Assembly: GCA_965644295.1 (NCBI GenBank)
Contig: CBFFRP010000380.1
Span: 186,001-250,000, forward strand
Source of the DNA: Paraphysomonas bandaiensis
Lineage: Eukaryota; Protista; Chrysophyceae
Direction: 5' to 3'
DNA: 64,000 bases
Position 1 is the first letter of the stretch. Each line of letters begins with the position of its first letter. Positions 1 to 64,000 of the stretch are shown here, piece after piece. Under the pieces are notes generated by a model. That model saw nothing but the letters and a program-made list of their open reading frames with translations. It did not search any database and had not been told where the DNA came from. A program made the position numbers and the translations under genes.

Positions 1-2930
1 AGTTGTGAAAGAGCAGTTTGAGAAAAGTGATACACCGGATAACATGAAGCGAGTGTGTAAAAATTCTTCTTTACGTCTGCCTCTTGATGTGTGCTGTAGA
101 TGCTACTTCCTCTCATCGAGCAATACCGAAAATCTTCTCCGCTGTTGAGAGCTGAAGAAAGTGGCTCGCGAAAGGTCTTTCTAAATTGCGTTGATCGATT
201 TTTTCGTAAGTTGCTTTGTTAATACAGTTGGTTAAAGCTCCTAGAGTTGTTCCAACCGCACTTGAACTGGTGAGTACTTTGTACGCTCTGACTGTCGAGA
301 ATTATATGGGCGTATATTTTATTTTTTAACGTGCAGCAAATGGAGGAGGCTGCCAAGAAAGAAGAGAAGCTAAAAGAAAAGATTCGTGATGAGCAACTGT
401 GTATGAACGTCGATGACAGTGTATGTTATCAGTTTTAGTATTATCGTAGTTACCAGTAACCCATGTCAATCAGAAATGCGAAGATGCAAGAGTCAAAGGA
501 GAGTGTACTTCAAACCTTGGTATGTTCCTCGCTGAACTCTGAATTAAACTTCTGTGATATTGTTTGTAAAATACATCAGCGAAAACACTCTTTGGTTGCC
601 CGAAGGCATGTGGATTCTGTTCGGATGATAACAAACTTTGCACCGATTTCTTCCTTGGGAAATGTACGATATCCGTTGTCTATATTTCTCTTATGGAGCA
701 GTCATATCTGTCTTAGGCCCAAAGTATGCCTCTGAAGGACAGTGCACGGACCCGGAGTCTAAAGAATGGATGGAAATTAATTGTCGCCGATCGTGTAAAT
801 TCTGCAGGTAGATATACACCACTCTTATATCTGCATCGATTCTATTTTTACGTGAATTTGATGTACTGCCATTGTAAAATCTATACTTTTGAGCTATGCT
901 TCGCCAATACTTATTTTTGTGATGTATGTCAGACGCCCGGACGATCCTCCTATCAACAACGTGAATTCAAAGGAGAAAAACCCCGATGCTAATTCGGTAG
1001 ATTCTGTTGCCGATAAACCGAGCAAGGAAGATGAAGCATCGGAGCTCTTGAAGGTATATCAACGTATGTCACAAAACGTTACGTCATGTATCGGCATTCA
1101 GAATGCGGTGAGGATTAATCCCTACACAGCTCAAGAGCTATGGGAAAGTTCGAAGCTTGAAGATGACATTGGTACGTCTTTTTGTGATATTGGTATTCAT
1201 TTTTGCATGAGGCCGTCGCATTGTTCTATAAATATCTTGTGATTTCCTTCTAGATGTATCTAATGTACGTTGATTGACTGTTTTGGCAGGGAGCGAACCG
1301 TGTGCATTGGCGAACACGAATCATGCAAAGCTGTTGGACTATATCCATGTTCATCCTGCGCCGAAGGGTGGACACTTCGGGTTAGTAGCTGATATGTTTT
1401 CTTAGCTGTGTTAAATTTCGATTTTGATTCAGGGAAGGAAGTGTAGCAGATAGAACTACCAATCTAGGAAATCGTATATTTTGTGCGACATACACCATGG
1501 AATCCAAGCACGCTTCCAATGTTGCGGTAGGCCCTTTGAGCGCAGAATTTTCGGTCGTGTTATGTAATGGGCGTATTGTTCTCTCATGTAGACTCTGCGC
1601 AACACGTGGGGTAAACGCTGTGATGGGTGGGTTGCATTCAGTACTGTTACTGATCCAACTATACCAGGTGATTTCATCTGCTTTGCTGTGGTTCATATTA
1701 TCATGAGGATTCTTAGCATCATTTAATGCTGTGCAATTGCTTAATGCTATAGCTTATGCTGTATATTTGTATTAGCTATCCAGATCCATCATGAGGGACC
1801 AGAGAGCTATAATAACATGTGGCAGAAGGTGATTATTATATAAATGTTATTCTGAGTTGTAATCCTGCGCAGTCCCGGAGCATATGGAAGTACATTGCTC
1901 AGCATTATATGGACGAGTTTGACTGGTTTTTGATTGGCGGTGATGATATGTACTACATTATTGAGAACCTGAGGGAGTATTTAAGGTCAGAAATTTTTGT
2001 AGTGTCTGACGCCCGTGAGGTTACTTCGTCGTTTTGGAGGCTAATCCTTATTGTCACTTACGCATTGTTCTTAGGTCTCCAGAGGTGGTATCTGCGAAGA
2101 ATGAAAATAAAGGTATTGGTCTCACTTATTTTAAGCACTATGTGTACTACCTATGCTTGGAGCATACATATGTGTGTAATGTTTCCGACTTGACGAAATA
2201 TTACTTTGACAGGCATGTTCATCGGCCGAAGATTCTTTCCGCCAAATCAGATAGCATTTAACAGTGGTGGTGCCGGATACATTCTTGACAAGGTTTCTCT
2301 ACAGGTTATTTGACACTAGTTTTGAAAACCTGAGTTATGTACTTTTCTTGCTAATGGTTACACGCTGCAGCACTTGGCAGAGCATATAGATGGCCCACCT
2401 TGCTTTCCACATCAACAGGTAAATATCCCCGCGATTGTCCTATACAATTGAATGTCCCTTCTGAAAATATGTTTTAGGGATTTTGGGAAGATGTCAATGT
2501 TGCAAACTGTTTGCTTCAGACGCACCACATCACTCCTTTTGACACGAGAGACAAAAATGGAAGGTGGTGCATCAGGGGAATGATTTGCACTATACACAAT
2601 AACATTGTATGTTATTCAGAGAGCGATTTCATCCGTTCCAGCCTGCTAACCATCTTTTATACACTGTACCGAAGAATCCAGACTGGTGCGTGCTATCAAT
2701 TTTAAAACTCTGTATATTCAAGTCGTGCAGGTACAAAAAGTATAACCCCGACCTGAAGTTGGGACTAGAGTGTTGCGCTGCCGATTCAGTTTCTTTTCAT
2801 TACTCCCCGGTCAGTGAATCACTAACCCTGATAGAATAGTTTTTGATGTTGTATATATCAGGGGCCATTCATGAAGAAGTTACACAACTACATGTATCAC
2901 TGCGGCCTCAAAAGAGATTTACCACATTAG
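1..2930 (+). CDS. Multi-exon ShK-domain GT31 beta-1,3-galactosyltransferase (C1GALT1-like); 5' end probably outside the window
   Basis: Exons give Cys-rich ShK-like motifs (GCPKACGFC, NCRRSCKFC), then TWGKRCD, NMWQK, FDWFLIGGDDMY, FNSGGAGY, EDVNVANCL, ERFHPF and CCAADSVSFHY. Stop TAG at 2928-2930. Exon boundaries read by eye. Confidence 0.8.
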
Positions 2931-3839
2931 CATTAGCGTTAGCTTGATCCATTAGAATGACGGGTTTGCAATAGAATGTAGGCATATATTTCTTGCGTGA
3001 GATTAGGCACGAAGTATAGTGATGTTTATAGTTTGTCGTAAAGCAAATACTATAGGTCGTTTCATACACCTCTACAAGAAATATAAAATCGTCACATCCC
3101 GTATAACTTTTTTATGTTGTTTTGTTTCATCTGTTATGAAACTAATTAGCGTAATATATGGGCTTTGTCCATCATTCCAAAACCGTGGTTTAAGCTTAGT
3201 TTGATAACTAGAGACCATCAGACAAGTTATCTTACGATAAACACGGGATGCAAATATATTGTGAAAGCTAATCATCTAATCATATCTTCACCAGTCAATT
3301 TATGGGCATTAAGTAACTCTATTGCCTTATAATAGTAAGCAATTACTTATGCATGCCCCACTTCAAGCTGCAAGTTTGCTATGGAGGTCCCATCGATGCA
3401 CATATAAGAGTTATTACACTACATATGCACCTAACAACACAAATAGACGGAATTAACCCTTAGAATCTGTAATATATATAACAAGAAATGTACATATCAA
3501 GCTACAACAACATTCCATGTACAACAAAAATTTCCTATCATCTACTACTAGAGTAAGCAACTTTGGGTGTCTGATGAAGGGATATCGAAATGTTGCAGTA
3601 CGTGTGTCTGAGTTAGAGTAGTTGTACAATACATACGTTGTTGCAGTCCAATGCTGTAAGCTTTTGTACTATTGAATTCTGCCGTCTGATGTCTGATACG
3701 CTGTAAATGTTGTGCACGTGAAGTAATTTTGTAGATTTGTAGTGTACATAGCTGTAACGGGTGAATATAGTTATAAAGTAAATTCAGTTACTGATATGTT
3801 GTGACTACATACTATATAAGACTGACTGTCCTCAACAAA

Positions 3840-4240
3840 ATCGGACTCGCACCTTTTCGTGGCGTTCTGGGGAGGATAAGTACCGGAGATACTTCTCCTG
3901 GAAACTAACATGAGACATGTATATATAATATATTGTCATAGCCTAATGCTCGTGTGGTACAATATATGAAAGTCTGATTATTACATGAGTACGGTTGCGT
4001 ACAGAAACTAGTATGTGGTACAAAGGACACACATACTTTTCACTTGTGTACACGCCATTGGGCTCTGACGAATAAACAGGCATCCGGGAGTGGGCCCACC
4101 TCAAGGGCATCAGGGATATTGAGCTGCATGCTGAAGTCAAGTATCCGGGATTTTCACCTTGAGGACTCAAAAAACCTGAAGTCAGCAGATGTCAGGTATA
4201 TCAACATTATGTTTGCTCTCTGTGTTTGCTTTGAGTGATA
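3840..4240. repeat. Old dispersed repeat, copy 1 (homologous to ~40455-40790)
   Basis: Shared blocks in the same order, e.g. ttgggctctgacgaataaacag vs ttgggccttgacgaatgaacag, gtcaagtatccggga in both, and tatcaacatt in both. Confidence 0.6.
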
Positions 4241-4630
4241 GAGCAAAAGTGGTTGCCCCTTGGTGCTTGCGGTAACGCACAAGCAGCTTTTTTCGTAGCG
4301 TTAAATAGTAGGATATCAGACTTTAGCATGCACTACTTGGCGAAATTGATTGATTTGTATAATGTATAGCTCTTCTTATAATAAAGTCATATAGTGGTAA
4401 TGTTGTACTTCCACCACGATTCCTTCGACAACTCAACAAAATGTACAAAGAATAGAAAAATAATTATAAATACTACATATATGCTTCACAGATGTAAGAT
4501 TATGTAGAAATGTGTACTTGTCTGCAATCATGCTATTTAAGCATAAAATATATTGGGTCACTTAGCAAACTACAGGGCACCAACAATCTATTTAACTAAT
4601 TGTTGGCGCTTTGACTCCATTTAATTTAAT

Positions 4631-7252
4631 TTATTTACTCGCACCAATAGAAGGCGGAGCGCTACTGGAAAAAATCGAAGCACCGTTGGTTCTTCCATCC
4701 ATTAGATCAACGGGTTGGGTGACATTCATGTAACGGATACCCACTTCGCGTTGAGTTCGCAGAAGCTTTTCAATCAGTTGTGTACGACTCGTATAGAGCA
4801 CCATTGTCTGTAACTAATGTTAAAACAAAGAAAATACTATAAACTGTACGCACATTGGAGAAGTGGGTTCTATGAGTGGCCCAGAGAGTGTAGCCAAGAT
4901 TATTGTGACCTGCATCTATCGTGTGACCAGCAATGAAACACTCCTTCCAATTGTCTTTTTCTTGAATATTGATGTAGTCCCGAATTTCTGACCAGAAGCA
5001 ATCGAGTTGTTCCTGCAGCAACATCACAAAATATGAGTAATACTATCTAACTATACAGTAGATATCACAGAATATATGATACAGAATGAAATCCACTACA
5101 GAAATCTGTGAGAACCTGGGTTACAGCTGTAGGGCCATCAAGAGCAAAGGATATTGGAATTTCAAGCGTGGCATTTAAACTATGAGTCAAATTCATAATT
5201 TTCTCCCCAAATAACACATGGTTGGGCCAGTGCAGCTGCGAACAATTCACATCAGTAACCATATCACATAAGAGACGAGTGCATACACAATACACATTCA
5301 TAATACGCTTGTGATAAAAATACCTGTTCATTGTATATAGTCAGCACAGTTGTTTGCAGTAGCGTGATTCGTGTCACATTACCAATAATTTTAGTAGCAC
5401 CGGCTCCAACAGCAATTCGATCCCCAACATCGTAAGGTAGCATAAATGATACAAATGCAACGGCCATACATGCATTCCCGATAGTGGGGCCGACTGCAAA
5501 AGAAACAGCAAAAACTAAAGTTAGTACCGGGGCAAAAAGAGCATCTGTGTCAATTTTCAAAATCATCTGTGCAATGATGACCATGATAATCCAGAATACT
5601 ACGTCAGTAACAGCCATTAGCGACTTTTGTAATTCCCCAAAATCAGATAACGATTTGGCTGCATTTTTATGAGAGTAATAAACGGAGATGCACACTGAAT
5701 TTAAAGTATCCTTCGAAACAGCTGTGTCTACTGTGTTGTCCACGTGAAACAACGTGCAGGCGTGCTTAACGAATGCCTCCTTGTCATCTTCTGGACCACA
5801 GTCATTCTCAATAATTGAGCATAAAAACTTTCCAGTCAGCTTTTTGCGTTGATTCTTCGAAAGAAATGTAAATAATCGCTCACCGAAGGATAGAGCGTGC
5901 TTTTTACTACGGATAATTAAGCGACCATTAAAGGTGCGAACTTTAAGATGCCCGTGAGAAACATCATGGACTCGAGTCCAAAATGTTTTCTTCTTCTTGA
6001 ACTCCACTATCTCTGCTTCGGTCGTTTCACTGGCAGAGGACGCAACAATCTCAGCGAATATATCCTTCACATTCACTGCAGCTGCTCGCTTTTTCTCCAC
6101 TGTCTCTTTAAGCTTCTGGCTTAACACACTCTTGCGCAAGGCCCTCATGGCCTTGGACTTCGCTGTGTTCTCCGCATCATCAGTGGGGCTCGGAGAGATT
6201 CTCTCCCCCGACAGAGCACTTATTGCAGCAGCCACAGATGAAGAGGGTGGGGCAACTTCTCCAACAACCCCTGTCCCGGTGCCATCTGTGGAATCGGTAC
6301 TGTTGCAACTCACAGCGTTGGAATGTGTGATATCAGTCGTACTGGACAGCTGAGAACACCTACGGTTCGGACCGTGGCAAGCCAAAATTGATAAGATTTT
6401 AGATTCCATCTCCATTGCTTCCAAACGATCACTGAACCTATTCACCATCATATTATTGTAATTCATTCGCTGATAAAACCGACGAAGTGTGTAGAACGTC
6501 CATATAGTAATTAATGTGGACATCATAGGGTTCCAATTACTAATCGACTTGACGACATCGTACGTACTAAGCGTGCCATTCATGACAGATACTGTAATTA
6601 TAAAACCAAGCGGTCCGTTCAAACAATGAGCATAAAGTCGAATCTCATCTGGACCATTCCAAAAAGTGTCTAGAATCATAAATATTGACTCATCGAACAC
6701 GCAGGTAGCAATGTCGGTGCCCATTACGACAAGACAGAATGCATACCAATGTCGTGGCGGAACACCATTTAACTGTAATCCATTTTGCCCTTGACCAAAT
6801 ATAACTAAAGCAAGAATTACAAGCACAATAGAGAAGTAAAACAGTCTCAGTCGCAGAGGGCCGAGTAGTCTATTACCAAGCTCAACAATCTTCTCTGCAA
6901 TATTAGCACCTAAATTTGTTTTAATAACATCAATAAACACCATGTCATGTCCCTCATCACTATCAACTGACATGTTATCAGTGTTTATCAATCGACTGAG
7001 GAGTTCTTTCACTGGTGTGTGTGGATTCGATGCCTTTAATCTCCCCATCTCAAGATCTTTACCTTCAGGATTACTACGATTACTACGATTACTTTTATTA
7101 TCACTTGCAATGGAATCAGATCGATGTCGTCTGAAGTATGTTGGAGGGATAGTGTCTATTGATGGGCCTGCATCTCGTTCATGTGGATCTGATACAGGCC
7201 CTGAATCTTCTAAACACTCAAATCCCTCTTGTTTTCTTGTAAACATATCCAT
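4631..7252 (-). CDS. MscS-like mechanosensitive channel, multi-exon
   Basis: TM helices followed by LPYDVGDRIAV...VTRITLLQT; small 3' exons continue to ...PSIGASK and a stop at 4631. Confidence 0.85.
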
Positions 7253-7765
7253 GTTTTCTAATGAGAATGAATAGATAGATGAGGAGGTGAGAGGGGAGGG
7301 GTGGGGTGGGAGGATATGTGGTTAATGGTGTATGTATGTATGGTGTACACAGATGTGTGCTGGGTTGTGAGGAAGCGAAGGGGAGAAGTGATTGGATGCG
7401 TAGAAGGTTCATATAGAAGGTAGTGTATGTGTACACAGATATGCTGTATACCAATACCTACATATGTATGTACAATGTATGTATTGTATGTACAGTGTAT
7501 GGAGAATTGTGTGTGGGAATATGTCGATCCAGCAAAAAAATCCAGGCTTTTTGGATACATGTTTTTCGATGACCAATATATTGTAGACATACTCTGCACA
7601 CAGTGCAGAAAAAGGTCGATTTTGTTTTGCTGGATCAACATATTCTCACAGACGAAATCGTATCTGTGTTTTGTTGTGTGAGTTGGTTTGGTTCATAGGC
7701 AGAGACGAGTGTGGAATTCATATCTAAGCAATCCCATAAACGTAAGTCTCTATTCTTTAAATCAA

Positions 7766-8632
7766 ATGAAAACATTTTCTCTCTATTTCCCTTTATTTTT
7801 ATTCCAATGTATCTCCCCCGTTTACTCTCTCACACCTCCTGATATTAACCTGCGGGCAGTGGACTCTACTCCAGATTACGATATACTCAGCTACACTCCC
7901 GCTGAATCATCTGGTTTGATATGGTACCAGCAATCTGGCTCTATTCCCTCTACTGGCAGACCGTATGTGGCTCATGTGGCATTGTTTGAACCGTCATTTT
8001 TTTCGTTTCGCCCGCCCACTGAGGAAGGCTGCACAGAGTACATTAAGACCAGTGAGTCCAGCAGTGGTGTTTGTGAATATGCAACTAATGGGGGATTCTT
8101 TACTTGGGACGATACGGTTGCCTGTAAGTGTGTTGGGAACTTGGTAAGTGATGGGGTGGAGTACATTCTCGACGGAATGGGCAATGCTAATTTTGGATTG
8201 ACTTATGATAACAAAGTTGTAACGGGATTTATTGATGATGATTCATATAAACAGCTTAATTTCACTTACCTAATGAGTGGAAGTGGCTGGTTGGTTCGGA
8301 ACGGTGTGAGTTACATTGCCTCATCTCCTGATGTAGATATCGAGGGTAATTTCGTGCTAGAAAAGGCGCCACGAACTTCAGTGGGTATTTTCTCCAATGG
8401 TACGATGGTGCTTTATGAGGTTGATGGAGAAGAAGACATAGAAGCTGGTCCAGATCTCTTTGAAATGGCAGAGTTATTGGAGCTTCTTGGTGTGCAAAGT
8501 GCGGTCAATATTGATGGTGGTGGCAGTTCCGTTAGTGTGTACGACGGCAAAGTCATTAGCCAGCCAACCTGTGATGACACATCCACGATTTGCGAGAGAG
8601 AAGTACAATCGATTACTTGCGTTAGAAAGTGA
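7766..8632 (+). CDS. Phosphodiester glycosidase (NAGPA/DUF2233-like), secreted, intronless
   Basis: Signal peptide MKTFSLYFPLFL; motifs ATNGGFF, APRTSVG, VDG and AVNIDGGGSS. Confidence 0.8.
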   Translation: MKTFSLYFPLFLFQCISPVYSLTPPDINLRAVDSTPDYDILSYTPAESSGLIWYQQSGSIPSTGRPYVAHVALFEPSFFSFRPPTEEGCTEYIKTSESSSGVCEYATNGGFFTWDDTVACKCVGNLVSDGVEYILDGMGNANFGLTYDNKVVTGFIDDDSYKQLNFTYLMSGSGWLVRNGVSYIASSPDVDIEGNFVLEKAPRTSVGIFSNGTMVLYEVDGEEDIEAGPDLFEMAELLELLGVQSAVNIDGGGSSVSVYDGKVISQPTCDDTSTICEREVQSITCVRK

Positions 8633-9762
8633 TACGCGTCATCTCTGGATGGTATTTTATGTTCGATGGAGTGACGGGCACCGGTAACTCTTGATGTTTA
8701 TGTTAACGTGGATATTTATACCCCACAACATAGCGTTTACGCTATTTATCCATTTATTATAATAATAAAGAATATATATACGTGTATTTTATGTCTACAT
8801 AACAGTATATGAAATTAGAAATGGTGCTCATTGTTGCACCCTCAATCTGATTTTTGCTACCAATTTAGAAGTTTATTAAGAATAGTAACCAATCACTACC
8901 TTATACGCTAGTAGTAGTAGGACATAGCATATATCATATATTATAATATTATAATACAACGCGTACGAAGCAATATAACAATAGCAAACCGATCTACTAC
9001 TACTAGGCTATTGTGGTAACTGATTATAAAAGATATGTTCCTGAGTTGACATAATGCTACTGCTTCGTGAAAAGCAGCATCTTTGGGATGAGAGATGAGA
9101 CTACTGTCAAGATATGACACAATTGGATGATTAGTAAGATAACTGGACGTGTATTCACTCATGAATCAAGTTAAGATGAGAGAAGATTGTAATAAATATA
9201 ATAAACTATATATCACGTTATCTCTACTACCACTCATTTCTAGTACGATCTTACATCGTCATGATATCACTTCTCATAATACAGCTCATCACTACTGTAT
9301 TCTCCAGTAACCGTCATAATTCCAATATCTTCGAATTACAGCTTTTAATTGCTTAAACAGCAAAACTCAACAACTACAGTTCAGAATTCAGAAAGTTATT
9401 CTAAAATCTAGCAATAGAATAGAAATGTCAATGACTTGATGCTTGATTAATAGTTGCAATTATCATTGTTGTTGAACATCTGTCACCAATTAATTGAAAT
9501 TAATGATTGTTATGCAAGCCTGCTACCACTGCATGTTGAATTTAATATGGTCCCACTAAAAACTGCGAAATAAGTAATAGCATAACAAACTCTAACCTCT
9601 AACGATAACTACCATTGACCTCAAGTCTCTTTCTGGTACTCGACATGAGCAAACGCTAATCTTACCAAATTCTACAGTAAATCATACCCAAACATGTCTA
9701 TCCGCCAGTGTGTACCAGGGCCTGGTAACCGTTAAAGGTAGTGGCAATAATGGTAATGCCAT

Positions 9763-10056
9763 TATTAGAATATGGATCTTATTCTAGTATATTCAGTATG
9801 TCACTTCAAGACAATGTACGAGAATACAGTGAAATATAGTGATGTACAAATGCTGTGATGATATTGAGAAACTGAAATAGTTTGATCGTTCAAGATATGT
9901 TCAGTAACGAGAGGTTCGCATATGTAGGATATTATGCAGGGATTATAATGAGTTAGTGTTGGTTATCACAACTTCGTGTAAACGATACTAATAAATCTTT
10001 CTAGTCTTACGACAAATTCTCTCTGTGATCTAGTGTAAAATGAGCGTTTCTCAACA
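9763..10056 (+). repeat. 5' LTR (TATTAG...TCAACA)
   Basis: Identical to 14976-15269 except T9999 vs A15212. Confidence 0.96.
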
Positions 10057-13000
10057 TGGTAGCGAGCGAGGAGGAGAGAAGGAGGATAGAGGAGTAGTGC
10101 CACAGTTTAATGAGAGCAATGTTGAACAATGGATTGAAGACTTCGAAACGTTCCTCATGAGGAAAGAGCAAAGTGAAGTAGCTGTGGAGCCACCACCGAA
10201 GGAGAGCGACTTCGGGGAACAGCCACTCACGTTAATGGAGGAGAAGTCTTACAGACAGGCTGTGAAGAAGTACTGGAAGGCGAATGCCATAGCGTATTCG
10301 TACTGCAGAGAGGCAGTGCAATCATCTTCGAAGGCGCTTCAGAAATTCCATCTTCTACATAAAGGGTTCAAGGCTGATGGAAGTGGAAGCAACAGGTTTA
10401 AGGCGCATATTATGATTGATGAGTTGAAGAAGTGCTTTGCTGGAGGGAAGCAAAACAAGATCAGTGAGCTGTTGACTCAGTATGGCTCTTTCCGTATGCG
10501 TCCGGAGGAGACTGCGAAGGACTATATAATACGGTTTGAAATACTGCTGAAAGAGCTACAGGAGCAGCAGCAGGACATATCGGAGCTCTCAAAAATAACA
10601 CGGTTACGAGAAGGTCTGTTGAATGAAGAATATGCTCCTCTGAATGTTGCTTTGTATTTGATGCCTGATGATGTTGATTATGCAACATTATCAAGGAAGA
10701 TAGAACGGTATGATGATACCATTCCTGGAAGGATTGCGTTAGAGCGGAAACGCAAGAAGGTGGAGGAGCTGAACTTCATTGAAAAGAGCAAACGGTCTCG
10801 AACGGAACGGGATAAGCGTAAGAAGGGCAACTGTAGATATTGCAGGAAAGAAGGAATTCCTCATAGCCATTCAACTGAACAGTGCAGGAGGAAGCAGAGG
10901 AAGAAGGATGGAGAGATATCAGGGCAGCGTCCTGGAAGTGCTGAATACACGGGATGCAGAAATTGCAAGTCTCTGGAACATCTTGCTGCTGATTGTCCAA
11001 CGACGAAGAAAAAGCATTCTAGAAGAGGAGAGAAAGGGAAGAATCATGGTAGGAAGCCGGACAAAAGGCTGCTGACAGTAGAGAATATACGGCGTGGAGA
11101 ACCAGCAGATTTCTCTGATGAAGATGAAGCAAATATGATCGAGGATGTTATGAAATTGTCATGCAATATACATGAAACGAATATATGTAGTGTAAATGAT
11201 GACATGCATTATACATATATTGACACCTGCTGTTCATCATCAATGTTCTTGATGAATGATGTGACCATGCTTGACACTCATATGAATACATCAAAGGTGA
11301 TAAACGGCTCTAAGAAGGGATCAGAGATTCATATCACAAGTGTGGGTTCCCGTGGAGCATGGAGAGACATAGAAATTTCAGATCAGATCAATCGATGCCT
11401 GTGCTCCGGACGTAAGCTAAACGAAATGGGCTATCGATTCACGGTGTGGTATGGGATCCAAATTTATGACTGTAATACTGGTGAACTGGTACTGGAGGGA
11501 CCCATGAAGAATGGAATGACTGCAGTTCCAACTCAGCAGCTGTTGGAGCTTCCAGATGTGTCTACACCGAGTAATTGTGAAGTAAATCTTAGCGATAGGA
11601 CTGGTGAGGACGAGCTGGAGTTGCTGCATCGGAGAGCGGGTCACTTCAACAAACATGCGTTAGTGGAGGCACATAAGAGGATGCTCATCATGGGTACAGG
11701 GTTGAAACGGAAACACCTCACAGCCAAGGTACACAAAAATCAGTGTTTGTGTGATGTGTGTGCCAGGTCTAAGATAACCCGAGTCAGCTTCCGAACGAAG
11801 GACGAGAATTCCGTTAGACCGAATTTTTCAGCAGATATCGCTGTGTACTTAAATTGTCCTGCTAGAGGAGGTGAGAGGTATGTGTTAAAGATAACGCATC
11901 ATGCCAGCAAAATGTTCTGGGCGACGGGTTTAGTCCACAGAACTGGGGAAGCGGTCTTAGAAGTCTTCAAAGAGCTATTTAGAGGAGATGTTAGAAGGTA
12001 CAAGCTCAAGATGGAGCACTATCATGCCGATGGTGCAGGAGAATTAATCAGTGAGGAGCTGTGTCAGTATCTTAGGACACAGGAGTGCTATCAACATACG
12101 TGGAGCTCAACAGACTCTCCAGAAATGAATGCCATAGAGGAGAGGAAGTTCAGAACTGCTGGAGAGATGACTCTTGCAATGCTAATCCAATCTGGACTGC
12201 CACCGCAATTTTGGCTGGATGCATACATGGCAGCCAGATATATTTTGATTCGATTGCCAACGAAAACAGATAAAGGGTATATGTCTCCTATAGAGTTTCT
12301 AACGGGCGAGCCTCCAAATTTGAGATATCTTAGGGTATGGGGGTGTCGAACTTATGTTCTTTCACCGAAGGCGGATCGACGAAAGGATTGGGAGGATAAG
12401 GCTCTAGTTGGATATTTAATGGGTTACTCTGATGAGAAGGTAGGATACCATGTATATCTTCCTGAATCAAACAAGGTGGTGACTACAGTCCATATATTGA
12501 CTGATGAGTCAACGCCATCACGATCAGAGAAGTATTTCGCAGAGATTGATGCTCTTCGAGTGCGGGAGGCCGCTAGACCCAAGCTTGCATCCGACTATGT
12601 CAGCTTAGAAGGAACGTATCATATTGATGATGAGGACGGACTTCTGTATAAGACAACAAGAGTTGTAGAACGTAAGGGTGTGATTGTAGCATACCGTTCA
12701 CTTGTTACTGCAGGTCGCGAGCATATAGAGCACCGGGTGCCTATACACGTCGAAGACGTGGTGCGTATGACTGCAGAAACCCCCGGGAATACCGGGTACA
12801 TAGGAAAGGGGGACGCCCTGAGTACTACGCCAGCCAGGGAGCTGGACCAGGGAAGACCTGGAGGGTTCCAGGAGAGTCCTGACCCAACCTGTCAACAGAC
12901 AGTCGTGAGGTTGCAGACCTCGACAGACCATGGGTCTGGGGATGCGAGCGGGGCTCCTCCCACACCGCAAGATTTGCGGGCTCAGGATGAGCAAGGTATG

Positions 13001-14796
13001 GGTTCGTATATATCTACTAGACGACCTATTGAACTAGATGGTGATGGTCGTGTACGGCGGAAACGGCTACAGCGTAGGTTGGCGAACGCATCGGTGTTAG
13101 GAGAAATAAATATGGTTGAGGTGCCAGATGCATGCACTGTTAACTTTAAACATGCAGAGTTTCAACATGATGACTTTAAGATACCAGACTCCTATGCTGA
13201 AGCAGAGAGATCTCCACAGTACATGAAGTGGAGAGAAGCTCGGAAGGTGGAGAAGACCTCACTACTGAAGAGACGTGTCTTAAAGATTGTGCGGACTCCA
13301 CGAGGAGTGAAGTTGGTGCGAGCAAAGTATGTTCACACGGTGAAGAGAGATCTTCTGGGGAATGTAGTCAAGTATAAGGCGCGGCTGGTTGCATTAGGGA
13401 ATCTACATGAAAAAACGGAGGAGGAGCAGTCCACGTTTGCTCCAGTGGTCAAAGGAATAACCATTCGACTGGTGCTTGCAATTGCCTTTATGTTTCATAT
13501 GCATGTACATCAGTTGGACGTATCATCAGCGTTTTGTTATGCCGATCTTGAAGAGGATGTTTATATGGCACCTCCACCTGATGAAGAGTTGCCAGCGGGG
13601 TGGTGTTTTCAATTGATCAAGGCCTTATATGGTTTGCGGTCATCACCGAGGCAGTGGAACAAGCATATTGACAAGTTCATCAAATCGTTACATTTTACTG
13701 CTTGCATTTTAGATACATGCTTGTATATGCGATGGAGTAATGGTCAATTGCACTTATTGCTGATATATGTTGATGATATTATCATTGCATCTGCTGATCT
13801 CACCTACTTAGAAAGTGTTAAACGTAGGTTCTGCGAAACGTTTGAAATGCACGATCTGGGTGTGTGCAAACGGTTTCTGAATATCAGAATCACGAGAGGC
13901 GAGGACTGGTACATGTTAGATCAATCGGAATATGCCAAGAATATTGTAAAGAAATTCAGTTCGTTTATGGGAAAGAGCAGTAAGAATAAGGAGACTCCAC
14001 TACCTACCAATGTTCAGGATTTGTTGGCAGAGCAACGTGAGCTGACGGAGGAGCAGAAGCAGTGGGTCGAATCATTTCCGTATAGAGGAATTATTGGAGC
14101 GGTGTTGCATTTGGCGATTCACACTAGACCTGATCTGGCTTACGCTGTGGGGTTATTGGCTCGATTTAGTACTTCTCCAACATATGCGACTTGCAGATTA
14201 GCTATTCATTTGTTGAAATATTTACGTGGTACAGTTGATAAGGGAATCAGATTCAGTGGGAGTGAGTTTGATTTACATGTATTCAGTGATTCAGACTGGG
14301 CTGGTGATAGGATGACTAGGCGGTCCACAACGGGATACATCGTGCTTTTATGTGCGGGCGCTTTGGCCTGGCAGTCCAAGCTTCAGACCACAGTTGCGAC
14401 TTCGAGCATGGAATCTGAGTATATGGCGGAGTATGCGGCTTTGCAAGAACTGGTGTGGCTTCGGGGGTGTTCAAGGAGCTCGGACTCTTGGTAGCGAAGC
14501 CGACTCCATTCTTTATGGATAGTAAGAGTGCAAAGGATCTTTCAGAGAATCCAGTGTACCATAAGAGGTCGAAGCATATTGACATCAAGTATCACTGGAT
14601 AAGAGAACATGTTAATGGAAAATTTCCTACAGCAAAGTTGATTCATGTATCTACGGATGATATGGCGGCCGATATTTTTACAAAGGCGTTGTCCACGAAG
14701 ATCTTCAGCCGTCATGAGAAAACGATTACCGGGGTTAAGAGGAGTGTGTCTAACAGTGTGGAGGAGCAGCAGAAGAAACGACCCCGAAGAGGTTAA
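10040..14796 (+). CDS. Copia gag-pol polyprotein with one frameshift in RNase H (~14465)
   Basis: Zn knuckle CRNCKSLEHLAADC; protease YIDTCCS; LLHRRAGH..CDVC; integrase HADGAGE..NAIEERK; RT LDVSSAF, KALYGL, YVDD; RNase H FSDSDWAG, continuing in the 14455-14796 frame as HKRSKHIDIKYHWIRE and ADIFTKAL. Confidence 0.93.
10057..10071 (+). promoter_or_regulatory. Primer-binding site, probably tRNA-iMet
   Basis: TGGTAGCGAGCGAGG directly after the LTR; similar to the Ty1 iMet PBS TGGTAGCG. Confidence 0.75.
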
Positions 14797-14966
14797 AGGT
14801 GTGTTTTAGTGGGTGAAAATCCCACATAACTGTATATCTAGTTGACTGCTAGATATATATGTATCTTTAAAAGATTTCACATCTGTTTTTACCTATGGGA
14901 CTAGATAGTCATAGCATTATCAGATTATTGTGATCACTGCTGTTTTATCTCACTGCATTCTACATT

Positions 14967-14975
14967 GAGTGGGAG
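14967..14975 (+). promoter_or_regulatory. Polypurine tract
   Basis: GAGTGGGAG immediately before the 3' LTR. Confidence 0.7.
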
Positions 14976-15269
14976 TATTAGAATATGGATCTTATTCTAG
15001 TATATTCAGTATGTCACTTCAAGACAATGTACGAGAATACAGTGAAATATAGTGATGTACAAATGCTGTGATGATATTGAGAAACTGAAATAGTTTGATC
15101 GTTCAAGATATGTTCAGTAACGAGAGGTTCGCATATGTAGGATATTATGCAGGGATTATAATGAGTTAGTGTTGGTTATCACAACTTCGTGTAAACGATA
15201 CTAATAAATCTATCTAGTCTTACGACAAATTCTCTCTGTGATCTAGTGTAAAATGAGCGTTTCTCAACA
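14976..15269 (+). repeat. 3' LTR
   Basis: 294-bp copy of the 5' LTR, followed by TSD GCCAT. Confidence 0.96.
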
Positions 15270-15502
15270 GCCATTAATGGTTACCAGGCCCTGGTGTGTA
15301 AACCTCAAGCTCGTAATTTTCTCTGGATAACTAGGCACCTTAAATTCCAAATGCCGTGTATAGCGGAGTTAAAAGTCACAAGAACTTTATTGAATATCTA
15401 ATTAATACTCATGCCATAACAAGTCGTTTACATAAGATAGGTATATGTCAACATTGACTACGGAATGTATGTATAAAACACGCCCCAGAAGGCGTTCAAA
15501 CT

Positions 15503-16761
15503 TCATTTTATAATTAGTTTCTTGTCAGCCCAGCCGTAAGAAGCCTTGTGCTCATCAAATAGTTTAACCATTTCTTCAAGCAAGAGTGCATGAACCCTGT
15601 CTACTTCCTCATTTGAAGGATTCTCACATTTGGTTACGGGAATGGGCTTGCTCATAACTCCTACAATAGGAATGCGGTATGGTAGCGGTAGGAAGAATCG
15701 ACCCCAAAACAGAATAAGCGCAAATCCTTAAACAATATAATAATGAACTTTGCAATAAAAGCATATGTACAGTACGAACTTACCTAGCTTCCTGGATATC
15801 CAACACAGAACAGACCGAAGCCAACCATCCCCTCCACACCATAGACTGTACAGACGGGTATTTCCAAAAAGATAACAAGGCACCAGCGAAGCACCAGTGC
15901 GCATTGCCAGTTTTACAAGCCCTTTGCGACTCTGCAACACTACTACCTCATGTCCTGTCTTCGAATTTGTTTCGAACACTTCAGCAACTCCACCTGTCGA
16001 GATCCCGATAGTGTGGTTGTTGTTAAGTGCCTATATACAATAACATCATCTCTCAGTGCTTCATAGCAATACGCCAAAATCGCGTTACCTTTGTGGCTGA
16101 CGCTCTTGAAGCATCAATGACACCGATGGTGCACAATAATTGCCGAAATATCGGCATCCGGAGAGCAGCAGAGCTAGCAAGACCCAAAAAGGAAAATCCC
16201 ATGATACTTGGAAAAGCGATCATTGTAACAATATTTCCGAACGGAAATACTCCATGTGGAGGCGCAACCTGATTAGCAACATCTTACATACACAATTAAA
16301 CTATTTCCTCTGTATACCAAAATGTGTGGTTTATTTTCCTCAATTGGTTCCGCATATATACACTTGAAAGAAAAATATCGCAAAATCTGTAGTGAGTACC
16401 ACGTTGATAAGGATTTCTCAAAAAATGGAGCAGGTAAAAATGCAAAGGGTGCTAAAATTGCGAATCCGATCACTATAGTTTTCACAACACTGCCGAGGAA
16501 GTAACCGACAACTGCAAGAACAATAGGCACTGAATAGGCACTACCCGGTACACCAAACACGAATATAATCAGAGCAAAAAGTTCTTCCATTAGTGTCATT
16601 GGAGCTATACTGGTGGTGTCTTCTTCAGTCCAGGTGGTCTTAGTATGCTTGCGGATTTCTTTCTGCCTTTCAGTCTTGTCCATATCCGCCAGAGCAGTGA
16701 ACTCACTCTGACTGAAGGACCCGATGTCCAGGAAATGATGCTTGCTCTTTGAGCTAGTCAT
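15503..16761 (-). CDS. DGAT2: Diacylglycerol acyltransferase type 2, multi-exon
   Basis: PHGVFPFG, GGVAEVFE, RKGLVKLAMRTGASLVPCYLFGN, HKASYG; ends KKLIIK and stop. Confidence 0.85.
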
Positions 16762-17730
16762 TGATAGTTATAACAACGGAGTGTGCTAGGGAGTATATAT
16801 ATGGTTCTTATTTCTATCACATCCACAAGTTATGCATCTTACTTCCACACTCCTACTGCTGGTGTATATACAGCAGTACATCAAGACATCATCTGTACCT
16901 ACACAACAAATACAGCAGTACACAGTCAGTTGAGGACATTGGAAATAACTGCATTTGGTGAAAAAAAAATATTTTTCCTGGTTTCTAGGTTTATTCAGCG
17001 GTTTTGGGGGAATAGGCTTTCAAAAATACTAGAAATCCAGATGGTCCGGCTCTTTCCAACATCCTTCTTGTGAAGAGGGATATGTCCTTTTACTTTAACA
17101 ATGACATGAGCTGGTCTCCTTGTGGAACAATGTTGTATTTCGCTGAAAGACTATTTAAAATACCTAGCTTACATAGTACAACAGTTTTTTATTCTCAAGC
17201 AATCGTTTGTATAGCGTGCGATATAACTCTGCGACTTGTACATGCTAAGCCACAATGTGATCAAAAATTTGCCACGATGAAGACCATCCTAAGCAATGCA
17301 TACATACGATATATTAGAACAGTTACGCAGCATCATTCACTGGTGCATATAGAAGAAAAAATGGTGTATGCGATACAATGGGGTATGGGGTGAATGTGCA
17401 ATAGGTGAAAGGGGTAAGCAGGATTCGTTTACTTACGGCTGTATGTTATAAAATACTTTCAATACCAAATGTGGTATCAACAAGGTATGTAAAAGGAATG
17501 GTGATATCAACAATGCTGGCTGGGTATACAAGTATACAGAGGCATATTTGGATATAAGTTAGCATTGCAATACACTTTCTTGATTATAAAAATGATATAA
17601 TCGATCGCTCGAGAACTACTAGTGGTTGTCACTCGCATTAAATCTAATTAAAAAGCACTGAACGCATATTTATACTATTATGAACAGCATTACCGATAAC
17701 ATTTCTGTGTAATAACTCCGGTATGAAGTA

Positions 17731-20322
17731 CTATGCTAAATAATTGTACACTCTCCTGTCATCCTTGTCTCTTTGCAAATATTCCCTTTCGATCAAACTT
17801 TCGATGCGCCTCTTGACATACTAAACACAAATCATTAGCTTAGCAGAAATTACTTTACATTTGTTACCATAGCATCAGCAGCAAATCTGTGCGAACTCTG
17901 TCTCAAGGCTTCCCCAATCAGGTCATTATGTGACAGTGTCTTGCGGGCTTTCATGATCCTAACAATGGTGGCCTCGACTAGATGCCGCCGGTCCTCTTCT
18001 ACACCTGCTGGTACAGCAGCGAAGGAATCCACAGCGGAAGAATCAGAGGTTCCTGCAGTCACCTCCTTTGATGAAATGAGGGGAATCTTGACTCGGCGGA
18101 GCTTAGACGTGTATGCAGCATTAAAAGTAAAGCTATCGTCGTCGGTTATCCCCTACAGCGCAGGATTCTGTCAAACAAGTAGTAAAGCGTCCCATCTAGC
18201 ACTTGCCTTAACTTTCGACAACTTCGTCAGTATTCTGAATTTTGGGGTGCAAAGGCTGAGCAGGTGGCGCCTTAGCTCTGTCTCTGGTATCGCTGTGCGT
18301 TCTCTAACCTCATTAAGAGAGAGCGTATCCGCTTCATTGAACAACATGAGTATGCACATCTGGTAGGTGGATACACACAGTTCTCGACGTCCTACAGTGA
18401 AGTTGGCCCTGAGGTCAGCGTTTCCTACAATTTTGTTACGCTGTCTTAAATACCGCCCACTACTCACCTAAGTGCAGTTGCCAGGACAGCTTCCGACCGC
18501 TGTGCTGAGTAAGGTAGAATGCAGTGAAAGGATCACAGCAGGAATTCACCACCTCAGGGGGGAGAATGATAGCGGGGTCAGGCGAAGACGGCCAGAATCC
18601 CGCAGTCAACACAGATACATCGCATTCCATTCCGCCCGTCGAGCACTGCAATTGCTGTCGATGCTGCAGGTACGCCTCCATTACAGTTCGAGACACCCGC
18701 ATGTCTGTGAACATTCCCTCTAGTTTCGAGGTAAACTGGTATCCACACTCTGTCTTCAGCTTTGACAACATCGTCCTCTCCATCTCGTCCTGAGTCACTG
18801 TCCCATCGATTAGCAGTTAGACATCATAATAAGCCAAACGCAGATATACCTTTTCCCGACAACAGTCGTTTGGATAAAAAGCTCTTGTAGTAACTTTCAA
18901 AGACATCTTTATCATGTATGTGTCGGAATATAACTATGATCTGATCCATCCGCTCTTCGGCCTCGCTCTCTGGTACACCTCGAAGACCAGATTTAAGTAG
19001 GTCATCCACGTAAAGGGCCAAGTAAGCAGCAGTACGGTTGTCACGATTCATGAATGACTCAAAGGAATCCTTTAAAACTTTAAGAAATTTCTGGTCGCCC
19101 TGTAGCTAGATTATAAGGCGTAGATACATGCAAGAAATGTATACATAACAACATTGGAGGTACAGTTAGAGTTAGCAGATTGTTGAATGAGTCACCTGGA
19201 AGCACTGGTGGACAATGGTATCGAATTTAGACTTAAGGTCAAGAACCTTCTGTACGAATACCACTGGCTGGTCCTTTGTCTTTTCTTGATCGGCTATAAT
19301 ACCCTCTCCTGCTCGACGTACAAACTCACCCACACATTCCTGTATATAGCGCAGACAAACCGGAACGCGTGAGAATAGAGTGTACATTGCCTTGAGGTCG
19401 CCCAGCTTGTTTTCTCGCAGCATACAGAAGCATCCACTTCCCTCCATGTCAACTAAACTCTGCGCGTGGGCAGAGATCAGTTCAGACTCAAGGATCTGCT
19501 TCAGTTTGGGCTCAGTGGTCTTGGATAGATAGTTAACTACGCGTTGGCTCTCTTGTCCCAGCCTAGAGTCCACTTTACGAATATAATCCGGGCAAGTATT
19601 ACGAGATAAGAATAGAAGTGACTCCTCCCGGTAGAATGTGCGAGTAGAGGACAGAAACATCCCTTCGAACTCTTTTTCATAAACTTTTTCTCCGTCTAAT
19701 CCGAGCTCCATAAACATGGACAACACACCCTTCATGGTGGGAATGTCTATTATTTCGCCATTGCGTTCATTGGATATATTCTCCAGCAACAGTCGCTGCA
19801 GTCTAGTCTTGATCTCTGAGTTATAGATAATGGTCTCACGGAAAATATTGACACCATTATCGTACACAGGTGTCAGCTTCTGGTGAACAATGTAGGTACG
19901 GTCCATATACATAAGAATATCCTTCACCATCGCGATGGTGGTTCTGTGATCTATCCAGCATTTAAGAATCGTATCCAGCAGCTCCTCGTCATGAGTGTGA
20001 TATATTTCATTAAATGTTTTATTCGCATGAGTCTGAAATGATTTGGTTACTCCCCTATAGAGCATATCGCCATGTTTCTGAAGCACCATATTATAAGCCG
20101 TCCTATAAGAACACACAGCACAATACACATATCAGAATGATCTAGTCAATATAGTCATATCTACCTGTAAACCTCCTCGAAATATAGCTGAGATGCGTTC
20201 TTATTATATATTTCATCTATTGCGACTTCTAGCTTCGCCCATGATTTTTCCGCTTCACTCTTACTCATTAAATGTTGCCCTTTAAAGGGCTTAATACTCA
20301 TTTTTAAACTTCCTGATGACAT
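17731..20322 (-). CDS. CUL3: Cullin-3, multi-exon
   Basis: [68 protein letters not shown]; ends VYNYLA and stop. Confidence 0.92.
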
Positions 20323-21200
20323 AGTAAAATGTTATTGTAATTGTGTTAAATAATTATAGAGTGTGAATGCATTTGACTGATATGGCGATGCAGTTAATGA
20401 TCTACAGACTATTGTCTCCTCTTTAAACTGCACATTGATATATACAATTTTATAGAATTCGGATGAGAAAAGTGGGATTTTTAGGTGGTACATGTAGATT
20501 ATATGGATCTACAGTATTCTGGGATAATCATAAGTTGAATAGCAACGAATTTTCCGGCTTTGTACAGCACAAATGTTTGGTATGTCCACCGCTGAATACA
20601 GCAGAGTACAATATATGTATAGGAGATTTACGTAAAAAATCTGCCTTTTTCAGTCCTTTACGAATTAAAACCAGCACACATACAGAGTATGGCAGTGTCC
20701 AAATTGGACGGATGTGAAATACAACTCTTCATTTCAAGTAGTGGGAATGCTCTATACACACAGGAAAATTGCTTAAGGCTCCATATGAAGTTCATCGATT
20801 AGTTTATTTCTTGCTCAATTCTTCACGCACTCTGTATGCATTAGCAGCATAAAGTCAAAGTCAGAATTTAAGGCCTATTTCATGTTAAAATCGCAGTATT
20901 TTGATGTGAGAATGAAAAAGTCATGGAATTAATGTAAAAGGTACTTTTTTCTGATATTTTTCCATGATTTTTGACGGGGTTTTTTTCCACAGATGATCAT
21001 ACGGATTATAACTACACACAAGCAAAATCTAGCAGCTACTGCATACACAGAGCAGCAGTGACTGACTGTATGTTCTCATCTTATGTGACAGGACTGTGCA
21101 TAACAGGCAGGCAGGAATTACCAAACCCACGACAGAACGAAAAGGACAATACATTCCCATCTTAAAATTCACCCCATGTAGTATTCTCAACAGTGTATCT

Positions 21201-22263
21201 ATGCACCGCAATGGGCTTGTTGTTTACTTGTTATTACTCCGGATACTGTACAGTGTTTACTCCTCTCCAACCATTAAACTTCAGCCTAACAAACACTTTG
21301 TACTGCTGAGTGGTCCCAGCCAGTCATCCAAACTCTTAAGTGATATTCTTTTACAAGTTCCAGGGCTTGGGGCAGCGGAATGTGCTCGACGTGGATGCAG
21401 TGGGGCTAATGAAGGTTTCAATCCACGTTGCCAATGTAAGGATGCCCATCGTTATAGCCTTGGACATTGTATGGGTCATGAAGACACTTCTTCACTTATC
21501 TGGCATGATGGATGTCCCAGATTTCAGTGGAACAAGATTCTTCAGTATGTTGTTGCCAAGAACATTACTTTCACTAGAGTTAATTTTGGCGTTATGAAGA
21601 TGGATCTCTTTCTGACCTCAGGGTTTCAGGTGCTAGTGGCATGGAAAGCACCTTGGGATACATTTCCGACCCAAAACTATGACCGTGTTTATGATAGTCT
21701 GAGCACCTCTCACGCAATTAACGGTACCATTGTTGGACTGCTGCGCGACTACGCAGCTACGTTAATTGACCACAACATTGGAAAAATACTCCCACAATCT
21801 ATGTGCAAGGGAATATTGGCCCACTACATATTTTTCTACCGGTTGATTACTAGGGCTTTAGAAAGAAACCTTAAGATCATTGAAACCACAAAGTTACTCA
21901 CTTTACCCCCTCTCCAGCTCCGAGAGTATTACAAGGTAATGCCAGCATTGAATTAGTGTATTCGAAAAGTTATGGTATGCACAGGAGCATATGCCGTTTT
22001 CATTACTTCACATGACTAGTGATGTGCTGGATATCCTTGTTAACGCAACAGTAAGTAGGCGCTTTGCAAGGAGTGTCACAATGCAGAATGGCACATCTAC
22101 TTTTGAAGAGGTCATTATGGAAAAGCGAAGGCAATTTCCAAATTTACTGTGCTCCCACAATTTGAAGCAACTGAGCTCATACTGTGCGTCGGTTGACACA
22201 TCCTGCGCCGAATATAATAGATATATTAACATAAACAGTTTTCTAAGTGGTAGTAATAGCTAG
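21201..22263 (+). CDS. Hypothetical secreted or type II membrane protein, 2 exons; weakly sulfotransferase-like
   Basis: Hydrophobic N-terminus MHRNGLVVYLLLL; long ORF; GT-AG intron ~21936-21984 joins it to the frame ending at 22263. Confidence 0.55.
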
Positions 22264-22631
22264 TGTATCCTGCTTTAATAACAGCTTTTTTCTAAATGTA
22301 GCTCAATATACATACCGCTGTTTAAGTTATACAATACTGTGCATACCCTCACTATGTATTGTCGTAACTATGAAAAAAATCAACGAGTACTAAAGGGTGT
22401 TCGTCCTCCATGTTCATTTTAAATGGCATCAAATAATAAATAATTGAATAATGTATGTGACACAGAAAGGATAATAAAAGATATTAAAGACTAATGTCAC
22501 TTTCTTACGACTTACATGAGTATGTACAGAAATACATTTTCTTGACTACATAAAAATCTACATAAATATTGTGCATCTGAAACATCGACTTCATGACCAA
22601 AATATTTTTTCATTACTATCATACCGTCTAT

Positions 22632-23884
22632 TTACTTTCCTAAATTAATAATATGTTGGAAATCAGAGCTATCCTTTAGTATTTCATAGTCCAATAGTCT
22701 CCAGGTTATTCGTACAGGGTGCACTGACACGTTTGCTTTACTGACTGCTAATCTACCAAAACATGCATAAGGACATCCAATTTCTCGAATAAACAATAAT
22801 ATAGTTCTACTAGCGTGGTCAGGTTGGTCTGCACTAGGTTCCTCAGATGTGTGATTTCTAATCTTTAATTTGCTGACGCTGTCGTCATTCGCAGTGCCAT
22901 CCGCAATGTTTGTTCCGGCATGCAATAGTCCCTGAATCAAATCTCCGTCTGCCACAAAAGACTGGTTAATGCAGTCACTAAATACACTCCAATAGGTAAA
23001 CAATAAATGCTATTTCAGATAAAGTAATATTCTAATAATTTGGACCAATACACATACCTGCTTTCATTGTGCTTCCACCGAACCACGATAGACACCTTCC
23101 CTCGTCTGAGAAAAGATTCGGATACATTCCGTCCTTATTTTTGTCTTTGCTAGCCATGTTAACCCATAAAAAATAGGCATTAGCCCACTGGACCACTCCA
23201 GAATACTTACTGAACTTTGGTACTGAGCCGTGGTTTGCTAGCGACATCACAGCAGCCTTTCCTGTAACATCAATGGGTGTGCCCATATTCTGCAAGTAAA
23301 GTATTAACACACCGGTAGTATATTGTGCACACCAAAGGAGTTAATATATCAACTACTTTGATAAATGCGCAATCTGTAGTAGTATATCGCGCCGATAGAC
23401 TTCATATACATTAGTCATACCTTACTCAAGAACACATCCAGATTGGCACGCTTTGCTCGACAAGATGTTGTATCAATTGGCTGTGCTTTAGGAGGATTTG
23501 CTTTGATATTGTCGGATTCCACCCATTCACCATCTACTTCATCATTTAGAGTATATCGTGAAATAGACTCATTCACTTCTTCTAATCGCGGTACATTGGC
23601 TCTATCGGAAGGAACGTTATGCTCCTATAAGCAACTATGAACATATCATATTAATAGAGCAAACAGGCTCTTACTTTATAAGATGGAGGAGGGATCTCTG
23701 CAATACGTAAAGATCTTCTTGTTGGACCTGAGATAGCAGAGACAGGTCGCTTATTAGTCCTCTTGCCTTTAGATGTTTCTTTCAGTGCAGTTAGCTTTAT
23801 CTCAGAGGACAGTCCGATAGTAGAAAGAAACTGTTTGTTTCTCTCAATATTACTTTCTCGAATAGCCTCATAATTGGTGTTCAT
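22632..23884 (-). CDS. Hypothetical nuclear protein with C-terminal DUF3427/SRA-like domain
   Basis: N-terminal YEAIRESNIERNKQFLSTIGL...RRSLR motif; C-terminal YPNLFSDEGRCLSWFG and ILLFIRE..YACFGRL; GT-AG-separated exons. Confidence 0.55.
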
Positions 23885-24380
23885 TCCACTACTAGGCTTG
23901 TAGGAATAGTGTATAGAGTCAGTGGTTAATATATATCACATATAGGCTCCGCAGTGCTCTAAACCCCTACTGTGTATACCATACCATATACCTGTATACT
24001 ACTATCCAGATACCTGCAGTGTATGTACTGCTAATAACAGAAATTTTATGTCTAGGGAAAAATTCCTCATCAAAAAAATTATTATAACAGTACTTGTATA
24101 GGAAGTCCTAGTAAAATGAGCCAAAATTCCAAAATTTACATCCGACAATTTTGACAATTGTGGGTTAATTTTATTGTTGCACTCACTGACTGAACAAACT
24201 CTGCTGCAGTATGTTTAACAACACAACGCCACTTGTTATTAGTGTCTATCAAGCAACACATCCATCCTCCTTATATCATCTCTATCCGTGTGACTTAAAA
24301 GGAAATTGACTCATTCAGAAATGTTATAAAATTATTCACAGGTTGTTTATATCTGTGTATTACTGTATAGATAGAATCAT

Positions 24381-26996
24381 ATGGAGACTCAACAGTCTAA
24401 CAATATAACTGAAAGATCATCTGGTATGTTAACTACAAATGAACCAGAGGAAAGAAATCAAACAAATCAATCAGAGTTTATCTTATGTCCGGCTGAATCT
24501 CTTATTAAATTAACTGACGAAGAATTACAGTCGATCTATTCTGAAGCTGTGATTAAGTTTAATATCAAACCCAAATCAGCTCGTGAGTTTCTATGCAGTA
24601 AACGGGTTATGCAGGGTTTACCTCACGAAATGGCTGCTTTCATTAAACAACAGCCAAAGTTAAGTAAACGTCGAATTGGTGAATACATTGGAAACTTTGA
24701 TAGTTATAATCAAAAAGTGTGTGATGCATTGTTTGCGTTGTATGACTTCAGTGGGAAAGCATTAGATGGCGCCTTAAGAGAGTTAATGATGCAATTTAGA
24801 TTACCCGGTGAGGCCCAGCAGATAGACCGCATTTTAGAAAAGTTTGCATCTCGATATCACGCCCAAAACCCGGGTGTATTTTTATCAGCAGACACGGCCT
24901 ATGTGTTGTCTTTTAGCATTATTATGCTAAACACAGATCTCTACAATCAGTCCATTACGCCAGATAAGAAAATGACTTTAGATCAGTTTGTCCGCAATAA
25001 CAGAGGAATTAATCAAGGGCAAGATATACCTCGTGAGGTTTTAGAAAAACTGTATAATTCTGTAAAGGAAAACGAAATTCGAATGGACGATGTGGATATG
25101 TATGAATCAGAAGTTGTTGCATTTATGGCACCAACTAAAAGCGGGTAAACATCATTGCTAGACTATATAATATTTTTAGTCTAATGGCGTGAATTTGCTA
25201 TTATAGATGGCTTCATAAAAAGACGGAGTCAATGCTGGGACATTGGAGGCGACACTGGTTCGTATTGAACGATGGTTGCCTTTACTATTTTATGGATCCG
25301 TCAGACGAGGGTCCTCGTTGTATAATACCTTTAGATAACACAAGAATAGGTCAGTCATGCTGTTCTAGATAACATAACTGTATGGGGTGAAATGCAAAAA
25401 GTGTGCACGTTATATAGTATCTAGTTAAGTGTATGCATTGGAGGTCGTTGCACCGACTGTTTCTTCACGTTGACCGAAGATAACTCACTGAGTGATATGT
25501 ATTTATTGTCTACATATGAAAAGTACATTATAAATGAGATTAATTTTAGGCCGTGGTAATGGAGACAAAGATTTTCTGATTACAAGTGCCAGTGGTGATT
25601 ACGTGAAAAGCAGCAAGGTTCTGGAGGATGGTCGTATGGAACAGGGGCGACACACACAATTTGCATTAAGGTAGATATACAATCGTTTCATTAGGACTTA
25701 TATATCACAGGAGTACTATCTGTGTTTTAGTTACTAACGATATTTGTTGTGTAGATGTGAGTCGCATGAAGACAGAGAGCATTGGGTGAAGATCCTCCAG
25801 GAAGAATCACTTCGGTTTAAACCTCTACATGAGATATTTTTAAGAAGAAGAGAAGAAGCATTAGCTCCTGTTGAAGCACCTCTTCCCGTACCTCAAAACC
25901 CAATGGCAGAGGGTAGGGTCGTCAATGTCGTAGTGATTTTATATATCTGTACAAAGAAGTTCCACTTGTATTACATTTATTTGAGGTTGTATTTCTACCC
26001 TTTTATTTTCATTTGCTACTTAATTGCTGTTTTGGATTATTTATTTCAACATGTCGATGAGCATTGATATAATAAATGCTGTGTGTAGGGTGGATGAGGA
26101 AGAGGGGAGGTATTAATACTGGATGGAAGAGACGATACTTTGTATTGTATCCTGATTTTGACGGTGGTGGTAATACTCTCTTCTACTACGTTAGCTATCA
26201 GGTAGTGTAGATTTGTACGATACAAGGATGCGTATTATTGGTTTTCATACACCTTGCTTTGATTGGGTTCTGGGAATAATACATCGCAATCATATATAAC
26301 TAGTACAAACCGATCCGCTTTCAGAGAGTTTCGTGTTTGTATGCTGTATTGTAATCGTACTTTTGATGCGTCTGTACAGAGTGATTTTCTTTCATTAACT
26401 GTCTATCTGTGATTAGGTGGCAATGAGGATGAAGGACTTAGGTACACAAACCCAACAAGGATATGTAAGGTTGAGGTATGTGCGAGCCATGGAAGCCATA
26501 AGACCGACAAAGCCTGAATCTGGGTATGACTTTGAAATTTCTACAGATATCATATGTGTATATACGTGTATGAGAGTATATTGGAAAATGCACGTTATAT
26601 GCATCTATATCTGTATGCATTTTGTGACTGTCGATTTGTATACGGCGATTTTTGCAACACGGCGTGATGTATATTGCTGATAATTGTCAACTATATGTAT
26701 TGACTTTTTATTGTAATGTATGTAGCGGTATCCCATACATAAAAGTGGTAACTGACGACCGCGTGTGGAGTTTTGCACCAGACGAACCAGAGCAATTGGA
26801 TTACTGGTAAGGTTTCGTCGTAATCTGGTTTATATATTATGGTGTCTAAATGTATTTGCATTATACGGAATACGGCATTGCTAGTTTTTCAGTGACGTAT
26901 TTCATGTTGCAGCCGTGCTTATAACCTTCATTCTGTGACAGGTTTGATGCTCTGTTTGCTGCGTTGGAACCCTATCAGCCAACCCTTGTCAGTTAG
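24381..26996 (+). CDS. Sec7 plus two PH domains, cytohesin-like ARF-GEF
   Basis: FRLPGEAQQIDRILEKF, IIMLNTDL; PH motifs GWLHKK..WRRHWFVLNDGCLYYF and GWMRKRG..WKRRYFVL. Confidence 0.88.
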
Positions 26997-27673
26997 ATTC
27001 TAGATAACGCACAGTATATCAGTATACTGCATTTTTGTAATGATTTCGAAGCACACTTATCGTAAGACCTAGAATGGATGAATGTACGGTATAATGTTGG
27101 CAGCTGTAGTGCTAAGCCATACTAATAACTGAATTTAATCAGATCTCTTGTACGAATAGGTATGAATAATATGTGCTGACGTACTGGTAGCTGGTAGCTG
27201 GCATTATAGTTTTAAGAGTAGCAAAGGGAGCATGTTGACTCACCTTTTTCGTCATGCAAATAATAATGAAGTATTGAAAATATGGTATTAAAAGATGTAG
27301 TTCTAATATATACAAGTGATGTATACTTTTAGTGGAACAAAAACACCAATTCTTGCTGTCTACCGAATAGTTGTGTTATGTATGATATATTCTGTACATT
27401 CTGGATTCTGTCTACATGCTGTATATATTTAAGTATATATATCTACCTTGTCCAGGAAATTAACTTGGTAAACGATACAATACGGCACATCAGTTGAATA
27501 TATCGACTACTTAAACCAGTTACAAGGAAGAGACTGTTCTGTACAAGCATAAGCAAGTCATCACATTATCTCCACAGATACCCCAAAGCTAGTATTTGGC
27601 ATGTTAACGTTTTCCAATCACATACTCACGTACGCTCTACAGTTATTAATCGCGTCCATACAACTGGATGTGC

Positions 27674-30600
27674 TTATTTCTTCTCATTAGACAGTTGATG
27701 GAATTGCTCAATCAACTCTGAGAGAGGTATGCAGCCTCGAACCTCGTTGTCTCTGGTACGCACACTCACGCTCTCTGCATGGAAACACATCAGTATATAG
27801 TACTAGCATTCGTCATTACTTGAGGCGTTGGCGGTTAAGAGAGTCACTCAACTCATAGAGGCCACTAATGCATGGGAACATATAACAAGACGTACCTGAT
27901 GTGGCCTCTTGCTCTCCAACTACCAAAATGAAGTTGTATTGCGCCAATTGCGCTTCACGAACCTAAACAGTCACCACCACGTGAGATCACTTACTCATTC
28001 ACAACGATCAAGATCACATATCAGGTCTATTTTCATGAAATAAAGTAGAATTACCTTCTTATTCAGCGTGCGGCTGGAGTCATCTACGTCCACATAGAAA
28101 TGGGCATCATGAATACGACGTTGTACCTGTGACATAACGTCACATTTCGCCATACATAGTAGCAAGTTTTCATGGTAAAAATAGTGTCGGAATACACACA
28201 GCAACAGTCCTATTCGCCCTCCAACTACAAAATAAATACCCTACCTCAGCAGCATAGCCAGCAAACTTGGGATCAACTGGAATTACAATAGCCTGTCGGG
28301 GAGACAACCAGAACGGCCATTTCCCACCCCAGTGTTCCATTAACACAGCGGCCATTCTTTCTACACTGCCAAGCATTGCGCGATGCACCATAACTGGTCT
28401 CTGGAAAGACTCCTCCGAGTTGTCGATCGCACTCTTGTACTGCAGATCGAATCGAATAGGGAGTTGGAAATCAAGCTGGACTGTAGCGCACTGATGGATA
28501 CGCTCCATGGCATCATAAACTTTGATATCAATCTTCGGCCCGTAAAATGCCCCATCACCAGCATTAATCTTCCACTTCCCCTCTCCTACGCAGATACATA
28601 TGAACAAGAATTATACCAGATAATCGAAACTCACCTGCGAACTCATTCAATGCAAGGGCCAATTGAGCTTCCGCAGTATCCCACAACGCGTGATCTCCAA
28701 GTGCCTTGGCAGGCCTGGTGGAAAGTTCAAGAGTATAACTCATACCGAAGACCGTGTAGACATGTCTCATGAAGTCCAAAGCACCAATGACCTCGTCCTT
28801 GATTTGATCTTGGCGACAGAAGATATGTGCGTCGTCTTGTTGAAATCGTCGAACACGAGTGAGCCCAGTCAATGCACCACTGACCTCATTTCTGAAAAAT
28901 ATAACAGCAGTTAGCCTTATCGCAAACATATAGCATGCTACTGTAAATAACATGGCACTTGACTGCATTCACTTGACCATAAGTACACTTTCAAGTTACC
29001 TGTGGAGCACACCGAAATCAGCAATGCGAAGAGGAAGCTCACGGTAGGATCGTAGCCTATGAGCGAACAACAAACAGTGACCGGGGCAGTTCATAGGTTT
29101 CATGCCCCATTCCTGTTAGCGTTAGGTGAGTTCATGTAGTCAAAAGTAGTACTACTTGGTCAATATAATCAGCAGCCAAGACAGTGGTACCCTACCTGTC
29201 CCTCCACTTCAAATACAAACATATTCTCCTTGTAGTGCTGGGCGTGGCCGCTGGTCTCCCATAAATTGAGGTTGAATACGTTAGGAGTAATAACCTATGC
29301 ATAGAAATGATAATGTAAACGATCCGAAACTGTCAATCGTAAACAACTCCATCAATAACAAATGAAATATGGGCAAACATCAGCATTTACAGTCCTTCAT
29401 GTATATCAATGAACAACCTCTTGATAGCCGCGCTTCCAATACTCATCCTTGATAAATGATATCAACTTGTTATACACCCGCGCGCCATGAGGCATCCAAA
29501 AACAGCTTCCAGGTGATAGCTACAGCAGCAAAAAATAGTCAGTTCGAGTTAGGAAACATACTGCAGTGACTATTTATATTGTAATTATGTCTTCCGTATC
29601 GAATACAACCACGCATATCGAACCTGATGGAAGAAAAACAGCTCTTGTTTGTTACCAAGATTTCGGTGGTCTCGTTGTTTAGCCTTTGTTACACGAACAC
29701 ACAACGTTACAGAGTTTCTCAAGTCAATACATGGCAATCACGTAGGTATATTGCACCTGTTCTTGAAATTCCTTCCATTGCTTCAACAGCGCCTTATCTG
29801 GAAATGCCACACCGTAAACTCTCTGAAGGGGGTCGTTATTCACCTGGCCAAGCCAGTTGGTAGAAGAGGTTTTAACTGACGCAAACGCCTTTACACACAC
29901 CACTCGTTAGCTTAAATTTTGGTACTAACAGGAAGCAAATACATATAACTGAGCTCAGGTACCAAGAACGAAAATTGAGACACCATATACCTTAATCTTC
30001 CCGGTGTGGGGAATGTGGGGCCCTTTGCACAGATCGATCAGATCACCGCATTTATAAACCGTGGTCATAGATCCATCAGGGACTTTGTTGGTAATCAAGC
30101 TGACCTACACATATCAATGCAGAAATTAGTCCAGTTACCTGCATAATTCAAGACAAATGTGCATCCGTACATTACAGCTATTACAGATACAAAGCGCGGG
30201 ACTTTAGCAACAGCGGTATATTACTACTCAAGTACAATACGTACCTTGAAAGGATTGGCAGCAAACATCTCGAGTGCCTGTGCTTTGGAAAGCACCAAGC
30301 GCTAGAAACATTGTATATATTAGACAGTTTAAAAAATAAGTGCTTCGCATTCATAAGTGTACACTCGCGAACATGCCACTAGTGACATGGCAAGAGCAAA
30401 CACGTGTGACCCTCATTTACCTGAAAAGGATGCTTCTTCTTGCACACCTCCATCGCCTTAGCATCAATCTTCTTGAGTGTATCATCAGACACTGAGTTAT
30501 CTCCCATATATGCGTCGTAGTAGAAGCCGCTCTAAATAATACGCATAAGAAAACTTGCAAGGACGGCTGTACAGAGTGCACAAAACCTGCAGGGCGGGTC

Positions 30601-31484
30601 CAATCGTCAAATGAGCCCCAAACGTAGACTCTAAGGCAGCACCGAGGACGTGTGCGGATGAGTGCCAGAAGACCTACCCGCACCAATACCAACACACATC
30701 AGGTCGATGATAATTACTAGTATATTTGTGGATAACTCCAGAGTGAGCGCAAACGAAAGGCCACAACAAATATAATATCTACGTATTGTTCATTTCTGAA
30801 GTGAAGCAGCTCTGACTGTACTACTTCACCCATTCATATTCTACTTACCGCTTTCGCCTCAGGGTCATCATACTTCAGCAGTCTGAGCTGGCAATCACCT
30901 ACCAGAGGTCTCGTCAAATCCCAGAGTTCACCATCTTCAATGGGAGCAGACGCTTCTTCATCTTCTTCCTTGTCACAAGCCACTACAGAGTCATGTTCAA
31001 GTCTACGGGTGTATAGGACCTTAGCGATGATCACACTATCCGCAAGGCCCTTGGATATACCCATAGCCACATCGAAAGGAGAAGTCTTGAACGCATGGCC
31101 AGACTTCACGGATCCATCAGGAAGAGTAATGGAAATTTCAATATCTTCATGGGAAGCTTTCTTGGCCTCACTTTCAGCCCAGAATCGGTCAAAGATAGCT
31201 CTTCTTTCGGCAAGAAATTGAGGGTTTTCATTAATCTCGAAGTGGCCTCCAATGTGTCCAGTGTTCTCCATACGCGCTCCACTCTCCTTTGTAGCACGAG
31301 TCTGTGCACGTTTAGATGCAGCTGACGTGGCATCAGCAGTAGAAGTTTTATGATTCACTGTATATTCATTAATATGTTGATATATATATATATATATATA
31401 TGTATGACTGTCACCTTTACTGGACGCTAAATCCAGCACTGCGAAACGATCAGTGCTGCTCACTTTAGTGGATGATGACTTCAT
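27674..31484 (-). CDS. TARS: Threonyl-tRNA synthetase, multi-exon
   Basis: TGS domain ITLPDG/WDLTRPL; DLCKGPH; KPMNCPGHC; [15 protein letters not shown]; GAFYGPKID; [10 protein letters not shown]. An alternative start at 31271 is possible. Confidence 0.93.
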
Positions 31485-32548
31485 TATGAATAAATGCACC
31501 CTACTATTAATGTTGTGTTAGTTAATATGTTTAATTAGCAGTGTATGATGTGGAGAAAATTTATTGTGGTTGAGAGAGCTGTGTGTGTACCTCTGCACCA
31601 TATAGAGAGTACCACGTAATTGTATATAGACCATATGACTATACAGTATAAGGGACTGCTATATGGTGTACTTTTATAGCAGTACATCTGTACTGGTATA
31701 CCTGGTATAATGGTACGAAGTATACAGCAGTGTGGCCCACAACCACCACAAAAACATACCCATAGACTATATATGTTATCCAATCAGAATAGAATATGAC
31801 TAAACAAGACTATATCATTCGATAAAGTTTGGCTGTGGGTGTAACAATGGACAGGCATATGTATGTATAACTGGATATGGATATGAGATGAGATGCATGC
31901 AGATGAGGAAGATATTATCCATATTACATGACGATACCTGACCTATACCAGTAAGTATATTGATTATATGGAAAAGAAATGTTAGATTTCTTTCAAGCTG
32001 GTGCGGTATAGGAGTTCAATAGATACGACTGCTGTTATTAATGAACACATGATTGTAAAAAGTGTTGAGTTATTCACATATTTGATGTCATCAACGGAGC
32101 ATATGAGTGAATTTCATCAAGGATTACAATTTCCTGTATAATAGCCAAGATATATGCTTTCTGCTGGACATCTGTCACCTGGGAGTATTGTGGTTATTCG
32201 TGAAGATTCACGAATACGACTTTCACAACCTATATATGAATGACGTGAAAATCGACGAAAATATAAGAGATATCATTATTCACAGGTGCTTCAATGAATT
32301 TTTTAAATATTAGTTCTTGAGGTATGTCAACTATAATCAACTCTTATCATTTTTCATATTGAATAATATAGTGAGCTGAAGCACTGAAACACATAGTCAT
32401 CGACGTGCGGGTCAAAGCTTTTAGTTAAAGATGCCAAGAAAACTACTATCAACGGAAGAAATATATTGTTATCTAATAATCACGAAGCACCACTAATTAG
32501 CTTCTTAGTTCTCCAACACAATATACGATCCCCATACATGATTAAGAG

Positions 32549-32866
32549 CAGGATTCGGTAACAATATATAGTATTGCAATATATTGTAGGGTTCGGTAAC
32601 AAAATATAGTATTGCAATATATTGTAAAATGTATTGATTGGTGAACTGGTCAAGAAGTAGTGCGTTTGACTATCATGTGACCTTATAATGACAAGTACTA
32701 ATAACTGAATCCAAGGATATGTTTACTTGCTGATTAATGATACTAATATAATGCAATACATTGCAATTGTATTGTTGTATTGTTGGGCCGGTTCGAAAAC
32801 TCTATCAATACTATTCATGGAACGCTATCTAACAATAGTATTGCAATATATATTTCCGTTTCCCTG
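32549..32866. mobile_element. 318-bp hAT-like MITE
   Basis: Perfect 8-bp TSD attaagag (32541-32548 and 32867-32874); CAGG...CCCTG ends; repeated subterminal motif agtattgcaata. Confidence 0.75.
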
Positions 32867-33428
32867 ATTAAGAGGAGATAGGAGTATGACTGAAATCAGC
32901 ACATATTCTTGGTGCTATAAGTGCTGCTCGGCAAAGTTAATAGCGAGCACTAAAGTATATGGCTAAACTGAAAGGGACGAAGTTACTAGCACAACCAAAA
33001 CTATTAAGTCATAGCGCATTCATAGCATTCAACAAACAACAAACCCATTGTAGTTACCATTTTTATTTTAGATATTTCTAAGCCAATACTTTTATTTTAG
33101 GAATATTATTTAATGTCTAGTAAATTTACATGTATAAGTTATTTGTTTAGATTGCTACATACTTTCATATGCTTGATGTTTTTCGTATGTATGTTAACAT
33201 GCTACAAACTACGAAGGGGTAACGGAACACGGAACCACACAACAATAGCTGGCTCACTATATTCTATGTACGACTAAGTGGAAATTATACTTTTCCTTTG
33301 TGTAATAGATTATTCAAAGTAGGCAAACAATATCAAATATAAGAATTCGACATAGTATAGAGGAGCCAGTGTACTTTAAATTTGATCAAGTGTTGATTAC
33401 TAGTTAACGAAAACAGCCACACGCATAC

Positions 33429-34355
33429 TTAAAAACGCATAGCATGGGGCTTATCGTTGGTGCTGAGGGAGAATTTAGCTTGCAGATAGGCAGGGAGCAT
33501 GTCGATTTTATTCACGTTCGCCAAGAGTTTGTCGTCAACAGCCTTCTGGGCGGCCTTTCTGGCATCTGAAGTAACAGTGCCTCTTCCCTCAACCTCTCCC
33601 TCGGGTCTCTCCTCACGGGCGAAGAAGTCGTCATCGATCTTGGAGACATCCACCCCATCAACAGGGACCTTGGTGGAGGTAGCAATCACATAACGCTGGT
33701 TGGCACGGCGGAGGGGAACACCGTTGAGGGAGTAGGGTCCTTGAAACAACGATTATCGGCAATAATAACAAGTATCATCATAATATTCATTCAAAACAAT
33801 TGTCTTCAGCTCTCATAATCAAATACTCATAGGCATGAAATGACAGACAGCGCTACATTCTTCCGAAGAAGAATTTAAGCACGTCAGGTCAAAACACATG
33901 GTGAGATACTACACTGAAATCGAAAGATTTCAATGTGCAAATTAATGCTACTGATTATATCTCAACAATAAAGCCTCTCAATCAAATTGTAATCATCAGA
34001 CAAAACATTTATGTTCGACAAGTGTGAGTACTCACCAGTAACAAGAAGGAGTCCGGAAGACAAGACCTTCAAGACAACAACTCTCTTGCCACGAAATCTG
34101 CCGGCAAGGAGGATGACGACAGTTCCAGGGGTGATGGAAGCACGAGTCTTAGGGGGGTTTCTGACAGGGGTAGGTCCCTTCTTGGGCACTACATCCTCAG
34201 CAGGGTAGTACTTTCCAACAACACCAGGAGCAGGGCCAGCACCGGTGTATTTGAAAGCAAATTTCTGGACACAAATATCAGCAAAACAGAGAGATGATAA
34301 AATCACTTACTGCTCTAGCAGCTCTAAGCTTAAGTACTTTCTTTCCTCCAGCCAT
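33429..34355 (-). CDS. RPL6: 60S ribosomal protein L6 (eL6), 3 exons
   Basis: [15 protein letters not shown] | [38 protein letters not shown] | [23 protein letters not shown]. Confidence 0.92.
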
Positions 34356-36322
34356 TTTGCTCAACACTTGTCTAATATATTAATTAGGCCCCAGCTATAT
34401 TATATCTCCTCATTGGAAACTATCAGCCTCTGTATCGTTTGGCTGTGAATGCCATGAATTCACAACCCACTAGATCTTGAACCGACAAACTTGAAAACTG
34501 AAATTATTTCTAATGGTAGATATACGTAGTACGGCTGGTAGGAATTCCTACTCCTGTATTCCATGTATAGCAAAGCCATCGTATAGCATGGTATACGGTA
34601 TCAACGAACAGCATACTACTGTATATCGTGTATGCTTGTACTGTCTGTATGCATGAATCCAACGGCAAAGTAAACGATGCATAGCTTACGCCTTTGTGAG
34701 GAGTGCAGACCTTGCATGTTATCTTGGAATAAGTACCATCAAATCATAGCTAGAAATCTAATGAAGGGATGACAATTATTGGAACCTAACATACAATTTA
34801 AGAAACAATGGGTCAGTCAAGTCCCTGCAGTATGCAATCCCACCCAGCTACACCTCATTGCCGCTCTTCTTCCCCCAGTTGAACTCTTTGTCACATAGAA
34901 AATATGAAATCACTTAGCAATCCTCTGAGCTGTTTTACAACTAAGTCTAAGTGCACTCATGTAATGCTGAGGTTGCCTATAGTCAAATGAATTGTCCCGA
35001 TCTTTTCGATCACACGATAGCACTAGCTATTGCACTGCCGGGATGATGTTTGTAGAATAGGGAAACTATCCCCATCGGTAGTCTTAAAAATCATGTTCAA
35101 ATTAATCTAAGGAGCAACTCACCGGCCAACATCAAAAGCACCAAAATAGATATTTACAGTTCTATATGAAGTGAATTCTTTGATGCTTTTAGAAATGAAC
35201 TCAATGATAGAGTGATAATATCTTGTAGTGACGTAAATGCCGTTTAGACCTTATAACTAAGATTATTTTCATGAAGCTATAAAATTGCTTCATTAGCGAT
35301 TGAATTGAATAAATATTGAAATATTGTCTACAATTGAACCTGAAACTGATTCCAATACTACAAAAACTTCAGAAGGATTATAGGAACTGCTGCTTCGAGT
35401 GGAGGTCGTCGAATGTCGAATAAAACTTCACATAAGTAAAATTATGAACATTGAAAGCTAATCTCAAACATGCAGTGGAGGAAAGCTTGGAGAATAACTA
35501 CCATTCGCTACCAAATGAAGCATTAATAGCAAGAATGGAAGAAGTGAATAATGATGTAGAACATAACTGTCACGTGAAACGGAATAATTAGATATGTAAC
35601 TGAATGACTATCATGAATCCTCAACAGATACTATCATTAATTCAGTTTGTGATATATTTCATTGGACAATATAATTCACATATTCTATCTATTGACTATT
35701 GGTCGTTAAGATCGTTAAGAGAAGTTTATTGTAGTCAAACTAGATAGACTCTTTCATTAAATTGCATACACAATTGTGTGTATTGTCATGTAAAACATGT
35801 CAACAACATGATAATTTATTTCGTTCATGTCAACCACTGCTCAACTTCCGTAACTTGAATCGTCATGATACAATACTTCAGTTTCACAGTTATAGCTATA
35901 TATTATCTTTGACTACGTATTACTGGTTTTCACGTTGTATTTAACATATTCTACGTATTCCAAATTCCAACACTATCGTATATTAAGATGGATCTTTATA
36001 TGGAGTGATGCACGGGGTTAAGTGATGTATGTTACTGTACGATGTCGTAGTAGATAAAACGAAAGCAATGCGATCAGTTGGTAAGGAGTATCACTTATTT
36101 TATATGTGGTTATTCCGCAGAGTTCAAATACACAAGTGTCTTGTTTGCATCACACAACTACCGGCTACCACTACATCATTGACCTAACCTTCCAATTGCT
36201 ACCATCTTTAGAATTATTTCATGTCCATTAACCTAAGGTGCGCATTGTGCACTTGTTGTGAAACATACGGATAAAAGATAGTTGACACTTGCAATCATAA
36301 TTCTTTCGCCCTGTTTCCGTCG

Positions 36323-39300
36323 TTAAGAACGGTTGTACTGCAGATCGGTAGCCCAGAGAGACGACACAAAAGTCATAATCATCTTGCTTTTCACCTCAAC
36401 GATATCCTCTGGTGTCAAGAAAACGCAAGCGCCGATCTTACGGGCAATAGAGATTGAGTACTTTGCGTTAGACTCCTGCTCCTCTGGAGTTGAGCCTAAC
36501 ACAAACAGTTAATTTCTACGTCTATTCGTATATACCCAAAATACTGAAGCCAAACTACATAAACTACAATATTTAATAACTACTTCGATCATTGTACCTG
36601 CAGTTACTAACTCCCAGTTCACCGCCCTGGGCTCAATGGCGTTCACCAAATCCAAAAGGAAGACTCCACTCTTGAGGCTCTGATCCTTGAAATTACGCAT
36701 GCTGGAGGATTTACCTATCCAACATTTGTTATGGTAATCGAGGAGATGCATCTTTGAATTCCAAATCACACAGCGAGTGTAGTATACATGATACTACGCG
36801 TCGAGTATAATTAATCGTATTATGCACCTGATGATGCAACCTTACGGTTGGCCCACTGAATAACATGGTCTTCAGTAACCTCTGTCAATCCTTCATGGGT
36901 GGCCAGCTGAGCCAGTACGAGAAGAGTGTACCTATACAAGAATACCATCAATACAATCCATAAACGCCACAAAAATATCAAAAGAACACTCTGTCCATAT
37001 AGCAACACTCACTTTCTCATGAGTTGCCATATGATAGCCAAAATAAGCTTCTTCACTTTATCCACAATATCCAAACCACCTATATTGACCATACTGAATC
37101 CCATTTGTTTGCCAATATCCACCGCGTAATTACAGTTCTCTACTTTCTTGAAGCGAGATTTAGTGTTCTTTGTCACCCTACATATATATACGGTGTAAGA
37201 GTACAGAACTTCATCCACAGTTGGGAAACATATAATCCTCCTTACCTCTTCCACTGTACAATTCCGGGCTGAATGTTGTCTTCCAACATCAGAATTCCAA
37301 TTCCATCATGTAAATCTTCGAACAGATTGTTGATATACAAGTCCGGAATATTGAGGGAATTAATCCACATGCGGAATACCTGAAGTCAGTACCCAATAAG
37401 ATTTGATAAGCTCATAGCACAGACAAAAGAAAGAGTGAAATCGAAAGTGCTAGATTGTATTCATTCGTAGCTATATCATGATTCGCTTTTATTCATAGCA
37501 AGCCCGATAAAAAACACAAAATGTGTTAACATTGCATAAAGACTCACCCTCTCCTCACGAGAATCTCCAGCATCGTCCAACTCGAGTGAGGCGAAGTCAA
37601 ATGTTGAGAGCTCTTCTTCATTTATCTAACAAATACAACATAAAACTACAGGATGCAAACTGTTGCCCCAAGCATATTCCAGAGCTAAGGTAATACACGA
37701 TAAATTTTCCACAGTTAACTCACCGTGAGTCCGGGGCATTGGTTGAACAGCTGTGCAACGAACCCCATGTTAAGTTTCTTGTTTCCATTGCAGATGTCAG
37801 CTGGGTGAATAAAGACAGCTGTTCCAATGGCCACAGCATTGCGAATAACATGTTGCGCCCTCTCAGTGAGATCAGGCTCCGTGCAGAGTGGGCACTGGGA
37901 AGGTGAGAGCTGATTCAGAAGGATGCTGTAGCACTCCGAGTCCTAATGAAAACATTATACTGTAGCACTCCGAGTAAACATTATGACCCAGCATAACGAA
38001 TGTTTGTGAGGACACAGCACAGTATCACATTGCTACGTATAGTAAATATTGAGTGAAAAACAGTACCTTAAGGTCATTTCCGAAATTCGAAACCCGCCTT
38101 GAGGATCCAGCCTTTGCAAGGTGATAGTTGAACCATCTCAGTAAACTGAACAAAATACAGTCATAAATCAGACGAAGGCGTATAACACATCGAAATACAA
38201 TCCATTAAAAACACATGAAGTCACATGCAAACGAATATGGTGTCCACAAGGTATATATCCAAATTCATCAAATGCATTACATGTCTTCAGGGGGAAGCTT
38301 TAGTAAATCAGCCATGTCCTCCCCGTCCTGAAGAAGAAGAACGAGCTCAGGAAAGTTTTTCAATGAAATCTGGGATAAGAGCTGCATTTTGATAATCTGC
38401 CACAACAATCCCAGGATCAGAATAGGCCTGTTCAAAACAGTAGCGTTAGCGGAGTCAAAATCTTGGTTTATATACAAGCTTGTTGGCAGCGTCGCAAGTG
38501 TACAAAGAAATAAATTTTGACAAAACAAAGAGGGAATCGAAAAGCAACAGGTGCCACTATGTTAGCAGCATACCTTCCTTCGATGAGATCCTGAGCACCA
38601 ATGTTTACTACTTGACAGCCAATTCCTTTGGCAGCGTTAAGAGCTAAATTCTGCAGTAAATATAAGCCAACGTGGATTAGTTGAAAGACGTTATTAAACA
38701 AAGCATTACAATCTCGCAAAATATACATACCACATTTTCAGTCTTCTGGTAGACATTTAGAGATTCCTTCTTGTTCAGAGCTCTCTCGTCAATTGTGTCA
38801 GGCACGGCCAGGTTGATGAGTTTGCTGGGATACAATATTAAAGGAAACAGCGAACATTGTAACATAGATTATTACATAGTTACCCATGCAAATAAAGCAG
38901 TGTAAATATAGCGCGACCATCAAATTTATGTACATGTAATTAGCGCGACTTCACTCACCAGAAAATGAGGCCATCCCCAGCTCGCTCAAAAAGCTGGTAG
39001 GAATTCACATCTAGGGGAAGGTGACGAGCCACATGAGGGTCAGACGCTAGGCAGTTGTTAATATGTTCGGAGAAGGCAATCTGAAAAAAAAATATCACAA
39101 TGATAATAAAGTGGGACAACAGATCCACATGTTTAAAATCACGAATAATAGTGGATCGCAAACTACACACTGTGTTACCTTTTCCTCTTCAGAGAACATA
39201 TGAGAGGCCCCACCAGCACCCTCAACCTTCAATAAACCAGTAGTACGTCTCATAGCTTTTCCTAAGATGCTGTCTCCTTTCCCACCACTAGTTCGGAGGC

Positions 39301-39562
39301 GGTGAATATAAGCCACGAAATCAGAAAAGGTAACACTGCCAGTATTACTTGAATCCAACTCATTCATTAGCTGAGGAATATCAGCATCATTGACTGTTTC
39401 ACCACAATTTCTAATAACACCAGCTAATTCATTACCATCAATGGTTCCATCCCCACTGGTGTCAAAGGTTGAGAATTTCTCGCGTAATTGTGCAACTTCA
39501 GCAGGTGTAAAAGCTGTTGCTAAGTCTCCTGTTAATGTATAACTTGCAGAAAATGCAGCCAT
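36323..39562 (-). CDS. Fimbrin/plastin (EF-hands plus CH domains), multi-exon
   Basis: EF-hand [14 protein letters not shown]; FSEHIN; [17 protein letters not shown]; LGLLWQIIK; [14 protein letters not shown]; [12 protein letters not shown]. Confidence 0.92.
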
Positions 39563-40454
39563 TTTGATGAATTCAAATAAAATTTAAGATAGTATCAAAG
39601 TAGAGTTGAGCTATAGCACAGCCTGTAAGTAAATGACTATCCAGTAGTGGTATATGTAGATGCGGGGGGGGGATATTACTACAGTGTATCTGCGTATCAG
39701 TAGCCGGTGCAGTGAGAGTGTGTGTATTTTATCTTCTTTTAGATCAAAATTTTTCCATTCTCATATCACTTCATTATAATTCAGATATAGATTGGCGTAT
39801 CTTAAAGCGACAAACTGAATACACATGATTCATTATGCATACTGCTACGTACAATGGTATCTTTTGGAGTATAGCATAAAAACACGATATTTTTCGAGTC
39901 ACTCTGTATATTTCACCACTTTTCTATTTTTTATAATATTTTTTTAGGTTAAAATTTCGATTTTACAGTACAAATCTAAGCTGCCTCGAAAATACCACTG
40001 TGGTGGAGTGTTTATATCCAGTAGATATAGATATCAAGTGCAAGATATATCCAGACACTCAAGTAGAGACGTGTGGTATCCAGTTCCGACAAACACCACA
40101 TACTATTTGTGAGATATCACTACTCTATGCATATCATTGCATATATATGCTGAGGAAGCATGTAGTTCGATGAATAGTAATATCTTTGTAGTGATACACC
40201 ATCAACAGTACATGTATATATATAGTAATCAATGAGCAAGAAATCAAGACGATATATCGGCTGTTCTCAGTTTGCTGAGAGTTTTAAAACGCGAGGAAGT
40301 GGTATTGAAACCATGATATGGAGTTTCAAATAAGTAAACTTTGAAAGTTTGGAGAAACATCATACTGACTGGTCAGCAAATCATGGACAAATAGGAAACT
40401 GAAACTGAAAAATCCAAGTGTTTCGAATCAATTGTATGAGGAGCTTTCAACAAA

Positions 40455-40790
40455 GATGGACTCACATAATATCGTGGTCTTCTGGGGTATAAGAATCGGG
40501 GTGATTTATTCTATAAAACTACCCTGAGTAAATATTACTTTATCTACTCACAGCCAAAAGCTTGTGAAGTGCAAGGGACACAATAAAGTGCTGTTTGAGT
40601 AACGTCTTTGGGCCTTGACGAATGAACAGACATCTGATAAAGGATCCACCTCAATCACCTCAATAGTTACCGGGAGTTTGGGGCTGCCAACTGATGTCAA
40701 GTATCCGGGAAAACTTCACTTTAAGAACCCAAAATCCTGGAATAAGTACATATAATGTATGTATCAACATTCTGCTTGCTTTAAGTGATT
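40455..40790. repeat. Old dispersed repeat, copy 2 (homologous to ~3840-4240)
   Basis: Same shared blocks as copy 1; decayed translations WALTNEQ / DVKYPG vs WALTNKQ / EVKYPG. Confidence 0.6.
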
Positions 40791-42029
40791 GATGCGGAAT
40801 AAGAGTTCACATTATTTGGCATCTGTGTGGCCAATGACCGAGGTAATACGACAAACTTTCCTCATGGATGGCACTGGTAATGTGATTAGACCAACTGTGT
40901 CTTACCACATGTCCACTACTTTGCCTTGCTTTCTATTGACTTAGTTCTTGGCTATCAAGGCTCTGAGAGTGCTCTTCGAGCAGTGTCAGGTACATTGGTG
41001 TGTTTCATTTTATTTCTTGCTTAGTAGGTTTTCATCCTAGCGGGGACGGTGCAGGGTTTCTTACTAGCGTATGTCACTCGGGAGTAGAGTACAATGTGGA
41101 TGCATGTGCTGGGCACGTGCACACAACATGGAGGGAAGAATTTGTAGCAGATTTCGATAGATGTTTGCTTCATTAGTCAGTGAGACCACTTCGTGACCGT
41201 GGAGGCCCCGGCGCTAGAACTACTCTACTCTCCCCTCCAAACTACCTGCTGCTGTGAACACCAACTTGAAGGGCTCTAAAGATCTGTCGAGGATACGGAC
41301 CGCAAAATATTTGTCAGGATAGATGTTCCTTTAGTACCGCACGAAGTGTTAAGTTGGTTGCGTGGCAACACCCACTTGCGCTTCTTAACAATAAGGCGCT
41401 AATATATACCATATAAGGAAGTGGCAATTGTGTAAAAGTAAATCAGAAGCTACAACAGTATCCACACTCTGCAAAAGAACACTGAAAAATAGCGACTGAG
41501 GATAAAAAGGATTCATGTGATACGATATCGGCATTGTATTCATTATCGTCCTAAAATTCAAACTGATGTATGTTACTACAGAGCATATAAGCCTTCCGTG
41601 GAGAAACGCTGTGTTGCTGATAAGAGGTTGTGATAAATCTGTTGCTCCCCGAACAATTCGACTTAGAATTATAACCTCTCCTATCCGTATACATCTTTTA
41701 CCACTAATCAATGCCTGATACTAATAGGCGTGTAAGAGTCAGAACTAATGTAGTAAAACAATTTAACTAACTAGTGTTTAACTCTGATATCCTACTATTT
41801 AACGCTACGAAAGCTGCTTGTGTCACCAAAAAAGAGAGAGGAGAGGGGATTTCACCCCCTGTACAGTGTTAACCGTGACTATGAAAACTATTAATATACA
41901 CCAACATTGCCCCTATGGTATTACTCTTTATCACTTACAATAATAATGGACATTTAAAGGACACTTTCAAGGACATATTATTTTAATACAAATATATATT
42001 ATTACAATATTGTAACTCACTAGTGAAAT

Positions 42030-42460
42030 AAGAAAGTTCAAAAGGTAGTTGAAAAGGAAGTTCAAAAGGAAGTTGAAAAGAAGTTGAAAGGCAGTTCAAA
42101 AGGTAGTTCAAAAGGTAGTTCAAAAGGTAGTTCAAAAGGTAGTTCAAAAGGTAGTCCAAAAGGTAGTTCGCTTTTAGTTCATAAGGTAGTTCAAAAGGAA
42201 GTACAAGGAAGTTCAAAAGGTAGTTCAAAAGGAAGTTCAAAGAAGTTCGAAGAAGTTGATAAGGTAGTTCAAAAGGAAGTTCATTAGGTAGTTCAAAGGG
42301 AAGTTCAAAGGGAAGTTTAGAAGGAAGTTTAAAGAAGTTCACTAGGTAGTTCAAAAGGAAGTTCATAAAGTAGTCCAACAAGGTAGCTTGCTCTAAGTTC
42401 ATAAGGTAGTTTAAAAGGTAGTTTATCAAGAAGCGTTAATGAAGTCCATATAGGAGTTCA
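42030..42460 (+). repeat. CACTA left subterminal 12-bp repeat array (AAAAGGTAGTTC)
   Basis: Many tandem copies of aaaaggtagttc / aaaaggaagttc. Confidence 0.9.
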
Positions 42461-42725
42461 TTCGGGTGTGTTTTTATATATTAAATAAAAACACTTATTA
42501 TTACGATAGTTTTCACACCTTATAAACACGACTAAATAACAAAAACCAGAAAACTTAAATGCAAAAAAGGAAAAATATACGAACGAAAGTTGGCTTAAAA
42601 ATTGAAATCGTAGTAATTATCTCTTCATTTTCGAAGTGGAACGAAAGAACTGCTCAAGCATGCAACTAAATATCACTTCCTTCTTCTTGATGACTTTTTC
42701 CCTTTCTTCTATATGTATCAGGTTA

Positions 42726-45638
42726 TCAAAAGAGGCAAGTATATAGCATTACATTTGTGGGTGGCTTCGGTTTTCGTGCACTAGAAGTTTTCTTCTGCTG
42801 GGAAACGGAGTCAAAATCCGAGTAGTTGGAGCACTCGTCCTCGTCTTGGTACTCTTCTTTTGCCTTCACTTCATATTTCATATGGGTCCGCCTTCATACA
42901 AAAGTTTATATTATGAGTATCAATCATGTGCATTGTTATATATTTTTTGTACCTTCTAGGTGCACACGTGACACATATCGTCTGTTTCTCATCAGTGCTT
43001 CTGGAATCGAATGTCTCACGGTTCGCACAGTTACATGATACCTTTGCCCCGCAGCCCACACACTCTGTAATGTCCTCTTCTGTATTGAGCTCATCATCCA
43101 AGTCTATATATAACCCACAGTCACGGAAAGGACAAGCGCATCTGACCTGCAAAATGTATCTTATAAAAATTGTGCATGTAAGTATAAATATATATATACT
43201 TTAAAAATATCTACAAAACACAGTACGTTCTGTTGTTACTATTTTTATAAAATTAAACTCTACCAGTACATATATATATATAATATTGCTATTTAACTTA
43301 CCATGTTGGTGTCCACACAATACTCGCCTTTCCTTATCATTGCAGAGCTATCCATATTCTTACTGTAACTTCGGTAATTGCGTTGACAGAATCTTTTGAG
43401 ATCAAGTCTCTTTTTATCGACATCGTCAAGAGAGAAGATATGCACATTAATTTTTTCTTTCACTTCTCGAAGCAATAGATTGTCGTTCAAAATTTCCTTC
43501 ATCCCCAGCTCGATAACTTTGCGCGCATACATCATAATGAAGATTCCACAGTCGTAAGCGTTTTCTTGCTTCGGAACAAAAGTCTGATAAATCACAAATT
43601 TAGGATAATAGTTTGATATAGTGCTATATATATGAAATGTCTTCTTATTTAGCAATATGCATATTATAAGTGTTAGAAAAACTAAACTAAGTGTCATACT
43701 ACATGCATGCATTGTATGTAACTAACATAAAGTCACTTACACTGCAGTTAATGCATGATAAGCGGGTGAAGTCGCTTTGTGTACCAAAAACTTTATGCCA
43801 CTCAAATGCGAGATATCTACAAAGAGTTTGAAATATTATTAAATAGCAAAACGTTAGACATTACGAACCTTTTAATATTGAATGTTATCTCCTTGAATGG
43901 ATGCACCCCCTCCATGGAGTCGAAGTATAGAAGGTAGGACTGATGTTCGATTTCACCATTCGACTTGGAAATTGGATAAGAGTTCGGGCTACATGGATTC
44001 ACATAGCACATGAGGCTCCAATGGCCGGAGAATACGATAGGAAAGAATATGTAATCCTTTTCAAACACATTTTTACTGCGCGTAGTCCATTTGCGTACTC
44101 TCTCGTACGCTTTGGCAGACTGCTCCCCACCTATACTTGGTTCTTCTACAAGCTTTGAGTAGAAGCAGCTTGGAAAGGACTGTATCTTGGAGCATACAAG
44201 GTCGCACGCACTGGAAGGTGAATCGTTAGGGATATTTTCTATTCCTAACTGCCGAAATTCCATGTCTACCAGACTATCATTAAGATTCTTCTGGGGCTCC
44301 AAACGATCAACGTCACGGGCATAAATCTCTATGGCTCCAATAGCCTACGTATCGTAAATTATGACTGCACACTTAGTATTATTAGATCAGCAACCTTCTT
44401 AAATGCGGGGAATTTGAAAAGTGCTTTAGATCCATCATCAAGCTTAGGATCGACATACTCGTCTTGTAGGTCCAATACTTTAAAGGTTGAGGTTGGTGTT
44501 TCAGACTTTGACTTACTCAACTTTGTTGTAGGCAGGCTTGTTACCCCTTGATTATACTGTAACATATATATCATATTATACATATAAAACACATACATAT
44601 AACATATATATGTTTAACATACACATATATAATATAATATATATGTCATAATATTATAGCTACAAAGTTCAAATAGTTTTACACAAAATACATATGTCCT
44701 CAATATTTATCAATTTAAATCTTTCACTCATACTAAAAGTAAGTTCAATACAAACCTTATCCTCAGATATGGATGAATCGTTCTCCTTATCACTTTCGAT
44801 TTTGTCCGTACGCTTCCTTTTGCGACTACCTTTTTTTGTTCCCTATGTCATGCAAATATTTACAAGAGTAGTATAACATTATGAAGCGCACCTTTAGGCC
44901 AATTTTGTATGTGTCAACTACATGTAGATTAGTTATCAACCACCTGAAAATATCAATAATATGAACGTACATCTGTTGTTGCGGATCTCTTTAATCTTCA
45001 GATTTATTTGTGTCGTGATCTTGTCTGGATCACAGCCTGTAAAAATAGCACATTGATAAATGAGTGACGAATATATATATACATATTTACACACATTTAT
45101 ATATTTTAAATACATGAATTCATGCAAATATAATATATCAAAATATACATAACACAGGTATATATGTCAATAACATATACATATTTTTACCACGGACACC
45201 CAGTTTCTTGAGAAGCATGTGAGAAACAATGGGTCCAATTCTCCTAGTCGCCTTTTTGAATTCATGTTCACTCATCACGGCAAACTTGCCGTGAACTACT
45301 ATCTTACCATTCTCACGAATATCAGGCTCACTTATACAGTCTTGGAAATATGTGGAGACTATCGAGTGAAGTAAAGCACTCCATGTCTGCCTGGCAGGAG
45401 TTTTCCCTCTGACGGATAGATGCGCATCGAAGTCTTTTCCAATTAAATCTTCTTTGCCAAGAAACATAAGGGTACAAGTTCTATCGTCGAAGCCTTTCCA
45501 GAGATAAACCCGCGGGGGTTGATCATCATCATTATGTGGGACCTGGCATACACTGATGCCTTCTTCTATTCGAACAATTATATCAAGGATGGTGCTCAAT
45601 TTTTCACCCAACTCATTCAGTGTGTTAATAGGAGACAT
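42726..45638 (-). CDS. CACTA cargo gene: Ulp1/SENP-like C48 cysteine protease with Cys-rich C-terminus, multi-exon (ends approximate)
   Basis: FPSCFYSKL, YERVRKWT, VFEKDYIFFPI, catalytic GHWSL, YFDSM and QENAYDCGIF; C-terminal CxC/CxxC cluster. The 45138-45638 exon may belong to a separate gene. Confidence 0.78.
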
Positions 45639-45971
45639 AATAATATTATCTTATATTGGATGGGATGCCATTTGATGTCTTAATGATATGTATGGAAGTA
45701 TATAGAGAGGAATGAAGGTCCAAGACAACATACAGTCACTTCCATTCCAAGAACATACAATATTCTTTGAAGTTTGCAGTTTGAAAAGAGAGTGCGATCA
45801 GGCAAGAAAATCAAGGTTTTTTAGTTATACAGTACTGTATATACACACATATATATAATATGCTGTTTTTTGATGACCGATATTGTACAGTATATTGTGT
45901 TGGAGATAAAATGGTTTGACCTCATGACTATGATGATGGTTACTTACACAAAACTCTGTTGTTAAAATAAG

Positions 45972-48900
45972 ATGTCAGACAAATATACTCTGATTGAACG
46001 GCTTGTGTTGGCGTTGGATAGTGATGATGATGATTGTGCTCCGTCAACTGTTCCTCATCATCGTGATCGTCATGTCAACAGGATAAATACAATGCTACCA
46101 AATGACATACACACGACAAGTGAACCTGCACCATCAGCACAACATGACAGTACATCCAGTAAGTTTGATACATTTACATCTCCAAGATACGATGCCTTTT
46201 CTGAAGTTGGTGCTGTTAATAAATGGTTTGTTGGATCCCGGAATTTGAAATTGACACATCGCGGTGGATGTAGATCTGGATTAGGAGCCAATCCGCTGTT
46301 TCCAGGTGCAAGCACAAGAATGTCCGAACTGGCGAAATCTATTACAGTACTACGGCACCGATTTCGAGGTCAAATGGGAGATGAGTTGACTGGGGCGATT
46401 GTTGCCTTATTTGCGAAATTTCTGCCTGTAGATAATGCTATTGAGGTGGCACTACGAAAGAAGAACTCAACGTACATTCTCAATGATATAATAATTCAGT
46501 CAATACTTGAAGATAATAATCATATGCCCTGCTCAATATTTGAGAGGTATGGCTATACAGTAATGTACGTCCTTCAACTGAACTAACGCTATAATAGATG
46601 TGTGAACGGATGTCAGACTTTTGCAGGACACAGATCGGAGTACCGTTATTGTAGTAAATGTGGTGAAAAGCGCACAAGCGATCAGAAGTATTTCTACTTC
46701 CCACTTCAAGTACGTCTATTGAAGTTGCTAACTTCTTTCTTGGGGGCATTTTTCCACTATAACGAGTATATGCATTCTCGGACAGACGACACAATATCAG
46801 ACGTGTTTGATGGCATTCGTTGGAAGCAGTTTGAGCAAGAAATGTCCGAGAATGAAAAATTCGTTGGCATTTTGCTTGGGTGGGATAGTGGACAAAAATT
46901 TAATCGAGCACCAGGTAGGTAATAGCTATAACAATTATAAGTTTTATATTATATTTATATTTATTAGATATATATATTCCATACGTATACAATGAAATTT
47001 CGTTTAAACTTATCATAATTGGTCACTTCACTTACTAGGTGAATCATTCTCTCCCATCTTTGTGACAATATTGAATCTTCCTCCTTGTTTGAGAGACAAG
47101 TTGCATGTTGGTTTGTTTATTACATGCTTAGATGATGGAAATCATTACTGTGTTTGGGAAACTTTTGTCAAGGAACTGAATTATTTGTGGAGGGTAGGAA
47201 TAGTTGTGCGTGGCATTAGATACCGATTTGGAATTCTTACCTTTAGTCTAGATCGAAAGGCTACCGAGAGTTTGACTCGGACACAGAATACACAATCCTA
47301 CGCAGGTTGTAATGTGTGCCACTACCCTACCGTAAGGGTCGGAAACTCGCATTGTTTTACGGGGTCAAGGCGAGAATTATCACCTGATCATCCCAAGCGT
47401 AATGGAACGCCACGACATAAGCGGAAGACTGGTAAAGGGCTACAGTTTCGTCAACGTGAAGATGCTCCACCAACAACTAAACGTACATACAATGAGTATT
47501 TACGAAATGCCGAAACAGCTGAATCAAGTGCCAAGAGTGAGCCTTTTGATGGAGTACATGGAGTTTGGGCTTTAAACAAATTGGATTATGCCTCTTTGAT
47601 TCATTGGGGACAAGACGGTATACGTGGCATGCCACTAATCTGAGTCCTAAATTTTATACTTTTTTACGAGCTTCTATCTGTATGCAATAGTTTATTATGC
47701 AAAATAAACTTAGATAAAATATGTGAATATGTAATATATATTATTTGTGTCTTTTTGTGCTGTTAAACTTACCTAATTAATGTAGGCATGCATTTATTGA
47801 TGCACATAGTCGAAGACTCCATGAAAGTACTCAAACGAACTAGAGGGACAAGAAAAAACCGAACTACCACAGATAGTGTCTTGAAATGGTGTCGGGACAA
47901 CGACATTCATGGGGATTTGACTAGCCCCGGTATGATTCATCCAAAGTGGACACTCACTGGAGATGAAGAAATTGAAGTTCAAAAGACAATGCAAGATAAG
48001 CCCTCAGGAGTTCCGTGGACAATGCAATATCCTATACAATACAACGGCGGTTTTTATACGCACGATAAAATAATGTGGGCAGCAAACTACGCCGAAGAAT
48101 GTTTGAGAGGAAAAGGAGATGAACATGTAACCAATAACATCTTAGAATTGTTTGATATGGTCAAAACCGCTATTCAGTTTGAGTTTAGCAAGAAAGAGTT
48201 GAAAGAATCCATAATTCCAAGACTGATTGAAGTTTTGGTAGACCACGAGGGATTGTTACCTCCAACAGGTAGTAGTGAATCTTTACAAAAACTTCAACAT
48301 GTATATAACTGAGGATATATATATGTTTTTAATCAACAGAATCTACAGTTGCTTTTCATGCTATACTACATCTTTTCCGCGATATAGAGATCACTGGCCC
48401 ACCACATCAACTCTGGATGTTTAAATTTGAAAGACAAATAAAAGTCCTTAAAGGCATGATTCGAAACACACGATACCCAGTTGCATCCATGGCCAAAAAT
48501 TATCTGATAGATGAAATGATATGCGTTGATATTGCGACGTCGCTTCCCAATATTTCAGCATTGGACTATTTCTTGGACAATGCACCGAAAACTGTGTCTT
48601 GTACAATACAAGATCTGATCAGCGGTTTAAGTTCTTTGAAGTACATTGACGGAAAGATTGTTAGTTCATATGATTCTCAAAATCGCAAAAAATCTCCCAC
48701 TATTGAAGATATCGATCCCAACCTGATTACATTTTTAACTGATGATATTTGGAATCCCGAGAAAACATTGTTCACAGGCCTAGAATCGCCATCAGAAAGG
48801 TTGCTAAACTTGCAAATAGAAACTAATAACTGTATCGTAGTATGATTTATCATCATGACGACTATTAAATCCTATATTAATTACAACTCAAGTTCATTTG

Positions 48901-49377
48901 TGTACAGAATTTTGCCAGAGTACATTCAACAAAAATATGAAGAAGATATTGATAGTGACGAGCAAGATTCAGATTCGGAGATAATATCTGACTCTTCTGA
49001 ATCGGCTTTTGGTAAGAATATTTCTTGTAAACGGGGGTTATATTTATTTGATTGTTATAATAGAATATGATCATGGCTGGAAAGAAGTGCGAAATCGTCA
49101 AGATTCCAAAGTCGATGAAACATATATCCCTTATTATAAGAGTGCAGCTGAGAAAGTCGGTAAAAAGTTTATAAAAGTCGACACTTCCGAGAAGTATGTT
49201 ATCCGTAGAGTTGTCCAACACTCGGATTATGAAGACTTTTATTTTGCATCCGAGAAAAGCTCTGATCATTTGGGAAATCCACCCAGTACGAGTCAAGTTG
49301 AATTCTTTAAATGCAAGGAACTCATGACCACGAAGCGAAGAAAAAGGAAATTTGAATGGGTAGCACAGTCCCCTTGA
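45972..49377 (+). CDS. CACTA/EnSpm (Tnp2/TnpD-like) transposase, multi-exon
   Basis: FYFPLQVRL, SDVFDGIRWK, LGWDSG, ILNLPP, SLDRKA, GCNVC, QDG|MHL, WMFKFERQIKVLKGMIRNTRYPVASMAKNY (DUF4218-like). 3' exons less certain. Confidence 0.88.
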
Positions 49378-49609
49378 ATTTATATATATTATGATTTATT
49401 TAATCGATGATACATTCTCATTTAATTATATTTCGGCATACATATATATACCATATGAACTGCTTTTTCGTTTTTGATAATTTTGAAATTTCGATGGAAT
49501 TTGAAATCTATTGTATATAATATATATTGTACGTATACAGTACACTTCTCTACCTTATTATCAACTGTTATATTATAAAGTAATAATTATAACTAAAAAT
49601 AATGATGCT

Positions 49610-50045
49610 GTAACATGAACTTCGTTTTCTACTATACCTTTTGAACTACAGTAAATTTCACACTTCCAAATGAACTACCTTATGAACTTTCAGAAAATAT
49701 TAATAAAATTTGTAGGTTTTTAACTATTTTATGAACTGCTCTATGAACTACCTTTACAACTTCCATATTTTACTCATTTTTATGAACTACCTTACGAACT
49801 ACCTTATGAACTTCACCAAAACTGACATTGTAGCATGAACTACCTTATGAACTACCTTTTGAACTTTTTAAAAAAATTTCACACTCTTACACATTTTGAA
49901 CTACCTTATAAACTTCTTTATGAACTACCTTTTCAACTTTCACACTCCACACTTTTTTTATGAACTACTTTTTGAACTACCTTTTGAACTTTTTCGCAGG
50001 ACGTACTACCTTTTGAACTACCTTATGAACTACCTTATGAACTTT
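49610..50045 (-). repeat. CACTA right subterminal repeat array (GAACTACCTT)
   Basis: Reverse complement of the left array motif, many copies. Confidence 0.9.
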
Positions 50046-50404
50046 CTTATTTCACTAGTGACTGTATATACTTATATATGGACACTTTGAAGGACATTTT
50101 TAAGGACATTTTTAACAAAAATATAAAAAAAACACAAAAAAAATGTTGTGAATATAAATTTTAACAAAAAATGTCCAGAAAAATGTCCACTCAAAATATA
50201 CAAAAACACTATAAATACAATAATACAACACTACATATATTACATTGACGGACGGAAACCAAACATAAACACCGAACAACCACACCAGATAGACGGAACA
50301 ATAGACCTGTTTAACACTATATATAGACATGTCGTATTTTACTCCCTATTTTATATATGTAAGAATATAAAACAATTAAAAAAAAAATATATAGTTATAT
50401 TATA

Positions 50405-50836
50405 ATGTCAAAAGAATTAAAATATTTTCATTGTTGTGAAAATGTTGATTCCGAGCGTAACGGTAAGTACTACTACAAACATAAAAAGTACATTCATAAT
50501 GATCCATTTGACTGTCTAAAACATAAGTTAAATAGACCAGCTGATGAAGTCAATGATATAATAAGCAAACGGTTTGAAAAGGGTTTTTTAAGTAGCAATT
50601 TTTTTACTTTTAGACCAGCAAACAATACACCTGAATGTTACGATTGGCATGAAAAATTTATTATTAAATCAGGTTTAAGAGAAAACGAAGGTGATGATGT
50701 TCAAGATGAATTTTATCTTAAAAATAAGTTTTGGGAATCAGTTGTTTACATCATTGAAAATGACGGTGATAAAGAGAAAATGGAAACGGATAAGTGGGTA
50801 TATTCAATGAATGCTATTGATAAACTAACGTTTTAA
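50405..50836 (+). CDS. PLV hypothetical protein A (paralog of 51609-52085)
   Basis: KYFHCCENVD and YIIENDGDKEKM..KW.YS.N..DKL are shared with 51609-52085. Confidence 0.8.
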   Translation: MSKELKYFHCCENVDSERNGKYYYKHKKYIHNDPFDCLKHKLNRPADEVNDIISKRFEKGFLSSNFFTFRPANNTPECYDWHEKFIIKSGLRENEGDDVQDEFYLKNKFWESVVYIIENDGDKEKMETDKWVYSMNAIDKLTF

Positions 50837-50875
50837 AAACATTATAGAATTATATTTTTGTAATGATATATTATA

Positions 50876-51205
50876 ATGTCAAAGGCCGAAAGTAATAAAT
50901 TTTTCTTTATGGAAATGGAAGGTATAATTTTTAGTGTTAAACGTGATCACAAAACAAACGTACAGGACGAAATAGAACAAGACAAAAAGGAAATGAACAT
51001 TTTAATAAATAAACAGAATAGCATAAGAGAAAAAATATTAAAACTTAACAATAAAATAAGTGATAAAAAAATGTCTTTGTTAACTAAGAGGCAGCTATTA
51101 GAATTATACCGCAGCAAGAGACGTATACCGTGCTTGGATTTTTTCAAAAAAAATGTTACCGATGATTATATTGATGATGACACAGACAGCGACGAGGATT
51201 GTTAA
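50876..51205 (+). CDS. PLV hypothetical coiled-coil protein B (paralog of 51285-51569)
   Basis: MEGIIFSVKRDH..VQDEI vs LKGEVYSIRKTH..IQEEI; RQL motif in both. Confidence 0.75.
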   Translation: MSKAESNKFFFMEMEGIIFSVKRDHKTNVQDEIEQDKKEMNILINKQNSIREKILKLNNKISDKKMSLLTKRQLLELYRSKRRIPCLDFFKKNVTDDYIDDDTDSDEDC

Positions 51206-51284
51206 CAACAATTTAAATTTATTTCAATTATTACATATGTAAAAATATAAAATAATTTAAAAAAATATATAGTCATATATTATA

Positions 51285-51569
51285 ATGAGTGAGTATTTAT
51301 TAAAGTTGAAAGGAGAAGTGTACAGCATTAGAAAAACGCATATGCCTAAAATTCAGGAAGAGATAAGAAATTTAGACAGAGAAATAGAAGACATGAAAAT
51401 TACATTATCAGAACTTCAGAAACAAAAGAAAGAGTTACAAGTAGAGCTATTAAATGAACGGCAATTAATCATATATGAAAATAAAGACGAAGATAAAAGG
51501 ACTGAATTATTAAGAAAATATGATTTTCTACACGGTGAATATCGCAGTGATTCTGTAGGATGGAAATAA
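51285..51569 (+). CDS. PLV hypothetical coiled-coil protein B'
   Basis: TATAATG start context; similarity to 50876-51205. Confidence 0.75.
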   Translation: MSEYLLKLKGEVYSIRKTHMPKIQEEIRNLDREIEDMKITLSELQKQKKELQVELLNERQLIIYENKDEDKRTELLRKYDFLHGEYRSDSVGWK

Positions 51570-51608
51570 AATATTATAAAAAATAATTTATATGCTATTA
51601 TTATTATA

Positions 51609-52085
51609 ATGCCGCACAAAGATATAAAATATTTCATATGTTGTGAAAATGTTGATGATGAAACAAAAGGTGAATGCGTGGATGATAACGATATAATATA
51701 TAAACATCGTGATTGTTCTGACTGCAAAAAGCATAAATTGAGTAAAACAGTTGATGAAGTTCAGGATGTAATACACAGACGTTTTAAAAAACGTTTTGAT
51801 ACGCCTATGTTACATTATCCCTATGATGATGCATCAAAAAATTTAAATGTTTGGGCATTAGAATTTATTAATGATAATAATTTAAAAGAAAGAAAAAACG
51901 AAGTTATTACCAAAGATGGCCGTTATTTATGGGATAAACTCTTAAATGCAATTGAATACATCATAGAAAACGACGGAAATAAAAGAAAAATGAAAACAAA
52001 AAAATGGAAATATTCTTTAAATGTTGTTGATAAACTAATGTGTGATGATGATGATGATTGTGATGATGATGATATTATAATTTGA
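51609..52085 (+). CDS. PLV hypothetical protein A'
   Basis: Paralog of 50405-50836, with an acidic tail. Confidence 0.8.
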   Translation: MPHKDIKYFICCENVDDETKGECVDDNDIIYKHRDCSDCKKHKLSKTVDEVQDVIHRRFKKRFDTPMLHYPYDDASKNLNVWALEFINDNNLKERKNEVITKDGRYLWDKLLNAIEYIIENDGNKRKMKTKKWKYSLNVVDKLMCDDDDDCDDDDIII

Positions 52086-52095
52086 TGAGATGAAT

Positions 52096-52138
52096 TAAGG
52101 GATAAAAACGCGATAATTGTTCGCGAAATTATCCCTTA
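52096..52138 (+). terminator. Intergenic hairpin; candidate transcript 3'-end signal
   Basis: TAAGGGATAA-AAA-CGCGA-TAATTGT-TCGCG-AAA-TTATCCCTTA, 10 nt after the stop at 52085. Confidence 0.6.
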
Positions 52139-52178
52139 GATGTAAAATATATAAATATATTATGTAATATACTTATAT

Positions 52179-52409
52179 ATGGACGGCCTAGAATGGGAAA
52201 TAGACTATGATAATTATGAATTTCCAAAGAAAAATATTATAGACTTAGACAGAGTAATAAAATTAGACATACCAAAATTAAACAGAAATAATAATATAGA
52301 CACAGACATGTTGACTTATGATTTTGCAGAAATAAAAATATCTGATAATGTTAATGGAGAAAATACAGATTGTTCTAAACAGCAAGACAGCAAACCAATA
52401 CCTAAATAA
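52179..52409 (+). CDS. PLV small hypothetical protein overlapping the penton start
   Basis: 76-aa ORF with the element's tatatATG start context. Confidence 0.55.
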   Translation: MDGLEWEIDYDNYEFPKKNIIDLDRVIKLDIPKLNRNNNIDTDMLTYDFAEIKISDNVNGENTDCSKQQDSKPIPK

Positions 52410-53085
52410 TAAAACTACTGATTGCATTTTTATATTACCAAAGATAGATGTTAAACGACGTCATAAAGCCTATATATCAGTAATTGATGCCTCTATACCG
52501 TACTCTTTTTATAATGTTAATTCAACTAATAACACACTAAATTATACCTTAAATAGTATTCCATATTCACTTACAATTACAAAAGCCAATTATAATATTA
52601 GAACTTTAATAAGTTTTTTACAGTCCAATTTAGAACCAGGATTTACAATAACTTATAACTCATCAACTAATAAATTACAATTTACCCATAGTACTTATGA
52701 TTTTTCTTTTTCAAACACTTCAACCTGTTTTGAATTATTAGGATTTGAAGATAATACAACCTATTATTCAGATTCATTAATATTATTATCAACAATTGGT
52801 ATAAATTTATTTACAGTAAGAAACGTTTTAATAGCATCGTCTAATTTTGTTTTAAATAATATAAATAGTGCCACACCTAATAAAGCTTCTATTATTACTT
52901 CTGTACCTGTTGATGTTAACGCAGGATCTATTATTAATTATAAAAATATTAATAATATTAAGAGCTTAGTACATGATATACATAATATAAATACTCTACA
53001 TGTCCAATTATTAGACCAAGACGCAGATATATTAGAATTAAACGGTTTACATTGGTCTTTAAATTTATTATTAACTATTGAATAA
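52348..53085 (+). CDS. Minor capsid protein (penton, single jelly-roll)
   Basis: IVLNS..DCIF, ASIPYSFYNVNSTNN, ELLGF, IITSVPV, LHVQLLDQ..LNGLHWSLNL pattern of PLV pentons; lies upstream of the MCP. Confidence 0.82.
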   Translation: MLMEKIQIVLNSKTANQYLNNKTTDCIFILPKIDVKRRHKAYISVIDASIPYSFYNVNSTNNTLNYTLNSIPYSLTITKANYNIRTLISFLQSNLEPGFTITYNSSTNKLQFTHSTYDFSFSNTSTCFELLGFEDNTTYYSDSLILLSTIGINLFTVRNVLIASSNFVLNNINSATPNKASIITSVPVDVNAGSIINYKNINNIKSLVHDIHNINTLHVQLLDQDADILELNGLHWSLNLLLTIE

Positions 53086-53115
53086 AAAATATTTCTCTCA
53101 ATATAGTATATATAC

Positions 53116-53556
53116 ATGTCAAAACTAGGCAAAAAGCTAAATCGTAAATTTCGCAAACTAGGTCGCAAGGCCGATCACAGAATACATAAACTAGGACAAA
53201 AAACACACGACGTATTAGACAAGGTCCAACATGGAGTAAATAAAGGTCTTGATAAATCGGCAAAAGCAATTAACGTAGCAGATAAAATATTAGGCGTTGG
53301 CGATAAAACTATACACGCTATTAATGAAGCAGGATTAAATACAATGCCCGTTGTTGGATCAGCATCTAGACTATTGGAAGCAGGATTACACGAAGGACAT
53401 AAAGGCGTACATAAGCTACATAAGCTACATAATAAAGCCGATAAACACAGTAAAAAGGCATTTAAAAAGGCTCATAACGCAGGTAATAAATTAGAAAAAC
53501 ACAACACAAGAAAAGCTTTAGCTAAGTTAACACAAGATGATAGCACATTTATATAA
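53116..53556 (+). CDS. Basic His/Lys-rich protein; candidate virion core or membrane-active protein
   Basis: KLG repeats, amphipathic helical pattern, HKLHKLH; lies between penton and MCP. Confidence 0.6.
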   Translation: MSKLGKKLNRKFRKLGRKADHRIHKLGQKTHDVLDKVQHGVNKGLDKSAKAINVADKILGVGDKTIHAINEAGLNTMPVVGSASRLLEAGLHEGHKGVHKLHKLHNKADKHSKKAFKKAHNAGNKLEKHNTRKALAKLTQDDSTFI

Positions 53557-53604
53557 ATTATATTTTATTATACTATAAAAAATATTTATCTATTTATAGT
53601 ATAT

Positions 53605-54960
53605 ATGTCAGGATTACCAAAAAACGTATTATACACAAATAATATAAATTCAAGTTATGCGCGTAATTATCAGAATAATATAGCTCCACAAAATGGTTTG
53701 GGGCCATATGGTGCAGGAGAGACCATAATTATTAATGTTCCTACCGGTCGTAATCTCGTAATGTCGGGTGCTGATTCACTTTTAAAATTAAGCTTAATTG
53801 TTAATACAGAAGAAAGCAATCCCGCAACAACAGCGGAATACGTTAGACTGGATAAGGCGGGTATTCATTCCCTAATTTCTAGAGTGCGAGTATTTCATGG
53901 CTCTACTTTACTTTCAGATATTCAGAATTATAATAATCTAGTTGGTCAGTTAATGGCTTTGCAACAGTCCAACGACTCTTTTATTAACAAACACACAATT
54001 TTATCAGGAACGGAAAGTTTCAGTATTGTTAACAGCGCAACAAGCACAAACGAGGGTTTAATTGTTGGTGAAAGACTTAATGAATTTACACAAGTTGCGA
54101 ATGGGGGCAGTACAACTAAACGATATTATACAGTACCAATAATGAATTTTTTAAGCTACAGTGATAAATATATCCCACTGTTTGCAATGACCGGCGCGCC
54201 TTTACGTCTAGAAATAGTTCTGGTTAATAATCCATTAGAGGGCATTTGTTGCGATAAGGCCATAGATTCAATAGCTATTAATGACGTTGAATATGTTTGT
54301 AATTTTATGGAGTTATCAGATGACGCAATGAATAAAATTAATTTGGCATCAAATGGACCTTTAAGGTGGGTTGTACAAGATTACAGAAATTATTCACATA
54401 CTGGAAATATTGCCGCTAACGTTGAACTTAGTGTTCCCGTGCCCGCTAAATATAACTCTTTAAGATCTCTATTTTTCAGTATGCGCGATAAACACGCTGG
54501 AGCAGTCACATATTTCCCGTTGTCATCAAATCATTTCGGTCTAGAGTCATACAGTGTTAGATTGGGTAGTAAGACCGTACCAACTAAAGCACCTAGTTGC
54601 CTTCCTGAATTTTTCGGCGAATTGATCAGAGCAATTGGAAGCGTAAGCGATTTGAATCATGAACCAAGCATTAATATAAATACTTATGATATGCAAGCGT
54701 CAGATGCTAGTACCGAGACAGCAGCCGATTATGACGGGTGTTCAGCATCATCCAACTTTTACTTGGGTTTAGATCTAGAAAGTTACAGCAGCTCAGGCAT
54801 GGAAACAGTTTACCAGGGTTATAACAGTAGCACAGACGACATATTTTTTATGCCTCGTTTTTCCTCAAGTGCCCCTACTGTGACCGCACGCATAGATACA
54901 TACGCTTATTTTGATCAAGTCATTTTGATTGAAAACGGTTTTGCAACATTGCAATATTAA
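53605..54960 (+). CDS. Major capsid protein (double jelly-roll, PLV type)
   Basis: 451 aa, beta-rich; IAPQNG..GETIIINVP, GIHSLISRVRVFHGSTLLSDIQNYN, IPLFAM..LRLEI, FYLGLDLES and AYFDQVI near the C-terminus. Confidence 0.85.
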   Translation: MSGLPKNVLYTNNINSSYARNYQNNIAPQNGLGPYGAGETIIINVPTGRNLVMSGADSLLKLSLIVNTEESNPATTAEYVRLDKAGIHSLISRVRVFHGSTLLSDIQNYNNLVGQLMALQQSNDSFINKHTILSGTESFSIVNSATSTNEGLIVGERLNEFTQVANGGSTTKRYYTVPIMNFLSYSDKYIPLFAMTGAPLRLEIVLVNNPLEGICCDKAIDSIAINDVEYVCNFMELSDDAMNKINLASNGPLRWVVQDYRNYSHTGNIAANVELSVPVPAKYNSLRSLFFSMRDKHAGAVTYFPLSSNHFGLESYSVRLGSKTVPTKAPSCLPEFFGELIRAIGSVSDLNHEPSININTYDMQASDASTETAADYDGCSASSNFYLGLDLESYSSSGMETVYQGYNSSTDDIFFMPRFSSSAPTVTARIDTYAYFDQVILIENGFATLQY

Positions 54961-55043
54961 ATTTATAAAAAACCTTTAGATTTTTAAAAAAATAAAAAAT
55001 TAAAAAATTTATTATTTAAAAAATAATATATATTTGTATATTA

Positions 55044-56549
55044 ATGAGTACAAAAGAGAGTTTTGAAGAGTTTGATTTAGAACACCTTGATAACCTGACC
55101 TATGAACAGTCTAAAGCTTATGTAACAAATTATTTTTTCCCACTTACAAACGGCATGCATGCTTACAGATCAGGAATTAAAACATTTAGCATTATGAAAC
55201 ACCGCGAAATTAAAGAAACTTTTTTTAATAGAATGGATAGAAGAATAAGTAAATATTATTTCAATGAATTTAAAGGGCTTCGCACTGTTGTTTATGAACT
55301 GAATAAGCCTTTATTCCCTGATAAGAAGAAATTAAATTTATGTGCGCAGTATATGCACGACTATAAGCCATATGAAGAATTTGACAACAAGACTAAAGAA
55401 GGTGTTGAAGTATTTTTAACATACATAAAAGAAATTTTAGCCTCTAATAATGAGGATCAAAATGATTATTTATTAAAATGGTTTGCCAATATGATAAAAG
55501 GGAATAAAAACGAATCCATTTTATACCTTAAAGGACCTCAAGGCATAGGCAAGTCCACTATATCCCAATTTTTACATTCTTTCGTTCTTGGTCGTGATTT
55601 ATGTTTAGAAGCTGGCGCAGATGTACTGACCACACGATTTAATTCCGAATTGGCCGGGAAATTATTTGTATATTTTGAAGAAATTGAAAAGCTTACACGT
55701 GCAGATTGGGACGCCGTTAATACTAAATTAAAAAGATATACTACGAGCGACGTTTATATAATAGAATAAAAAGCATGAGTCAACGATATCAGGCTGCAGA
55801 ACCTTAATAATTATTTAATTAATTCAAATGTTGATAGTTTAAATGAAGAATGACGGCAGAACGTATATTTATATGTGATGTAAGTTGTAAAAAACGAAAT
55901 GACTGTACAATATTTTGGAAATGGCTACGAAATATATGCTTTAATAACGAGGTAGGACATGCTTTTTACTGTTATTTGATGGAATATAACACAGAAAAAT
56001 TTTATAGTCAAAACTTTCCAATCACACAAAATAAATTAGACGCATACTGCAAAGAGATTAGGAAGCGTTGAAATGTTTTTAAAGGATGAATTTGTATTAA
56101 AGAGATTGGATATAAATGATATACCTGTTAAAGAAATATTATAATCATTATATCCAGTATTGTGCACAAAATAATATTAAACCAGTTAAACATACAATTG
56201 ATTTTAATAAGGTCATGACGTGAATTAAATTTTATTCACAAACAAGAATAAAGATAGACGTAATGTATACAATATTTCATTAGAAGAATTAGATAAAGTC
56301 GCTGAATCTTTGCACTGGATCCACGAATTAGATGAGTATGACGATGTAGAGATTGAAGATAATACCAACACTATTAAAGGCGCTATTAAAAAACGTTGTA
56401 ATAAACAAAGCGATAAACAAAGCGATAAAACAGATGATGATACAGATACAGATGAAGATACAGATGAAGATGATGATGAAGATGAAACACCCCGTGTAAG
56501 TCAGAAGACAGTAAAGGATATAATGAAAACTTACGGAATAAATATTTAA
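55044..56549 (+). CDS. SF3 (D5/NrS-1-like) helicase, broken by clustered indels at ~55765-56250
   Basis: YLLKWFA, Walker A LKGPQGIGKST, FNSELAGKL, Walker B FVYFEE; downstream frames give INSN, DGR/RIFICDVS, VGHAFY and WIHELD. About 495 aa when joined. Confidence 0.8.
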
Positions 56550-56598
56550 AAAAATAAAAAATAATTTATTTAAAAAATTAATATATAAATATATATTA

Positions 56599-56853
56599 AT
56601 GAGAGATAAATTTATAGTAGAAGTATATGATAATAATAATAATCTGATTACATCACAAAACTTTACATCCTATAAGGCAATAGCTCAGGAATACGATATA
56701 CAATATTCAGAAGCTAGGAAACTTAACGCTTTATGTGAGTCACGTACAACATGTAAATACTTACATCCATCATTAAAGCGACTGATTAACAGAATAAAAA
56801 TTTATGATATTAATAATATAGATAGTTATAATATTAAAAAAATAAAAATTTAA
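56599..56853 (+). CDS. Small putative DNA-binding protein (NUMOD1/HTH-like)
   Basis: VEVYDNNNNLI..FTSYKAIAQEYDI pattern; shares the upstream motif of the replication genes. Confidence 0.5.
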   Translation: MRDKFIVEVYDNNNNLITSQNFTSYKAIAQEYDIQYSEARKLNALCESRTTCKYLHPSLKRLINRIKIYDINNIDSYNIKKIKI

Positions 56854-56885
56854 TTATTTAAAAAATTAATATATAGTTTATATTA

Positions 56886-57218
56886 ATGGACAAATATAAA
56901 TATGAAAAGATTGATGAGAAGGACTTTGAAAACTCAGTTGAAATTACGATTAGATTCAGACACAGAAAGAAAGGCAAAGAATTAGACGTTCCCGATATGT
57001 ACTTTTTACATGATATGATTGAGGAAAACTTACCCGAAGATGCCAATACAATGGTTAGAGCGTTAAATGGTCATAGATACTTTACATTTAAAGGGTATAA
57101 CAGCTATAATATAAGGGTTCAGGATTTTGAAAATTATTATAAAGGCACAGTTGAGGAAATGGATAAATTTGAGAAGTTTGAATTTATTGATATATCGGTG
57201 TTCATGTCTACGACATGA
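56886..57218 (+). CDS. PLV hypothetical protein
   Basis: 110-aa ORF with the shared upstream motif. Confidence 0.7.
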   Translation: MDKYKYEKIDEKDFENSVEITIRFRHRKKGKELDVPDMYFLHDMIEENLPEDANTMVRALNGHRYFTFKGYNSYNIRVQDFENYYKGTVEEMDKFEKFEFIDISVFMSTT

Positions 57219-57309
57219 TCCATACGTAAAACTCCTGTTTTCATGGAAAAATAAATAATTAAAAAATTAAAAAATTAAATATTTAAAAAATAATATATAG
57301 TATATATTA

Positions 57310-58539
57310 ATGAGCTATATATTATTTTGTCGTTTGCTTTCCGGTTTTAGAATATTTGACCCAATCGCTAAAGAATTTAAGACCATAAATAAATATCCTA
57401 GTGAACATCACAGCTTTGAATTGATGAAAGGATATAAACCAACTGACGAAGACTTAAAAAGATATGCAGAGGATTTTAAAAAGTGGTGCGATGAACTAAA
57501 GGACCCTGAAAATTTTCTTACTATAGACTATTCTAATTATGTTTCTCATTCATACGCAGTGAGAAATACATATAAACGCATGAAAACGAATAAGTTCAAA
57601 GATGTAAAGGAAATAACATTTAGTAAAATACTTAAAACAGAACACCATTATTTTTCAATGTGTAATAATGGTCCTTTAATGTACTGTGAGAAATATGAGG
57701 GGCCAAGTTATGGATATGATTATAAACAGTATTACCCAACTATTTTAGCTGCTAAAACTTTTCAAGTACCCACTAAAAAAGGTAAAGCTATGGCCCTTGA
57801 TACAGAAAAAATAATTTCTGATGGTGAAAATTTGCCATATGGTTTTTATTTCGTCGGAATCACGTCTAAGAATCCAAACGCTAAAAAGATATTTTCATTC
57901 TCAAAAAAAGATTTATATACCCATTATTCTGTTCAATTCGCATGGAAATATAAAGACACGTTTAATTTTGAGTTTGAATTTTATGATAAAGATCAAAATA
58001 ATTGCTATGTATATGATGAGGCAGATTTAGTACCTGGGTCGCTTGTTTTTGGTAATTGGAAAAATAAGCTGACTAAATTACGTAAAAAATACCCTAAAAA
58101 CAAATTATTAAAACACTTATTAAGCTCTGCTTGGGGTCAATTTACCGGCTATAAAGCCATATATAAAACATATTCAGACATAAAAAAAGAGGGTTTAGAT
58201 GTAGGACCAACACTAAAAAGTGATTATGTGGTATTAGATCATCATAAAACACCTACAGAAGATTATTATAAACTATATTCAGCTAAAGACCCCTATAAAA
58301 TGGGGGAAGCGCGTATAAAATCGTTTATGTCATCGTTCGCACGTATTAGAATAGCTGAAACGGCAATATATGGCGGTATAGATGACGTAATAAGAATACA
58401 CACGGACAATGTTACATTTAAATGTAACAAAGATGAAAAAATGAAAAATAGGAAAATAGAACCTGAACCTGATACAACAGGTTATTTAAGATGGGAAAGT
58501 GTTATTAAGAAACCTATTAGGCTCGGAGAGATTGATTAA
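57310..58539 (+). CDS. Short divergent family B DNA polymerase (palm/fingers only)
   Basis: Motif A YGYDYKQYYPTIL, motif B KHLLSSAWGQF, motif C VIRIHTDNVTF; 409 aa; no recognisable Exo I/II/III motifs. Confidence 0.78.
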   Translation: MSYILFCRLLSGFRIFDPIAKEFKTINKYPSEHHSFELMKGYKPTDEDLKRYAEDFKKWCDELKDPENFLTIDYSNYVSHSYAVRNTYKRMKTNKFKDVKEITFSKILKTEHHYFSMCNNGPLMYCEKYEGPSYGYDYKQYYPTILAAKTFQVPTKKGKAMALDTEKIISDGENLPYGFYFVGITSKNPNAKKIFSFSKKDLYTHYSVQFAWKYKDTFNFEFEFYDKDQNNCYVYDEADLVPGSLVFGNWKNKLTKLRKKYPKNKLLKHLLSSAWGQFTGYKAIYKTYSDIKKEGLDVGPTLKSDYVVLDHHKTPTEDYYKLYSAKDPYKMGEARIKSFMSSFARIRIAETAIYGGIDDVIRIHTDNVTFKCNKDEKMKNRKIEPEPDTTGYLRWESVIKKPIRLGEID

Positions 58540-59378
58540 GCTTTAATCAGTTCATCCGCTGAGTAGGAAGCATTCTTAATACCAGACACCATATAACGGT
58601 ATAATACTTTACCACTATATATTAATATCTGTTCTATTTCCCTAACTTTAGAATCATAACGATAATCTCCAGTTCTAAACTTACCAGATTGAACCTTATT
58701 TAATGCATCTTTAGGTTTATCTAGTATAACATGGACTTTATCACCGATTTTAAATTTAGGTTTTATTAATTTGCCTTTCTTTGTTGTTGTAGGCAATTCA
58801 TATTTATCGGGGTTTAGTTTCTTTCTACGGGACTTATTCAATAATATACGTATTTCGTCAATATGATCTGTCCACTGTTTATAAGGCTTTCCTGTTTCCT
58901 CCTCATATTTATTTGCTATTCCATTAAACAAGCTGTTTAATTGATTAATTAAATTATCTATTGGTGCCATCTGCTTATGTCTGCCTGGTACTGTTACTTT
59001 ATGATAAATACTATCTTCATATAACCATTTCTTAAATATACCTCGGAACTCTGTACCTGCGTCAGTTGTTAAAGAGTATTTCGGTTTATCAAGATACTCA
59101 CGCTTAAACATCTTTTTTATTGCCTTATGTGTTGTATCCGCGTCCTTATGTTTCATAGGCTCCATATCAAACTCATTATTAGCTAAATCAAGACATACTA
59201 AAAGATATTTATACCCAAATTTAGCAGTAGGCAAATACATGATATCGGCCATATAATTATAATGCTCGTGTTGTGGTACATTATCCCTAAAATTACTATG
59301 TTTCTTTTTTTTCTTTGGTACTGATGTTAATTTTTCATTAATACCAAGTTGTTTTTTAATATCTGCTAATGTTGACAT
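58536..59378 (-). CDS. Retroviral-type (rve) integrase
   Basis: YMADIMYLP, YKYLLVCLD, TTDAGTEF, RHKQMAPIDN; Polinton-like C-terminal KFKIGDKV. Its stop overlaps the PolB stop (TTAA). Confidence 0.88.
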   Translation of the reverse strand: MSTLADIKKQLGINEKLTSVPKKKKKHSNFRDNVPQHEHYNYMADIMYLPTAKFGYKYLLVCLDLANNEFDMEPMKHKDADTTHKAIKKMFKREYLDKPKYSLTTDAGTEFRGIFKKWLYEDSIYHKVTVPGRHKQMAPIDNLINQLNSLFNGIANKYEEETGKPYKQWTDHIDEIRILLNKSRRKKLNPDKYELPTTTKKGKLIKPKFKIGDKVHVILDKPKDALNKVQSGKFRTGDYRYDSKVREIEQILIYSGKVLYRYMVSGIKNASYSADELIKA

Positions 59379-59435
59379 ATATATATTATATTGCTATTAA
59401 AATTAATGGAATAATAATTTTTATACAATGTTTTA

Positions 59436-59903
59436 TTATTCGGCTTGTGATCTCATCAACACACATTTTGAAAAAAAACGGAATAGCTTTTTAATATTTC
59501 TCTTAATAAATTTATTCTGTTTCAATCTGGGCATTAAAACAGGTATAGATAATTCTACTAATGTTTCATCATCATTAAAGTATTCTTTTACACATTCTAT
59601 TACGACCTGTTGTTTATATTCGCCTGCGCCCTTTTCTAATATATAGTTTTCTACACATTGCATTACAAATAACATAATACTATAGCTATATTTATAAGTA
59701 TCTTTATCAAATAATGCTAAAACACTTTTAATTTTATTAATAAATTCAGTTTGTGAATTATTCATTTTAATATCATATATTTTTTCTCTTAATCCTTCTA
59801 ATTCAGATGTTAAAATAAAATCTTGGTTCTTTGGTAGTTCGCTAATAATCCATTCATTTTGTTTTTGCTCTTCAGTTTCTACTGCTCGTTTTCTGCGTGA
59901 CAT
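59436..59903 (-). CDS. PLV hypothetical helical protein
   Basis: 155-aa ORF with tatatATG start context. Confidence 0.7.
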   Translation of the reverse strand: MSRRKRAVETEEQKQNEWIISELPKNQDFILTSELEGLREKIYDIKMNNSQTEFINKIKSVLALFDKDTYKYSYSIMLFVMQCVENYILEKGAGEYKQQVVIECVKEYFNDDETLVELSIPVLMPRLKQNKFIKRNIKKLFRFFSKCVLMRSQAE

Positions 59904-59922
59904 ATATAATAAGAATATATTT

Positions 59923-61008
59923 TTATTTTCTCTTTTTGTTTCTCTTTTTCTTTGGTGTTATTGGTTGTGGTTCTTCCTCTGGTTGTGGCTCTGGTTTATA
60001 AAATATTTTTTTAATAAGTGAGTTTTTAGTTGAATTACCTTTAATACTTATACCTAAACTTTTAGCATATTTCTTTACTTCATCAAGTTCCATATTATTT
60101 AAATCATCTTTAGTTAGTGTTGTTTGTTCTTCCTTGGTTTCTTCTTCCTCGTAATCGTCAGGTAATTCTTCTACTCTGGGTTCATCTTCTGCATCATTAT
60201 TATCTACATTATCATTCCACTCAGATTTAGCAACATCTACATTATCTTCCTCATGAAATAAATTAACCTCTACAGGTTTTTCATTCTTTATTAATGGCTC
60301 TTTATGTTCTCCTGCACTTGATAAACTGGGCTGTTCTTTAGGTTCACTCTTATATTCACTACTTGCTAAAGGTGTACTAGCTGAAAAATCACCTATGCCA
60401 TCATGTCTACCAATCTCAACTATTTTCGCTTTATTTACTGACCCTTTAGGACGTCCTACAGGTTTAGGAGTCTTTGGCCGTGCAATATCTCCAATTGTAA
60501 ATGAACCGTTCTTATGTTGTTTAAATGATCGTTTGCCTTCTTGTATATCGTCGCCCAATCGTTCTGCGATAGAGTGAAAAGTAGATTTATGCTTTTTCTC
60601 AGGTTCTTTATTATTATCTCCTAATCCTATTAATCTATTATTCACTTTATTTAATTCGCCTCGTAATGTGTCTACTTCTCGTGTTAATGCATTTCTAGCG
60701 CCTGTGTTGTTCATTTTATTTAATTCGCCTCGTAATGTGTCTACTTCTCGTGTTAATACACTTGCTCCAGTATTGGGGAAAACACTAGCACTTGTGTTAG
60801 AGATCGGTACACCTGCGTTTGTAAAACGTGAGGCTGTAACATGGTCACGCATATTGGGATTATGTTTTATTGGGTCAAAAGCCGCAGCAGTATTATTAGC
60901 CTTCGTCGCTTTCTTCTTCGCTTTCTTTTTCTTTCTCTTTGCTTTCTTCTTATCTTCTTTTATCAGTTTTTTAATATCATCTAATGTTAATTTGAATTCT
61001 TTCACCAT
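59923..61008 (-). CDS. Lys-rich protein with AT-hook, internal repeat and HeH/Rho-N-like C-terminus
   Basis: KPVGRPKGS; LTREVDTLRGELNK twice; DLNNMELDEVKKYAKSLGI..KNSLIKKI. Confidence 0.7.
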   Translation of the reverse strand: MVKEFKLTLDDIKKLIKEDKKKAKRKKKKAKKKATKANNTAAAFDPIKHNPNMRDHVTASRFTNAGVPISNTSASVFPNTGASVLTREVDTLRGELNKMNNTGARNALTREVDTLRGELNKVNNRLIGLGDNNKEPEKKHKSTFHSIAERLGDDIQEGKRSFKQHKNGSFTIGDIARPKTPKPVGRPKGSVNKAKIVEIGRHDGIGDFSASTPLASSEYKSEPKEQPSLSSAGEHKEPLIKNEKPVEVNLFHEEDNVDVAKSEWNDNVDNNDAEDEPRVEELPDDYEEEETKEEQTTLTKDDLNNMELDEVKKYAKSLGISIKGNSTKNSLIKKIFYKPEPQPEEEPQPITPKKKRNKKRK

Positions 61009-61046
61009 TATTATAATATAACAAAATAAAATAATAATAATAATAA

Positions 61047-61592
61047 TTAATAAAAATAGTCATGTGGATTAAATGCGGGTTGTTGTCTCACTTGTTGCTT
61101 TTGCTTTTGTTTACGCATATGAATATATTGAATTTCATCCTCTGACTCATCGCTTTCTGTATCGCTCTCTGTCTCACTTTCTGACTCATATATAATTCTT
61201 TTTATTGGTTTCTTCTTTGGTTTCTTTTTCTTCTTTTTATAAATAACTTCCTCTTCTTCGCTCTCTGTCTCACTCTCATATTCATCCTCCTCCTCGCTCT
61301 CACTTTCCTCCACTACAGGCTTTTTATTCTTCTTCTTTTCCTCTTGTTTTTTTGCCCATATCTCCGCTAATCTTTCCTCCTTCTCTCTCTTTTTCTCTTC
61401 CAATTTCTCCTTTCTCTTTAATTGTGCCTTCTCAAATGCTTTTTTTTGTGCTTCTGATCGCACTTTACGCCTATTTGGTTTTTCAACTGGTTCTTTCTTA
61501 GGACGTCCAACCTTCTTTTTTGTTAATGGTGCTTCATCCTCACTAGTCTTAATATTATCTATATCGGATTCGTAAACGTCTTTTTCTTCCAT
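61047..61592 (-). CDS. Low-complexity Lys/Glu protein with AT-hook
   Basis: KKKVGRPKK; alternating basic and acidic (ESESE) tracts; divergent from the ATPase. Confidence 0.7.
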   Translation of the reverse strand: MEEKDVYESDIDNIKTSEDEAPLTKKKVGRPKKEPVEKPNRRKVRSEAQKKAFEKAQLKRKEKLEEKKREKEERLAEIWAKKQEEKKKNKKPVVEESESEEEDEYESETESEEEEVIYKKKKKKPKKKPIKRIIYESESETESDTESDESEDEIQYIHMRKQKQKQQVRQQPAFNPHDYFY

Positions 61593-61643
61593 GCTTATAT
61601 ATATAAATATAGAAAAAAATATTTTTTTATAGTATATTATTAT

Positions 61644-62396
61644 ATGCCAAGCAAAAAGAAAAATAAATATAATATAGTTGAAATTAATAATGATTTACCA
61701 GAGACAGAGCCGATTAAAGAACATTTCGGTGTATATATAGACGATATAAATCCAAATTTGCCACGGAGGAACGGGACTATATGGGCTATATGTGGTAAAG
61801 GTGGATCGGGTAAGACATCATTATTTTTAAGTTTGTTTAAATCCAAGAAGTTATTAAGGGCAAAATTTGACGAAGTGCATTATATAGTAAATTCTACTTC
61901 ATTTAATTCGGCCAAAAGCAATCCATTTAAAGACCATGAAAATATACACCATGAATTAACACCTGACCTATTACACGATATTCATGAGGATGCCTTACAA
62001 CGTCGCGAAGAATGTATAGAAATGAATGTAGAATGTGAACATACTTGTATTGTAATTGATGATTTCGGAGCTATGTTAAAGGAATATGAAATAGAACACG
62101 CATTAAAGAAAATCATGAATGTCGCCAGACATGCAAATTTATACATAGTGTTTATTGTACAGACCTTTAGAATGATACCAATGGAATTAAGACGTATTTT
62201 AACACATGTATCACTTTTTAAACCAAATCCTGAGGAATGGAGTATAATAAAGCAAGAAATGATTATAGATAATCCTGATAAGTTGGAAGCTATATATAAG
62301 TATGTTTTTAGTCAGCCTTATAATCACCTAGACTTATATTTAAAGGAAAATGAGATACGAAAAAATTTTAAATTATTACAAATTGATAGTATATAA
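61644..62396 (+). CDS. A32-like FtsK/HerA DNA packaging ATPase
   Basis: Walker A ICGKGGSGKT, Walker B CIVIDD, ARH arginine finger, FIVQ, ELRR. Confidence 0.9.
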   Translation: MPSKKKNKYNIVEINNDLPETEPIKEHFGVYIDDINPNLPRRNGTIWAICGKGGSGKTSLFLSLFKSKKLLRAKFDEVHYIVNSTSFNSAKSNPFKDHENIHHELTPDLLHDIHEDALQRREECIEMNVECEHTCIVIDDFGAMLKEYEIEHALKKIMNVARHANLYIVFIVQTFRMIPMELRRILTHVSLFKPNPEEWSIIKQEMIIDNPDKLEAIYKYVFSQPYNHLDLYLKENEIRKNFKLLQIDSI

Positions 62397-62414
62397 TATC
62401 TGTTCTAATAATAT

Positions 62415-63356
62415 ATGAAAGACTTTTATACAGATGAAACTTTTACTTATGTGATTGATACAAATAATATGGTATGGGGCGGTGATAATGCTGACTGTGA
62501 AATTCCAATGTTAGGCGTGTTACCGTCAGACGTTGAATATTTTATATGCTGCCCTATATTCTTTAATTCGTCCAGTCTTGTGTTATCACATCCTCCATCG
62601 TCAGCTATAGTTTTAGAGGCCAAAGATTTTATTGAAACAGGATTTAGTACACATAATAACAGCTCATATAAAGCTATTACACCTCCTATATATGCAGCTA
62701 ATACAAATCACGGCACAGGATTATTTAATAATTTAAGTAATATGGTATATGTTGTAAAAAACTTTAATAATAAGACCATACGTTTTACAATGCGTAATTG
62801 TGAAGGATTTGAACAGGATGTAATAGCTAATGGCGGATATAAAAAACACTGGACTTTAACATTAAGCTTAACTCCTATTAGGGATAAGGTTCCAAGATAT
62901 ATAAAAAATAATAGTTCATTTACATATACAATTACAAATGTAAATGCTGTGGGTAGTGCTAATGATTGTTATATTACTTTACCAACGATTAATGATAATT
63001 ACAATAGCTATTTTGTAGATGTTGTCAACTTTAAAATAAATGCTGACTCTTTAACGACTGGTCAGGATAGATATATTAATTTATATGCTTTTAACTGGGC
63101 TGAAAATGGGTATAGTGGTTATTATAAATATACTGACAGGATGTTAATCGCTGCACCATATATAAAAGCTACAGGTAACCCTAATTATTTTGCTGGTAAT
63201 GGATCAGTATTTAAAATATCCAATATGAAACAACAGAGATATATACGGTTTAAAATGTATTATCCTTATATAGGTAGTGAAGTCCCGAGCGGACATATTG
63301 ATAATGGCGAAACAACATATTATTATATAACGTGTATTATTAGGGGAATAAATTAA
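62415..63356 (+). CDS. Protein with two tandem beta-rich penton-like domains
   Basis: FTYVIDT..ADCEI and FTYTITN..NDCYI repeats, each closing with KN....IRF.M and an aromatic final strand. Confidence 0.7.
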   Translation: MKDFYTDETFTYVIDTNNMVWGGDNADCEIPMLGVLPSDVEYFICCPIFFNSSSLVLSHPPSSAIVLEAKDFIETGFSTHNNSSYKAITPPIYAANTNHGTGLFNNLSNMVYVVKNFNNKTIRFTMRNCEGFEQDVIANGGYKKHWTLTLSLTPIRDKVPRYIKNNSSFTYTITNVNAVGSANDCYITLPTINDNYNSYFVDVVNFKINADSLTTGQDRYINLYAFNWAENGYSGYYKYTDRMLIAAPYIKATGNPNYFAGNGSVFKISNMKQQRYIRFKMYYPYIGSEVPSGHIDNGETTYYYITCIIRGIN

Positions 63357-63385
63357 TTTTATTTTCTATAATAATTATATATATA

Positions 63386-63862
63386 ATGGAAAATATGCAT
63401 AGTTTTACTTATACTATCTCTTCTGCTAATGCTAATAGTGGAAATGCCGAAGATTGTTATATAGATTTGCGACCTTTATCTTATAATTATGAGTATTATA
63501 ATGTACAATGCACCGGCTTTATTATGAATTGTGAAAGCATGGACCAAGCAACAATGCCTAATTATGTGCATTTAGTAGCAGATGATTTGGCAGAAAATGG
63601 TTATTATCAGGGTTTTGATTCTAATCAGTGCGTAGTTTCTCATTTATTAACTCATTCTTCAGTGTCACAAATGACTAGCGGCGAAGGTAGCATATTTAGG
63701 GTTAAAAATATGCGACAACAAAGAAGAATAAGATTTAGATTATATGCACCTGATTTAACACCATTAAGTGGCGTTGTAGATGATTCCGATACTACATATT
63801 GGTGTATATCACTGTTGTTTACTCCGGTTATTACCGCACCAGCAAATTTAGAGCTGAACTAA
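63386..63862 (+). CDS. Protein with one copy of the same penton-like domain
   Basis: FTYTISS..EDCYI, AENGY, GSIFRVKNMRQQRRIRF, YWCISLLFTP; close to domain 2 of 62415-63356. Confidence 0.72.
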   Translation: MENMHSFTYTISSANANSGNAEDCYIDLRPLSYNYEYYNVQCTGFIMNCESMDQATMPNYVHLVADDLAENGYYQGFDSNQCVVSHLLTHSSVSQMTSGEGSIFRVKNMRQQRRIRFRLYAPDLTPLSGVVDDSDTTYWCISLLFTPVITAPANLELN

Positions 63863-64000
63863 ATCAATATGGGTTTTCCAAAATATAGAACCTGAGCCTA
63901 CAGTTTGGAAATTATTATATGTATGTATTTCAAAAGTCCAATTATCGGCAACATCATTTATAGTAAATATCAATGGTGCTAATGTACATCCAACACAGCT
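63848..64000 (-). CDS. 3' end of a further PLV ORF entering from outside the window
   Basis: Open frame SCVGCTLAPLIFTINDVADNWTFEIHTY...IDLVQL then stop; overlaps the convergent ORF by 15 nt. Confidence 0.55.
   Translation of the reverse strand, partial: SCVGCTLAPLIFTINDVADNWTFEIHTYNNFQTVGSGSIFWKTHIDLVQL

What the first reader, a model, noticed from the sequence alone, without database searches (positions are those of the whole stretch)
41833..64000. Apparently intact endogenous Polinton-like virus with an atypical gene set
Seen: an intronless AT-rich block with MCP, penton, packaging ATPase, SF3 helicase, PolB and integrase inside an intron-rich host chromosome. Known: protist genomes carry integrated PLVs and virophages. 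Inference: the combination of minimal PolB, primase-less helicase, DDD integrase and multiple penton-like genes differs from canonical Polintons and mavirus, and may define an undescribed lineage able to form particles.
Basis: partly seen in the sequence, partly recalled or inferred. Interest (0 to 1): 0.9.

Follow-up and report, generated by a model that had tools for sequence, protein, structure and literature searches.

The report
Decaying endogenous polinton-like virus, transposon-interrupted
A small capsid-encoding DNA virus of the polinton-like kind is integrated in a marine eukaryote's chromosome, but this copy has a broken helicase gene and an 8-kb host transposon inside its left end, and its gene set matches viruses already common in aquatic metagenomes, so it is real but fairly ordinary.

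Summary
The viral genes are real. The major capsid protein models as a double jelly-roll. One penton protein, an A32-type packaging ATPase, an SF3 helicase, a 409-aa phi29-like PolB without exonuclease motifs and a D-D-D rve integrase are all present.

- a ~190-bp left terminal piece of the virus (about 41824-42017);
- an 8,043-bp CACTA/EnSpm-type transposon (42018-50060) with perfect CACTAGTG termini and a 3-bp ACT duplication, carrying its own Ulp1 protease and transposase;
- the AT-rich, intron-free viral block (50061-64000), which runs off the window.

The copy is not intact. The helicase gene is in at least five stop-free pieces (at least 2 frameshifts and at least 2 in-frame stops), and the transposon splits the left end.

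The gene set is not atypical. One metagenomic contig carries orthologues of nearly all genes. The helicase / small genes / short PolB / integrase cassette recurs in dozens of aquatic contigs, and PLV capsids combined with PolB and RVE are already published.

The capsid module is 96-99% identical to Tara Oceans contigs and shows purifying selection.

Only one of the "multiple penton-like" genes is supported.

Verdict: a new member of a known kind, of moderate interest as a host-virus link.

The parts
41824..42017 (.). Left terminal non-coding piece of the PLV, cut off from the rest by the transposon. The true host/virus junction lies somewhere in 41824-41948.
   Evidence: GC is 31.4%, like the PLV. 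The 12-mer tandem motif GGACAYTTNNAAG occurs only here and at 50080-50115 (expected 0.01). A 45-bp host repeat, also present near 4277-4325, ends at 41823.
42018..50060 (+). Nested CACTA/EnSpm-type DNA transposon (8,043 bp). It is not part of the viral gene set.
   Evidence: Its 23-nt termini starting CACTAGTG are identical in inverted orientation. It has a 57-nt TIR and arrays of the 12-mer AGTTCAAAAGGT at both ends in inverted orientation (34 matches, 0.02 expected). The 3-bp ACT is duplicated at 42015-42017 and 50061-50063. GC is 35.8%.
43293..44302 (-). Ulp1/C48 cysteine protease gene of the transposon, in two ORF pieces (probably two exons).
   Evidence: Pfam Peptidase_C48 at 2.5e-10 and 3.1e-5, covering successive parts of the profile.
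45972..49377 (+). Transposase-like region of the transposon, several ORF pieces.
   Evidence: Weak Pfam hits in the expected order: Transposase_21 (tnp2) E 0.033, then DUF4218 E 0.025.
50061..50404 (.). PLV non-coding leader, with three copies of the 12-mer at 50080-50115.
50405..50836 (+). 143-aa protein of unknown function, paralogue of 51609-52085.
   Evidence: 41% identity, E 4e-25. No homologue in any fetched locus.
50876..51205 (+). 109-aa coiled-coil protein, weak paralogue of 51285-51569.
51285..51569 (+). 94-aa coiled-coil protein.
51609..52085 (+). 158-aa protein, paralogue of 50405-50836.
52179..52409 (+). 76-aa conserved small protein that overlaps the start of the penton gene.
   Evidence: 42-48% identical to genes in the same position in L001, L004 and L005.
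52348..53085 (+). Penton (minor capsid) protein, 245 aa.
   Evidence: Pfam DUF5901 at 2.4e-7. Its profile hits PBCV-1 P1v1 (8h2i_bG) at E 1.2e-5. Homologues occur in 56 of 62 loci.
53116..53556 (+). 146-aa basic protein conserved between the penton and MCP genes.
53605..54960 (+). [quoted passage not shown]
55044..56549 (+). SF3 (D5-like) helicase without a primase domain. It is a pseudogene with at least 2 frameshifts and at least 2 in-frame stops.
   Evidence: Its first stop-free piece hits DUF5906 at 1.8e-10. Set against intact relatives of 510-535 aa it falls into 5-6 stop-free pieces.
56599..56853 (+). 84-aa protein of the replication module.
   Evidence: Orthologues in L004 and L069.
56886..57218 (+). 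110-aa protein of the replication module.
   Evidence: Found next to the short PolB in 20 of 53 metagenomic loci.
57310..58539 (+). Short family-B DNA polymerase, 409 aa: palm, fingers and thumb after an N-terminal region of ~100-120 aa with no exonuclease motifs.
58536..59378 (-). rve-family integrase, 280 aa, D-D-D triad, no chromodomain.
   Evidence: Pfam rve at 8.3e-8; alignment A6.
59436..59903 (-). 155-aa conserved protein.
59923..61008 (-). 361-aa Lys/Glu-rich protein with a weak SAP-like C-terminus.
61047..61592 (-). 181-aa charged protein.
61644..62396 (+). A32/FtsK-type genome-packaging ATPase, 250 aa.
   Evidence: Pfam Pox_A32 at 1.9e-15.
62415..63356 (+). 313-aa protein made of two copies of a ~150-aa domain.
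   Evidence: Alignment A5; likeness to pentons not significant.
63386..63862 (+). 158-aa protein holding the third copy of that domain.
63863..64000 (-). Last 46 codons of a further gene that continues beyond the window.
   Evidence: An open frame on the minus strand. ENA contig L117 continues it to at least 260 aa.

Best explanation
This is one integrated copy of a polinton-like virus in the chromosome of a marine eukaryote, probably a unicellular one.

Inferred from its families, the virus works as follows. An rve-type (D-D-D) integrase inserts the linear genome. A short, exonuclease-less, phi29-like family-B polymerase replicates it together with a separate SF3 helicase and two small conserved proteins. 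A double jelly-roll capsid with one penton protein forms and is filled by an A32-type ATPase. Nearly every gene carries its own AT-rich promoter-like motif just upstream of its ATG.

This particular copy is decaying. Its helicase gene is a pseudogene, and a host CACTA-type transposon has landed in its left terminal non-coding region, putting 8 kb between the terminal ~190 bp and the rest. Close relatives of its capsid module still circulate in the ocean under purifying selection.
For: Shown:
- Gene identities.
- Transposon anatomy: identical termini, 3-bp duplication, subterminal arrays, and the same 12-mer on both flanks.
- Helicase disruptions, counted against seven intact relatives: L063 and six more.
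- All other genes match the lengths of their orthologues.
- The gene set is shared with L004, L053 and L001.
- The replication/integration cassette is widespread.
- Complete relatives with ~98-nt TIRs are 15.7 and 18.4 kb long.
- Tara contig L007 is 96.7-99.5% identical over the penton / 146-aa / MCP genes, with 33 synonymous against 6 nonsynonymous codon changes in the MCP.
- The promoter-like motif occurs at 7 gene starts, against 0.24 expected in the whole window.

Inferred:
- The replication and integration mechanism, from the families involved.
- That the transposon arrived after integration, because 8 kb extra would not fit a capsid sized for a genome of about 16-18 kb.
Against: - The right end, the TIRs and the target-site duplication are not in the window, so integration by the element's own integrase is not shown.
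- The left junction is only bracketed, to 41824-41948.
- Stops and frameshifts in endogenous viruses can be assembly artefacts (PMC10120064). That is unlikely here, because all four or more disruptions fall in one gene out of ~12.7 kb of coding sequence.
- No 100% identical MCP came back from the homology search (best 98%, ENA) and the exact look-up found none on record. This is only a weak indication that the MCP is not expressed; the host transcriptome itself was not searched.
- The host species was not identified.
Confidence: 0.85

Rival explanations
1. The element is an intact, competent provirus. On this view the helicase disruptions are sequencing or assembly errors in AT-rich homopolymers.
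For: All other genes are open and full length compared with their orthologues. The capsid genes show purifying selection against environmental copies. PMC10120064 reports such artefacts in endogenous viral elements.
Against: At least 4 disruptions are concentrated in one 1.5-kb gene and none in the other ~11 kb of coding sequence. In addition, the 8-kb transposon with perfect termini and a target-site duplication sits inside the terminal region, and an assembly error would not create that.
Confidence: 0.08
2. The junction is a chimeric assembly of free viral DNA, or DNA of a co-cultured organism, with a host contig. On this view it is not a true integration.
For: Composition changes abruptly. 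The right junction is not visible. Near-identical sequences occur in seawater metagenomes.
Against: A cellular-type, intron-bearing CACTA transposon with a clean 3-bp duplication lies inside the viral terminal region. This argues that the element has resided in a nuclear genome. The element also carries an integrase.
Confidence: 0.04
3. The block is a fragment of a larger endogenous giant-virus (NCLDV) insertion, or a mavirus-type virophage, rather than a PLV.
For: The MCP fold is closest to NCLDV capsids, some relatives have weak Pfam Capsid_N hits, and the penton resembles PBCV-1 P1. The exonuclease-less PolB + S3H + RVE combination recalls mavirus (PMC11161782).
Against: Relatives are complete linear genomes of 15-19 kb with TIRs. 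Pfam finds no other NCLDV hallmark genes and no cysteine protease in 50061-64000. The MCP has no sequence-level match to virophage capsids: Sputnik and other virophage MCPs appear only as generic fold matches at 10-12% identity.
Confidence: 0.03

Closest known systems
Polinton-like viruses with a 'Polinton configuration' (pPolB + RVE integrase) reported from lakes, oceans and protist genomes (PMC7805220, PMC10120064; class Aquintoviricetes in bioRxiv 10.64898/2026.10.13.758929)
   Same: DJR MCP, one SJR penton, an A32 ATPase and no maturation protease. Size class of ~15-19 kb in complete relatives. An rve integrase paired with a PolB. Integration in a protist genome as a low-GC island.
   Different: The named PLV group was not determined; BFVD holds no close named relative. 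The PolB is only ~400 aa and stands alone. Two paralogue pairs at the left end have no homologues in any fetched locus.
Metagenomic contigs L004 (ENA ERZ27332993 k141_684291, 15.2 kb) and L053 (IMGVR_UViG_3300032303_002320, 18.4 kb)
   Same: L004 has orthologues of the 76, 245, 146, MCP, 84, 110, 409, integrase, 155, 361, 181, ATPase and three-domain genes, at 29-63% identity. L053 shares the helicase / small / small / PolB / convergent integrase order.
   Different: In the window the penton/146/MCP block sits next to the helicase rather than after the ATPase. The helicases of L004 and L053 are not detectably similar to the window's. The 389-442-aa gene that follows the MCP in L001, L004 and L005 is absent from the window.
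Mavirus-type virophages (replication module)
   Same: An exonuclease-poor protein-primed-type PolB, a separate SF3 helicase and an RVE integrase (PMC11161782).
   Different: Mavirus PolB is described as TP-vOTU-palm, whereas the window's has only ~100-120 aa before the palm. The capsid genes are of PLV type, not virophage type, and there is no cysteine protease.
Polintons/Mavericks
   Same: A PolB plus an rve integrase, a DJR capsid and a packaging ATPase.
   Different: There is no full-length TP-vOTU-Exo-Pol polymerase and no Ulp1/adenain protease in the viral block; the only Ulp1 gene belongs to the nested transposon. The MCP's close relatives are aquatic PLV-type contigs.
CACTA/EnSpm DNA transposons (for 42018-50060)
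   Same: CACTA termini, a 3-bp target-site duplication, subterminal repeat arrays, weak tnp2 and DUF4218 signals, and a captured Ulp1 protease gene.
   Different: The transposase match to Pfam is below threshold. No second copy is present in this window.

Membership tests
Polinton-like virus (PLV) | [quoted passage not shown] | tested here: met
   AF2 model pLDDT 86, pTM 0.87. Foldseek matches PBCV-1, SGIV, PRD1 and Sputnik MCPs at E 1e-17 to 1e-13.
Polinton-like virus (PLV) | Single jelly-roll penton (minor capsid) protein | tested here: met
   Pfam DUF5901 at 2.4e-7. The profile of 28 relatives hits PBCV-1 P1v1 at E 1.2e-5. The fold itself was not modelled.
Polinton-like virus (PLV) | FtsK/A32-type packaging ATPase | tested here: met
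   Pfam Pox_A32 at 1.9e-15.
Polinton-like virus (PLV) | MCP clusters with PLV MCPs rather than Polinton or virophage MCPs | tested here: inconclusive
   All 236+ sequence relatives are unnamed aquatic metagenome or IMG/VR proteins on 15-19-kb contigs with PLV gene content. No tree against named PLV groups could be built.
Polinton-like virus (PLV) | Linear genome of ~14-40 kb bounded by terminal inverted repeats | not testable with these tools
   The right end is beyond the window. Relatives L048 and L011 have ~98-nt TIRs.
Polinton/Maverick | Full-length protein-primed PolB with an exonuclease domain (TP-vOTU-Exo-Pol) | tested here: not met
   The protein is 409 aa. The polymerase motifs A, B and C are invariant in the family, but no conserved exonuclease motif lies in the first ~120 residues.
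Polinton/Maverick | rve-family integrase | tested here: met
   Pfam rve at 8.3e-8; D45 and D106 are invariant, and the third acidic residue is D here and in L004 but E in L053, L048 and L001.
Polinton/Maverick | Ulp1/adenain-type maturation protease within the element | tested here: not met
   No protease hit among the 21 ORFs of 50405-63862. The C48 gene at 43293-44302 lies inside the CACTA transposon.
Mavirus-type virophage | Virophage-type MCP and cysteine protease | tested here: not met
   No sequence match to virophage capsids: Sputnik and other virophage MCPs appear only as generic fold matches at 10-12% identity. No protease was found.
CACTA/EnSpm transposon (nested element) | 5'-CACTA...TAGTG-3' termini with TIRs | tested here: met
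   The 23-nt termini are identical and the TIR is 57 nt at 91%.
CACTA/EnSpm transposon (nested element) | 3-bp target-site duplication | tested here: met
   ACT lies directly on both sides.
CACTA/EnSpm transposon (nested element) | Transposase of the tnp2/TnpD family | tested here: inconclusive
   Transposase_21 at E 0.033 and DUF4218 at E 0.025, in the right order but below the Pfam cut-offs.

The most novel reading that the evidence does not exclude
The S3H helicase / 84-aa / 110-aa / ~400-aa palm-only PolB / rve integrase cassette may be a distinct, widespread replication-integration module that has not been formally described. In it the terminal-protein (priming) function would be carried by one of the small separate proteins instead of an N-terminal domain of the polymerase, and the cassette would move between unrelated capsid modules. 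A second, smaller possibility is that the three conserved ~150-aa domains (313-aa + 158-aa proteins) form a new pseudo-trimeric vertex or spike component.
Probability: 0.2. Interest if true: 0.55.

Novelty: new member of a known kind. Interest (0 to 1): 0.33.

Why it matters
Hosts of most aquatic polinton-like viruses are unknown. Here a capsid module 96-99% identical to Tara Oceans contigs sits in an assembled eukaryotic chromosome, which gives a concrete host link for one environmental lineage.

The nested CACTA element and the single decayed gene show the order of events after endogenisation. The sharp fall in identity right after the MCP gene illustrates module exchange between such viruses.

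None of this changes what is known about the class. It adds a well-resolved example.

Tried and rejected
- Pfam, direct PDB sequence searches and a PDB profile search gave nothing for the MCP, the PolB or the integrase core. Only the fold searches identified the MCP and the PolB.
- BFVD gave only generic DJR matches, so it placed the MCP in no named PLV group.
- Profile-profile comparison of the 150-aa repeat domain with pentons gave probability 4-7%, and it had no PDB hit.
- The helicases of L004 and L048 were too distant to map the window's helicase. L063 and the metagenomic relatives served instead.
- Close-relative scans of IMG/VR with the MCP and of JGI metagenomes with the PolB found nothing, and one profile was too loose to scan with.
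- A scan of IMG/VR for the terminal 12-mer found nothing, and the left terminal pieces had no match in any locus. The ends remain undefined.
- The host species was not identified. The host MS-channel exon is 100% identical to a transcript in JGI dataset 3300017004, which I take from memory, unverified, to be an MMETSP-type culture transcriptome. The next relatives are ~44% identical and unnamed, and a literature search for the dataset id found nothing.
- tRNA, Rfam and bacterial promoter/terminator scans found nothing relevant.
I noticed this later, deleted nothing, and give no such places in this report.

Full report
**What is in the interval**

Host DNA up to 41823 is 40.4% GC, 42018-50060 is 35.8%, and 50061-64000 is 29.8%. 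Only the last part is the ORF-dense, intron-free block: 94% of 50405-63862 is coding.

**The nested transposon**

The middle part, 42018-50060, is a separate mobile element.
- It begins and ends with the same 23 nt, starting CACTAGTG, in inverted orientation and without a mismatch.
- It has a 57-nt TIR.
- It carries arrays of the 12-mer AGTTCAAAAGGT at both ends in inverted orientation: 34 matches against 0.02 expected.
- It is flanked directly by ACT on both sides.
- It encodes a Ulp1/C48 protease on the minus strand and several plus-strand ORF pieces with weak, correctly ordered hits to Transposase_21 and DUF4218.

These are the marks of a CACTA/EnSpm transposon with a 3-bp target-site duplication.

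**The transposon lies inside the virus, not beside it**

- Both flanks are AT-rich.
- Both flanks carry tandem copies of another 12-mer, GGACAYTTNNAAG, which occurs nowhere else in the window (3 matches against 0.01 expected).
- A 45-bp host repeat that also occurs near 4277-4325 ends at 41823. The viral left end therefore lies between 41824 and 41948.

**Gene identities**

- The MCP (53605-54960) has no Pfam or PDB sequence match, but more than 236 homologues in public metagenomes. Its AlphaFold model (pLDDT 86, pTM 0.87) matches PBCV-1 Vp54, the SGIV MCP, PRD1 P3 and the Sputnik MCP at E 1e-17 to 1e-13.
- The 245-aa protein is a penton. It hits DUF5901, and a profile of 28 relatives hits the PBCV-1 penton variant P1v1 at E 1.2e-5.
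- The ATPase hits Pox_A32 at 1.9e-15.
- The integrase hits rve. It has invariant D45 and D106, and a third acidic residue that is D here and in L004 but E in three other relatives. It lacks the chromodomain that those three carry.
- The 409-aa protein has no Pfam or PDB sequence match. It belongs to a family with 1087 cluster representatives, mostly ~400 aa long. Its model (pLDDT 92) is closest to phi29 DNA polymerase (E 2e-8).
  - Residues matching polymerase motifs A, B and C are invariant, but nothing like the exonuclease motifs is conserved in the first ~120 residues.
  - Longer relatives (694-695 aa) align only over their last ~275 residues.
  - "Minimal PolB" is thus a fair description.
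- The helicase's first stop-free piece hits DUF5906, the S3H core, and no primase domain.

**State of the copy**

- The orthologues of the other conserved genes have matching lengths.
- The helicase gene (55044-56549) is broken. Set against seven intact relatives, L063 (470-aa ORF) and six of 510-535 aa, it falls into 5-6 stop-free pieces. There are 2-4 changes of frame and 1-2 joins that need an in-frame stop: at least two frameshifts and at least two stops by the most frequent count.
- Four or more disruptions in one 1.5-kb gene, and none in the other ~11 kb of coding sequence, is not the pattern of random assembly error. PMC10120064 warns that such artefacts do occur, so read-level confirmation is still needed.
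- The element also runs off the window. The last 138 bases are the end of a minus-strand gene. ENA contig L117 is 92.8% identical over 63368-63995 and extends that gene to at least 260 aa, with no Pfam match.
- Completeness, TIRs and the target-site duplication therefore cannot be judged here.
- With the transposon in its terminal region, "apparently intact" does not hold.

**Is the gene set atypical?**

It is not.
- Contig L004 (15.2 kb, ENA) carries orthologues of nearly every conserved gene at 29-63% identity.
- L004 and L053 (IMG/VR, 18.4 kb) share the order helicase, two small genes, short PolB, convergent integrase.
- Of 54 IMG/VR loci with this MCP type (30-41% identity), nearly all have the MCP / penton / ATPase trio. 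Two of them (L053, L048), plus the ENA contigs L004 and L001, also carry the PolB-integrase pair.
- Conversely, of 53 JGI metagenome loci with the short PolB, 28 carry the integrase, 20 the 110-aa gene and 10 the window-type helicase. In those loci no homologue of the window's MCP was detected.
- The cassette is therefore a common module that combines with different capsid modules.
- Relatives L048 and L011 have ~98-nt TIRs and are 18.4 and 15.7 kb long.

The literature already describes the parts of this picture:
- PLV-type capsids with pPolB and RVE (PMC7805220);
- an exonuclease-poor pPolB with a separate S3H in mavirus (PMC11161782);
- a PolB / DDE-integrase correlation with stand-alone SF3 helicases (bioRxiv 10.64898/2026.10.13.758929);
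- endogenous PLVs across protists, including one with a retrotransposon nested inside (PMC10120064).

**The "multiple penton-like genes"**

- The 313-aa and 158-aa proteins consist of two copies and one copy of a ~150-aa domain.
- The three closest relatives also have exactly three copies, arranged as 2+1 or fused into one protein.
- Profile comparison with pentons gives only 4-7% probability, limited to the first strand region. There is no PDB hit.
- This reading is therefore unproven.

**Links to the environment and the host**

- Two metagenome contigs are 95-97% identical to 52717-55426. One is from Tara Oceans (L007, PRJEB4352).
- In the MCP, 33 codon differences are synonymous and 6 are not, which indicates purifying selection since the divergence.
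- Identity drops from 96.7-99.5% to 78.9% immediately after the MCP gene, in the helicase. This marks a module boundary.
- The host gene at 5264-7252 is 100% identical to a spliced transcript in JGI dataset 3300017004. The host is thus a marine eukaryote with short introns; its species was not determined.
- Nothing suggests an animal or crop host.

**How it most likely works**

- Shown: capsid, packaging, polymerase, helicase and integrase genes of known families.
- Shown: a promoter-like motif, AAAAAAW then 2-12 nt then TATAGT, lies at seven gene starts and nowhere else in 64 kb (0.24 expected).
- Inferred: integrase-mediated insertion of a linear genome with TIRs. Replication by the short PolB with the S3H helicase, possibly primed by a separately encoded small protein. 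Gene-by-gene transcription from the element's own short promoters.
- Inferred: the CACTA element arrived after integration, because 8 kb extra would exceed a capsid sized for a genome of about 16-18 kb.
- This copy, lacking a working helicase and with its left end split, is most likely a decaying provirus (confidence 0.85).

**Verdict**

This is a new member of a known kind. Its value is a concrete host link for an oceanic PLV lineage and a clean example of a nested transposon and of module exchange.

Noticed in passing
window 9763-15269: Copia-type LTR retrotransposon with a 1484-aa uninterrupted polyprotein ORF (10040-14494) and two 294-nt LTRs that are 100% identical, so it inserted recently.
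   Followed up: partly
window 41776-41823 and about 4277-4325 (minus strand): A ~45-bp sequence is repeated in inverted orientation 37 kb apart, with a 30-nt exact core. It ends just before the viral left piece. Its nature is unknown.
   Followed up: partly
window 52801-55426 vs L007 (Tara Oceans contig): Identity is 96.7-99.5% over the penton, 146-aa and MCP genes, but 78.9% over the first 384 nt of the helicase gene. This sharp boundary suggests exchange of the replication module.
   Followed up: partly
L118 (Tara Oceans contig) vs window 57247-57586: The contig matches the PolB upstream region and 5' end at 98.5% for 340 nt, then diverges completely. It is either a recombinant relative or a metagenome chimera.
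   Followed up: no
window 50405-52085: Four genes form two paralogue pairs in the order A-B-B-A (143/158 aa at 41% identity; 109/94 aa coiled-coil). Two of them have near-identical upstream regions. None has a homologue in the 118 fetched loci.
   Followed up: partly
L001 11364-12692, L004 11426-12706, L005 6192-7361: A conserved 389-442-aa gene follows the MCP in the three closest relatives but has no counterpart anywhere in the window. It may lie beyond base 64000 or be lost.
   Followed up: partly
window 50378-50395, 51259-51273, 53084-53107, 53577-53600, 56860-56877, 57285-57301, 61613-61633: A conserved AT-rich motif (A6-7, 2-12 nt, TATAGT) lies 10-30 nt upstream of seven viral start codons, 7 sites against 0.24 expected. 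Replication genes and capsid genes carry slightly different versions.
   Followed up: partly
L005 7361-7807 (minus strand): In relative L005 the single-domain gene of the 150-aa repeat family contains one in-frame stop.
   Followed up: no
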